From: Haliotis rubra
Taxonomy: Eukaryota
DNA length: 64,000 bases
Assembly: GCF_003918875.1 (NCBI RefSeq)
Contig: NW_025767469.1
Coordinates: forward strand, 124,001 to 188,000
Direction: 5' to 3'
Part shown: piece after piece, positions 1 through 64,000 of the stretch
How the letters are laid out: each line of letters begins with the position of its first letter
How positions within the stretch are numbered: position 1 is the first letter of the stretch
Notes under the pieces: generated by a model
Told to the model about the DNA's origin: nothing
The model's database searches: none
The model's input: the letters and a program-made list of their open reading frames with translations, nothing else
Program-made: the position numbers and the translations under genes

Positions 1-2820
1 CCTACAATGTTATGTTTCTTGTTTTGTTTAGCATCACGCCCCTAGGTTTCATCACAAACACCTGCATTGCTTCGGGACTTCCTCCCACTGTAACCTAATG
101 AGCTACGACTTGTGTCTTGTCCAAGCGGCCTTAAACCTTATTTAGTATCTCACGAGGGGATAAGTTCCCGAGTTCACCTGATTTATAATAGTGAGATCAA
201 AAGGATGAAACCGGATGTTCGAAATCTAACGCCATAATCGTACATAAACGATCATTACACAACTCAGATCATAATTTTATACTGATAAATACCCGTATGT
301 AAGATTGCAGCACAAACATCATAAGCAGGCATTTTCACCAAAACCATATGGTATTTCATTTATATCGCAATGGACAGCAACGGAATGCACTGGACAGAAT
401 TAGGCTTTGAAATAATGAACCGAATTCAATCTACATCACGGGGCCTTAAAAAACGTGAGCGAAATCTAACTTAGATTGAGGAGGGGTGGTTACGTCGTTA
501 CATCCCTTTCCTTTATGTAGTTTAGGGTGGGAGGAAGGCCCGAAGTGACGCTGCAAGTCACGAGGCGTGGAAGCCATGAGTGGCTGTTTATTACAAAACT
601 ACAAACATACTGTGGGCGAATCTACATTCTAACCCACGCTCATGTGTTTCGGGAGTGTCCAAGGGACGCAATTCTGCATAACGAATAACGGTGCTTGGGC
701 CACTCTTGCCGCGATCATTATAATAACGGGTATAATTTCAAGCGGGTTCAAATAATTGTGATACTATTTTGTATTCTTCTGATTTGCTCTTGCGTTGACA
801 TTTTATATTTAACGGGCATTAAACATAAAGTTGAAATAATCATTTAAGTTTTCAGAAACAGACGCCACTGTGTAGAGTAAGGTGACGCCTGGTTAAGAGA
901 TAACCAGATTCTAACATACGGGCCAAGTACGCGATAAAATTGACATCTCAGTCTACATCTATCTATGCGTGATAAGGTTTGTAGGTACATGATACAGTGT
1001 AACCACGAGCTTTATCGATATCCATGTCATAAAAAGCATATAATAGTTATACTGTTTGTATTTTGACGAACTTAATCCATATTCGTTTATTATTTACATT
1101 TAATATTCACGATACACAGTTTCAATTTCTTTGTAATATAAGTCATTCTTGCAATTATAAACGTTAAGATGTAATTTCTTTGAGTGAAGTAAATGATTAA
1201 AATGATTAAAATACATTGTAAGAGTAAACAGACCAATTGATAATGCAGTTGCAGATGATATCATTGATATGAAGACCTTTAGAAACGGATTAAATTATAT
1301 TGTTGGAGTGAACAGCTGGCTTTATGATATAGGTACATATTTGTAGCCTTTAGTCCCTGTTAGTTGGGATCATCTCTATAATTATTCCTGAATACATGTT
1401 TATCGAAATGGTTTAAATATTATCCATTGTAGTTGATAAACAGTGTCAAAGATAGCCCCATAACACTCATGTAAGTCCCATCATCATGGACGTCGAAATC
1501 AGCGTTTCCGTTGAACCCTGTTTGAGCGATATCTTACACATGGAGCATTGTCATGGTAGTACTTCTGGGGTATTCGACAGCAAATCGGTATATCGACCGA
1601 ATTCTTCAACGTCACCTTCTTCCGATTATCGATCGACTGAGGGAATTGGTTCAACGTTACAACGCTACACACATCTTATTTCACCGTTGAATTCCTTCAT
1701 AATTCAAAAGTCCATATCTTGACGTTGCCGTTGAGATCTCCAGTACGGAGTCACCATATGCAAAAGACACAGACAAAATGGCCAAGGTGTTGCAGGAAGA
1801 AAGGAAAAACAATTCCACAGGGTACAATCTGCTGATGTATTCAGCTATATCACGGTGTACCACCTCTGTGAACTGTTGTTCGTGAGGTGTATCATGAAGT
1901 GTTTTTAAATTACCAGAAAACAAAGAATTACAATGGATAATACAGGCTTGTTTCAGTATGCAGAAAGTCAGACAGAGTAACACTTAATCCTAAAGAATCT
2001 GAAATCATATTAAAAAGGAACAGACGTCATCAGGCTATGACTGGTGCAACTGGGAAATAGAGTTTTGGCACTCTTAACAGTAAATAAAAGATTTAGCAGA
2101 CAGTTAACTCGAAACCACACGATCAAATAGATTTTACTTAACGAATAAATATAGCCTTTATAAACAAAGTGTAAGTTGCGCCTTAATCACCTCCATGTCT
2201 AGTTCAGTGAAGAAACTCAAACTGCAATATATTTTAAAATATCACAAATCATCAAAAGGCACTAGTTGCACAAGAAATATAGCCTTCATTTTCAGCAGAA
2301 TCCCTACTTATTGTCAAAAAAACACACAAGACAAAAATTCAAAATGATCAAATGGCGCCAGTTCACCAAAGGACTGATCCTTCTAGTTTCATAAACAAAT
2401 ATTCAGCAGCTTCTAAGCTCTGCTCAGCAATAGGAAAACAGATATAGGACAAGACGTACGGGCGGACATGTTGTGGTATGTTTGCTCAATTTTATAAACC
2501 GGGGGATAATATATGTTATCATGATACCAGGGTACTGACTTGACATGAGTAGTCTTAAGGTAACAGTACAATATTACGCTGCAAATAAGAATCTATAGAT
2601 ATTCAACCACAAGCCTAAATAATGCTTTCCTCGCCGTCAAATGACGTTACATATTCTTTAAATGTGTTAAACAAAAATAACTACAACGATTTACGTTATA
2701 TGCGTGTTATTATTAGGTTTTATGTTTTGATCTTTAATGAGCACGTTTGACTGTTTTGACGCCAGGTGTTTACGTACAGCAAATACAAGAACATAACATA
2801 TTAAGACACCCCAGGACTGG

Positions 2821-2987
2821 CTGACTGACTGAGTATGGTTTTTACGCCGCTTTTAGCAATATTCCAGCAACATCACGGCAGGGGACACCAGAATTGGGCT
2901 TCACACATTGTACCCATGTGGGGATTCGAACCCGGGTCTTCGGCGTGACGAGCGAACGCTTTAACCACTAGGCTACCCCACCGCCCC
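2821..2987 (-). mobile_element. SINE-A: tRNA(Asp-like)-derived SINE, about 165 bp
   Basis: A box TAGCCTAGTGG, B box GGTTCGAATCC, (CAGT/CACT)n tail, TSD agacac(c/t)ccagga. About 25 copies in the window. Confidence 0.92.
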
Positions 2988-3812
2988 AGACACTCCAGGA
3001 AGAATCGAAACACTATCTATGGATTTTTAAAGGAGAGACTGGATTGAATTGTTTACTATATTTATTTTGTTTGATTTTGTTCTGGTTGAGGCTTTTTGGC
3101 TTCACTTATCATCTCGTCATTTATAATGGACATTTATCTACATCAGTATACCATCAGTACACATGTAGTATCTACACTAATCTACACTAATCTAGTGTCA
3201 ACAATTGGTGTGGCAGACAAAGGCGGTAACGAACTCGATCAACTCTCGATTACACAATGTATCGAACAGCTCAATGTACAACTAATATAGCATGAATATC
3301 GACTTTAATGTGTGTGGCAAATTTGTGTAGTTTAGCAAATCGTTGTAAGTGTGTTTCGGGGATACCATCAGTACCATCTCGAGGTTATAAGCAGTTGTCA
3401 ATACAAATGGCGGCCGTTACTGAATGAAAAAATTACTTCCGGTGTCACCGAGGTCACGGTCATCCAATCAAAACGAATAACACCCTTGTGACGTACGGAT
3501 TTTAGAAATACTATCTCACCGGTATCTTCACCGCGTGGGCAATAAATGTATTTAGCAACCGAATCATGAAATTTCATAACTGCAAACCTTCACTCCTTAA
3601 AGCGTAATATTTTTTCTACAATTCTGAGGTGAAGACTTTGGATCCCGACCAGTATGTTATGGACTTGATAACGTTGTACGTGAGTCTGTGTTATCATGTG
3701 TCTCTGAACCCAAGGCTAAGTCACGTGGCGTGTCGCTGTGATATATATCATGGTTATGCGGCAACGATTATTGATGTGAACTTATGAACATCTACATCTA
3801 CATCCTGGGCAT

Positions 3813-4277
3813 ATGAAAATGGTTCCACTCTATCTATGTTTCGCTGTTGCAACGCTCTGGTTGACCACCTCTGACGCTCATTCTCCCCACGTCTGTGAGT
3901 ACTCAGGAGTTTCCTAATAGCTAAGTACATAGTACAGATACAATCTGGTCCAGCAGTCTGTGGTTTGTTTAAATCATTTATAGAGTGCACAACAAAGTTT
4001 ACACTTTTTGTAGGCAAGACAAGCTTATCTTTTTTGCCAACATTTGTGACTTTTATTCATTCATTCATTCATTCATTCATTCATTTGATCATTCAACCCG
4101 TGAAGATCCGGGTAAAAATTTATCTTCAGTAACCCATGCTTGTCGTAAGAGGCGACTAGCGGAATCGGGTGGTCAGGCTCGCTGACTTGGTTGACACATG
4201 TCATCGTATCCCAATTGCATAGATCGACGCTCATGCTGTTGAATGTCACTGGATTGTCTGGTCCAGATCATTTATTC

Positions 4278-4346
<69 letters not shown>

Positions 4347-7300
4347 GCACAAAATGTCCAAAATAGTATAGGTGTTCAATCATAAAATTACGTAGATAAT
4401 AAAACAGAATGCCTTTTTTTCTCCAACATGTTTCGTTCTTTACTGAAGAACCTGAAGAGTTCTCCCTGAAGAGTAAAGAACGAAGCGTGTTGGAGAAATA
4501 GGCATTCTGTTTTTATTTATCTACGTAATATATATATATTAAGTAACACCAAACATTGCCGTCGAGTGCGAGCTCATCTATGATCTAACAAGGGAAAGAA
4601 TAACATTGATTTTTTTTAAAAACTGTACCATTATGTTTGTCATAACATACCGAGGGTATTCCTAGTTAGAACTGGTCCCGAGAAACTTTACCCCAAGCGA
4701 CATAACGGGTAGGGAAGTCAGACAATGTGATTTGTTTGACAGCATTTTAACGACGTGCTCATTATATCAACCACTGGATTGTCTGGCCAAGACTCGATTT
4801 TTGCACGCTGGACTGTTGCTGAATGCGGTTTTAAAGAACAAGCGTATTCATTTAAGGGGTCTAGAGAATGGGTCATTCCATCCCGTTAGTCGCACGGGTT
4901 GCTGAAAAACAACTCTCAACCCGATCTTCATGGTTCTGATAATCAGTGCTTCATAAACGTGATAATTAGTGATTCATAAACACATGATTACGACGTACAG
5001 TGGAGATAGCTATATATATGCACCTTTTTTACAGTGATCGGTAGCCAATATTACCGTTATCAAGCAGGTGATATAGATATAGAGAGGTTATGGGGATAAT
5101 TGACGTATGATGGCAGATTGGTGTTCAGACAACACATGAGGTTGTAACAAAGACCTTCTTGATCCATAGGGGGGCGGTGGGATAGACTAGTGGTCACGCC
5201 GAAGACCCGGGTTCGATTCCCCACATGGGCAAAATGTGTGAAGCCCATTTTGGTGTCCCCCCGCCTTGATATTGCTGGAATATTGCTAAAAGCGGCGTAA
5301 AATCAAACTCACTCAATCACTCTAGATCCATAGAGTTGTCTCTCTTGTACACCATGCCAACTTCTAAATGTTCAAGAACTTAATCAGGATATATCGGAAT
5401 AGTGTAAGATTCTCAGCTATTAGTCGGGGGTTTCTCATGGTTATTAAGATGGTGTCGTATTTCGTCTTGCGTTGAGTGTAGTCAGCTATCGTGGAACAAA
5501 GGGTATTAAAATATATAAGGTATGTATTTCAAAGTTCTTTTCCAAATAACTTCGGGCGAACATTGTAACTCAGTATTGCAGTATGGTTACAGAGTGAGTG
5601 AGTAAGTGAGTGAGTGAGTGAGTTGGGTTTTACGCCGTTATTAGCAATATACTAGCAATATCACGGACGAGTGAACGCTTTAACCACTGAGCTACCCCGC
5701 CTCCCCTACGAGCCCGCCTCCGCGGTGTAGTAGTGGTTAAACGAGACCGCCTCCGCGGTGTAGTGGTTAGAGCGTCCGCTAGTACAAGCAGCCGCACATA
5801 CACATACACACGCATGCACGTCGTCATATGAGCGAAATATTCTCAAGCACGACGTAAAACCCAATTTCACCTCACCTCACCTCCCATACGATTACAGATA
5901 TAGCATCACCACATTTGTATGTATATGTTACCAGATTATATGGACGCAGAGTGCGGGTCCAGTATAAGTGTCACGAATGATGTGAGAGTGCAGCTGGCGA
6001 CCAACACCCACCTTCTCCCCAACTGGACATGCTCCACAAGTCTGGAGGCGCATACAGACGGTGACCAGTTGCTGGTCCGGATCAGAAATCTAAACACATC
6101 ACCGTCTGTTGACTGCAGTGAAAACAGTTTGAAGATAATCGATACTGACGAACACATAGATATAAACGGTTAGTCCTACATTAAGCCCATATTTAAGCCA
6201 TGTTTGCGACGTTGGTGTAGTTGAACTACAATTGATTACATTGGCTATAATCACAGCAAAATCTAATTGTACTTGTTTCTTCTTTAACGCCAAATTTAAC
6301 AATCCAGTGATTGACATCATGAGCATCGATCTACGCAACTGGGACACGATGACATGCGTCAACAAAGTCAGCAAGCCTGGCCATCCCATGACGTTAGTCA
6401 CCTCATGCGACAAGCAGAGGTTGCTGAAGGTCTGTTTCCAACCGGATCTCCATCGGTGCCTATTCGTATGGAATTAGGTGAACAGTATAATGGCCTGATC
6501 TGGGTCAACTTAGGGTGGTGTTACTTTGTCGATAATTTGAAATAATCCACTTCTGTACAATTAAACATCTTCCGCTTTTTAAATATTAAATCACTGCAAG
6601 TGGCTACTCTATTCTCGTCCATGCGGGAGTTTTACTGCACGGTGTCAAACTAAACATCCAATAATTCCTATTACACACTAATTATGTGGTTGCCGGTTGC
6701 ATCAATACTGGAGGTTGAAAAAACAGTCCACTTTCTGTGACCCTGTTGTAATTATCGTAGCAAAATGATTACTTCCAGATTAACAAACTTATTCGCTTGA
6801 AATTGCCATTGAATAATTATCACGTCTATTTTTGGACAAATGCATGGTTTTATTGGATTGCCATTTGACTGAAATTTATTTACCGCTCTTCGAGAATTTC
6901 ATACATCGACTGACGCCACGACAGATCTGCAGTAAACATGCACTTCCTGTTGATTTGTGAAAGGGAGATAACCGTGAGAAACGGAGATAACCGTGAAAAA
7001 CGGAGATAACCATGAAATTCGTTTATAGATACGATTCCTGAACACACTAAAGTCCTAATTATGTTAAAACAGTGGTGGGTTTGGAAGATATGGGTGAGAC
7101 CTTACACCCCTTCGTGTATCCCACGAATACCTGGGGTTTTGAAAAGCCTCAATTCTCTCTGAAGGCATGAAAGAAATCTTTGATCGGGATTTCGAATCCA
7201 TGTTTGTCCTGATTATGTTTCCAGGCCTGTCAACAACAAACACTATTGGTTTCACCCTGTTGGGTGCCGTTGTACAAAGCGATCTTAACGCTAATGTGAT

Positions 7301-10300
7301 CGTAACTCCCGTACCTAAACATAGACTTACGACTGTCGCTAAGGCTGCTTGTACAACAGCACCCTGCTTTATTTAGATCGTTCCTCTCTCCACATATCAT
7401 CCCCTTTACAGGGCGATGGGGTAGCCTAGTGGTTAAAGCGTGCGCTCGTCACGCCGAAGACCCGGGTTCGAATCCCCACATGGGTACAATGTGTGAAGCC
7501 CATTTCTGGTGTTCCCCGCCGTGATGTTGCTGGAATATTGCTAAAAGCGGCGTCAAACTAAACTCAGTCAGTCAGTCAGTCCCCTTTACACTACACCTCC
7601 GTTGTTCCAGGAGAGCACGGGGACTGTGGTTCCACACCACCAGTAAGGACTTTTGTCACCAATGGAAGTTCAGTGACGTTTGTGTTCAACACAGATGGCG
7701 CGAACCAGGATGGCCAGTTCGACATCCTCGTGACATCCTTCAGTCTATCTATCAATGGTACGTGCATGTTTGGATATCAATAAAATTTCAACTAGATAAG
7801 ATGATACGTTATGGCCAGTTTGGTGTGTTCCCGTTTTCTCATATCCCAAACCAATCAAATTCAACAAACAAACATATATATGAAACATTTCAAGTTTCTC
7901 TTAAGGACTCATCTGTTCCGTTTGTACTTTAAAAGTGACCTTGTACTGCCACCAAGTTTTTACTTTTCCTTGACTCTTGCATGCTCTGTGAGCACGCCTC
8001 ATTTGAGTTTAGCGCAATATAAATGGACATTACATTACTTACATATATTCAATGATATTTTTCTTTGAAACTGAAGGTGTCATCACTGTTTTTCTTAGAT
8101 CCATTCATATAATTTTAAACACTATTTTGTCGTTTAGGACTAAGAACTATGTTTCAAAAGATAATTGAGGAAGATTACATTCTGGCATTAACACTCTGGC
8201 ATTAACAATTTATCGGTCTGCCGTGGGGATGCTAACTGACCATTTCAACAAAAACTGACGTACAAATGAAAGTACACACCTGATGCTTTGGTGACATGTT
8301 TTCCTTAATACAGCGTAATATTTAGAAAAGTGTTTTGATTGTGACTCAAACATTGTGTACGTGTTGCAATAACACCATAGATATCGTACCCAATTGGAAC
8401 ATTGCCAACAAAATATCGACGTTTTTTAAGAGTCTCAAACCACCAGGTGTGTACTTTCTTTTGTACTTCAGTATATTTATGTGTTATAATTCATTTGCCC
8501 GAAAAAGATTGAAATAGTCTCTGATAACAGTGTGTAAGATTATATCATAATTATTCAAATATCAAATGAATTACGTTAGTTCAGGTACGCTGTATATGTA
8601 TGTATTGCACGATTATCTAGAAATGAAGCCAGGGTTCGGATATTTCTATTTGAATATCTTATGTAAATATGCTATGATAAAAGATGAGTTCTTCAAATCT
8701 ACATTAACGTATTCAACCTTTATTCGTGGTACTGAATCATCAGAAATGTCTATACAGGTACGTGCTCCAGTGATCGCTTCCTGTGCGATAACAGCCGGTG
8801 TGTGAGCTGGAGCGTCGCCTGTAACGGCTTCAACGACTGTGGCGACAACAGTGATGAACTCGACGTTTGTGGTATTGGGGTGGCCGCCATAAGTGGAATA
8901 GCCGTGGGATCGTTTGTGTGCTTCGTCATATTGCTGCTTATCATCATCAGTAGAGTAAGACGGAAGCGCTTCAGAAGACGTCAGGTAAATGTCTGGAACT
9001 GTCTTGGAGTGGTCGGATGAGTGAGTGGATGCGTGGGAGGGGGAATATGTGGGTAAGGGAGTGAGTAACTCGTTGAATAGATGAAATGGTGGACGGTTGA
9101 ACGAATGGCTGAGTGGCTGAACGAGTGGGTGAGTGGTAGGATGGGTTGATGGGTGGTAGGATTGGTGGGTGAGTAGTCGGGTGGGTGAGTGGGTGAGTAC
9201 TCAGATTGGGTGGTAGGGTGAGTGAGTGAGTGGCTGAATGAGTAGGTGAGTGGTAGGATGGGTTGGTGGGTGGTAGGATTGGTGGGTGAGTGGTCGGATG
9301 GGTGAGTGGATGAGTACTTAGATTGGGTCGTAGGGTGAGTGAGTGAGTGGCTAGATGGGTGGGTGAGTGGTAGGATGGGTTGGTGGGTGGTAGGATTGGG
9401 GGGTGAGTGGTCGGATGGGTGAGTGGGTGAGTACTTAGACTGGGTGGTAGGGTGAGTGAGTGAGTGGCTAGATAGGTCGGTAAGGGAGTGAGTGACTGGT
9501 TGGATAGGTGAATGGGCGGGTGGGTGGGTTGTAGGATGGGTGGGGAGTGAATGGGTGGGCATAATGGCAAGTAGGTTCATACTATTCTTCTCTGCAATCA
9601 ACATTACTCTAGCTATTTCCCCGTCGTAGCAAGGGAAACAGGTGGTTAATGTCATGAGCACAGAACCATACTGTCCGGGTACATGACAGTTTGTCCAGGG
9701 GACAAATGTTCTGGACCACAATCTGACCAGTTAATGGAAGGGACTTGGCAAACATACATACGTTTGAAGATTTCAGCCATGGGGTTTTTCACATGTTCCA
9801 CGACGACGTACGACCGGCAGGGCATGTCATGTTACCCTTTGAGCGAACACCTGGTGTCATAACTGATATCCAGAGATCCACTCATATAAACTACGTCCAA
9901 TGCAATCTGTTTCGATAGGTGTTCGATACTGGTCATTTTCCAGCGTTTAAGTTTTATATACATGTAAAAGTATTTAACTTCATACTACGAGGGCCGGTGG
10001 GGTAGCCCATTTCTGGTGTTCTTCGCCGTGATATTGCTGGAATATTGCTAANNNNNNNNNNNNNNNNNNNNNNNNNNNNNNNNNNNNNNNNNNNNNNNNN
10101 NNNNNNNNNNNNNNNNNNNNNNNNNNNNNNNNNNNNNNNNNNNNNNNNNNNNNNNNNNNNNNNNNNNNNNNNNNNNNNNNNNNNNNNNNNNNNNNNNNNN
10201 NNNNNNNNNNNNNNNNNNNNNNNNNNNNNNNNNNNNNNGACCGAACTGTTGCAGGCCAGAAGATCAACGGATGTCCAGACCAAGCCTGGATACGGAACCT

Positions 10301-10314
10301 TATTTAACGGATAA
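3813..10314 (+). CDS. Gene A: signal peptide-CUB-LDLa-TM type I membrane protein, about 249 aa, 5 coding exons
   Basis: join(3813-3894,5935-6168,7611-7757,8758-8984,10255-10314). All introns GT-AG, phases 1,1,1,0; 750 nt open. [22 protein letters not shown] signal; [38 protein letters not shown] (CUB-like, 4 Cys); [36 protein letters not shown] (LDLa); TM; [11 protein letters not shown]|[19 protein letters not shown]. The last exon lies just after the N gap. Confidence 0.88.
4096..4270 (+). mobile_element. SINE-B (family without a tRNA head), 3'-truncated at (TA)n
   Basis: Starts ACCCGTGAAGATCCGGGT; contains CATGCTTGTCGTAAGAGGCGACTA. Confidence 0.85.
4279..4345. repeat. (TA)n microsatellite
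   Basis: Seen directly. Confidence 0.98.
4387..4529. mobile_element. Tiny palindromic Penelope-derived remnant with a hammerhead-like motif at 4460-4497
   Basis: About 57-bp inverted arms; TTCTCC-CTGAAGA-GTAAAGAAC-GAAGCGTGTT-GGAGAA. The opposite arm retains GAAACATGTT. Flanked by (TA)n. Confidence 0.6.
5169..5322 (+). mobile_element. SINE-A
   Basis: Family match; TSD gatccatag. Confidence 0.88.
5710..5885 (+). mobile_element. SINE-C, internally deleted, with a duplicated head
   Basis: Head CCGCCTCCGCGGTGTAGTGGTT occurs twice and joins directly to the 3' part; ends about 50 bp upstream of gene A exon 2. Confidence 0.75.
7262..7364. mobile_element. Short palindromic MITE; related copy at about 48368-48470
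   Basis: GGGTGCCGTTGTACAAAGCGATCTTA...TAAGGCTGCTTGTACAACAGCACCC. Confidence 0.6.
7411..7580 (+). mobile_element. SINE-A
   Basis: Family match; TSD tcccctttaca; ends about 30 bp before gene A exon 3. Confidence 0.92.
7880..8040 (+). mobile_element. L2/CR1-like LINE 3' end
   Basis: [11 protein letters not shown]-terminal motif followed by a GCGCAATATAAAT and (CATTA)n-like tail. Confidence 0.5.
9007..9560. repeat. G/T-rich compound tandem repeat (about 112-bp period, built from GAGT/GGGT units), gene A intron 4
   Basis: Repeated GAGTACTTAGA..GGGTGGTAGGGTGAGTGAGTGAGTGGCT..GGTAGGATGGGTTGGTGGG. Confidence 0.9.
10052..10238. other. Assembly gap (N run) inside intron 4 of gene A
   Basis: Run of Ns, beginning within a SINE-A fragment. 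Confidence 1.
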
Positions 10315-10518
10315 AATCAGCCCACTGACCAGAATACAGACTGAATACATGAACAGACACCAAGTTGAACTAGTTATGGAAATGACCAACGGCTGCCTGT
10401 GTACTGAGAAGAACATCGAACAGTGGGCAGGTTCCTTGCAGATCCTACATATGCAGCTGTCATCACAGGATTAGACTGCTGATTGAGAATAGGAACTGAC
10501 CTTATTATGTCCATACAT

Positions 10519-10525
10519 TGTGTGT

Positions 10526-10577
<52 letters not shown>

Positions 10578-10655
10578 GGGAGGTGTGTCTGTATGTGTGT
10601 CGTTGTGTCTGCATGTGTGTTCTTGCGTGTGAGTGCGTGTGCCTTTGTGTGTGAT
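10519..10655. repeat. (GT)n/(GA)n compound microsatellite
   Basis: Seen directly. Confidence 0.95.
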
Positions 10656-11265
10656 GTTTACCTGTACATATCAACCTGTATACAGTAAAAATGTGATACC
10701 GAATGCAACTCGTTGGTGTCGACTATTCAAACAAAGAATCGTACACAGGTCATATGTACATGAATATATAACTATACTCCAAAAGTATATCCCCGTGTTT
10801 GTCAACGTGAAGTCTTGACGTGCCTTTGCATGTGTTTGTGACAAGTGGGGGGAGGGGGGGGATAAGTAAACACCTGGTATCATCACTATTTGATAGTGAA
10901 TTATAAAGCATGCAAATGATACAGAAGTAAAAGGAGAATTGTGATATGTCTGTAGTTATATTACCAATATTGGTGGAAGATTGCTGAAATCAACAAACAA
11001 GGACCCAAGTCAATAATACAAGAACAAATCTTAAAGTTTGCAAATACTTAAGGATGTCTCCAGCTAGCTGTTTGTCATAAAAGGATGTTATTTATCTTTA
11101 CGACCTTCAACAATATTTGTGGTCGCTACATATCTCCAAATCAAAAATGTACAAAATCAAGAAATTAAGACCTGGTTGTGTCGAACTCGCGGTGACCAAG
11201 GTAAAGGATGTCTGGGCTGACAACCAAGGTGATTTTCGGAAAATCAAGTTATCTTTGGTTAACTA

Positions 11266-14200
11266 AACTAGTGTCCAAAAGAAACGATACCACGTGTTGC
11301 AAAGATCACTAAATTAAAACAAAACAACAGACATTTCAAATTGATATCTTTCATTAGATAAATGATTTTACGGCATGTGTACAAAAAGTCATGGCAATCA
11401 AAGATTTACAATCATTAACACAGGGCTTTAAACGAAGTGTGGTGCCCAAAATTGAAATTTCATTTTAGCACAGTGGAGGAGGCTAGTGAGGGTAGTCTCT
11501 GAAAACAGTCTTAACGCCACTTTAGTACCGGGTATGTCCACCAGCAGCTTACACCCCTGGCTGCCGAGCTTTTTGCCAGTTTTTTTTCGCACATTTTCAT
11601 ACGGTTTGAAAAGTGAACGTTGTGCGAGAATTGCGCTCGCGTGGTCCTGGATCTACGTACGGCTATAAAATTACACAGAAATGTAGAATATTAAATTTCC
11701 TATCCGTTGGTATAAATATAAGTGCAACTACCTTGGCAGTTTGAGAAATAGACACTGCTAAATGTTGTCCAAATGTTTGTTATGCGTTAAAAAACAGTAA
11801 ATTTATCCGCTTTTTATCGCGCACCGATAAAAGCACTGTGCTACGAATTTATTAATGTGGCATCTTTACGGAAAGTGTGAGCGAAGAAAATACAGCCTGA
11901 TATCTGAACGACATAAGTGTATATGAATTGGGTTTATTTGCTTGTGCATAACGTTATACGCTCAACATTAAAAATGACTCACAATAAGTGTCAAAAAATG
12001 GATTTTCTTCTATGACGTCAAACGACGACAGAGAGGTCATACACGTATAATGATAAGGGGGCATAACTCCGTTATTCGTAACACTAGGTCAATGTAACTC
12101 AGGTCAATTGGAGAAAATTTGTTGTGAATACGGACGCTATATTTTCGTTATTTTATGTTTATGGTGAACCAAACTATTACAGTTCAAAGTTCCCCAATGT
12201 GAGCGGATGCAGTTTGGTAGTTTCACAATTTACAAGAAAAATGACAACGTCTTACATGTGAAAGCACGTAATAGCGATTTGGATGGCCCTATCCGATATT
12301 TAAGTTAGTTCTTAGATTCCCATATTCTCCTGTTTGTGTAGATGTAATTTGACTAATTTTGCATTGTTATTACCAGAATACTAGCCATATCTTCAAATGT
12401 AAGGAAATTGCTGAAAATATCACAACATTTTAGTTGACGTCATTGCTTGTTTTATGCATTTTGCGACGTCGGAAAAGGACGACATTGGTATGCTGATTAG
12501 TATATATCTCACCTACTTTCCATTAATTGTATAAAAGGTCTCGGCTTCTATGTCAGAATTTAACACTCTATTAACAAAACATAAAATGACTGATTTTTCC
12601 ATTTAAATAGTGTCCTGAATATATCATCAATTAGACGGTTTGACAGTGTATCTTATTGTGAACAACACGCGCACCTGTTTGGCATCAACTTAACATAAAT
12701 AAAAATAATATTTCTCAACACCCGAATATTTTGTTTGGGATAAGAAGTTTGTTTGTTTATGATTATGTAGCTATTTCTCTTCATACGTATGCAATGAAAG
12801 ATGCAAAAAGATAGCTTTTTATATATGGAACTATATATTAGAATATGGATGTAAGATTTGTCCGAATTAACACAGATGGTATATGAGATGGTATATATAT
12901 ATTCAACAATTTTCCTATAAATGTAGTTAGAGTTTGATATCCTGTCATCGCAATATTATTTAATTGAATATGAATTGATTATATTATCGAAAACAATGAT
13001 AGAGAATCATAAAACGTTTCCAACAAACGCGCACCTGGCCAATCAATATGCATTATTCTTTTGTCTATAAAACGACACAAATTTATGCAATGAACAAGAC
13101 AATTCCTTTAAATATGTGTGCATATACATTTCATACCATATATAAATCATTTTCATTAATATTATCAGTTTTACATATAAGGTTGAATTAAATCACCGTT
13201 CATTAACCAGTTCATATGAAATTGCAATATTAGTCCAAATAAATTGAATAGGAACTAAAGTAGTTGCAATTATGGCTACGTTTGATCGTCTAACACTTGT
13301 GTAAAGGTTTAGAATATGGTGTATTGCACTAAATATGTCAATTTCTTATGTAAATATGATGCAAACAATCAAAAACTTTCAAAGAATATAACACCGTAAA
13401 CCCTATACGCGCGTATGATATGATATTGAACAAGGCTAAATGTGGATACTGAAGTCAGTTTCATGAAAAAGTATCTGAACTATACGCAAAAATACACCAT
13501 AATACTGACAGTGTAATCGGAAGGATTGGGCGATTGTGTTTACTCTTGTTCAACCGACCTTCACCTCAAAGAAATTGCCTAATATGTACAACAATGTTGA
13601 CGTATGACATCACTACCGCTGACCGATTTCTTACAAAATGGCGGCTTTGCTGACAAGGGTACACAGGATTTTGCAAGGTCCCTTCTATTGATTCAGGGAT
13701 CGTTTGTCCATAAATATGACATGTAAGTAATCAGAATGATTCTGACTATCTGTGTATTGTTATATGTTTTTTATCGTTTTCACTATAAGTAAGAGAAAAA
13801 GCCAGAAATGCAGATAATTACCGTTGTCGTTCTGCGTGATTTTGCGTCAGTCATGGCGTCACGCTGCATGGAAACTTTGATAATTTTTCATGAATTATCA
13901 AATCATTGCATTGTATCTATTTATAATTTCCTATTTCTTGCTACGATACTCTTTCCATGCATATTCCAAAGGTATTGAGCCATTGCAAGCAATGAATAGA
14001 CGGATGAATGTTGGACAATTTCAGAAAATGCTAGACAGTGTAAAATAGGTTTTTTGTCTTTGTTTACATTTCGAACCAGCGCAGTCTTTCGAGCACAGCG
14101 TTCGTTTTCACACCCAATATGTTTCGTCTGATTTTATCTTGACAGTTGGCATTGGTGTCAAAGACCAGTTGCAGTTTGATTCTAAAATGTATGGGGAATT

Positions 14201-15956
14201 CATTGATGCATTTTTCGAAGCTAAATATGAAATATACGTGATGTAATAGGCGTCTCAATACCGGCCTTCGCGAAACGTGATTTTGTAAACACTATCCAAT
14301 ATGGCGGAAAGCGTGTAAGTGTATTTTCGAAAACATCCCAACCGATTCTAGATTCATCGGCAACGTTTCAGAATTATCATTAGCGATTTCATGTAAAAGT
14401 GATATCAGTGTTCATTAATATGTTATTTTTTAAATTCAATACTCCCAGTAATTATCCGATTTTCACATTACAAAACATATAGCAAATAACGCTGTGAATC
14501 GCGATTTCGTACTGTGTCAGAAATGGCGACATCTTCGATGAAGCCTATTTTGAAAAGTCATTTTCAGCACTTGGGCTTTGTCTAAAATAATAGTGGATGG
14601 TATCAAGAAACAGGAAATTTCCCGCAGAATTCGAAACTGTGAAGTGTATTTGTGTGCGTGGGATATTTTGATTTTTTATTGGACTTGAAATTGAGGGTTG
14701 AAGGGGAAGGACATATATGTCCCTGTTGCATCCAGGGGGTAAACGTCGGATGACGTTAGGGGTGATTCGCTGCCACTCATCCTAGAGACAATGTTCCAAT
14801 TGTTGGAGGTTGGCTGGGGGCGCAGGGCGTTTTCTGATTTTCCGATTGAGGTGATCCTATATGTGCTCAATGGGATTCAAATCCGGTGAACACGCTGGCC
14901 ATGGCAAAACCTGTATGTTGGCAAGGAAGTTCTGGGTCAATCTTGCCGTATGAGGCCTAGCGTTATCGTGCTGGAACACGATTCCTCCTGGATGCTGTTG
15001 GGCGAATGGCTGCACGACTGGTCGTAAAACCTCATCCTGGTAACGCTGTGCATTCAGGTTCCCCCCGAATAATGACGAGCCTCGTTTTCACATCACCGCA
15101 GATACCTCCCCACACCATTACACCTGCGCCTCCAAATGCATGGACTTGCTGGATGCAGTTCGGCGCCAAACGTTCACGAACTCTTCGGTATACTCGCTGC
15201 CGACCATCGTTCTTGTAAAGGCAAAACCGGCTTTCGTCCGAAAACAAGACACGTGCCCAGTTTCGACGTTGCCACCGCCGAACACGCCTGGCCCATATCA
15301 ATCGGTTGACTCTGTTTTGACGTGTCAGGTAGACTCCGCGGTAGGGGCGACGTGCACGGATACCATGTGCCTGCAGTCTCCTGTAGACGGTTTGTCGACT
15401 GATCCGGTGTCCCATTCCCGTCGCCGCCGTTAACGTCGCAGGGACGAAGCGGTTACGTAGGTGAAGTAACCGGATGTGGTTGTCTTGAATAGGCGTGGTC
15501 ACCCGGGGGTCTCCCGCTTCTCGGCCTGTCTGTTGTTCGGCCTGTTTGACGCAACTGTCGCATTAACCTGGTAACGGTTATGCGCGCGCATCCAAACGTT
15601 CTTGCTACAGCGGCGTGTGATGCTCCCTGTCGGACCATTCCAACGGCTCTTTCTCTCTCGATCGCTGTCAAACATGCCATTTCTTTTGTGTGCTTTTTAC
15701 TGCTGTGGGCACAACGTGTCGGACCAGCGGTTTTATACAGTTCATCTGCACGTGCATTTCGTGCTACACGACTTAACGTCATTTTGAGTATTCGTGCGAT
15801 TGCTTCTTAAGTGAATAAATGTTACCGGTTTTTTCGATCGAATACGTTTGGTTAGGAACGTGGGATACACAGAAATATGTTTTTTCTCCAAAAAGTATCA
15901 TTAATTTAAAAATATTTAAAAAAAATATTTGGTATCGTTTCTTTTGGACATGAGTT
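11266..15956 (-). mobile_element. Tc1/mariner DNA transposon with a pseudogenised transposase, interrupted by a 3.2 kb insertion
   Basis: 27-bp TIRs AACTAGTGTCCAAAAGAAACGATACCA / AACTCATGTCCAAAAGAAACGATACCA, each flanked by TA. Transposase starts at ATG 15680 (MACLTAIERERAVGM..RSGRP), with FSDESRF, FQHDNARPH and SPDLNPIE motifs plus frameshifts and stops. The C-terminal AAGGHTRY* is displaced to about 11522-11548. Confidence 0.92.
11554..14738. mobile_element. Non-autonomous TIR element (CCCCTGG...CCAGGGG ends, possibly piggyBac-like) nested in the Tc1 transposase
   Basis: Ends CCCCTGGCTGC / GCATCCAGGGG with degenerate TTAA-like flanks. AT-rich interior with no convincing ORF. Splits the transposase near its C-terminus. 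Confidence 0.6.
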
Positions 15957-15984
15957 TACATTTCAAATGGTTGTATATAAACTA

Positions 15985-16437
15985 CAGAGTCGTGCCAAAA
16001 GTATTCGACACTTGACGTAATTTCCATAGACTTACATGTTATTTCAGTGTAGCATAAATAAGTTTCATGAAGTGAGTTTAGGATGGATCTTTGTAATATT
16101 TGACAGGCAACTTTGAAATCACCTCTGCTCTGCACACATAATTTCAGTGAAATTGTCCGACCACTATTTAACTAATGACATCACATTTATCAACTTTCGT
16201 ATGGTTCCACAATGCACAATCCCATAGGCCGCCATGTTAAAGGAGTGCACAGGACTGTACATATGTTGATTAACTTGTTGCCATTCGATAAATAAATAAC
16301 GGAAAATTAAACAGAAATTATGTGATTGTAGGTAAGATGTTTCCTCACAGTTGTACAAAAGTATTTATGCTACGCTAAATAAACATCTAAGTCTATGGAA
16401 ATTACGTCAACTGTCGAATACTTTTTGCACGACTCTG
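15985..16437. mobile_element. Tc1/mariner-type MITE
   Basis: About 80-bp imperfect TIRs starting CAGAGTCGTGC; TA target duplication. Confidence 0.85.
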
Positions 16438-17252
16438 TATATATTCTAATAATTTCGTGCTTTCAAGTTTACACAGATTCCCGAACGTTGGTTGGTTGAG
16501 AGAGCGGTCATGTGATCTAAATTTCAAGGTTCATTACTCTTGAACCCCTATACTTGTGTAAACACCGTTCATACGTGTGTGAACGTTTTTCGCTTCGGTT
16601 TCAAGGACCCCCAATAATTGGTGATACCAATTTCGCGAACGAACCTGTTTCAAGTCACCCCAAGTTTGGCAATGTCACTACCAAACGGATTGCCGAACAT
16701 TGTTCCTTTTCACAGGAGTTTAATGTCTCGCAGTTTGCGGGTTCATCCGGCGGTTTTCTGCCCCGGTCTGTTTAACAACTGCTCAAAAAAATTCACAATA
16801 AACAATCACAAATAAATAGAATACAACAAGATCTGGATCCGGTTGTATCGCCACGCCGCACAACTTCAAAGTCGGTCAGTGTATTATTACGCGGTCAAAC
16901 AAGGTATTTACAAGTGAAAAGGTACAATGCCAGTTTGTTACAATGGTATTGTTATTGCTTCTGATATTTGTTTCTGTTTGATACTGTTATTGATTATACT
17001 TATTAAAGCAGTTTCAAACCTCATAACGAATTTGTTGTTATATTTTAAAGATCGAATACTTTGAGAACTATTTCTTCAAGGGTTGGGATACATGTGTAAA
17101 AATAAAATCGCTGTGTATACAAACATCGCTGCAATACGTACGTTCTTGAACCAAATGGCATTACAACATTTTACAGGTATTAAAACACACTAAACAATGA
17201 TCATCTACAAGTGGGTGGAAAACGTATGTGTAAACTTCAAAGTGCGAAATTA

Positions 17253-17424
17253 TAAGAATTGAATGTCAGTTTGTGTGTTTGCACTGAAAAATGAACGATG
17301 TCAAAGCGTTGTTCAAACTCTCGCGTGAACTCGCTCGTAAACTCGCTCGTTCACACGAGTTTGAACACCGCTTTGACATCGTTCATTTTTCAGTGCAAAC
17401 ACACAAACTGACATTCAATTCTTA
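17253..17424. repeat. Near-perfect palindrome (about 75-bp arms), probably the end of a non-autonomous element
   Basis: AATTGAATGTCAGTTTGTGTGTTTGCACTGAAAAATGAACG... and its reverse complement around a short CTCGCTCG loop. Confidence 0.8.
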
Positions 17425-17718
17425 ATTGAAACTATCCGAGTTATCTTGAGTATGTGAAATGTGTTCGAGACAAACTGTAATTCGAGTTTTCCAGTTCCAC
17501 AGTACCAAGTATAAATGATGAAAAATACAAAGAACGACCTCGCAGGCATCGAAAGTCGAGTTGGAGACCTGAAGTTCGTATGAGAATTTAAACGACGGAA
17601 GTGCTTTTGTATCCTTTGTAGCCGTATGTAATAAGTTATTGTCAGCAAATATATTCATACACAACAGTGAAAATCATCGCGCACAAACTGAACGAAGTGA
17701 TTGTTTAAATACGTTTAT

Positions 17719-17783
<65 letters not shown>

Positions 17784-17838
17784 GATATATATATATATAT
17801 ATAAGAAGAAGTTTCTGAAATAATTACACAACACGGAT

Positions 17839-17876
17839 CTTCTCCAACATGTTTCACTTTTATCTTCAGGGAGAAG
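17839..17876 (-). ncRNA. Minimal type-I hammerhead ribozyme motif (Penelope-associated)
   Basis: On the minus strand: CTTCTCC-CTGAAGA-TAAAAGT-GAAAC-ATGTT-GGAGAAG. 7-bp stem I, CUGAnGA and GAAA cores, palindromic ACATGT stem III; stem II essentially unpaired. Confidence 0.65.
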
Positions 17877-18767
17877 TGATTACAGTTAAACGGATTATGT
17901 TATGACGTCAATTTGTCATGACGTCACAATGCAACTATACAAATGTTGTGACGCGGCGTTGCCATGACGTCACATTGGCGGCTTTATATTGACAGTACTA
18001 GTAGCACAATGAAAACAAGTATAATTCAGACACATTGCGTTACCCATTTAACGATGGACACAATTCTTTGATGAAAAAGTTTTCTTTAGCTTTACGCTGC
18101 ATGGCGTCAGCAGTATTCATTTTATAGAAAGGGAATATTTTAAATTTTATTTCCTTTCCTGCTGCGCAATTGTCAATGTGAGCGCTTAAGGGGATGCACC
18201 TTGTTTTGGGGTCCTTAATCTGTTGTTTATGGACGCGCATTCTGTCCCTCAAGCACTCCGTTTGTCCAATGTATTCTTCATGACACCCTTGGCATATAAT
18301 AACATAAATAATATGTTTTGTGGAGCAGTCCATGTTAGAGCGTACATGAAATAATTGTTTCCTGTTTTTGAACTTTATACATGAAGTTTCAAGTATATAT
18401 TCACAAGTTCCACAATTTCCCCGTTTACATTTTGAGACACTGAATTCTGTAGGTTTAATACATGAGTCGAATGAAAGCAGCAGGAAAGGAAATAAAATTT
18501 AAAATATTCCCTTTCTATAAAATGAATACTGCTGACGCCATGCAGCGTAAAGCTAAAGAAAACTTTTTCATCAAAGAATTGTGTCCATCGTTAAATAGGT
18601 AACGCAATGTGTCTGAATTATACTTGTTTTCATTGTGCTACTAGTACTGTCAATATAAAGCTGCCAATGTGACGTCATGGCAACGCCGCGTCACAACATT
18701 TGTATACAGTTGCATTGTGACGTCATGACAAATTGACGTCATTACATAATCCGTTTAACTGTAATCA

Positions 18768-18805
18768 CTTCTCCCTGAAGATAAAAGTGAAACATGTTGG
18801 AGAAG
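18768..18805 (+). ncRNA. Minimal type-I hammerhead ribozyme motif (inverted copy)
   Basis: Same motif as 17839-17876 on the opposite strand. Confidence 0.65.
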
Positions 18806-18883
18806 ATCCGTGTCGTCGTGTGATTATTTCAGAAACTTTTTCTTATATATGTACTACTGTACGCTCGGTATTCTCATCACTTT

Positions 18884-18929
<46 letters not shown>

Positions 18930-18986
18930 TGCAAAGATATGTCAAATTAGTTAATAACTGCATTCGTTTATAAATAGTTCTAGAGG

Positions 18987-19225
18987 ACCCGTGAAGATCC
19001 GGGTTAGAAAGAATTGGTCTTCAGTAACCCATGCTTGTCGTAGCGACTAAAAGGATCGTGTGATCAGACTTGCTGACTTAGTTGACACATTGTCATAGTT
19101 ATCAAATTGCGTAGATTGCCGATGTTGATCACTGGATTGTCTGGTCCATTATTTTATTATAATTATTTTCAGACTGCAGCCATATAGCTGGAAAATTGCT
19201 GTGGGGCGTTAAACAAACAAACAAA
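18987..19225 (+). mobile_element. SINE-B
   Basis: Family match. Confidence 0.82.
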
Positions 19226-19574
19226 CGCTGTCTAATGTAAGCTGCCCCCTATGCTTCTAGCTTGTAGGGATTCCGAACCACGACTATAGGCCCCATTGAC
19301 CACTAATGTTTGTTGGGAAAAGGGACTAAGTGGTTCGGCTTAATCTGTTTGGGTAGCTGTTTGATTGCATGTTACCATACACTGTCGGTGTGGGTCGTCG
19401 CTCATAATATCACTCACTGGTTTGTCTAGTGCGGATCCTCTTAATAAAACTGGAATATTGTTCCGTTAAATCAAACTCACATGCTATCTTACTGTATTAC
19501 CCCAGTCTATTTCGTAAGAGACAAACATACAACAAGACATACAGTCACAGACCGACGGTTTGTGCGCTTGTTGT

Positions 19575-19783
19575 ATCACGCCACACAATATTACAGCTCT
19601 ATGGCGGTAAATATTCGAGTCTGGACAATCCAGTGATCAACAGCATGAACATCGATCAACGCAATTGGGTCAGGATGACATGTGTCAACCAAATCAGCGA
19701 GTCTGACCACCCGATCCCGTTAGTCGCCTCTTACGACAAGCATGGGTTGCTGAACACCAATTCTAACCCGGATTTTCACGGGT
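19575..19783 (-). mobile_element. SINE-B
   Basis: Family match. Confidence 0.82.
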
Positions 19784-20032
19784 GACGACCGACGGAGTAC
19801 AACATAATTATATACAGCACATACGTACAACGAGTACATGCATCGTATGGCACGTAAGTACAACCAGACTTATGACCCTTGACCCACGTCATCTGATCCC
19901 GACGCTTGTCACCGCCCACTGAACTGATATCAGATACCATACGTCATATGATCGCTAGCCTGCCATTGTGTCAGTTAGACGGATAACCATACTTACATGT
20001 GGTAACTGTCCAGGGACAAAATATACAGAACA

Positions 20033-21686
20033 ATGGCTTCCCCTCGTCTCATCATTACCGTGCTGATTCTCTGTGTCGTTAGTACATATGGCTACACACC
20101 AGCCACCTGTGAGTATATGTTTCCTTGTATGACTTACAGCGGCTACGTGTTAATAATTAGGGAGTGTATAGCCAGGAAATATGTACAAGCAACAACATTA
20201 TAATCAGGGAATGTGTATAACCTGTGGGCCTGCAAAATGAGGGAATGCGTATACTCGGGGAGGGTGTGTTACCAGAAAGTTTGTATAATCAGGGAATGGG
20301 TATAATCAGGGAGTGTGTATAATCAGCAGTATGTATAACAGAGTGAGTGGATGAGTTTGGTTTTACGCCGCTTTTAGCAATATTCCAGCAATATCACGGC
20401 GGGGGACACCAGAAATGGGCTTAACACATTGTACCCATGTGGGGATTCGAACCCGGGTCTTCGGCGTGACGAGCCAACGCTTTAACCACTAGGCTACCCC
20501 ACCGCCTGTATAAACAGAGAGTATGTATAATTAGGAATGTGTATCATCATAGAGTATGAATAATTAGGAATGTGTATGAGATAAGGATGACTGACTGACT
20601 GAGTTTAGTTTTACGCCGCATTTAGCAATTTTCCAGCAATATCACGGCGGGGGACACCAGAAATGGGCTTGACACATTGTGCCCATGCAGGGAATCGAAC
20701 CCGGGCCTTCGGCGTGACGAGCCAACGCTTTAACCACTAGGCTACCCCACCGCCCAGATAAGGATGAACAACTTCTTTATTCGGATGAGGCGACGTTTCG
20801 ATACAGATTCTTGCATCGTTGTCAAGCAAGTGAATGTGTATATCAAGGAGTATGTATATCTAGGAATGTGTATGATCAGGGGGTGTAATATTTAGGGGTG
20901 AGTGAGTGAGTTTAGTTTTACGCCGCACTCAGCAATACTCCAGCTATATGGTGGCAGTCTAAAATAATCGACACAGGATCAGACAATTCAGGGATCAACA
21001 GCATGAACATCGATCTACGCAATTTGGATATTAGTTACCTCTTACAGGCATGGGTTACTGAAGATCAACTCTAACCCGGATCTTCACGGGTGTGATATTC
21101 AGGGAATGTTTATAGTCAGAGAAGATCTCTTTTAATCAGGGATTGTGCAGAATCAGGTTATATGTGTAACCAGAGGTTGTGGGGCGCGGTGGGCGAGCTG
21201 GCTAAGGCGCCAGGCTAGTGATCCAGCGAGGTTGATGTGTCGGGATCGAGCCCACCTGTGACCGGGTGTAAAAAACCTTGGAGTCAACTTTGTGTGCAGA
21301 CTCTTCCAGTGTTGTCACAACCCCTAGTGTACAGTACACAACCCTGTGCACATAAAAGAACCCACGAATCCGTTGGTATTAGACCAGGTGGTGGCCACAT
21401 GAATACATGCAAACACCTAGTTGCGGGTACAGCAACGTGCAGTGAACATGGACAAAGTACTGTGACTCTGTGTCCCAGTCCACCCAGCTGTGAATGGGTA
21501 CCTCGTTAGGATGAGAAAGCCACAATAACTTGGTGCGCCTAGTGGCTGCAAGAGTTGTATACTCCCCAAGGAGCTCAAGCTGATAATGCCATGTGCCGTT
21601 GAGATTGACATCCAATGATCGAGGTAAAAAATACCAGCGCCTTGAGCATGCACTAGTGCGTGGATATGTGCGCTATATAAATATCC

Positions 21687-21717
<31 letters not shown>

Positions 21718-24700
21718 TCTGAGAATGTGTATAATAAGGAAGTGTGTACAATCAGGAAGTGTGTATAATCAGGCAATATGAGTAACCGAAGATCGTGTAT
21801 GATTAGAACACGCGTTGTCGACCTGGAATAAAGCAGTGGTCGGATTCGATGGTAACTAACAGCAACACATAACGGGTTTTCATACTCATGGGTGATGGAA
21901 AAACGATGTGTACACCACAAGCAATGAGAATCCAGCTCATTGCCCAGGACGAGGTCAGACATAAATCCGTACATTCGTTTTAAACCCTACTTCCGGTATG
22001 GTGTCTTGTTGAACGGCAGGTGTGACAGTTTTGGAAGTCAATCCAAACTATAAACCAGAACGTGTAGGTTTTAGAAACACTAGACGCAAGCGACCTCGTG
22101 CATTAACAATAATAGTGCAGGACAAAACTGTACTTTATTAAACTTGACCTGGGGGTAGATCGAATTGTATTTCTTTAGCGTTGTTCACTTATGTGAGTTC
22201 TTATGGTTCCAAGTGTGGAATTAAATGCAAGTTGGAGCACGGTCCCGCCCTGGATTCGATCTCGGAATATTCTGAATGCCAAGCCAGTGGTATTACCACT
22301 GCCACCGGAGTGGACAAAACGTCAGGAAACTATTTATGTGTTCATAAATATTTACGGAAATATTTTACATGCGTTTGAGTTCATTTTGTCAGCTATAATT
22401 CGAAACATAATATGAAATGGAAAAGCAAATACTGTTTCAAATGCCTCAAATAGCTATGAGTTATGCCAACCCTGGTATACTATCCAGTATACCAATAGTT
22501 TGAAACTTCTATATCAACTGATTACTGTAACTGTAGCTGTAACCATGGCTACCACAAAATATACGGTTGCCTTACATGTTTCATATGCAATCTCTATCCG
22601 TCAGTATGGACATTAGAAACGTTACAATATTAGGAACTATACATGCTGTATTTTCAATGTAGAGCTCGGTTACCTATAGATAGAACTCCGCTTAATTGTT
22701 TGTTGTTGTTTAACGCCGCACTCTGTAAATAATAAACAGCATGGGAATCAGTTTTCATAATTGGATACAAGGCGTCAGTCAAGTCAGTGAGCCTGACCAC
22801 CTGATCCCGTTAGTCACCTCTTCCGACAAGCATAGGTTGCAGAAGACCAATTCTAACTCGGATCTTCACGGGTCCCCGCTCAATTGAATTTGGCACCGAC
22901 GGCACTTATCGCTATATCGAGATGCTTTAGAATGACTAAAAAAGAAGTTCTTATTAAATAAATATTACTTACTGCGGCGATGCAGCCGTTTCAAACAGAG
23001 GTTTTTATTGGGATTTCATACCTCTGATTGACCACTAAGAACCGTTTCTAACAGAGGTTGTTATTGAAATTTGAAACCGCTGATTGAACAATAAAAACCG
23101 TTTCAAACAGAGGTTGTTATTGAAATTGTAAACCTCTGATTGACCAATAAGAACCGTTTCAAGCAGAGGTTGTTATTGAAATTTTAAACCTCTGATTGAC
23201 CAATAAGAACCGTTTCAAACAGAGGTTGTTATTGGGGTTTGAAACCTCTGATTGACTAATACGAATGGAGTATGCCAGAGCATGAATGATGCGTCCCATT
23301 GTGTTTGAAAAACAGACTACATGGATGAAGAATGTAGCTTCAGGATAACGAGCACCAAGGATGCCAGACTGAGGCTAACCTACCACTCCAACACCCATCT
23401 CTTCCGGAACTGGCAGTGTACCACTTCATTCAGGACGACTGTTATAGGGGACCGATTGCAAGTTCGACTGAGGACCATAGACACTCCTTCAACCTTCAAC
23501 TGCCGACAAAACTCCTTGCAAATACTTGACAGCGATCAACAGACATCTTTGAACGGTAAGTTCGTATCATATTTAAACGACAACACAAACATTATGTTTT
23601 TAAAATGGATGTAAGGCCATATGTATTACAAATAAGGACAGAATAGTATCCTTGTCCAGATACCGCGGTCAGTGTCAGTGTGATGATACAATTTGGTAAT
23701 AGCAAACCTGGGACTAAACCCGGAGGATCCTGATACTTAAGGGAGGTAACTCTGCATATACCACTGTGTCTAATATAATCTTTAATCATTCAACAAAAGG
23801 GGGGTTCACATTGTACACTGTACTCACTGATGTCCCATCTTTGTACGACCAGGGCGATTTGGCGACTGTGGTACAGTAGTTCACACCAGAACATACCAGA
23901 CAAGTGGAAGTTCCGTCACATTCAAGTTCAAAACAGACAGCAGTTTCCAGTATGGCCAGTTTGACATCCTCATCACGTCTTTCAACACAGCTGACAATGG
24001 TAAGGAGCGAGTGAGTTACGTTTTACGTCGCTTTAGGTATATTCCAATATCATGTCGGGGACATCAGGGCCCCGTTTCACAAAACTCTCGTAAGCCTAGG
24101 ATCTCGTTACTTTTCTCGTAGCATTCATACTCCCTATGTTACAGTATAGGAGGTACGACTGCTACGAGAAAAGCTACGAGATCTTAGGCCTACTTGAGCT
24201 TTTTGAAACGGGGCCCAGAAAAGGTTTCACAGATTGTACCTAGCGAACCCGGTCTTCAGCTCAATGGTAAGGAAGAATATTGAATAGTGCCTGATATGGC
24301 ATCATCTTCATGTATCATGCAATTGTTTATTTTTAATTAGATATACAAAATGCATTCAGCGATTTGAGCATGCACAAGTGTGTGGATATACAAATATCCA
24401 ATAACAAAAGAATAATGATAAAATTCTCTGAACGTACATTTGTTTGTTCACCATCAGCCAGATCAGACCTTGTGACCAACCAATTCTCACTTATCACCTC
24501 TTACGAGCGTGATTGAATATGGTTTTTGCAACATTCCAGCAATATCACGGAGGGGGGCACGATAAAAAGGGTTTCACACAGTATACCCATTTGGAGAATC
24601 GAACCGGGTCTACGGAATGACGCTCTTACCATTGGACTACCCCATTGCCCTAGCTCTTACGAAGCATGGTGACTGAGAACCATGCGCTCGTAGGGTATGA

Positions 24701-25973
24701 CGTTAAAACAAACGGCCCAATACCCAATGTCCTGACATTCATCTTAGATTTTATTGTTTTACGACGCACTCAGCAATATTCCAGCTATATGGCGACAGTC
24801 TGTAAATATTCGAGTCTGGATCAGACAAGCCAATGATCAACATCATGAGCATCGATCTATGCAGTGGATACGATAACCTTCACCAACGTTTTCCCTTTTA
24901 CGAGTTTGCATTTTAAGGTTCAGAATTATTGTTCTGAAGTCAGTTTTGATAAAAACATATTTATTGTTTCTGGTATGGAAAACCCCTTTTGTGTTGAAAT
25001 TAGAAGCATTCAATACGTGTGAGCGTTATTATTATTACGTTATTGTTATTAATGACGCTCTGAAACGATCTCCTTTCAAACAAATGCATTTGGACTAAGC
25101 TTCTAAGTATGCTGCGTAGTCGCTTGTAAAATATCTCTCTTCTGTAAAGCGTTACCTGTACACGTACCTATTTAATTAGCTTTATTGTTATCCAGGGACA
25201 TGTGCCGCAAGTCGATTTATCTGTGATAACGACCTCTGCATCAGCAAAACCCTCACATGCAACGGCTACAACGACTGCGGTGATGATAGTGATGAGATCT
25301 ACGACTGTCGTCTCAGTGGAGGGGCCATAGCCGGCATTGCTATAGGCGTTGTCTTCTTCTTGGTCATCTGCACCTTCTTCGCTGTCGTCGGCAGGGCAAG
25401 AAGGAGACGTTATCAGAGAATTTGTGAGGTGAGTGAGTGAGCCTACTTGTACGCCGCTTGTAGCAATATTCCTGAAATATCACGACGGGGGACACCGGAA
25501 AGGGGCTTCACACGTATGCTTTAACCATTAGGCCACCCCCGCCCTCACGTCAGTAAGTGAGTAGTGAGTGAGTGAGTAAAGTTTTACGCCAGGTTTAGAA
25601 TATTCCACTAACGGCAGCGAATAGGCTTTACATGTTTGCAACCATGAGAGGAATCGAACCTGGCCAATCTCCTTAACGAGCAAACGCTTTTATCGCCTGT
25701 CTGTACTGTCTACTATCCGATAATCGATAAGCAAACCCTATAATCCGGACTTACAAGTTATGTGAATTTAAAGTTGAATGGATCACTGAGAAGTTCACAT
25801 CAGTTGATGGCATTCTCGTGTCAGTTGTGTTTTGGAAATGCTAGAGAACGATGATGTCATGCTAAATTATATCGTTGCAGGCCAAGCCGTACCGACCTGT
25901 GCAGACAACCACGACGGTGTACCCAAACAACGCCCACACCCAGTATCAAAAACCGTCATACCAGACATACTGA
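20033..25973 (+). CDS. Gene B: signal peptide-CUB-LDLa-TM type I membrane protein, about 262 aa, 5 coding exons
   Basis: join(20033-20108,23316-23555,23853-23999,25196-25428,25881-25973); 789 nt open, same phases as gene A. MASPRLIITVLILCVVSTYGYTPAT|YYMDEEC..; LDLa CAASRFICDNDLCISKTLTCNGYNDCGDDSDEIYDC; TM GAIAGIAIGVVFFLVICTFFAVVG; tail RARRRRYQRICE|AKPYRPVQTTTTVYPNNAHTQYQKPSYQTY*. Confidence 0.92.
20341..20506 (-). mobile_element. SINE-A
   Basis: Family match. Confidence 0.9.
20588..20755 (-). mobile_element. SINE-A
   Basis: Family match; TSD agataaggatga. Confidence 0.9.
20898..21091 (-). mobile_element. SINE-B, internally deleted
   Basis: Family match. Confidence 0.8.
21181..21718 (+). 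mobile_element. SINE-D: long tRNA-derived SINE with an L2-like 3' end and (AAT)n tail
   Basis: tRNA-like head; GTCCACCCAGCTGTGAATGGGTACC core; GCGCCTTGAGC..GCGCTATATAAAT(AAT)n. Confidence 0.75.
22700..22873 (-). mobile_element. SINE-B, diverged
   Basis: Family match; TSD-like ccgct(t/c)aattg. Confidence 0.75.
22985..23265. repeat. ~56-bp minisatellite, 5 copies, each with an internal hairpin (CAGAGGTT..AACCTCTG)
   Basis: Seen directly; ends about 50 bp before gene B exon 2. Confidence 0.9.
24067..24216. mobile_element. Palindromic MITE (GGGCCC ends, PIF/Harbinger-like)
   Basis: Full-length hairpin GGGCCCCGTTTCACAAAA...TTTTGAAACGGGGCCC. Confidence 0.7.
25429..25545 (-). mobile_element. Degenerate SINE-A whose tail overlaps the gene B exon-4 splice donor
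   Basis: GTGAGTGAGTGA followed by ACGCCGCTTGTAGCAATATTCC..GGGGACACC. Confidence 0.75.
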
Positions 25974-25997
25974 TACTGGCACCAACACACAGCCATA

Positions 25998-26165
25998 GTG
26001 AGTGAGAGAGTTTTGGTTTTACGCCGCTTTTAGCAATAATCCAGCAATATCACGGCGGGGGACACCAGAAACGGGCTTCACACATTGTACCAATGTGGGG
26101 AATCGAACCCGGGCCTTCGGCGTGACGAGCGAACGCTTTAACCACTAGGCTTCCCCACCGTCCCT
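25998..26165 (-). mobile_element. SINE-A, 25 bp after the gene B stop
   Basis: Family match; TSD acagccata. Confidence 0.9.
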
Positions 26166-26270
26166 CTTACAGCCATAAACTTAATACTTGATCAATTGAT
26201 ACTAATACCAACACTGTGAAACTACGGCCACGACCTTCATACCAGACCTGCTGGTACTTATACCAACAAG

Positions 26271-26517
26271 ACCCGTGAAGATCCGGGTTAGAATTGATCT
26301 TCAGTAACCCATGCTTGTCGTAAGAGGCGACTAACGGGATCGGGTGGTCAGGCTCGCTGGCTTGGTTGACACATGTCATCGGTTCCCAATTGCGTAGATG
26401 GATTGACATGCTGTTGATCACTGGATTGTCTGGTCCAGACTCGATTATTAACAGACCGCCGCCATATAGCTGGAATATTGCTGAGTGCGGCGTAAGACTA
26501 AACTACTCACTCACTCA
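26271..26517 (+). mobile_element. SINE-B, full length (about 245 bp)
   Basis: TSD ataccaacaa; 3' tail GCTGGAATATTGCTGAGTGCGGCGTAA..(ACTC)n shared with SINE-A. Confidence 0.92.
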
Positions 26518-26859
26518 TACCAACAACCCCCGTTACCAACACCCAGAAACTAGAACCACTACTTGCATACCTCTGAAACTAGTACCAATTCACAGGATCA
26601 GTATCAGCAAACAAACAAACTAATGCATGTTCGATTAACTGATACAAGTACCTTGTTAACAACGCACGGGATCAGTATCGTCAAGCCCAACCTTCTGACT
26701 GGACTCACCTATACACCATATAAACTGACTTTCAAAAGAATTTTTCAAGAGAGACAACGTAAATGTTTTGAAAAGTGTGTGTATTCTGATTACAAGTCAC
26801 AAGCATTGCGTTCGTATTGTCAAAACACCACAGATATCCGTGACGTGTTTTTTGCAGCG

Positions 26860-27160
26860 ATATCATGAAAATCATGATTTTGACTCGCACGTGCATGATA
26901 TGCACCAGCTGTATAAAACACGCTCGACTGAGATTGTTAGGGGTTTACCTATCACAGGCACACATAAAACTCCAATACTATCAGCAACGGATCGAGAACG
27001 AGCCATTGGAATGTCGCAGGTAGGCTTAGAACAGCCATAATCTCAGAACGTTCGGCTGTACTACGTAGGCAGACAATTCTCAGATTTAAGAGACACGTCA
27101 ACCAGACTGGCCAGACAACTGAACCGAGAGTGACCATCCCACAAGATGATTTTCACCTGC
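26860..27160 (+). mobile_element. Degenerate Tc1 remnant
   Basis: Encodes PILSATDRERAIGM..NQTGQTT, similar to the N-termini of the 15.6 kb and 61.1 kb elements. Confidence 0.6.
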
Positions 27161-27585
27161 AATGATGATCACAGTCGCAGTTGGGTACAATATCTGTGTT
27201 GTTTTGGCAACAAATACACTTTGTTTGTTACTTGTACATTAGGTGTATACTTTCTTTTACATGTCAGTATATAATGTACCTACCGTTCCATTGTATATAT
27301 CCATTTCATTTTTTTGGAATTCCAAGTGATGGTTACTTTCTGATACCTTTTGATTTAGACAATGCTTTTTGTACATACAGTATGTTGTATATTTTGTAAT
27401 AAATGTGCTTCGTTACGATGCCGAGTGTTTTGGATTGCAAGACTCTCTTTAAGGTATTGGTAACATGTCTTTAAATATTGGATGACAAATGCCGATCGTT
27501 TAACCTCTCACGTTATCCCATTGGAATGTAAATAACTGAATCTGGATCAGACGAACCGGTGACTGATGAAAATCAGCCCACACCA

Positions 27586-27826
27586 GTGAGTGGGTGAGTT
27601 TAGTTTTACGCCGCACTCAGCAATATTCCAGCTATATGGCGGCGGTCTGTAAATAATCGAGTCTGGACCAGACAATCCAGTGATCAACAGCATAAGCATC
27701 GATCTACGCAATTGGGAACCGATGACATGTGTCAACCAAGCCAGCGACCCTGACCATCCGATCCCGTTAGTCTCCTCTTACAACAAGCATGGGTTACTGA
27801 AGATTCTACCCCGGATCTTCACGGGT
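27586..27826 (-). mobile_element. SINE-B
   Basis: Family match; TSD ending cagtgag. Confidence 0.9.
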
Positions 27827-29226
27827 TCACATCAGTGAGGCACGACGACGTGCAATGAGACATTTTAGGGAATCTGGCCAAGCGATCCTGTTTAGTCACT
27901 TATATCGATCTGCGATAGGGAGCTGAGGATCTGTTGTGTATTCTAACCTCTGTACTGCAATACTTTGTTTCTAGATTCTATCGGACCATTTCGGCCTATC
28001 TGTGTAATATTATGAGGACTATGTGATACTGTTACCTACCAGTAATACGTAGATATTAGGAAAAGAAAAATGTATATCTCGTTTGCCTTTTTACCAAATT
28101 TATTCAATATGAAGACATCCTTTTCCATCAAAAACATTTCGAGGGCTTTCTGATTCGCATTCTGATTGTTCTAGTAGCGCTGCTAATCAATTTGGAGAAT
28201 GGAAATCACGGGCGGGTAGTTTGAGATGTGAGAACCAAGGAAAAGGATCAAGGTGTTAATGATAGCCCGCGGGTATAGAAGAGTTGCAAGTGCCACTCGG
28301 CCACACTTCAATATCCCAGTGATTGACATCATGAGCGTAGATCGGTGCATTTTGGATTTACCTTACCACCCGATTCCGCTTGGTGTCTATTTCGACAAGC
28401 ATTGGTTTCTGAAGACCCATTCTATTCCCGAGCTACACGGGCTGTAGTTTGTACCAACATTATTGGTGATGCCACAGGGGCTTGTAACGCTAAAAAACTG
28501 TCATGGGATTTTGGCTCGGAATCGAGAAAACACGATTTTCGAATTTCATAAGACCCTAGCTCCCAAAGTACTGCTTCGATTGTTGTGCTGTATGTCTCAT
28601 TTTGTAGGTAAATCTATTGGCTTAATGTGTGCAACTTTTAATGGGATATATAGTGAGCATTGTTGAATTTGCCCTGAAACGAACTTGGTGTGTTGACCTC
28701 GCTACATCCCCTTTCCTTTTATATAGCGATAAGACCCTGTTAGTGACAGTACATACCTTGATGGCTGTATTTAGCGTTACAACCCCCTGTGGACGGTATA
28801 TCACGTCATCATACCCAGACTACATGGAAAGATGCTCATGTCAGTCACTGGATTATCTGGTTCAGAATCGGTTATATACAGACTGAAGTCATACAGCTTG
28901 AATGTTGCATCGGGAAGCTACAAACAACAAACTAACTACATTCTACATTACTTCCGACTTGTCTCCCAGTTCATGCTGACACGCAAGCACTCTATCTGAA
29001 ATACAGCCAAGAGCGGCGTAAAATCCAAGTCACTCACATTATCTGGTTCATTATCTATCATATCTGTCATATCGTGTTTCATGTCACGGTTTTAATATCT
29101 GCTTGATGCACAGTTGATATTGCACCAAACAACGTGTCACGTTACACGTACGTGTGATAATATCACGATACCTGCTGAATGTCATCTCAACATGTCGTCT
29201 ATCGGTTTGATTTGGTTTGTGTTGAA

Positions 29227-29393
29227 GGGGCGGTGAGGTAGTCTAGTGGTTAAAGCATTCGCTCGTCATGCCGAAGACCCAGGTTCGATTGCCCACATGG
29301 GTACAATGCTTAAAGCCAATTTCTGTTGTTCCACGCCTAATATTGTTAGAATATTGCTAAAAGCGGCGTAAAACTAAACTCACTCACTCACTC
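29227..29393 (+). mobile_element. SINE-A
   Basis: Family match. Confidence 0.88.
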
Positions 29394-29560
29394 GGGTTGG
29401 TGCCTGTTGTCTGCAAGTACAAGACAGTACTAGATGCCTCTAACACAAAAGGTGGCCCTGTCGTATAAGGCACCCTTCCATGAACACGCAAAACACTTAA
29501 GCCTGGGGGTTCGAATGTTGATTCGCCCCGATTATTGGTGTCAGCGCCATAGGCATGCAT

Positions 29561-29803
29561 TCGTGAAGGTCCGGGTTAGAATACTGATCTTCAGTTACCC
29601 ATGCTTGTCGTAAGAGCCGACTTATGGGATCGGGTGGTCAGGCTCGCTGACTTAGTTGATACATGTCATCGGTTTCCAATTGCACAGATCGATGATTATG
29701 CTGTTGATCACTGGATTCTCCGGTCCAGACTCGATTATTAACAGACCGCCGCCATATAGCTGGAATATTGCTGAGTGCGGCGTAAAACTAAACTCACTCA
29801 CTC
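29561..29803 (+). mobile_element. SINE-B
   Basis: Family match. Confidence 0.88.
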
Positions 29804-29987
29804 GTTAAACGGGTGGGTATAGTCTTCCAGAACAAATACTTCTGTCGGAAGTGAAGGTTCAGCACAGATGAGTTGGCCTTTAAATATTTTCCTCGTCAGT
29901 CTGAGCTGGGGGAAATACTTGGCCCCGAAACAAGAATCACTATTGTCCTAAAACACACGCCTTGTAAACATATTGTGCAGATTTGTC

Positions 29988-30148
29988 AGTGAATGAGGGA
30001 GTTGAGTTTTGCCCCGTTTTTAGCAATATTCCAGCAATATCACGGCGGGAGGACACAAGAAATGGGCTTCATATATTGTACCCATGTGGGGAATCGAACC
30101 CGTGTCTTCGGCGTGACGAGCGAACGCTTAGACCACCCCACCACCCTT
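29988..30148 (-). mobile_element. SINE-A
   Basis: Family match, diverged. Confidence 0.82.
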
Positions 30149-30406
30149 AGGTTGGTCAGCTCAACTGTACTCCGCTAGGGGCGTGGACCTAAAGTCGGAG
30201 AGCAGTACGGTTTGGTATCTTGTTTGATTATTCTTTATTTTTTGTTTAATGACCCAATTTACTATATGCATGGTGGTAGCATGGAGATAAATAGCATCTT
30301 GGCTACACAAACCAGTGATTGATTATATGTGCAACATCCAACACCATCTAGGTATGCTGCGTTACAATGCGGCAAGTCCCTTAGACTGACAACCCATGCT
30401 TTTAGT

Positions 30407-30565
30407 CTGAGTGTAGTTTTACGCCGCTTTTAGCAATATTCAAGCAATATCACGGCGGGGGGACACCAGAAATGGGCTTAACACATTGTGCCCATGTGGG
30501 GAATCGAACCCGGGTGTTCGGCGTGACGAGCGAACGCTTTAACCACTAGGCTACCCCACCGCCCC
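30407..30565 (-). mobile_element. SINE-A
   Basis: Family match; TSD tgcttttagtc. Confidence 0.9.
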
Positions 30566-32189
30566 TGCTTTTAGTCACCTCGTGCAACACGCAATAGTGG
30601 CTGGGCACCTAACACTTCCAAACTTCTGTATTGATATAGATAGTCAAACGTCGTTATATAATGGTGCCCATGTAAATACTTCGAGCTATCCACGGTTCGA
30701 CACAACCGAATTATTTTTAATTCTAAGGGACTGTGCATTACTTCGAGACAACCGTAAGTTCGACACATCAGCATTCGACATAACGGTGTTTGAATGTCAC
30801 TGTCCAGGTGGCAGCTTCGACACCTTTCTCGACTATTCCGTCACGTTCAACAAAAAAGATAACAAAGTACAAGATATGACTTTTTAAATGACTGTAATTG
30901 CCACTGATGACATGAAGAAATAATGTTTGAGCAATGGTCGAGTTAAATGAAGCTAAATGTGTCCAGCTCGGTGTGTGTTATTGGAGGCTGAAAACTCTGG
31001 CAAGCTGTAAAGACGTAACAGTAGTTCGAAGGCTGAAAACGAAGCACGGAACAAAGGAAATGACAAAACTTATCGGGCCTGTACATGGCCTCAGACCACA
31101 ATTGTTTTTCTTCTCTGCTATCTACAGTGACATGCCAGTCTACCATAATTAATATCGGTCGTAGGCTGTTCTCCTGTTGCATGCTGACCAACCTGCCACT
31201 TGTCACTTAACCGGCAAAATATGGGCCTGGATCGACCATTTCAATTTTGCTGTATCCACTGTAAACAATAGTCACCGGAAGTTACGAGCCGAAACACACT
31301 AGACAGCCTTGAACTTGGGGTCAAATCATGGAAGGTTGGTGTCAATAATGTGTAGATTGTGGACCAAAATAAATTTGCAATAAAGTACAATGTCTTACCT
31401 TTCATTTAAGCTATCACAAGTCACGCTGAAAAAAATAGCACACATAGAACAGCCCATTAAAACAAGGCACTATATTCTCCAATTTTCCTTCCGGGTCATG
31501 TTAAAAGTTAAGGGGGGTAACTGTGGTCTGAGGCCACATCGCGAGGGGCTCCTTTGCGCACTACAACTTGCGATATGCGAAACAATGACCAGTTTACTTC
31601 CGGTACCAGATTTCCGGTTCCAAATTGCGCGACCGCCAAATATGACTCTGCTAGACCGAACCAAGTGTACAACCATGCTTGGCTGTCACAGCTGTTGACA
31701 GTCGTATAGTTGGGTATATTGGGGATGGTTAGATCGGAAATTTGTTATTCCTGCAAGGATTATCGGTTCAACCATGAGACCATTCGAAAAGGTATGAAAC
31801 TTCGTTGGAAGTACTATGGAAGTGCCGTGACCTCCTAAGGAAAACGACGATAAATCAAAATCGGGAATAGTCTAGTAAATGTCACCACGGTACTTTACAA
31901 TGGATACCCTGTACTCATCAATATTTGGTGTTTATTATTTTTATACTGAAACAAATCTGTTTAAGAAACTATCATATTGTTATGTGTACAAGTTCGGGCG
32001 TCAACAGATGACCTGTGTTACGACTTGAGTGAGGATGTTTTAAGCCATTTTTTGCACAAATTCAATAAAATCACGACAGGGAATCACAAGTCTCTCAGTC
32101 TCAGACTGTTTCTCAGTCATCTGGTTTGTTTGTCTGCAATATTCCAGCTATATAGTGACGGTATGTAAATAATCGCGTCTGTACCCGAC

Positions 32190-33110
32190 AATCCAGTGAT
32201 CTGCACTCTTGATCTGTAGTGGCAGCTGATTCCATAAAGTGGAAGCCTTCACAGAGAATGCCCTGTCACCCATTTTGCTCTGTGTGTGGGATTGTGATGA
32301 GGTCGTCTTCTGCTGAACGTAGGGAGCATCTCGGACAATACATGTGAAGTAGGGACCTTAAATACAATGGTGCAGAGTCACTGTACAATCCTCTGTACGC
32401 CAAGGTGAGTGGGTGAGTTTAGTTTTACGCCGCACTCAGCAATATTCCAGCTATATAGCAGCGGTCTGTAAATAATCGAGTCTGGACAAGACAATCCAGT
32501 GATCAACAGCATGAGCATCGATCTACGCAATTGGGAACCGATGACATGTGTCAAACAAGGCAGCGAGCCTGACCACCCGATCTCGTTAGTCGCCTCTTAC
32601 GACAAGCATGGGTTACTGAAGATCAAGATTCTAACCCGGACCTTCACGGGTCTGTACGTCAAGGTGAGGATCTTGTAGTGTATACACTGCTTGATGCGGA
32701 GCAAGTGTAAACTGAAGCGGGCGGTGATGTGGGCGAACTACTTGCTCCTTGAGATGACTGAAGGTTCTTCCTGATCTTCCTGATCTTCCTCAGATGCCAG
32801 GATGCAGATTTAGCAACAGAAAGTACTTGCTTGTCGGATGTTTGATGTTACAGAATCGTAACCATGAATAGAAATGGATGAAGACTTCAACAGTCCTCGA
32901 CACGATGCGCACGAGTCCGCTGAATTGTTCACAGACACGAATCGGGACGAAAACTTATGAGCAGTTTTGGCCTTTTAACATAAAGGGTGTCCGTCCTATT
33001 GTCCACTGTCCACGATTCGGATGGCAACGGATGAACAGCTTCCACTGAGGGTCCGCCAGTATGTTGTTCGTTAGACGGATGTGGACATGATTGGATGAAC
33101 ATATAGCACA
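32190..33110 (-). mobile_element. L2/CR1-group LINE remnant, interrupted by a SINE-B copy
   Basis: Degenerate ORF2 motifs VAKSASWHLRKIRKIRKNL and MGDRAFSVKASTLWNQLP. Confidence 0.7.
32405..32651 (-). mobile_element. SINE-B
   Basis: TSD tctgtacg(c/t)caaggtgag. Confidence 0.92.
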
Positions 33111-33141
33111 TAAAGGGTTAAAAGGACCAGGGTTCGCGGTA

Positions 33142-36100
33142 TCAGTAATTCTGGTACCCACTTTTGTGGGAGCCATGGTTATGATGGGGGCCATGCTGGC
33201 TGGAACTCTGGAAGGAAAAGAATAACATTCTATGATCAGCAATGAGGAAGATAAACAGAAGATATTTATTACTATTTCATAACTAGAATAAATCTCGGGT
33301 CGAGGTCAAGTCGTCGGAAGATTGATATATGTCATCGTGTCACTATTGCGTAGTACGATGCTCACGATGTCAATCAAGTCATTGTGTGGTCCACGATCGA
33401 TAACCTTTACAAAAACAAAACCTACTTCTTGTACGATACTGAATCTAACAATTGAACAATTTCACCATCTTCACCTGCTTTGAATAGTCATAAAGGGGTT
33501 ACTGAAACAAAGAGTGAGAGAACAGGGGCGTAGCTACCATTATAAAAGCCCGGACTTACACATGATTTTTGGAAGCCTTCAATACTATCTAAATATAAAA
33601 CTTTGCAACCTATCGGGCTTACACGAACAAAATGGCTTGCTCCGCGCCTGAAGAAGTAGGCTTCACACATTGTACCCATGTGGGGAATCAAACCCGGGTC
33701 TTTGGCGTGATCAGCGAACGCTTTAACCACTAGGCTACCCCAACGCCCCGATTGAAACAAAGAAAAGGAATCAAATATAAACATTATAGCATGCGTTTTA
33801 CCTGAGTTAACCGTCGGTATTTCCTCCTCCTGTACTGGGCGATGAAGATAATCAGCGACACGACAACAGCAGCGACCAAGACTGATGCGACGGTGATGAT
33901 GACAATTATGGGGGAGTGCCCACATCCCTGTATCTCGTCAGAGCCGTCCCCGCAGTCGTCGAAGCCGTTGCAGGTCACGTACACTGATACACAACGCTTG
34001 TTTTTACAGTGAAACTTCTCGGGGGGACACGTATCTGGAACACAACAGAACCATACGTTCTAGAGAAGTTTTACGCCGCCAATATTCCAGCTATATATCG
34101 GCGGTCTGTTAAAGTCGAGTCTGGACCAGACAATCCAGTGATCAACAGCATGAGCATCGATCTGCGCAATTGGGAGCCGATGATGTGTCAACCAAGTCAG
34201 GGAGCCTGAACCGATCCCGTTAGTCGCCTCTTACGACAACATAGCCGCCTTTATGGCAACATGGGTTGCTGAAGACCTATTCTACCCCGGATCTTCACGG
34301 GTCCATACGTTCTAGAATGCCTTCATGAAATACAACTTGGGGACTGACTGATCTGCACAACCATTGTACAGGGACACTGAGGGTTTTCGGGTAAGAATAT
34401 GTCGAAGAAGATAAATTGTAAGGAATCAATGTGTATTACTGACCGTTACTGTGAGATATTGCAGTGACCAGGATGTCAAAGTTGCCTCGTTGATCGGATG
34501 AGTCTGTGTGGAATTCAAACGTCAGAGTGCTTCCCCCTGATTCAAATTGTCCGCGAGGTGTCTCTGTCCCACAGTCACCATCGGGACCTGGAACGAAATT
34601 AAGACACGTTTAGAGCACCTGGTGTCTTGTTTTTTAAATCTCCCATTTTAACAACAGAGGTCCGACTGCACAAGTCTATACAATAGTAAAAATCCTGGAA
34701 GCTAAGCACGTGACATGTCAATAGATTGTTTTCATAACGCTGGCAAGACCTCTTTGCTCAGCGTCGACACGTGATGCTCGTGAAATATCTTCCTGAGCCC
34801 TTTGCACGTGCATTCCGCTGTTTATCGACACGGGCTAAGATTGCATGTCCCGAGAAAAGCATGCAATCTGTACCAAGCACGTACGGCACACACCCGATCA
34901 AGAAAACAGCTTATTTTGGAATTCTCTTTTCCTTCAACAAAACGCTACTTTATCGTACAGAACATTCAAAGCAAAGCATAACAAATACGCTGAAAAATAT
35001 ACAAAAGACTTCCATCGTTCCTGCTACTTAAATTTAGAGAAATATTTTTGTTATAACATATATCTGTGAGCAATATGAAAGTGAATTAGCTGTTACTTAA
35101 TTCAGGTTTAGCTCACCCAAACCCTAACCGTGTATTCCCTAAATAAGTAACAGGAACGATTGGAATTCTTTCACCAGAAAGCTGGTAGCTGAAATTATTA
35201 GTATCGGTCAACGCATCTGGGATACGATGACATGTGTCAACCAAGTCAGCGAGCCCGACCACCCGATCACGTTAGTCGCGTCTTAAGACAAGTATGGGTT
35301 GAAGACCGGGGTAAGATTAATTGTGGTTGGTAGCCTACTCACCGTTCAGCAATGTCTGATTAGATGCATATACATCTAGTCCATTCCTCTCACAGTTCTC
35401 ACTGTCGACTGTGTCCAAGTCACGGAATCTTACGAGAAGCAGCTCCCCTTCCGTATCTGTACGTACGATAACTTTACACGTCCAGTTGACCTTGAGTGGA
35501 AGGGCAGGGTCAGCGGTCAGCTGAATCCTCGTGTCAAACACGGAACGGATTGTCAGGCTACATTCTTCGTTCATGTAGTCTAAAATATCAAAAACGTTAT
35601 GAACACACTTTATAAAGTGTACATCCTTGTGATAACGCTCAGATGTTTCAAATCGCATTAACCACCTTAGGTTGAAACATTTAATATTCATAGAATAATT
35701 TTTTTTTATCTCAAAATTAAATTGTCGGCATTTTAAAAAAAAGGGTATGCTGTATGTGCACCAAAATAACGTACACATACAAGACGTGTGTATGATATCA
35801 ACAACAATATACTCACTCACTCACTCATATAACGGTCACTACTTTATCAAGGGTTAAGGACCGTTTATAATTTATGGCTGTGTATGTGTGTGTGTGTGTG
35901 CGTGCGCGCGCGATGATGATTTTATGGAGAAGCATGTACAAGGTGAATGACCCCCATAACATTTATGTACAAAGTAAGAGACCCAATTGCATGTCATGTA
36001 CAAAATCAATGGATTCATAATCTACGTAGAAGATACGTTTATCTGTGTAGAAGATACCTTCATCTACGTAGAAGATACGTTATCGTACGTAGAAGATACG

Positions 36101-37230
36101 TTCATCTGCGTAGACGATACTTTCATCTACGTAGAAGATATCATTGTGTAGAAGATACCTTCATCTACGTAGAAGATACGATACTTTCCTACGTAGATAG
36201 ATCTGTAGAAGATATCATCTGTGTAGACGATACTTTCAACGTAGAAGATCGTTCATCTGCGTAAATACCTTCATCTTACACTATACCGTGGTTGCTAAGT
36301 TACGACCCTAGATAGATGAAAGTATCATCTACGAATATCGTACGAAAATATTTAGACTGTGGCACTAATACGCTTCCATAACATATTAACATAATTCGAT
36401 GAAAAAATGAATTATGATACATGGAATGGATTAATTTGTCCGTCTGAAGCCACTGTGGACAGTATTTTGTCACATATTACGGGGGACAGTGGGGTAGTCT
36501 AGTGATTAAACCGTTGGTTTGTCACGCCGAGGACCCAGGTTCGATTCCCCACATGGGTTCAATATGTGATCCCTTTTCAGGTGTCCCCCCGCCGTGATAT
36601 TGCTGGAATATTGCTAAAAGCGGCGTAAATCCTCACTCACTCACAGGGTAACAAAATAAATTCAATCACTGATGCTCACAAACTGAGGGACATAATCGGG
36701 TCCAATACAACGGACTTTCGTTACAATACAAAAACTAATGGTACGCTGCTATTATTTACACCACATAATTCAATTTCGTTCGTGAATTATCACATACAAA
36801 AAGCTACATTACTGATACAATATTGAATAAAGACGCCGACCGATCTGATATATTTCGGGATAAAACAAATCCAAAAAACGAAATTGAAATGAAGACTTTC
36901 ACTTATTCACCATGTTTGTTTGTCAGTTTGTATTTTTCAACCGCCCTCAACAAAAGTCCAGCAATATTACAGTGGTCTGAAAATAAGAGACAACCCAGTG
37001 GTTGATGTCATGAACAACGATTAACGCCGTCGAGTTACGATGACACGAATTCAACCAAATTATATCTCTAATAAATCATAGTTGCTAGGGCCTATCCCGG
37101 AATCAACATTGGGATGTAACCATGACAACATATACTTACGTATCGTAGGGAAATGGGTGATGCCTGCCACTCTGTCTTGAACTGTACATACACCAATGAG
37201 AATGCATATGAAACAGATCAGCTTTTCCAT
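33142..37230 (-). CDS. Gene C: signal peptide-CUB-LDLa-TM type I membrane protein, about 256 aa, 5 coding exons
   Basis: complement(join(33142-33207,33802-34034,34444-34587,35343-35579,37140-37230)); 771 nt open. [23 protein letters not shown]..|HYMNEEC..NWTC..NCERNGL..|GPDGDCG..FEFHTD..FDILVTA|[51 protein letters not shown]|[21 protein letters not shown]. Confidence 0.9.
34066..34302 (-). mobile_element. SINE-B (gene C intron 3)
   Basis: TSD ccatacgttctaga; carries an extra internal hairpin. Confidence 0.88.
36020..36275. repeat. ~21-bp tandem repeat (TCTACGTAGAAGATAC..)
   Basis: Seen directly. Confidence 0.85.
36481..36644 (+). mobile_element. SINE-A
   Basis: Family match. Confidence 0.87.
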
Positions 37231-38359
37231 ATCAGGGAACTCCGAAACCGAAACAATATCCTTGTCTTTAAGTGATGACAATGAAATATAGGACGGTAGA
37301 AGTGATATTGATTAGACGCGGGTAGAGCGATGTCTGATGTGGAGGAACACGAATGCATGAAATATACACTGTTCGGCGTTGTGATAAGATAACGTTGTAA
37401 GTACGTGGTGTGATATTAGTTAGCTATTGATACGGCGATTGTGGCCGGGTTAGTTATCAATAACAACACTCAGATGCTGTTTAGTCAGAGCTATTATTTG
37501 ACAAGGTCATGTGATCAGGATAACATTATTTTTTCCTTAAAATTCCTTTTTAAAATAAATACGAGAGGAAATATTGACTCATGTATTTGTTTTTTGGGGG
37601 TTTGTTTTGGTTTATTTTAATGGGGGGTGTCTTTTTTGTTTTTTTTGTTGTTTTTTTTAATTGTCTTGTTAGTTTTTTGGTTTTTGTCTCATTGTTTTTG
37701 GTTTGTTCTTGCTTCCGTTTTTGTATTGAGGGGGGTTGGGGGTGTTTGTAATGGGGGTAATTGCTCACCACCCCAACCATTACGTCGCCTGGCCCGACAA
37801 GTAAATAAGTATAGTTTTACACCGCTTATAGCAGTATTCCAGCAAAATCACGGCTAGGGACACCAATGTTCTTCACACACTGTACCCATGTGGGAACGAA
37901 CCCGGGTCTTCTTCGTGACCCGTTAACCTTTACGCTTCTCCACCGCGTTAAGAACTGGTTGCCGAGGGACTAAATATCCCGACTGGGGTTTACTCAGAGA
38001 AACGATCCGAAAGACCATTATCTGGAGAGCGACTTCAGAGTGAATACAACTAAGAAGGCGAATAATTACTCATAATGACATCTGGTGAGTTAGACTAATT
38101 TTGCTCGACACTATTTTGTGGAAATCCATACATGTCATCTGGAAATCATGACGTCACAATGCTCATCATGCAATTCCAAATTGTAACATAGACAATAAAT
38201 ATAAATCTACAATAAATATAATCTAACTCAAAACCACGAACTTACACATGTGAAACGGATAGCTTTGAAACATACACCACATACAAATATCCATGGGACA
38301 CTACACTATTTTATTAACAGTAAATGAACACATGTATCTCTTGATACGTCATTATCTTG

Positions 38360-38528
38360 CGGGGCTGTGGGGTAGCCTAGTGGTTAAAGCATTGGCTCGT
38401 CACGCCGAAGACCCGGGTTCGAATCCCCACATGGGTACAATGTGTGAAACCCATTTCTAGTATCCCCCACCGTGATGTTGCTGGAATATTGCTAAAAGCG
38501 GCGTAAAACCAAATTCAGTCAGTCAGTA
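38360..38528 (+). mobile_element. SINE-A
   Basis: Family match; TSD gtcattatcttgc. Confidence 0.9.
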
Positions 38529-38876
38529 AGTCATTATCTTGCATGAACAGTCGTGAACAAGAGCAATTACATGTTGGCTTCTTTGTTTCTTTGTGTCTTT
38601 GTTTTAAAGCCGCACTCTGAAATAATCCAGCTACACTTCGGCGGTCTGTAAATAATCTAGTCTGGACCAGATAATCCAGTGATCAACATCATGAATATCC
38701 AGCAGCCAAATTGGGAAGCAATTACATGTGCGCCGATATATAACTCTTACAAGCAATAAGGCAGCGACTGTTGGACGGTACTCTGAGGGGCAGGGCTGTA
38801 GAGCTGGAATTTGGTATTGGAACTTTATTGCGTCAAGCGCTACAAAACATGTCACTTCAACTATACAAAAATATTT

Positions 38877-39690
38877 CAACTGATATTTCTGTCATTAACT
38901 GTAACTGATATTTCTGTCATTAACAGTAACTGACATTTCTTGTCATTAACTGTAACTGATATTTCTTGTCATTAACTGTAACTGATACTTCTTGTCATTA
39001 ACTGTAACTGATATTTCTTGCCGCTAACTGTAACTGATATTTCTCTCATTAACTGGAACTGATATTTCTGTCATTAACTGGAGCTGATATTTCTTGTCAT
39101 TAACTGGAACTGATATTTCTGTCATTAACGGTAACCGATATTTCTTGCCATTAACTGTAACCGATATTTCTTGTCATTAACTGTAACTGATATTTCTCTC
39201 ATTAACTGTAACTGATATTTCTGTCATTAACTGTAACTGATATTTCTTGTCATTAACTGTAACTGATATTTCTGTTATTAACTGGAACTGATATTTCTGT
39301 CATTAACTGTAACTGATATTTCTTGTCATTAACTGTAACTGACATTTCTTGTCATTAACTGTAACTGATATTTCTGTCATTAACTGTAACCGATATTTCT
39401 TGTCATTAACTGTAACTGATATTTCTGTCATTAACTGTAACTGATATTTCTGTCATTAACTGTAACTGACATTTCTTGTAATTAACTGTAACTGATATAT
39501 TTCTGTCCTTAACTGAAACTGATATTTATGTCATTAACTGGAACTGATATTTCTTGTCCATAGCTGTAACTGATATTTCTTGTCATTAATTGTAACTGAT
39601 ATTTCTGTCATTAACTGTAACTGATATTTCTGTCATTAACTGTAACTGATATTTCTTGTCATTAACTGTAACTGATACTCCTTGTCATTC
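38877..39690. repeat. 24/25-bp minisatellite TAACTGTAACTGATATTTC(T)TGTCAT, about 33 copies
   Basis: Seen directly. Confidence 0.97.
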
Positions 39691-40141
39691 GGTCTGTTTT
39701 CATTTGTAGCCATTTCAGATTAAAACTGATATTTATTAACTTAACTGATTTTCTTGCCGCAAATCAAAATGGGAGAAATCAAAATGGGACAGTGTTGTTT
39801 TATGCCAATTTGAACAATAGTATATATAGTATAAAATAGTAAATATAATTAAATCTGGACCAGCAAATCCAGTGGTTAATTCAAACTCAACATGCTAACA
39901 ATCTACTATAAACATGATCATGATCACACATTTTGGCCATCCAATCTCCATTTAGTCTTTATTGTTTGTGTTTGTCGTTTTAGGCCGCACCCAGCAATAT
40001 TCCAGCTATATGACGGCGGTCTGTAAATGTAATCGAGTCTGGACCAGACAATCCAGTGGTTAATACAAATTCAGCACGCTACGATCCATTGTTAACCAGA
40101 GCATGAGCACACATTTTGTCCATCCGATCTCCATTTAGTCT

Positions 40142-43100
40142 TTATTGGATCTCCTTGTACTGGGAACGTCCTCTCCTCCTCCTTCTGATGACGACAATGA
40201 CGGCGGCCACGGTGACGAGACAAAGTATACCTCCGAGAGAGATGATGAGAATCTCAAAAATGCTCGGTCGGCACGCAACGGTTTCATCGGAATTGTCGCC
40301 ACAATCGTTATAGCTGTTACAGATGACATCATTTGAAACGCAGTTGTCGTTGCTGCAGTGGTACTCGTGATGACCACAAAAACCTGAAGAGTGTAACACA
40401 GTGTAACATAGTGTAACGGTTACATTTCATTATCAGTTATATTAATATCAACGATATAAATCTATAATGCGTGGTTATCGAATATTTCATTATATATGTT
40501 TGGGGGTCAAGGATAGCCCAGTTGTCAAAGGCGCGGAAATTAGCTGTACAGAGTTCAGTAACTTGGGCTCTCCCTATACCTCTCTGTGCGTGCGAATTCT
40601 AACGAGAAATGTCGCCGCCAATATTTCTCAGATTGTTCCAACAATACCCTGACCGTGGTCAATGTAAGTTGTAAATGACAATGCGGAAAGAATAAACATG
40701 CCTCAGTTATCTGGAGATTTCATTCAATTTGGATGTCAATATCAAATTATTGATGAACGTTATATGAGTAGGTCACTGAAAATCTATAACGACACATGGT
40801 GTTCGTAAATAATATTAAGACGCGTGTATCTATGTAACTATGTATGTATCTAACGAACCAAACAGCTGATTCTTGTTTTGAATAAATCAATAAAATGGCG
40901 ACAAAGAATTCGTTTATTCCAATAGCTCAGAAAAAATCGAAACGTCAAAAGAGAGTATAGTTTTAAATTATCATCATTCCAGCTACATGACCGCGATGAA
41001 TCTAGAAATGTTTCATGGATTTTTCCATGCGGGAATAAAACCCTGACCTTCAGTGTGACTAGCAAACACTTTAACCACCCAGCTACCAATCCGCTTCAAT
41101 GCCACCACGCTGTCAATGAATTACAGTTGACATAATTGTACACCAAAAGAATGTTATTAATTACTTTAATTAGATGTCTCGAACTACAAAAAAAACGATA
41201 TATATTTTGACATCAGGACTGACTGAATTGCAGAATGAATATTGTAATAGTTAACGAAAAAAGACATCAGCTTTGAATGAATGGAGCATCGTCTTACCAT
41301 CTTTAGCGAGTCTGAATGAAGATACGAGAAACTTGAACCCCCCTGGTTCCGTCACCCCCTCGTCCTTCTGGTACTCCCACCAGGAGTACACCCCCGAGGT
41401 GTTCAGCGTGGGTCGAGACAGGTGCTGGCCACATATCCAGGGAGGGTCTGGAATAGAACATTATTAAGTGAATGTTATTTAACGCCGTTGGTTGTCAACA
41501 GTAAAATCCAAGCAGTATCAGGACGAACAAGGGGGATAATTAGACCGTGGATGCAATGTGTGAGGCCCATTACTGGTGTCCCCTGCCGTGGTATTGCTGG
41601 AATATTGCTAAAACGGCGTACAACTAACTCATTCACTAACATTCAAGCTCATTCAAGTAATAGTCATGAATAATTTTCGTTTTCATCACATTGCGGATTT
41701 CATGGATGCCATATGAAAAATCAAACTTACCTGTAAGTCTTTACTACAACAGAGAAGATCTATTTCTCCACTTACTATTACAGCCTTTACTATGATGGAG
41801 AAGGCATTTCTCCACTTACCAGCAACTCTTTATTATAACGGAGAAAACGACATATTTCTTCCACTTACCTTTAACTCTGTATTATAATGGAGAGAACGAC
41901 ATATTTCTTCCACTTACCTTTAACTCTTTATTATAACGGAGAAAACGACATATTTCTTCCACTTGCTAACTCTTTATTATAATGGAGAAGACGACATATT
42001 TCTTCCAATTACCAGTAACTCTTTATTATAATGGAGAAAACGACATATTTCTTCCACTTACCTTTAACTCTTTATTATAATGGAGAAAACGACATGTTTC
42101 TTCCACTTGCTAACTTTTTATTATAATGGAGAAAACGACATATTTCTTCCACTTACCTTTAACTCTTTTTAATGATGGAGAAAACGACATATTTCTTCCA
42201 CTTACCTTTAACTCTTTATTATGATGGAGAAAACGACATATTTCTTCCACTTACCTTTAACTCTTTATTATAATGGAGAAAACGACATATTTCTTCCACT
42301 TGCTAACTTTTTATTATAATGGAGAAAACGACATATTTCTTCCACTTACCTTTAACTCTTTATTATGATGGAGAAAACGACATATTTCTTCCACTTACCT
42401 TTAACTCTTTATTATAATGGAGAAAACGACATATTTCTTCCACTTGCTAACTTTTTATTATAATGGAGAAAACGACATATTTCTTCCACTTACCTTTAAC
42501 TCTTTATTATGATGGAGAAAACGACATATTTCTTCCACTTACCTTTAACTCTTTATTATAATGGAGAAAACGACATGTTTCTTCCACTTGCTTACTCTTT
42601 ATTATAATGGAGAAAACGACATATTTCTTCCACTTGCTAACTTTTTATTATAATGGAGAAAACGACATATTTCTTCCACTTACCTTTAACTCTTTATTAT
42701 GATGGAGAAAACGACATATTTCTTCCACTTACCTTTAACTCTTTATTATAATGGAGAAAACGACATATTTCTTCCACTTGCTAACTTTTTATTATAATGG
42801 AGAAAACGACATATTTCTTCCACTTACCTTTAACTCTTTATTATGATGGAGAAAACGACATATTTCTTCCACTTACCTTTAACTCTTTATTATGATGGAG
42901 AAAACGACATATTTCTTCCACTTACCTTTAACTCTTTATTATAATGGAGAAAACGACATGTTTCTTCCACTTGCTAACTTTTTATTATAATGGAGAAAAC
43001 GACATATTTCTTCCACTTACCTTTAACTCTTTTTTATGATGGAGAAAACGACATATTTCTTCCACTTACCTTTAACTCTTTATTATAATGGAGATAAAGG

Positions 43101-46100
43101 ACATATTTCTTCCACTTACCTTTAACTCTTTATTATAATGGAGAAAACGACATATTTCTTCCACTTGCTAACTTTTTATTATAATGGAGAAAACGACATA
43201 TTTCTTCCACTTACCTTTAACTCTTTATTATGATGGAGAAAACGACATATTTCTTCCACTTACCTTTAACTCTTTATTATAATGGAGAAAACGACATATT
43301 TCTTCCACTTACCTTTAACTCTTTATTATAATGGAGAAAACGACATATTTCTTCCACTTGCAAACTTTTTATTATAATGGAGAAAACGACATATTTCTTC
43401 CACTTACCTTTAACTCTTTATTATAATGGAGAAAACGACATATTTCTTCCACTTACCTTTAACTCTTTATTATAATGGAGAAAACGACATATTTCTTCCA
43501 CTTACCTTTAACTCTTTATTATAATGGAGAAAACGACTTATTTCTTCCAATTACCTTTAACTCTTTATTATAATGGAGAAAACGACATATTTCTCCCACT
43601 TACCAGTAGCTCTTTATTATAATGGAGAAAACGACATATTTCTTCCACTTACCTTTAACTCTTTATTATAATGGAGAAAACGACATATTTCTTCCACTTA
43701 CCTTTAACTTTTATTATAATGGAGAAAACGACATATTTCTTCCACTTTAACTTTTTATTATAATGGAGAAAACGACATATTTCTTCCACTTACCTTTAAC
43801 TCTTTATTATAATGGAGAAAACGACATATTTCTTCCACTTACCTTTAACTCTTTATTATAATGGAGAAAACGACATATTTCTTCCACTTACCAGTAACTC
43901 TTTATTATTATGAAGAAAACGACATATTTCTCCCACTTACCTTTAACTCTTTATTATAATGGAGAAAACGACGTATTTCTCCCACTTACCAGTAACTCTT
44001 TATTATAATGGAGAAAACGACATATTTCTTCCACTTACCTTTAACTCTTTATTATAATGGAGAAAACGACATATTTCTTCCACTTACCTTTAACTCTTTA
44101 TTATAATGGAGAAAACGACATATTTCTTCCACTTACCTTTAACTCTTTATTATAATGGAGAAAACGACATGTTTCTTCCACTTACCTTTAACTCTTTATT
44201 ACCAAGGAGAAGACAACACGGACATTCTTCTCCACTTATGAAGTCTTCACTACAATGGAGACGACTGACATATTTCTCCACTTACCATTTCTGTGTTATA
44301 CTGGAGAAGAGTGAGATATTTCTCCCCTTAACCATTGAGTGGTTACCATGGAGAAGATATATTTCTTCACTTACTGTTAAGCGGTTGAGCATCGGAGTTG
44401 AGGATGTTCAATGACGTCTCGTTACAGGGGTAACTCGTTGTTATATTAAGATGAAGTGGGGTTATCAGGAGTCGCTGTGATAACTCCTCCGTCATGACGA
44501 CAACGTTACACGACATCGCCGACCAATCCGCCTCGGTAGTGTTCTCTGTGAAATCCAGCAGCATGTCTTTGGTGAACGTTATCGTCTTGCCACATTCCTG
44601 GTCGAAATAAACTGGAATAAAACATATTTACAACAATATAAACAAGTATCATTGTATTATATAGTAAATCTCAGTGTGGATTGAGGAAACTTTATTTGTT
44701 TGCTTAACGCCGCGCTTGTGTATAAACAGTGAACCAAATCATTGTGCCCGACAACCATGGTACTTGCATCTTACAGCAAGTTAGACGTCGAAGACCCGGG
44801 TTCGAATCCCCATGGGTGCAATGTGTGAAGCCCATTTCTGGTGTAACCCCGTTGTGATATTGCTGAAATATTGCTAAAAGCGGCGTAAAACCGTACTCAC
44901 TCACTCACTCATTCACTGCAGCATGATAGATGATAGGATCTAATCTAACCAGAATCCCGATGGACTTTGACAATTTGGTAAAAGCTACACGTGTTTGCTT
45001 GGATGTATAAGCATCTAAACCGTAGCTGCTTTGTTTTAGGTCCTTATTCATTGTCTCTGTGAATATACATTCCACTCTGCGGTAGATTATATTCTTTTTA
45101 ATACTGGCTCAAAATCTAAACCGCCCTTGTAGCTGTTGACATTAGGGAAATATACTCATGCCAATAATGGTTGTCACCCCCCTCACCACCCCAACCCCAC
45201 ACACACCCCACACCCACACCCCACACACCCTCACCAATAAAAAAAATTGAAGGGGGTGACAACCATTATTGGCATGAGTATATAAAGATCTTGTTAATAC
45301 GGCAAACGTGAGACAACAACACGTTTTGTGTTTTTGTCTTGACAAAGTAAATTTTCTGTTCTCCTTCAGACGTGGATACTTGATAGACACATTTACGTAA
45401 TTTCTTACTTTTTGACCAAAGTTGATATTTACCAACGATCATATACATTAACAAAGGTATGCCATAGATATGTATTTCTATGTTTGCGGTTGTTATTGAG
45501 TATTTGATGTCCGCAAAATTCATCGACATTATGAAATACTTATGATCTGTCTCTACGCAACCCTTCACAGCCACATGTGAGACAAGACGTCAGGAGACGG
45601 TGGATGATGTCATGTGTAGACATGGCAACTGTTACCGTCTGGTTAGTGAGTATAGATAAACTTAATGTACAGTAAGCTTCGGTTATGACGAACTCAAAAT
45701 TCGTTACAACTGAAATTCGTTGTGCTCATTCGACTAAAATATAGTAGCACGTGGCAGGGATAAAAAGACAGTTCCTTATTTAAGTCAGTTCGTAATAAGT
45801 GTATCCGTTTAAAATGTAGGACCTGGTTTACTGTAGTTCCAATGACATATATCTTAACCAGTCAAATCACAGCGAACTCGACGTGTTTCAATACCATTTG
45901 CATATTGCAGTGGAAGTAGGGGCGAACATACTAAGAATTATTTCATATATCAAGATATAACGATACAATGTTGAATACATATTGATAGGGTCCATCCACA
46001 TATTGCATGAGTGAGTGAGTTGGGGTCAAAGCCGCTTTGTGTAACAACACAGTTATATCGTCAGATTTCAGGCACTACTAAGAACAGTAACTCTGCACGT

Positions 46101-46280
46101 TTAATTGCAGTGCCTTGCGCCGCCGTGCCACCATAATCACTGGAAGCTCTGCGGACAACACGTGGCAGTAACGCATCAAATAATCCCAAAGTCATACTCA
46201 CATGTCGGTGGTGTGTAAGTACATCCCGCTAAATTATATAATGCGATGCAACTAAATAAAATGGCAATTATAGCAGCCAT
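40142..46280 (-). CDS. Gene D: signal peptide-CUB-LDLa-TM type I membrane protein, about 235 aa, 4 coding exons
   Basis: complement(join(40142-40383,41298-41447,44375-44611,46202-46280)); 708 nt open. MAAIIAILFSCIALYNLAGCTYTPPT|FYFDQECGKTITFTKDMLL..|NPPWICG..FKFLVSSF..|[54 protein letters not shown]. Confidence 0.9.
41750..44372. repeat. 49/46-bp minisatellite, about 50 copies, filling most of gene D intron 2
   Basis: Unit GGAGAAAACGACATATTTCTTCCACTTACCTTTAACTCTTTATTATAAT plus a 46-bp variant (..CCACTTGCTAACT..); degenerate at both edges. Confidence 0.97.
45670..45833. mobile_element. Degenerate pogo/Tigger-like MITE
   Basis: TA-CAGTAA...TTACTG-TA ends with GTTCGT-type subterminal repeats. 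Confidence 0.4.
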
Positions 46281-46532
46281 GTTGTCGAGACAGTAGGCTC
46301 TATTCTTCCTTCATGTCAAGTTTGCTCCCAGGTCAGACAGCGACCGTTATCGCTACATGTGATGGTGATAACTGCAATATCGCACATGACGTGTGCCAGA
46401 TTATCTGTTGTAGTCTGTACCTGTTTACACCCAGCCGACTCGAGTTTGATAGGTTTAATTGACCAATGTACAAGTAGAGTTGTGTACACCTAACCGATTC
46501 GACGTGTATATGGTTAACTGCCCAAAGATATA

Positions 46533-47838
46533 TAGTATGACCAGAAATTATTGAGAATTTTAGGAATGTGTTTAATTGGATTTCTAGTATAAACAACCTT
46601 GACCAGCTATCAAGCTAGTGCTTGGTTTCATTCAAGAGAGACAACTCCGTTAATCCTTTTTCATTAGTTTGTGAAGAGTTATCCGTCTTTGTTTACTTGC
46701 TAGCAGGCGACATTTTGAGTGATCATCAGTATGGATGATTCAGAGAAGAGGAAGTTGATTTTAGAGTATTATAACAAGGACATCAGATCAGCTAAAGTGA
46801 TTTCAAGTAGAACAGGCATTCCCTTGTCCACTGTTTATCGTGTTTTGAAAAATATTGCAAATGGATATGGCACTGAGCACCAGGGAGGCGCAGGTAGGCC
46901 CAGAAAATTGACTGTCGGTGACAGGAGGCGGCTTGGTATTCTTGTTTCTAAAAACAAACGAAGGGGTTTAGAAAACTTAAGGCTGGATGTGATTAATAAA
47001 GGAACTGTGGCTGTCTGTAAGGAGACAATTAGAACTGAGCTGCATGCAATGGGTTGGCAGAAAAGTCGAGGAATTCCATCACCGATCATGAAACCTGAAC
47101 AAAAGGAGCGAAGGTTGAACTGGTGCTTACAGCATAGAAATTTTAACTGGGACAATGTGATTTTCTCAGATGAAAGTTCTGTGTGGCTGTTTCCTAATAC
47201 CCTGAAATTCTGGACCAAACAAACTGAAAAACCTTTGTATCAGCGCCCAAAGTACAGTCCGAAATTTAACGTGTGGGGTTGCATATCTGTGTTAGGGGCA
47301 ACGCCCCTCTGTGTATTTGAAGGGAATATGAACAGTGAGCGGTACACAGATATTCTCGAGGGACATTTAGTTCCATCTGCTCACGTGTTCTATGGAAAAA
47401 TTTTGATTTTCCAGCAGGACAAAGACCCAAAACATCGTTCAAACCATTCACAGGCCTGGTTTCGGACCCAAAATATGACATTATTAGATTGGCCAAGCTA
47501 TAGCCCTGACCTTAATCCAACAGAAAATGTTTTGGGGACTTATGAAGTTAAGTGTCAATAGGAAAAATGCTGACAAATATTGCTGAAATGAAAGAAGAGG
47601 TGGTCCGATATTGGGACAGCATGGACCACGACTTTCTAACTTCCTTGATCAGTAGTATGCCCCGCCGCATTGAAGCCTGCACTGCTGCCCATGGTGACTT
47701 GACAAAATACTAACTATTCACCTGTCTTTGAATCTGGAGTTATGTTCTGCTAATATTCACATTTAATACGTGAGTAATGAGTGAAAAAAAATTAAAAAAT
47801 TGCAATCTTTAAATTCTCAGTAATTTCTGGTTGTACTG
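46533..47838 (+). mobile_element. Tc1 (DD34E) transposon, nearly full length
   Basis: TA-flanked 28-bp imperfect TIRs (TAGTATGACCAGAAATTATTGAGAATTT / CAGTACAACCAGAAATTACTGAGAATTT) enclosing a transposase. Confidence 0.93.
46731..47713 (+). pseudogene. Tc1 transposase with two +1 frameshifts near the C-terminus
   Basis: HTH region, GRPRKL, FSDES, FQQD-34 aa-E (SPDLNPTE). The continuation NVWGLMK..SMPRRIEACTAAHGDLTKY* is recovered after removing one base from a T5 run (about 47530) and one from an A5 run (about 47563). Confidence 0.88.
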
Positions 47839-49059
47839 TAATACTAATGTTTACACCTAGCCGACTCGACTTTAATGCGCTTATTTGCCGATGTGATAAT
47901 CGTACTGTTTACACCTAACCGACTCGACTTAAATACGATTAATTTCTTGATGAAATGAAAGTACTATTTACAAGTAGCCGATTCGACTTTAATATGCTTA
48001 ATGGTCTGATAAAAAGTAGACCTGTTTAAACGTAACCGACTCGACATTAATGTGCTTGATTTCCCGTTGTAATAGTAGACCTGTTTACACGTAACCGACT
48101 CGACTTTGATATGGTTAATTACCGGATGTAATAGTAGTCGTGTTTGCACCTAAACGATTCGACTTTAACATGCTTGATGCTCGACATGAAGGTGATCCAT
48201 TATAAATATAACCGAGACGTGGCGATAGTAAGCAAGATATGTGCAACTAAAGAGACACTCACTAACCAGAAAGTTACCTGACTGTATCATATGCCCGGGC
48301 AATGTAATCAATTCATATACCTTTCATATCTTAAAGTAACATATAAATCCTATAAGCTAATATGCATGGGTGCCGGTGTACGAAACAACCTTAGCGATAC
48401 GATGGTCGTTAGTCTAATGTATGGGATTTATGATCACCATAGCGCTAAAATCGCTTTGTAAAACGGCACCTGAACCCTCCTGTACAAAGCGATCTTAGCT
48501 CTAAGACGAACGTAAATCCATCACTCTAACATAGACATAAGATAAGATAATGCTCTATTTTCCCGAAGGAAATGTGCTGTACACGGTTAACATTGAAAAC
48601 ACATATAAAACGACAAAAGATACATATACATAAGACCACAAAAATATGAGAAATATTGCTAAAATAGCTGGCAACAACGCCCAATGTATGACTTAAAGAT
48701 AAATGATGAATAAGTAATACTAATATATTTTAGATTTCGAGCTATAGTGGTTACATTAAAGATTATGCATATGCTGAGGAACATTAGCACTAAAGGTATA
48801 TTTATATAACAGTTAAACGGGAACAGGAAGCGAGGGACCTTATTTCACGGGGAGCAAAATTTAAGAGAAATTGTCTAGCGGATTATTCCGCTTCAGTGAT
48901 TAGTCCACCTAGAACAATAGGTGGTGGGTAAACGAGAAGTTCCCCAGGAAGCTACTGCATTGATGAGGTATTTGAAGGGTGCGATATTAATAATAACTCT
49001 ATCTCAAGTCAGTAGTAACAGTAACATTGCTTCAGGACAACAGATACGACAGTGGAGAT

Positions 49060-49530
49060 GGCTTCTTACTTCATCAAAGAGCAAAACCAATATCATCCAG
49101 TTCATTGTTCAAAATTGCTAAAGGTTCATTGATATCAAGAAGGTTGCTTCGGCGTTTGGTCAAAGCGTTTGCAAGACCTGTCCGTGACTACACGCAAACA
49201 CTGTATGTTATACTGTCAGTACTCTTGGAGGCAGAGGGAAGGTCAATGCATTCAAACTACTTCAAGGCAAGGAATACGAAGAAGCTTTCCAACAACTTGG
49301 GAATATGTGGACTGTGCCACCAGGTTTGATCGACTCACTTCAAGCATTCACATGCCACCTGTATGCCTCAAGTTCTTCAATAAGGGATGTCCATCAATTG
49401 CGCTACAACTAATTTAAGGTAAGAAAAGGGGCAATTGAATCATGACAATTGCCACCCTGCTTTAATTGTCTAAATATGCACATCCTTAGAGGAAACTATC
49501 AAGCTGCAATATGGAACAAGGAGACTCTAT
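49060..49530 (+). pseudogene. Remnant of an invertebrate DNA-transposon-associated protein (superfamily not assignable)
   Basis: Motifs HANTVCYTVSTLGGRGKVNAFKL and QLPPCFNCLNMHILRGNYQAAIW, with stops and frameshifts. Confidence 0.55.
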
Positions 49531-49889
49531 AAGGGGAGTGGTCAGTTTTCGAAAAAGTTCTTTGAGCTGGAAACTCCTCTATAAGAGGGATGCCTCGAAA
49601 GCTCCTAAGCTATGCCTCGGCTCGTCACGTGACCAGTGCAGCCAATATGGCGGCAGCGTAGTTTTTAAGATTGAGCCCGGTTTATTTTCAACAGCTGATT
49701 ACATACGCTGAGTGTTGTGACAACTGAAAACCTACATGTAGAAGATAAGTTACCTATTCTGTCACTTCATTTTAAGTCAAATACTTGTTATTAGTGTCAG
49801 TATAAGTACAGTAGCTTTGTAGTAAAGTTTCAAGTGGGCATGTTGTAGCTCACTGGCTTCAATTCTCAGTACACAGCGAAGAAAGACTA

Positions 49890-50460
49890 AATTATATCGC
49901 TAAAAACTTCTTTCACATATTCGTTTAATTTTTAGAAGGGAAATATACCTTTAGTTAAAAGGTGTTTGCAAGTAATAGTGATATTTTTATAACTAAAAAA
50001 ATTTGTTAGGGTGTATTTGAGGTGTGTGAAAAATATGACATATCGCCGATCTGCCATTGAAATACTACAGGGCGTTGTTTGAGTGTTTCTAGTTAGTGTT
50101 CAAAAACATCTTTCACATACACCTTCAATTTTTATGAGGGGAATATACCATCAGGTGAAAGGTGTTTGCAAGTAATAGTGATAGTTTTATAATTTAAAAA
50201 AAATTGTTAGTGTGTATTTGAGGTGTGTGAAAAAATATGACATATCGCCGATCTGCCATTGAAATACTACAGGGCGTTGTTTGAGTGTTTCTAGTTATTG
50301 TTCTAAAACATCTTTCACATACACCTTTAATTTTTATGAGGGGAATATACCATCAGGTGAAAGGTTTTTGCAAGTAATAGTGATAGTTTTAATTTTTTTT
50401 TTTTTGTTAGTGTGTATTTGAGGTGTGTGAAAAATATGACATATCGCCGATCTGTTCTGA
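49890..50460. repeat. ~201-bp tandem repeat, about 3 copies
   Basis: TTTCACATA..AAAGGTGTTTGCAAGTAATAGTGATA..GACATATCGCCGATCTG recurs at about 49911, 50111 and 50313. Confidence 0.9.
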
Positions 50461-51270
50461 TACGCCATTGGTGCTTGTGATGCTTGAGTGTTATAGTTCT
50501 AAAACTTCTTTCTTTCTTGTTGATCTTAGTATTTGACAAAACTGGAAAGGTGTTTGCAAGGCTTTGTGATAGTTCTAAACTTTCTGTTCTTGAGGGGTCT
50601 GTGACAGTGTCAGTTAACATTCTGTCAATGCCCATGTCATTCCACACATGCAATAAGATATCTGAATTAGTTACTAATGTAAAAAAATGTCTCAAAGTAA
50701 TTTTTTTTAAAAGGACAGCTGATGTTAACATATGTGTTCTACCGATAGTTTTGCGTTCTTTAACATGTTTGGGGAGGGATGGCCGTGGTGTATCATTTAT
50801 TCTTTCATTCATTCACATATGTTCTTTTTCTTTTGTTCTTTTTCTTAATTTCTTTCATTCATTCACATAAAATTCTTGCTCTTAATTCATTCATTCATTC
50901 ATTGTAAAATTCCGACCTATACAATACACTGGCTGAAGTACTGTTAAACGCAGCCGAAGTTGCGCTGGGACCGAACCAAGTCACTGTGTGCGTTGGAGCA
51001 TGACGAGGCACACGTTAATTAGTACAAATGGTAAAGAAAGCAAGCGAGTGACCTATCCCTGTTGTAGAGTACCACCAGTGTACCTTATAAAACTACATAC
51101 TTTGAATAAATGACTTCAAGAATAATGGTTGAGTCAATCATAAAATAACGAAGACGACGTAAAAACCATAGCCGCTTTAGTCCTTTCATGTATATCTAAT
51201 CAGTATTACTGTTCCAGGTGAGCTTAAAATCTATCACTGTGCCAAGATACTTATATTCCTTAATTCTATC

Positions 51271-51443
51271 TGGGCGGTGGGGTAGCCTAGTGGTTAAAGC
51301 GTTCGCTCGTCACGCCGAAGACTCGGGTTCGAATCCCCACATGGGTACAATGTGTGAAGCCCATTTCTGGTGTCCCTCGCCGTGATATTGCTGGAATATT
51401 GCTAAAAGCGGCGTAAAACCATACTCACTCACTCGCTCACTCA
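51271..51443 (+). mobile_element. SINE-A
   Basis: Family match. Confidence 0.9.
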
Positions 51444-51826
51444 ATTATATCTATGGTTTCGTTATCAATGGCAATTAGCAACAGCTCACTTTTACTTTTC
51501 CGAAAATCAAAAACCATCTCGTTTTGTTTTCTTAACTTTAAAAACGACGGTCGTAGCGCTAAGATCGCTTTGTGCAAAGGGCCAAGGTCAGTTAGTGTAC
51601 GCTCGCATGTCGAAATGTTTGTTGAGAACATCACGCTGTGTAATCTGACACGCGATGCACCATGATATATTCCATTATCACAAAACACCCTCAAGTTCAA
51701 ATTGTTATCAGCTGTCCTGTTTGATTGGTTTGTCAACAATGAGTGTACTCCTATTCGAACGTCCTTCATAATGCATTCCATTGATATCATATTTAAATAC
51801 ATCATTCGTAGGGTTCGTTGTGACCT

Positions 51827-51990
51827 GGGGCAGTGGGGTAGCCTAGTGGTTAAAGCGTTCGCTCGTCACGCCGAAGACCCAGGCTCGATTCCCCACATGG
51901 GTACAATGTGTGAAGCGCATTTCTGGTGTTCCCCGCCGTGATAGTGCTGGAATGTTGCTAAAAGCGTCGTAAAACTACACTCACTCACTT
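51827..51990 (+). mobile_element. SINE-A
   Basis: Family match; TSD gttgtgacct. Confidence 0.9.
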
Positions 51991-52194
51991 ACTTGTTGTG
52001 ACCTAAACATGATCCTTCTCGATATCAATATATTGATATACCGAATCGAACTGTGGACTTGTAATGAAACAATTGAATACCATTTACACAAACTCAGCTT
52101 CCTTCTTAGCATAGCCCTGCTGCTAAGAGATGATATATCTTCTTCCGCGTGTGTAGCAGCCATAACCAATAGTTTATATCTACCATTGTTTGTG

Positions 52195-52551
52195 AGGTGA
52201 GGTGGGGTGAAATTGGGTTTAACGTCGTGCTTGAGAATATTTCGCTCATATGACGACGTGCATGCGTGTGTATGTGTATGTGGGCTGCTTGTACTAGCCC
52301 AGACTGAAGCTGGTTTTATAGTGCTAGCCCACTGAGATACCATGCCGCAGTGAAGAATGAATACCCCACTCAGACACATTATACTGACTCCGAGCCGACC
52401 AGTTCTTGTTGTACCCATTAATGCCAAGCGCCAGGCAGGGACCAACAAGAACCATATTTTAACGTCTTTTGGTATGACGCCGTCGGGGATCGAACCCGCG
52501 ACCTTTCGCTCACCCGGCGGACGCTCTAACCACTACACCACGGAGGCGGTT
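52195..52551 (-). mobile_element. SINE-C: tRNA-derived SINE, about 355 bp, (TCACC)n tail
   Basis: A and B boxes (TGGTGTAGTGG, GGTTCGATCCC); central CATACCAAAAGACGTTAAAA..CCTGCCTGGCGCTTGGCATTAA block, possibly a Meta-type domain; TSD ccattgtttgtg. Confidence 0.88.
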
Positions 52552-53050
52552 CCATTGTTTGTGTAACTTGCAGTTTTCACCCAGTGAGTTTAAACCAATG
52601 AAATGCTGTGTGAGCGATGTTTTACGCCGTTATAGTATCTTTTCTAGCCATATCACGACCTATGGTTTATAAATAACTGAATTCACAATTTGAATAGAAC
52701 TCACGTGACTCATCTTGAAACACTCACTCAGTCACTCACTCACTCACTCACTCACTCACCAAAAAAACAACCAACATTTTCAACACAATGGTCGTGATTT
52801 CGTCAGTGCAAATCTGATTCTTTAAGACTGAAAACAATTAATGTCAATTGGTCACAACCCGCCCACATCAAAAATAGCCATTCTGTAAGCTGTATATGAT
52901 AACAACAGACATTATATGGTCCGTATTTGCGCCTTGTGTGTTATCAAGGCCTGCTTGATTACTTTCTCTGATAACCTTTGCACCCTGTTCAACTATCCCA
53001 CTAACTCCGTACACCGACAACGCGCGGTATGTGGACTGAACAGCGACACA

Positions 53051-56000
53051 ATGAACAAAATGGAGCTTTACGTAAACATGATGGTGATTGTGATGATTGG
53101 CACGTGTGGGGTCAGTGTGGCTCAGATGTATACACCAACGACTTGTAAGTACTGTTTCACCATTTGTTTAGCATTTATGAGTTACACTGAAGCCAGGAGA
53201 GTGCGATACGTGCTTTACATGAAACGCCAGCTACGTTTACTAAAATGTCACGTAAATGATCGCTCGAACGGACGAATTAATGAAACCCTTTCTATATACA
53301 TCAGAGTGTGTGAGTGACGTTTTACGCTGCTTTTAGCAATATTCCAGCAATATCACGGTAGGGGACACCAGAAATGGGCTTCACACATTGTACCCATGTG
53401 GGGAATCGAACCCGGGTCTTCGACATGACGAATGAACTCTTTAACCACTAGGCTACCCCACCGCCCGCAGATGTTTTTGCATATAGATATCCCGGCCCGA
53501 GGGTGGCATCTGTCACAAATACATGCAAAGGCAAGTCAATTATTCATAATACTCAATGACATTACATATCTATTGTTTTTACATAGGATATCTTTATTTA
53601 GAGACACTTGGCAACACAACCCCACCTTACATTTTGGGTCATATCGGTCGATTTTAACTGTGTCACCTTTTTTCGTTTGTCGGTTATGCTTTTGTATATT
53701 TCATCGTTTATGTTTTTAATTTATCACTTATGTCACATATTTTACCGTTCATGCTTCGAGTTGACGTTTTACATATAAAGGCAAGAGTTTATGGATGTCA
53801 ACTTCTATAGTTTGAGGTGAAAGACGTTTCTGAGTAAATTCTCGCAATGAACAAGTAAGAATATACTCAATATGTTCAAAATAAAGAAGTTGATTCTTGC
53901 CTTTATGTTAATACTTTAACCTTTAATTTTTATCCTCTGACCTTATTTTTATCCCAAATGAATTCAAGTACATTAAATATCGCTGACGTTAAGGAGACTG
54001 TTTAATATTGCCATTTTATCCTATATCCCTCCAGTTGAGATGTTTGAGGAGTGCGACAACAAGATCATTATATCGGAGGACATGCTGCTACAACTATCTG
54101 TGAACAAGACCAGGAGAAAAACACACACGTGTAGCACGACGGTTGAAAGTGACGTGGACGGCAATCGCTTGTTACTACGTTTCCTGAATATGAACATCTC
54201 CGACAGGCCAGGATGCTTGAAAGCCAGGATCAGCTTATATGAGACAGAAGGCAAACATCCTTCAGGTAAGGCCACGAAGGACATATATTTGTTTGTCTTC
54301 CTCATGAGTGAGTGAGTGAGTTTAGTTTTACGCCGCACTCAGCAATATTCCAGCTATATGGCGGCGGTCTGTAAATAATCGAGTCTGGACCAGACAATCT
54401 AGTGATCAACAGCATGAGCATCGATCTGCGCAATTGGGAACCGATGACATTTGTCAACCAAGCCAGCGAGCCTGACCACCCGATCCCGTTAGTCGCATCT
54501 TACGACATGCATGGGTTACTGAAGGTTCATTCTAACCCGGACCTTCACGGGTCTCTTCCTCATGACGAACATAAAACATACACAACTGTAATTGCTGTGA
54601 AAAATGTGTCTAGTTATAATTTTGTTTTCAGTAAATTTTTGCGGCAATATGAGCATCCCCGTGTTCAACTCCAGCGGACAGTCAGTGAGGGTTAAGTACG
54701 AGACCAGTCGCCAGGACGAGGACGCCGCTCATGACGTCTTCACACTACTTATCTCATCTTTTCACGAGCAGGTGAAAGGTAAATAAAACAAACCTTCTCA
54801 CTCGTTACTATCTTCAGCACGAGCGTACGAGGTGATACATGGGATCGAGGTACCTCGTCAGGCTCCTTTATTTGGTATCTGAATGTCATCGTATTCCAGT
54901 TGTCCAGATACATGCTCGTGCTGTCAACCTCTGGTCGGTCTGGTCCGGACTCGATTTCTGACAGACCGCCCGTCATATAGCGAGAATATTGCTGATCAGC
55001 AGACCAGCGTTTGTTTTAGAGTTATTTTAAGGCGGGATGGCAGAAGGTTGAATTAATTTATTTATTTATTTATTTATTTTTATTTATTTATTTATTCAGG
55101 GGGAGTTTATACACAGAAATTATATAATAACCTCTAATCATTTCAGTTTTTCTTATACTTTTAAAATAACAATTGGCCCACAGTATATATCTGAGTCCGG
55201 GGAGTTGCATGAGTGAGTTTGGTTAGCAGCTGCTCTGAACAGTATTTCTAACATACAAGAGCGTGTCAACTTAGAGTAGCGTGACCCGACAAACGGAAGT
55301 GATGCACTTCTTTGAAATTTAACATATTGTGTAACCCACGAAAACGGGCATGGTTCTCACTAATCCAGATCCTAATAAGAACAAATCTAGCATTCAATCC
55401 ACGATGACAGGATTCTGGCCTGCCAAGGGGAGGCAACTCTGCATTGCGAATAGCGATGCCACGGACAGTTGGGCCACGGGCCCCATGTACAATCAGGAAA
55501 CAAACGTGGGACATGAAACATAAGAAGGTTTCCTTTACACAAACACCCGGTGTCAACACTGAATTTCATTGGTCTATTCACATAAACAGAAGAGCAAAGA
55601 AAACATACGTAGTTTATTATTTACATAATTATAAATTTGATTATATCTGTTTAGTTATCACTCATTCCTGGGACAATTTGTAAAAAGTAATCTTGGCTGG
55701 ATAATGTTATTGATTCAATGAAGGAATGAAATGATTTTGTAACTACATAAATCCATGTTCGATTTTTTTTTAAATCTGCGCCGAAAAGGGAACATTTATT
55801 GAGTTTCCACGGAATGATGTCTAAGATACCCATCTGCAGTTGTAGATCACACGAAATATATTTTATCGAATTTTGAAAGTTCAAGATAAAATTATGCTTT
55901 AAAATCTAAGCCAAGAAGTATCCTTTGAGCAGTGTCGGATCGGGGGTGGGGGGTAGTGGTGGTTTGTCCCCCAGGGGGTTCGAACCCCCTCTTTTGAAAA

Positions 56001-56802
56001 TGACTTAAGACAACATTGAAAAATAAATAAATTGCGTTTACGGAGGGTTCAGGGGATTTTAACCCCCTGAACCCCCCACCCATCCACCCTTTTCAAAATT
56101 CCTTGTTCGCCCATGCCTTTGAGTGTTGAAGTATAGTAAATGAAATGGATATGCTCTCGCTAACTTAAGATATTGTAATTGGAAAATTGACGTATGATAC
56201 AATCAGCTAAGAGGTGTAGTTTCTTTTGCCTCTCAGTATAATTTCCACAGCTATTTTGCCGTTCGAAGAACCTGTTTCGTCTGATAAACGAGACTGGTTA
56301 TTCTCTAGCATTGACGGGGCGGTAGGGTAGCCTAATGACTAACGCGTTCGCTCGTCACGCCGAAGACCCGGGTTCGATTCCCCACATGGTACAATGTGTG
56401 AAGCCCATTTCTGGTGTCCCCCGACGTGATACTGCTGGAATATTGCTTAAAGCGGCGTAAATCTAAATTCACTCCCTCACTCACTCTGGTGTTTTTAGAT
56501 TTAACACCTGAGTCACTTAAAAGAATAATCTCTTTGTTTCAGGAGAGTGTACGTCCTACGACTTCACATGCAGCAACTCCCTCTGCATCGACAGCGACAT
56601 GACCTGTAACAACTACGACGATTGCTCCGATAATTCCGATGAGACGATTGGCTGTAGCACAACCGATGGAGACCAGTTGATGAAGAAGATTGTGATTGTG
56701 TCTGTAGCCTGTGGGATGTTTCTGTTCGCTGTTGTTTGTGTCTTCGCCTTTAAAATACACCGAGCCAGGAACAGAAGAGGGGCATATTTATCTGTTGACT
56801 AA
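53051..56802 (+). CDS. Gene E: signal peptide-CUB-LDLa-TM type I membrane protein, about 243 aa, 4 coding exons
   Basis: join(53051-53144,54035-54265,54632-54778,56543-56802); 732 nt open. The start could be a downstream in-frame ATG. MNKMELYVNMMVIVMIGTCGVSVAQMYTPTT|FEMFEECDNKIIISEDMLL..|VNFCG..FTLLISSF..|GECTSYDFTCSNSLCIDSDMTCNNYDDCSDNSDETIGC..TM..HRARNRRGAYLSVD*. Confidence 0.9.
53310..53467 (-). mobile_element. SINE-A (gene E intron 1)
   Basis: Family match. Confidence 0.88.
54306..54552 (-). mobile_element. SINE-B (gene E intron 2)
   Basis: TSD tcttcctcatga. Confidence 0.92.
56316..56486 (+). mobile_element. SINE-A (gene E intron 3)
   Basis: Family match. Confidence 0.88.
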
Positions 56803-57029
56803 TCGGTGCAAACAGCCGATAACCATGAACACAATTTTGTGTTAATATTCTTTTCGTCTGTGATTTTATTGTAGCCAACTTACAAAAACAGTGCATGTAT
56901 ACTACTCAGAGGAACTTAAGCAATATACCACAAGAGATTAATCATAATCGGATGTTTTAGTGTTATGTACCATTCGTCGCCATTCTTTCTGTAACCTCTG
57001 CGAATTTCTGCAAAATTGTTGATGCGGCG

Positions 57030-57395
57030 GTAAGCAGCTTTATCATCCCAAAACTGTGTTCCACAGGAGATATCGCTTGTGTGAGATCAAACGATATCTC
57101 CTAGGAGATATCGTTTTGACAGTAGATTTTGTACAATGCCCTGACAATGCTATGACGTCATGTACTTGATGACGTCACAATGCTATGACATCGCTGCACT
57201 GAAAGTCGAATGGCAGTACCATGTTCAGAGATGTACATTTTTCATTGAAAATTAATTAAGAGTGATTTTGGATGATAAATAGAATCTCACCCTCATGTCT
57301 TCTGATATCAAATATATCAACACTCGTTGATAAAGTAAAAATATCCTCGGCAAGCCTCGGATATTTGTAACTTTATCAACTCATGTTGATATAAT
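57030..57395. repeat. Nested palindromic non-autonomous repeat downstream of gene E
   Basis: TTTATCATCCCAAAA..TTTTGGATGATAAA arms plus a terminal hairpin GTTGATAAAG..CTCGGCAAGCCTCGG..CTTTATCAAC. Confidence 0.55.
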
Positions 57396-59044
57396 TGATA
57401 TCAGAAGACACTTGGGTGAGGATTCTCTATTTCCCTCACCCACCTTCCTCAGATCGATGTTATGAGTGGAAACCAAACAAGACTCAGAACGTTCGAATGA
57501 TTTGGTCCTTCTTAGGGGAGGGGTTACCCACTTTGTTATGGGGAGGTGGGGAGGGGGTATCAATATTGTTAATACATCAACTGGGGGAGGGGGTGTTGTC
57601 AGCCATTCTGTACATAAAACTATTCAAAATTTATGTTTAAAAATGATGTGTGTGTTTGTGTAAATTATGTATGGTCACTTAATTTATTTCTATATATTGC
57701 GCATAGTTTGTATGGAAAGATATACACTAACTCACAATATATTATATTCTGAGAAATCCATATAATCTTATAGATAAGCAGAGACGATTGACGATAAATA
57801 ATATCTTAGATTCCCCACATCAAATTCACTTTTATAATTTTGGATGTGCCCATTTACGGAAGACGGTACCAAGTTGATAAAATGGCAACGAAAATGGTGC
57901 GAGTCGCCGTTCAGCTTGCCCCTAAACTGTACGAGTGGTCCCGAATGGTATAGTATAGATACACTTACACATACTACTGGATACAGTTTTACCATAATAT
58001 GCATCACCATATATACAAACATACATGAAAGGAGATAAGTATTGTGTATTGTGTTTTCAGATTTACAGGTGTTACTTACTGATGCTAGGAAATTCCTTAC
58101 CGAACTGTTGGCCGAAGTCTTCAAATGTTACTATTTCAGATAAATAAACAAAAATAATCTAGCATAAATGCTGTGTCTATTCTGTCAAGATGGATGGCAA
58201 AAATAAACTTCTGTATTTTGACATGTAATGATACTTATGAAAGGTAATGATGTGGAATAGAAAAGTCAGGAAAGTAAGCGGAATCCATTTCACAAACAAG
58301 TCAGGATACTGTCCGTCACTGTACCATCCAATAAATTTATTTCGCTTCATCGTTTCACAATTTGTTGTGAAACCAAACAGGCTGTATGTGTGCTAAATCA
58401 CCTCTATATATCTCTGGGGCGGTGTGAAAGCCTAATGGTTAAAGTGTCCACTCGTCACGCTCTTTCAGAGATTGGTACAATGTGTGAAGCCCATTTCTGT
58501 GTCCCCTGCCGTGACATTGCTGGAATATTGCTTAAAGCGGCGTAAAACCATACTCACTCATTCACTCATTTGTGTCTGTGTCTGGTTTGTAGCGCTGATT
58601 TCCCTGTACCGGTTAGGAGAGAGGAATGATTTTTGTCACATGCAAATTAAAGGACCAGTATTAAAACAGGTTGTCAATACTTTGTACGGAAACGTCAACT
58701 TCAGAGGTAAAAAGCCGTATCTCGGTGCAGAGAATGACTGACTTGAATGTGTCATTAGACAAACACTACTTGCAACAGAATAGCTATGCACTGTCGAAGT
58801 CAAATTCAAAATTTATAATTATAAACTGAACTAAGTGACTGGCAGGCTGGCTGGATGACTGACCCCTAGCAGTCAGGATCCCAAACGGTCATGCCCTGAT
58901 ATTTGAGTAATGAACTGTTCTGCGGTCAATGCCACCATACGGCCCCTCAAATATGAAACTGAATATGATTTTACTACCGTTTGCTTCTACTGTAAGAGTG
59001 GGAGTTTATGGGAGTGCTTGTTAGTGACTGACCATTTCGTCCTG

Positions 59045-59046
<2 letters not shown>

Positions 59047-59111
<65 letters not shown>
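59047..59111. repeat. (GT)n microsatellite
   Basis: Seen directly. Confidence 0.98.
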
Positions 59112-59113
<2 letters not shown>

Positions 59114-59527
59114 GTGTGTTTCACTTACATGTTACCTATTTTCTGTTCATGTTTCACAACTTTGGAGAAGCAATTGAACATGTTGTTACTTGGAATATTT
59201 CAATAAGTACCCTTTAAGTCATGCTCAAAAAGTGGTTTGATCTATAGTCCGTTTGATTTTATTTGAGACCGATGAATTGCTCACAAACACAAAATCTAAT
59301 AAATGCAACAAAACCAAATTTTGCACAGTTACTTGAAATCGACAGACCAACTCTGATGATTTGTCTCATAATTTCGGACATCCGAATAAAAAAGTTGTTT
59401 AACAAACGATCATTATTTTGTTGTCGCTTACCGCTATTTTGTACGATGGGGGACCACTTGCTGGTAGAACAGCCAGGCAATCGACAAGCGTCTGTAGTGA
59501 AATACGTGCAACTCGTACACCTGGCTG

Positions 59528-59762
59528 TGAATACGCTATGCCATTTAGAAAGTGGTTTGATCTAGTATGAATACGCTGTGCCATTTAGAAAGTGGTTTGA
59601 TCTAGTATGAATACGCTGTGCCATTTAGAAAGTGGTTTGATCTAGTATGAATACGCTGTGCCATTTAGAAAGTGGTTTGATGTAGTATGAATACGCTGTG
59701 CCATTTAGAAAGTGGTTTGATCTAGTATGAATACGCTTTGCCATTTAGAAAGTGGTTTGATC
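59528..59762. repeat. 40-bp tandem repeat, about 6 copies
   Basis: CCATTTAGAAAGTGGTTTGATCTAGTATGAATACGCTGTG at 59541, 59581, ... 59741. Confidence 0.97.
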
Positions 59763-59890
59763 AAGGTTACAACATGCAAGGCATTTAAGTAAAGACTTTG
59801 TAATGTAAAGTTTTATGGTGAGTGTGTGCAGAGCATTTACATAATTAAACGGATTAAAATAATATACAATTCCGTACTGACTTACCATAT

Positions 59891-60240
59891 GTGAGGTGTG
59901 GTGAGGTGAAATTGGGTTTAACGTCGTACTTGAGAATATTTCGCTCATATGACGACATGCATGCGTGTGTATGTGTATGTGCGGCTGCTTGTACTAGCCC
60001 AGACTTAAGCTGGGTTTATAGTGCTAGTCCACTGAGATACCAAGCCGCAGTGAAGCATGAATACCCCACTCAGACACATTATACTGACTCCGAGCCGACC
60101 AGTCCTTGTTGTACCCATTAATGCCAAGCGCCAGGCAGGGAGCAACAAGTACCATATTTTAACGTCTTTTGGTATGACGCGGTCGGGATCGAACCCGCCA
60201 CCTTCCACTCTCCGGACGGACGCTCTAACCAGTCTACCTA
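59891..60240 (-). mobile_element. SINE-C
   Basis: Near-identical to 52195-52551; TSD taccatatgt. Confidence 0.88.
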
Positions 60241-60635
60241 CCATATGTTCTCGTGTTTAGGATTTGTTTTGTTTTATGCAAGTGGATAATTAACGTTGCA
60301 TGTGTTTGTGACGGTTACCACCGGCGGGACAGGATCCGCTCACATGTCAATGTCTACCAGACAACCTCACAGTTTGATATTGATTCCGAAACACACGGGT
60401 GGTGGTGTGTGTGTGTGTTGGGGGTTGGTGGGACACATTTGTACATTATTATCAAGAGTGCCCATAGCCCGACCATCCTTAAATCCTTAATCGACCACAC
60501 CTACGCCCTTAAATGAAAACCCACCCAGTCTTCTCTCCCGTACACCCCACCAACCAACTTAACCCAAATAACACTATAACTGCACAATCAATTAAATCCC
60601 ACTTAAATAGACAGCCTTGCACAAGTGTGCAACTA

Positions 60636-61477
60636 TACTGACACACATTGAAAAAGCAAAACCAAATTAAAATGAGGAAAAATTTACAAACAATAACATT
60701 TGGATCAAAATTGTAATATAATCATGTTGAGAATTTTATTGTGCTTTAATTTCATGAACAATGATTACAAGAGTTCCGCCAGTATGGCTGACACGTCAAG
60801 CTTCACACACAGACTCCCCTAAGTCCGCCAGTAGCGAGTGTGACCTATCTGAGCCTGTACCATCCACGGAGTCGACGTGGCATTGATTCGCACAAACGTC
60901 GAACAGATTCTTGGGGGATGTTCTGCCACTCCTGTTGTAAAGCCAGGGTCAACTCAGCGACGTTGTTTGGCTGACGTTGACGTTGAAGAATTCGGCGACC
61001 AAGCTGATCCTACAGAAGTTCTATCGGGGTCAGATCTGGCGAGACGGCTGGCCAGGGAAGCACATGGATACCTGCTTGGTGGAGGAAGTCTCTGGTAAGT
61101 CGTGCCGTGTGTGGTCGGGTATTGTCCCACCAACAGCACCCCGATAGCTTTTTCCCTCTGCTGTTCTTTGAGCCGTGGCATTTTGTGACTGCTAGTAAAA
61201 CGGTTAAACCATTGTGCCTTTCGTGCGTCCAACACTTGGCATTACATGTGCATGCCATGATAATCATGCACCCCAACAGGTCCAAGGAATCTGCTTAAGT
61301 TGTGTTTTTGATGAACTGTACCCATGCCAGAAACACGAAAATGGTTTGAACCCAGATGTGCATATGGTTTTATTCGGCAACCTCATCCCTATATTTTCGT
61401 GTGATAAATAAAATTGCTACATAAAACTTTGTTAGAAATTGCTTAAATGTGTTTTGCGTTTTTAATGTGTGTCAGTA
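60636..61477 (-). mobile_element. Internally deleted non-autonomous Tc1 element
   Basis: TA-flanked TIRs TACTGACACACATT(G/A)AAAA(A/C)GCAAAAC. N-terminus MPRLKEQQREKAIG is fused to DNTRPHTARLTRDFL..PWPAVSPDLTPIE. Confidence 0.88.
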
Positions 61478-61864
61478 TATATTCCGTATACCTGTATATC
61501 TAAACACCTACACAGTCAGTTATCATCGCAAGGTGGCAACACGTATCACGCTACTGTCATTGGATACGGCTGATCCACGGTTGCCCTCTGTCATGTGACT
61601 GCACTTGTGACATAGACGGCGCGGCCCAGTTAGCGTCTCCCTGTCCATCATGGCTTCATGTTATGGAGTCACCCTTCTGTGCGCGGTATTCATGTCTACA
61701 GTTTTCGTCTGTGACGGGGAAGTACCTCAACAGAGTACGTACATACGTTATGTCTATAGCTGAATCTATATCATGTCAATCACCTTGCCGAGTCACGGCA
61801 CCTGCCAGGATATATACCCAGTTTAGTTTAACACGTTTCTGGTTACACTCTCAAGCTTGATGAA

Positions 61865-62008
61865 CGGTAGGGTAGCCTAGTGGTTAAAACGTTCGCTCGT
61901 CACGCCAAAGACCCGGGTTCGATTCCCCACTATGTGAAGCCCATTTCTGGTGCCCCCGCCGAAATATTGCTGGAAAATTGCAAAAAAAAGCGGCATAAAA
62001 CTACAACA
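61865..62008 (+). mobile_element. SINE-A, diverged
   Basis: Family match. Confidence 0.8.
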
Positions 62009-62086
62009 TATGTCATAGGATTACACTTTCTTAGTAAAGTACAAATTGTAGTACTTTTTGGGTTGAGTCCCATCCGGGATTCGAAC

Positions 62087-62159
62087 CCACACCCTCAGAG
62101 TCAGGCACGAAATCGCCAGCACACAAAGTCAGCCGCCTAACCCGCTCAGCCACCGTGAC
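62087..62159 (-). other. tRNA(Leu/Ser)-like sequence, probably a SINE head or tRNA pseudogene
   Basis: GTCACGGTGGCTGAGCGGGTTAGGCG...GTGGGTTCGAATCCC; the acceptor stem and anticodon arm are imperfect. Confidence 0.45.
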
Positions 62160-62400
62160 TTCCATAAAAATGGACAACTGGTAGTCTAGACTGCGGACTT
62201 TGTGTACCCCTCTGATAAATGTAAACACTTAGCACAAAACTACACTCATCCACTCAAGCTTGAATTATCTTCAACACTTTACCTGACAATTGTTAAATAA
62301 GAGGAAGAATACGTCATCCGTACTCATGCCTAGACGCATGCCGACTATAGTGGGTATATGTCATGGCCTCACATTGATATTTACAGGTCACCATAACTGC

Positions 62401-62914
62401 CATCCTCGATAATCTCCAGGGTATACGTTACGATCACTCTCCACTATACCACGGATGCATCCACGACTTGGCCCCATAATTATATTACCTCCCTTGGCCG
62501 GCTTTTTATCCAAACAGGTGTCTATGCTGGGAAGTAGAGCGAACCAATCACAACTCACTTTCGCTTCTTAAATTATCTAACCGTTTAAACTTGGCAACAC
62601 AATTGATGCAGAGGTAGTTTGAAAGAGGTAGAAGGAGTTCTTTCATATATGTTTTTAGAGTTTCAGATTGTGTCAATTTGTCTATATTATTTACCCCAAA
62701 ATCTGAGTGGAACTGCGAACAAACCTTCACGACTGCCATTGCTATCTTTGTTGACACTGGCAAGCTCGGATGTAACGGCGGCTTAGCTGATTGGCTACTG
62801 TGAGAATGCGGCGCCAGCAAAGGGAGGTAATATAATTATGGGGCCAAGCCGTGGATGCATCCAGGGTATAGTGGAGAGTGATCGTTACGTATACCCTGGA
62901 GATTATCGAGGATG
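62401..62914. mobile_element. MITE with about 95-bp TIRs
   Basis: CATCCTCGATAATCTCCAGGGTATACG... at 62401-62496 is inverted at 62818-62914. Confidence 0.8.
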
Positions 62915-63634
62915 TATGACTGCTTGCTGCAGCCTGAATAACATTCAGTCACCAGACCCTTGATAACGATGATTGTGGATGAGATTATATATCTACAGTC
63001 TTACAGCATAGTTACCACCACTGTCGCTGTAATTCTACAGCGGGTCAGGCTATTGAATTAAATCAAATATATGAGGCACGTTGTTACTTGACTTGCCTTT
63101 GCAAGTGTTTGTGACTGTTTTAGCCAGTGGGGCAGCATACGGCTCACATTTGCGTGAATTCTTGATAGCATCACTATTAGGAATAGTCATTCATTAATTA
63201 AAATGATTGTAGAATCTAATGATTATTGAAAGACTTTTGTGACTGTTTTTCAGACAAATAGAGAAGTACAATATAAAGCGGGATTTAATTTATGTCATTA
63301 TCTCTCAATCATAAGTATAAGTGTGCGAATATTTAAATAAGACTGACCTATCTACATGTCAAGCACGAGTAAATTTTCGGTTTACCTCGTGCATGAGATA
63401 AGTATATGGACGATAGTATCAAACATCTCTTGAAAACAATAACACTGGGTAGGGCCACACAAGAATGGCTGCAGTCTCTTTTACTGAATTTATGTCCTGA
63501 TTTCGATTGGAATTTTTATTATTATTTTTTAATTTTTTATTATTATTATTTTAATTTTTTTAATTTTTTTTTTTAAATTTTGATTATTACCTGTAAAGAA
63601 ATTTCACTATCTGACTTGTTCGTCACTGGTAGGT

Positions 63635-63977
63635 TGTTATACAGGTGTTGTACGGCTGTTATGCAGGTGTTATACGGCTGTTATGCAGGTGTTACACGGC
63701 TGTTATACAGGTGTTATACGGCTGTTATGCAGGTGTTATACGGCTGTTATACAGGTGTTATACGGCTGTTACACAGGTGTTATACGGCTGTTACACAGGT
63801 GTTATACGGCTGTTATACAGGTGTTATACGGCTGTTATACAGGTGTTATACGGCTGTTATACAGGTGTTATACGGCTGTTATACAGGTGTTATACGGCTG
63901 TTATGCAGGTGTTATAGGCTGTTATACAGGTGTTATACGGCTGTTATACAGGTGTTATACGGCTGTTATACAGGTGT
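63635..63977. repeat. 22-bp (2x11) tandem repeat GTTATACAGGTGTTATACGGCT
   Basis: Seen directly. Confidence 0.97.
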
Positions 63978-64000
63978 AAAGTTCAGGTGTAATCAGAAAT

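Follow-up and report, generated by a model that had tools for sequence, protein, structure and literature searches.

Abalones possess a conserved cluster of paralogous genes, arranged in tandem, for type I membrane proteins of 235–262 amino acids, and five of its members lie intact in the window, i.e., in the whole stretch of 64,000 nucleotides of Haliotis rubra (blacklip abalone) DNA analysed here, in the strand order +,+,−,−,+. All five have a common layout, in which a signal peptide is followed by a CUB domain encoded in two halves around a phase-1 intron, an LDLa module, a transmembrane (TM) helix and a short tail. Proteins of this kind are known but little studied; what is new is the abalone cluster itself, for which the literature search found no published description, in agreement with the original prediction.

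Gene models and extent of the cluster

The exons encoding the LDLa module and the TM helix were located by motif (n = 5), and each gene was completed by two CUB half-exons, matching the halves of the other genes, and, upstream of these, by an exon that carries the ATG and a hydrophobic stretch and is followed by a strong GT donor. The junctions are 100% GT-AG and three introns, all in phase 1, lie at homologous positions in the five genes; these features, together with ten invariant cysteines, confirmed the five spliced genes of shared architecture that had been predicted. Position 3813 is exactly the ATG of gene 1 and position 56802 exactly the stop of gene 5. Gene 1 (249 amino acids, 3813–10314, + strand), whose H. 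asinina orthologue is P0038 ('LRP3-like'), consists of the exons 3813–3894 (signal peptide), 5935–6168 (CUB N half), 7611–7757 (CUB C half), 8758–8984 (LDLa and TM) and 10255–10314 (tail, ...PGYGTLFNG). Its intron 4 contains an assembly gap of 187 N (10052–10238), which came after the gene 1 stop of the original model; between the gap and the acceptor of the last exon, which lies downstream, there are 16 nt, the coding sequence is untouched and, since the intron 4 junction is in phase 0, the reading frame is the same whatever the true length of the gap. This last intron measures ~1270 nt in H. rubra against 1067 nt in H. asinina, with equal exon order. Gene 2 (262 amino acids, 20033–25973, + strand), whose colinear H. 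asinina orthologue also has 262 amino acids, is made of the exons 20033–20108, 23316–23555, 23853–23999, 25196–25428 and 25881–25973 (tail ...QKPSYQTY). On the − strand are gene 3 (256 amino acids, 33142–37230), with orthologues P0001 in H. asinina and P0002 in H. cracherodii and exons 37140–37230, 35343–35579, 34444–34587, 33802–34034 and 33142–33207 (tail ...KSGYQNY), and gene 4 (235 amino acids, 40142–46280), with exons 46202–46280, 44375–44611, 41298–41447 and 40142–40383 (tail ...RSQYKEIQ). Gene 5 (243 amino acids, 53051–56802, + strand) has the exons 53051–53144, 54035–54265, 54632–54778 and 56543–56802 (tail ...RRGAYLSVD).

The models built here for genes 4 and 5 agree letter for letter with the RefSeq H. 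rubra proteins LOC124260141 (P0003) and 'LRP12-like' (P0006), respectively. The original models of genes 1, 2 and 3 had missed a fifth coding exon, joined through a phase-0 donor located just 5' of the read-through stop. With this exon the products reach 249, 262 and 256 amino acids, and the lengths of genes 2 and 3 equal those of the called H. asinina gene 2 orthologue and of H. rubra gene 3, for which the H. rubra record holds a called gene with the same span and a 256-amino-acid product. The public H. rubra annotation already includes at least three of the five genes of the window.

It is hardly credible that the units belong as exons to a single large multi-domain gene, or that they are prediction artefacts or copies that have lost their function. 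In favour of such a reading is that no RNA run matching gene 5 or gene 3 was found among the sequencing runs searched: the only two runs of sizeable share, X10 and X11, are genomic DNA, with contigs that span introns, diverge by ~2% and are free of splice joints, and the small-share runs X1–X9 resemble reduced-representation DNA. However, both strands are used, every unit comes with a separate start codon and signal peptide, a separate TM helix and a separate stop, RefSeq calls separate genes, and in H. asinina the five CDS are intact, colinear and equally long, at a dS of ~0.35 and a dN/dS of 0.17–0.32. A single large gene and pseudogenes were therefore rejected, and the genes are separate, as originally proposed.

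The cluster, for which five genes had been predicted, is larger and continues past both window ends. The first coding exon of a sixth member, encoding the signal peptide, lies at 61650–61733 on the + strand, the remainder of the gene being past the window end. This exon shows 61% identity to exon 1 of a 229-amino-acid H. asinina gene located 3' of the gene 5 orthologue; this gene contains CUB-like exons and matches LDLa in Pfam. H. rubra thus has six members or more and H. asinina at least seven, their order is conserved, and synteny is kept in H. asinina and H. cracherodii. No remnants of the extra H. cracherodii genes P0053 and P0158 were found between genes 2 and 3 in the H. rubra window.

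Domain composition and predicted fold

Only 30 of ~240 aligned positions are invariant in the five paralogs, including the ten cysteines, of which four belong to CUB and six to LDLa. The four CUB cysteines are also invariant in all 15 aligned relatives, and from their conservation we infer the pairing of two putative CUB disulfides. The products carry several N-glycosylation sequons and a short conserved Y-T-P-x-T motif between the signal peptide and CUB. The spacing from LDLa to the membrane is only ~4–12 residues, and in all five genes the TM helix is followed by a basic stop-transfer stretch and then by a tail of 14–45 residues.

The Pfam searches bore out both predicted domains. All five LDLa exons matched Ldl_recept_a (PF00057) with E values from 1e-8 to 1e-11 and scores of 33–45 bits, compared to a cut-off of 24.1; in P0006 (gene 5) LDLa scored 31.8 bits. 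The six LDLa cysteines and the SDE of the D-x-S-D-E calcium cage are invariant in all five. For Pfam CUB (PF00431), whose gathering score is 21.4 bits, we obtained 29.1 bits with the gene 3 orthologue P0001, which matches both CUB and LDLa, and 23.7 bits with gene 5, while the gene 1 orthologue, at 20.9 bits, fell slightly under the cut-off and gene 4 gave no Pfam CUB match. At E ≤ 0.1, CUB was matched by 11 of the 15 family members, gene 5 included; the single-exon CUB half-domains gave no Pfam match. A CUB profile search with HMMER matched cubilin-like multi-CUB proteins. In the AF2 models of P0001 and gene 4 (P0003), the CUB regions adopt a CUB fold with pLDDT of 85–95, and Foldseek aligned them to TSG-6, neuropilin, spermadhesin, C1r and MASP with target-normalised TM of 0.72–0.83 and E down to 1e-8; helices were predicted by AF2 at residues 2–20 and ~197–237. 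The order signal peptide, CUB, LDLa, TM helix and tail, with signal peptide and topology as predicted, is that of the CULD, MIG-13 and LDLRAD2 type.

Many ligand-binding CUB domains, such as those of cubilin, C1s and MASP, use a Glu/Asp/Asp calcium site. In HMMER alignments to cubilin and C1r this triad is absent from the abalone proteins: at the positions which we take to be those of the triad, the Glu is replaced by Thr or Ile and the first Asp by Asn, Thr or Ala, and the last Asp is retained in genes 1–4 only.

A tyrosine near the C-terminus is conserved across the members, the tails being otherwise unalignable. Genes 1, 4 and 5 have it in a YxxΦ motif, genes 2 and 3 in YQ(T/N)Y; the corresponding motif of the Gigantopelta relative is PPPSYQTY, which contains PPxY. 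Short motifs of this sort easily arise by chance.

Conservation, age and selection

The paralogs share 28–46% identity, with BLASTP E values of 1e-21 to 1e-70 among them, a similarity well in excess of chance. Each of the five genes has a 1:1 orthologue in H. asinina, with 76–89% identity, and genes 3–5 have 1:1 orthologues in H. cracherodii too. In the tree, the orthologue groups have 100/100 support; the stems measure ~1.3 substitutions per site for the groups of genes 3, 4 and 5 and ~0.4 for genes 1–2, and the distances within Haliotis are 0.1–0.3. A tandem family with divergent ectodomains, as had been proposed, is confirmed, but a recent local expansion was ruled out by the 1:1 Haliotis orthologues and the long stems. 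The family also has mollusc relatives, related proteins being found in Gigantopelta, Patella and oysters. For genes 1–3, the searches were run with the single exons and with the H. asinina orthologues. Word-based homologue searches returned Haliotis orthologues only, and among the matches listed for the CUB-only HMMER profile (the best 150) few were short single-domain relatives, multi-CUB cubilin-like proteins being dominant. No other member of the family was found in the 10 kb flanking the Gigantopelta relative to the left and right, which is a weak check, the gene itself measuring 17.6 kb. The tree resolves the orthologue groups and not the order of duplication or the placement of the Gigantopelta and Patella sequences, and thus gives no date for the expansion relative to the gastropod radiation.

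The comparison with H. asinina gave dN/dS values of 0.31, 0.32, 0.20 and 0.17 for genes 1, 2, 4 and 5, respectively, and, by domain, of 0.29 for CUB and 0.09 for LDLa. The range of 0.17–0.32 ruled out gene-wide positive selection and is that of purifying selection, not of rapid diversification. Judged from these comparisons, the family is old and conserved rather than recent or fast-evolving. The age of the paralogs and the purifying selection acting on each of them point to a long-standing division of labour, and not to an arms-race repertoire.

Relation to known CUB/LDLa proteins

We assign the genes to the CUB/LDLa single-pass family, of which NETO1/2, SOL-2, CULD and MIG-13 are characterised and LDLRAD2 is an uncharacterised look-alike. 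This is a small class of proteins, with notable functions in the cases studied, namely the tuning of glutamate receptors (NETO and SOL-2), the clearance of rhodopsin and TRPL (CULD) and the guidance of neuroblasts (MIG-13). NETO1/NETO2, Drosophila Neto and C. elegans SOL-2 share with the abalone proteins the CUB-LDLa-TM arrangement and the LDLa adjoining the membrane; however, NETO proteins have two CUB domains before LDLa and long cytoplasmic tails, compared to the one CUB and the 14–45 residues found here, and the sequence identity is only 14–18%. LRP12 and LRP3 are proteins of ~800 amino acids with two CUB and five LDLa, a build not found in the abalone proteins, which have one of each in 235–262 amino acids.

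The vertebrate LDLRAD2 (~272 amino acids) resembles them by predicted shape alone, with a TM-score of 0.60 over 185 residues (query residues 22–221) in a match that spans the CUB-like domain, LDLa and the start of the TM helix. LDLRAD2 and the abalone genes are alike in having no established function, but in vertebrates LDLRAD2 is not known to occur as more than one gene, and in abalone there are at least seven divergent paralogs in a tandem cluster. An ESM Atlas cluster of mollusc 'CUB domain-containing protein' entries (~304 amino acids, 53 members), with CUB and LDLa and uncharacterised, matched in whole-length shape (TM 0.75 over 233 residues; features 0.95), and uncharacterised arthropod ESM Atlas clusters have a similar predicted shape. 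The minimal architecture, which the original prediction, omitting LDLRAD2, had known from solitary genes, is by predicted shape widespread.

Drosophila CULD (CG17352) is a single-pass protein with one CUB and one LDLa, involved in trafficking Rh1 and TRPL through the endocytic pathway (PMC4732287). Compared by description, it is like the abalone proteins in build and has a role of the kind proposed for them below, but its gene is a solitary one, with enrichment in photoreceptor cells. C. elegans MIG-13 has one CUB, one LDLa repeat, a TM helix and, on the cytoplasmic side, a proline-rich tail (PMC4528313); the latter is absent in the abalone proteins, whose tails are basic and bear tyrosines. 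As the features of LRP12/LRP3 and of MIG-13 are lacking, the RefSeq names LRP12-like and LRP3-like reflect domain similarity only.

Proposed function

We consider it plausible, though short of probable, that these compact CUB-LDLa proteins escort membrane partners, with the tail tyrosine steering endocytic or lysosomal sorting. The membrane-hugging ectodomain of each paralog would bind a different partner, most likely another protein of the same membrane, such as a channel, a receptor or a transporter, by analogy with Neto2 and GluK2 or with CULD and rhodopsin or TRPL; the tyrosine motif of the tail would then direct the complex into clathrin-mediated endocytic or lysosomal sorting. In the PDB, the best multi-domain matches of both AF2 models were to Neto2 (CUB2-LDLa-TM) in GluK2 complexes, over 204–207 aligned columns. 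As for the points that weigh against an escort role, the likeness to Neto2 is architectural (14–18% identity) and no proof of a common function, the canonical YxxΦ occurs in only three of the five genes, and the CUB domain is without the canonical Glu/Asp/Asp calcium site.

The intact acidic LDLa calcium cage of all five genes, the C-terminal YxxΦ of genes 1, 4 and 5, the use of CUB and LDLa as ligand-binding modules in cubilin and LRPs, and the RefSeq names of two members would also suit small endocytic cargo receptors ('mini-LRPs'), each capturing a different soluble extracellular ligand through CUB and LDLa and internalising it by the tyrosine motif, which is the reading of the original prediction. 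We regard this alternative as rather unlikely: the single LDLa is flush with the membrane, unlike the classical LDLR-family arrays, which are held away from it, the CUB lacks the calcium triad by which cubilin, C1s and MASP bind ligands, and in what is presumably the lysine-binding pocket of LDLa, with positions assigned from LA-module structures, the first Asp and one more acidic position are Asn and Phe/Tyr.

A further possibility is that the proteins are guidance or adhesion signalling receptors, like MIG-13, and that the tail tyrosines are phosphorylation sites (e.g., pYxN). The signal peptide-CUB-LDLa-TM layout is that of MIG-13 (PMC4528313), and YQN occurs in the tail of gene 3 in three species and in H. 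asinina gene 2; on its sequence, YQN of gene 3 could also fit a Grb2-type pYxN site and so serve signalling instead of sorting. Yet the tails, of 14–45 residues, are not proline-rich as in MIG-13, kinase-docking or other signalling domains are absent, and the 14-residue tails of genes 4 and 5 resemble sorting tails, which makes a signalling role very unlikely.

Returning to the escort reading, it may be extended, in a form that we hold to be distinctly unlikely, to the proposal that an old and multiplied set of minimal escort subunits of NETO/CULD type has been retained in gastropods, in which every paralog would have a channel, receptor or transporter of its own and would set the residence of this partner at the surface by the tyrosine tail. 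Otherwise, this is an ordinary tandem gene family, with no pointer to a new mechanism; its at least seven divergent minimal members are natural variants for questions of CUB-LDLa recognition and short-tail sorting. If the proposed repertoire of escort subunits were true, it would have no described counterpart in model animals, and it might offer a clue to the function of LDLRAD2.

Gene models and splice structure

When every stop-to-stop frame of the window was scanned by motif, exactly five LDLa-like exons came up, a hydrophobic stretch following each one, in the frames 8736-9017 (+), 25180-25437 (+), 33787-34059 (−), 40145-40426 (−) and 56521-56799 (+) of genes 1 to 5, respectively, and Pfam Ldl_recept_a matched all of them (33-45 bits, cut-off 24.1). 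Upstream of every LDLa exon, BLASTP among the frames revealed two exons, for the N and C halves of the CUB domain, each matching its counterparts in the other genes. The CUB-N, CUB-C and LDLa exons of the five genes have AG acceptors and GT donors, all in phase 1 and at homologous positions. Moreover, a single ATG exon was found upstream of each gene, combining a hydrophobic stretch with a strong phase-1 donor (GTGAGT or GTAAGT); a Y/F-x-P-x-T motif is common to four of these five exons. Once spliced, the exons gave five uninterrupted proteins. The motif scan, Pfam, BLASTP and the junctions upheld the original prediction of five intact spliced ORFs sharing architecture, intron positions and phases, and the joined exons reproduced its outer limits, 3813 and 56802.

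The predicted gene ends were correct for genes 4 and 5, which have four coding exons and are letter-identical to the RefSeq H. rubra proteins P0003 (LOC124260141) and P0006 (named 'LRP12-like'), respectively, but in genes 1-3 an additional last coding exon had been missed. In all three, a phase-0 GT donor lies a few codons ahead of the read-through stop first proposed. P0001 (256 aa), the gene 3 orthologue from H. asinina, confirmed the junctions and differed at the C-terminus from the four-exon model; its tail maps at 33142-33207 (−), separated by 0.6 kb from the LDLa+TM exon upstream. The tail of the gene 1 orthologue from the same species (P0038) matched an exon at 10255-10314 (+), and gene 2 has a similar tail exon at 25881-25973 (+). 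The corrected products of genes 1, 2 and 3 are 249, 262 and 256 aa long.

An N run at 10052-10238, outside the coding models originally drawn, falls inside intron 4 (8985-10254) of the corrected gene 1 and ends 16 nt before the AG acceptor of the last exon. Since the exon 4/5 junction is in phase 0, the reading frame is independent of the unknown length of the gap. The H. asinina orthologue has its five exons in colinear arrangement and an intron 4 of 1067 nt, versus about 1270 nt in H. rubra including the estimated gap; the link between exons 4 and 5 therefore rests on the scaffold join and on conserved synteny. A short way upstream of the gap, at 9110-9548, the same intron carries G-rich tandem repeats with units of 40 and 117 nt (GTGGGTGAGTGG...), yielding spurious minus-strand ORFs of 199-246 aa, rich in proline, histidine and threonine.

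Identity of the first domain

Pfam CUB gave no match from single exons. When whole proteins were used, it matched P0001 (29.1 bits), a relative from Gigantopelta (28.7), the protein of gene 5 (23.7) and the orthologue of gene 1 (20.9), with no match for the whole protein of gene 4; overall, 11 of 15 relatives matched at E<=0.1. A profile of the family CUB region found 962 matches at E<=0.001 among 1.8 billion proteins; cubilin-like proteins, in which as many as 26 stretches matched, prevailed among the best of them. AlphaFold models of P0001 and of the gene 4 protein had a mean pLDDT of 74.8 and 81.0, respectively, with 85-95 in the CUB regions of both, and their comparison with solved CUB domains gave target-normalised TM of 0.72-0.83. 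By its whole-protein Pfam, profile and structural matches, the first domain is a genuine, though divergent, CUB. HMMER alignments to cubilin and C1r showed other residues at two of the three acidic positions that bind calcium in canonical CUBs, the third being present only in genes 1-4.

Orthologues, cluster extent and age

The window paralogs share 28-46% overall identity, on average 33% in the CUB region and 51% in LDLa. Ten cysteines, the predicted invariance of which was confirmed, and 20 further positions are invariant among the five. Identity to the H. asinina orthologues is 76-89%, and to those of H. cracherodii 69-79%. Gene order and orientation are the same in H. asinina as in H. rubra, in a cluster of at least seven members, one extra upstream of gene 1 (L004:1028-5335, 249 aa, five coding exons, tail ending in ...AYPSNMHYGY) and another, of 229 aa, downstream of gene 5. 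A H. rubra counterpart of the former, if present, would sit left of the window; that of the latter is a sixth family member, whose first exon (signal peptide MASCYGVTLLC...) is at 61650-61733 (+) and whose CUB and LDLa exons lie past the window end.

In H. cracherodii (loci L006 and L007), the orthologues of genes 2 and 3 flank two additional genes. P0053 encodes 257 aa with the CUB-LDLa-TM layout; P0158 encodes 166 aa, CUB only, and has a H. rufescens counterpart, P0126. No remnants of P0053 or P0158 were detected in the H. rubra interval 25973-33142, and H. asinina genes 2 and 3 are only about 6 kb apart, with no gene called between. Members have therefore been gained or lost, and abalone species differ in the copy number of the cluster.

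In the maximum-likelihood tree, each orthologue group was supported at 100/100 and the separation of gastropods from oyster units at 98/96, with the duplication order not settled. The stems measured about 1.3 substitutions per site for the gene 3, 4 and 5 groups and about 0.4 for genes 1 and 2, compared to a divergence of 0.1-0.3 within Haliotis; thus, the duplications are far older than the genus crown. Single relatives occur in Patella caerulea and, with 253 aa, in Gigantopelta aegis, and Saccostrea oysters have proteins with two CUB-LDLa units. With the stem lengths, they speak against a recent local expansion.

In H. asinina none of the five coding sequences is disrupted, and each equals its H. 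rubra counterpart in length, with zero indels. By the Nei-Gojobori method, dS between the two species was 0.27-0.42 and dN/dS was 0.31, 0.32, 0.24, 0.20 and 0.17 for genes 1 to 5, a pattern that, at the sequence level, is that of functional genes under constraint. The possibility that these are pseudogenes was rejected, given the intact colinear orthologues and dN/dS of 0.17-0.32, and the same values argue against gene-wide diversifying selection. Pooled dN/dS per region (CUB 0.29, LDLa 0.09, TM region 0.31, tails 0.26) likewise indicated constraint. Searches for RNA runs covering genes 3 and 5 found none, and two sequencing data sets compared with gene 3 proved to be DNA; conservation, selection and agreement with RefSeq models would support transcription and the splice junctions.

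Repeats and transposon remnants

The window, approximately 124001-188000 of record QXJH01000750.1, is AT-rich (GC 0.35-0.44), with abundant short interspersed repeats and transposon remnants throughout; because of this crowding, the ORF track shows only fragments of the genes. Two families of SINE-like repeats fill introns and intergenic DNA at many sites (for example, 4076-4267, 19408-19782, 26170-26502, 27653-27835, 32472-32675 and 54375-54692, and, in a second set, 2845-2967, 7430-7558, 20366-20488, 51291-51413 and 53325-53447); the copies are 60-97% identical once translated and are the source of many short ORFs. Intergenic remnants of Tc1/mariner-type transposases were found at 46719-47558 (+), where an open frame of 280 aa carries HTH_Tnp_Tc3_2 and DDE_3 domains, and at 15035-15782 (−), divided between two frames. 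A GIY-YIG nuclease domain (E 1e-6) was recognised in an open frame of 97 aa at 18043-18333 (−), which is probably left over from a Penelope-like element or one similar to it.

Intron 2 of gene 4, about 2.9 kb in H. rubra versus 1.6 kb in H. asinina, contains a minisatellite at 41806-44201, in which a 49-nt unit recurs about 50 times (92% matches). On the gene strand (−), each unit holds AAAG/GTAAGTGGAAGAAAT, closely similar to the exon-2 donor junction at 44375, TTAACA/GTAAGTGAAGAAAT; the intron therefore opens with dozens of decoy-like donor sites.

Resemblances and possible role

The tandem cluster is real, conserved and old, and its genes form a family encoding minimal CUB-LDLa single-pass proteins. 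The architectural kind is already known and several of the genes are called in public annotation; we found no published description of the H. rubra cluster, which as such seems undescribed. When ESM Atlas clusters were ranked by predicted shape, a mollusc CUB+LDLa cluster (TM 0.75 over 233 residues), chordate LDLRAD2 (TM 0.60 over 185 residues) and arthropod clusters came nearest; the mollusc cluster also matched by features. For both the P0001 and gene 4 models, the best PDB match reaching past the CUB was Neto2 in GluK2-Neto2 complexes. MIG-13, which the original prediction had named as a solitary gene of this architecture, has a role in neuroblast migration (PMC4528313).

In the abalone proteins only about 4-12 residues separate LDLa from the TM helix, and the cytoplasmic tails have a conserved tyrosine, in the motifs YGTL (gene 1), YQTY (gene 2), YQNY (gene 3), YKEI (gene 4) and YLSV (gene 5); the tail of the Gigantopelta relative is PPPSYQTY, including a PPxY motif. 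The 14-residue tails of genes 4 and 5 recall that of LAMP1, which carries GYQTI (PMC2199866). From the short spacing, the tail tyrosine and the likeness to Neto2 and the family, we infer that the CUB-LDLa ectodomain would bind a partner close to the membrane, by analogy perhaps a cis membrane partner, only weakly preferred to a soluble ligand, and that the tail tyrosine would direct endocytic or lysosomal sorting.
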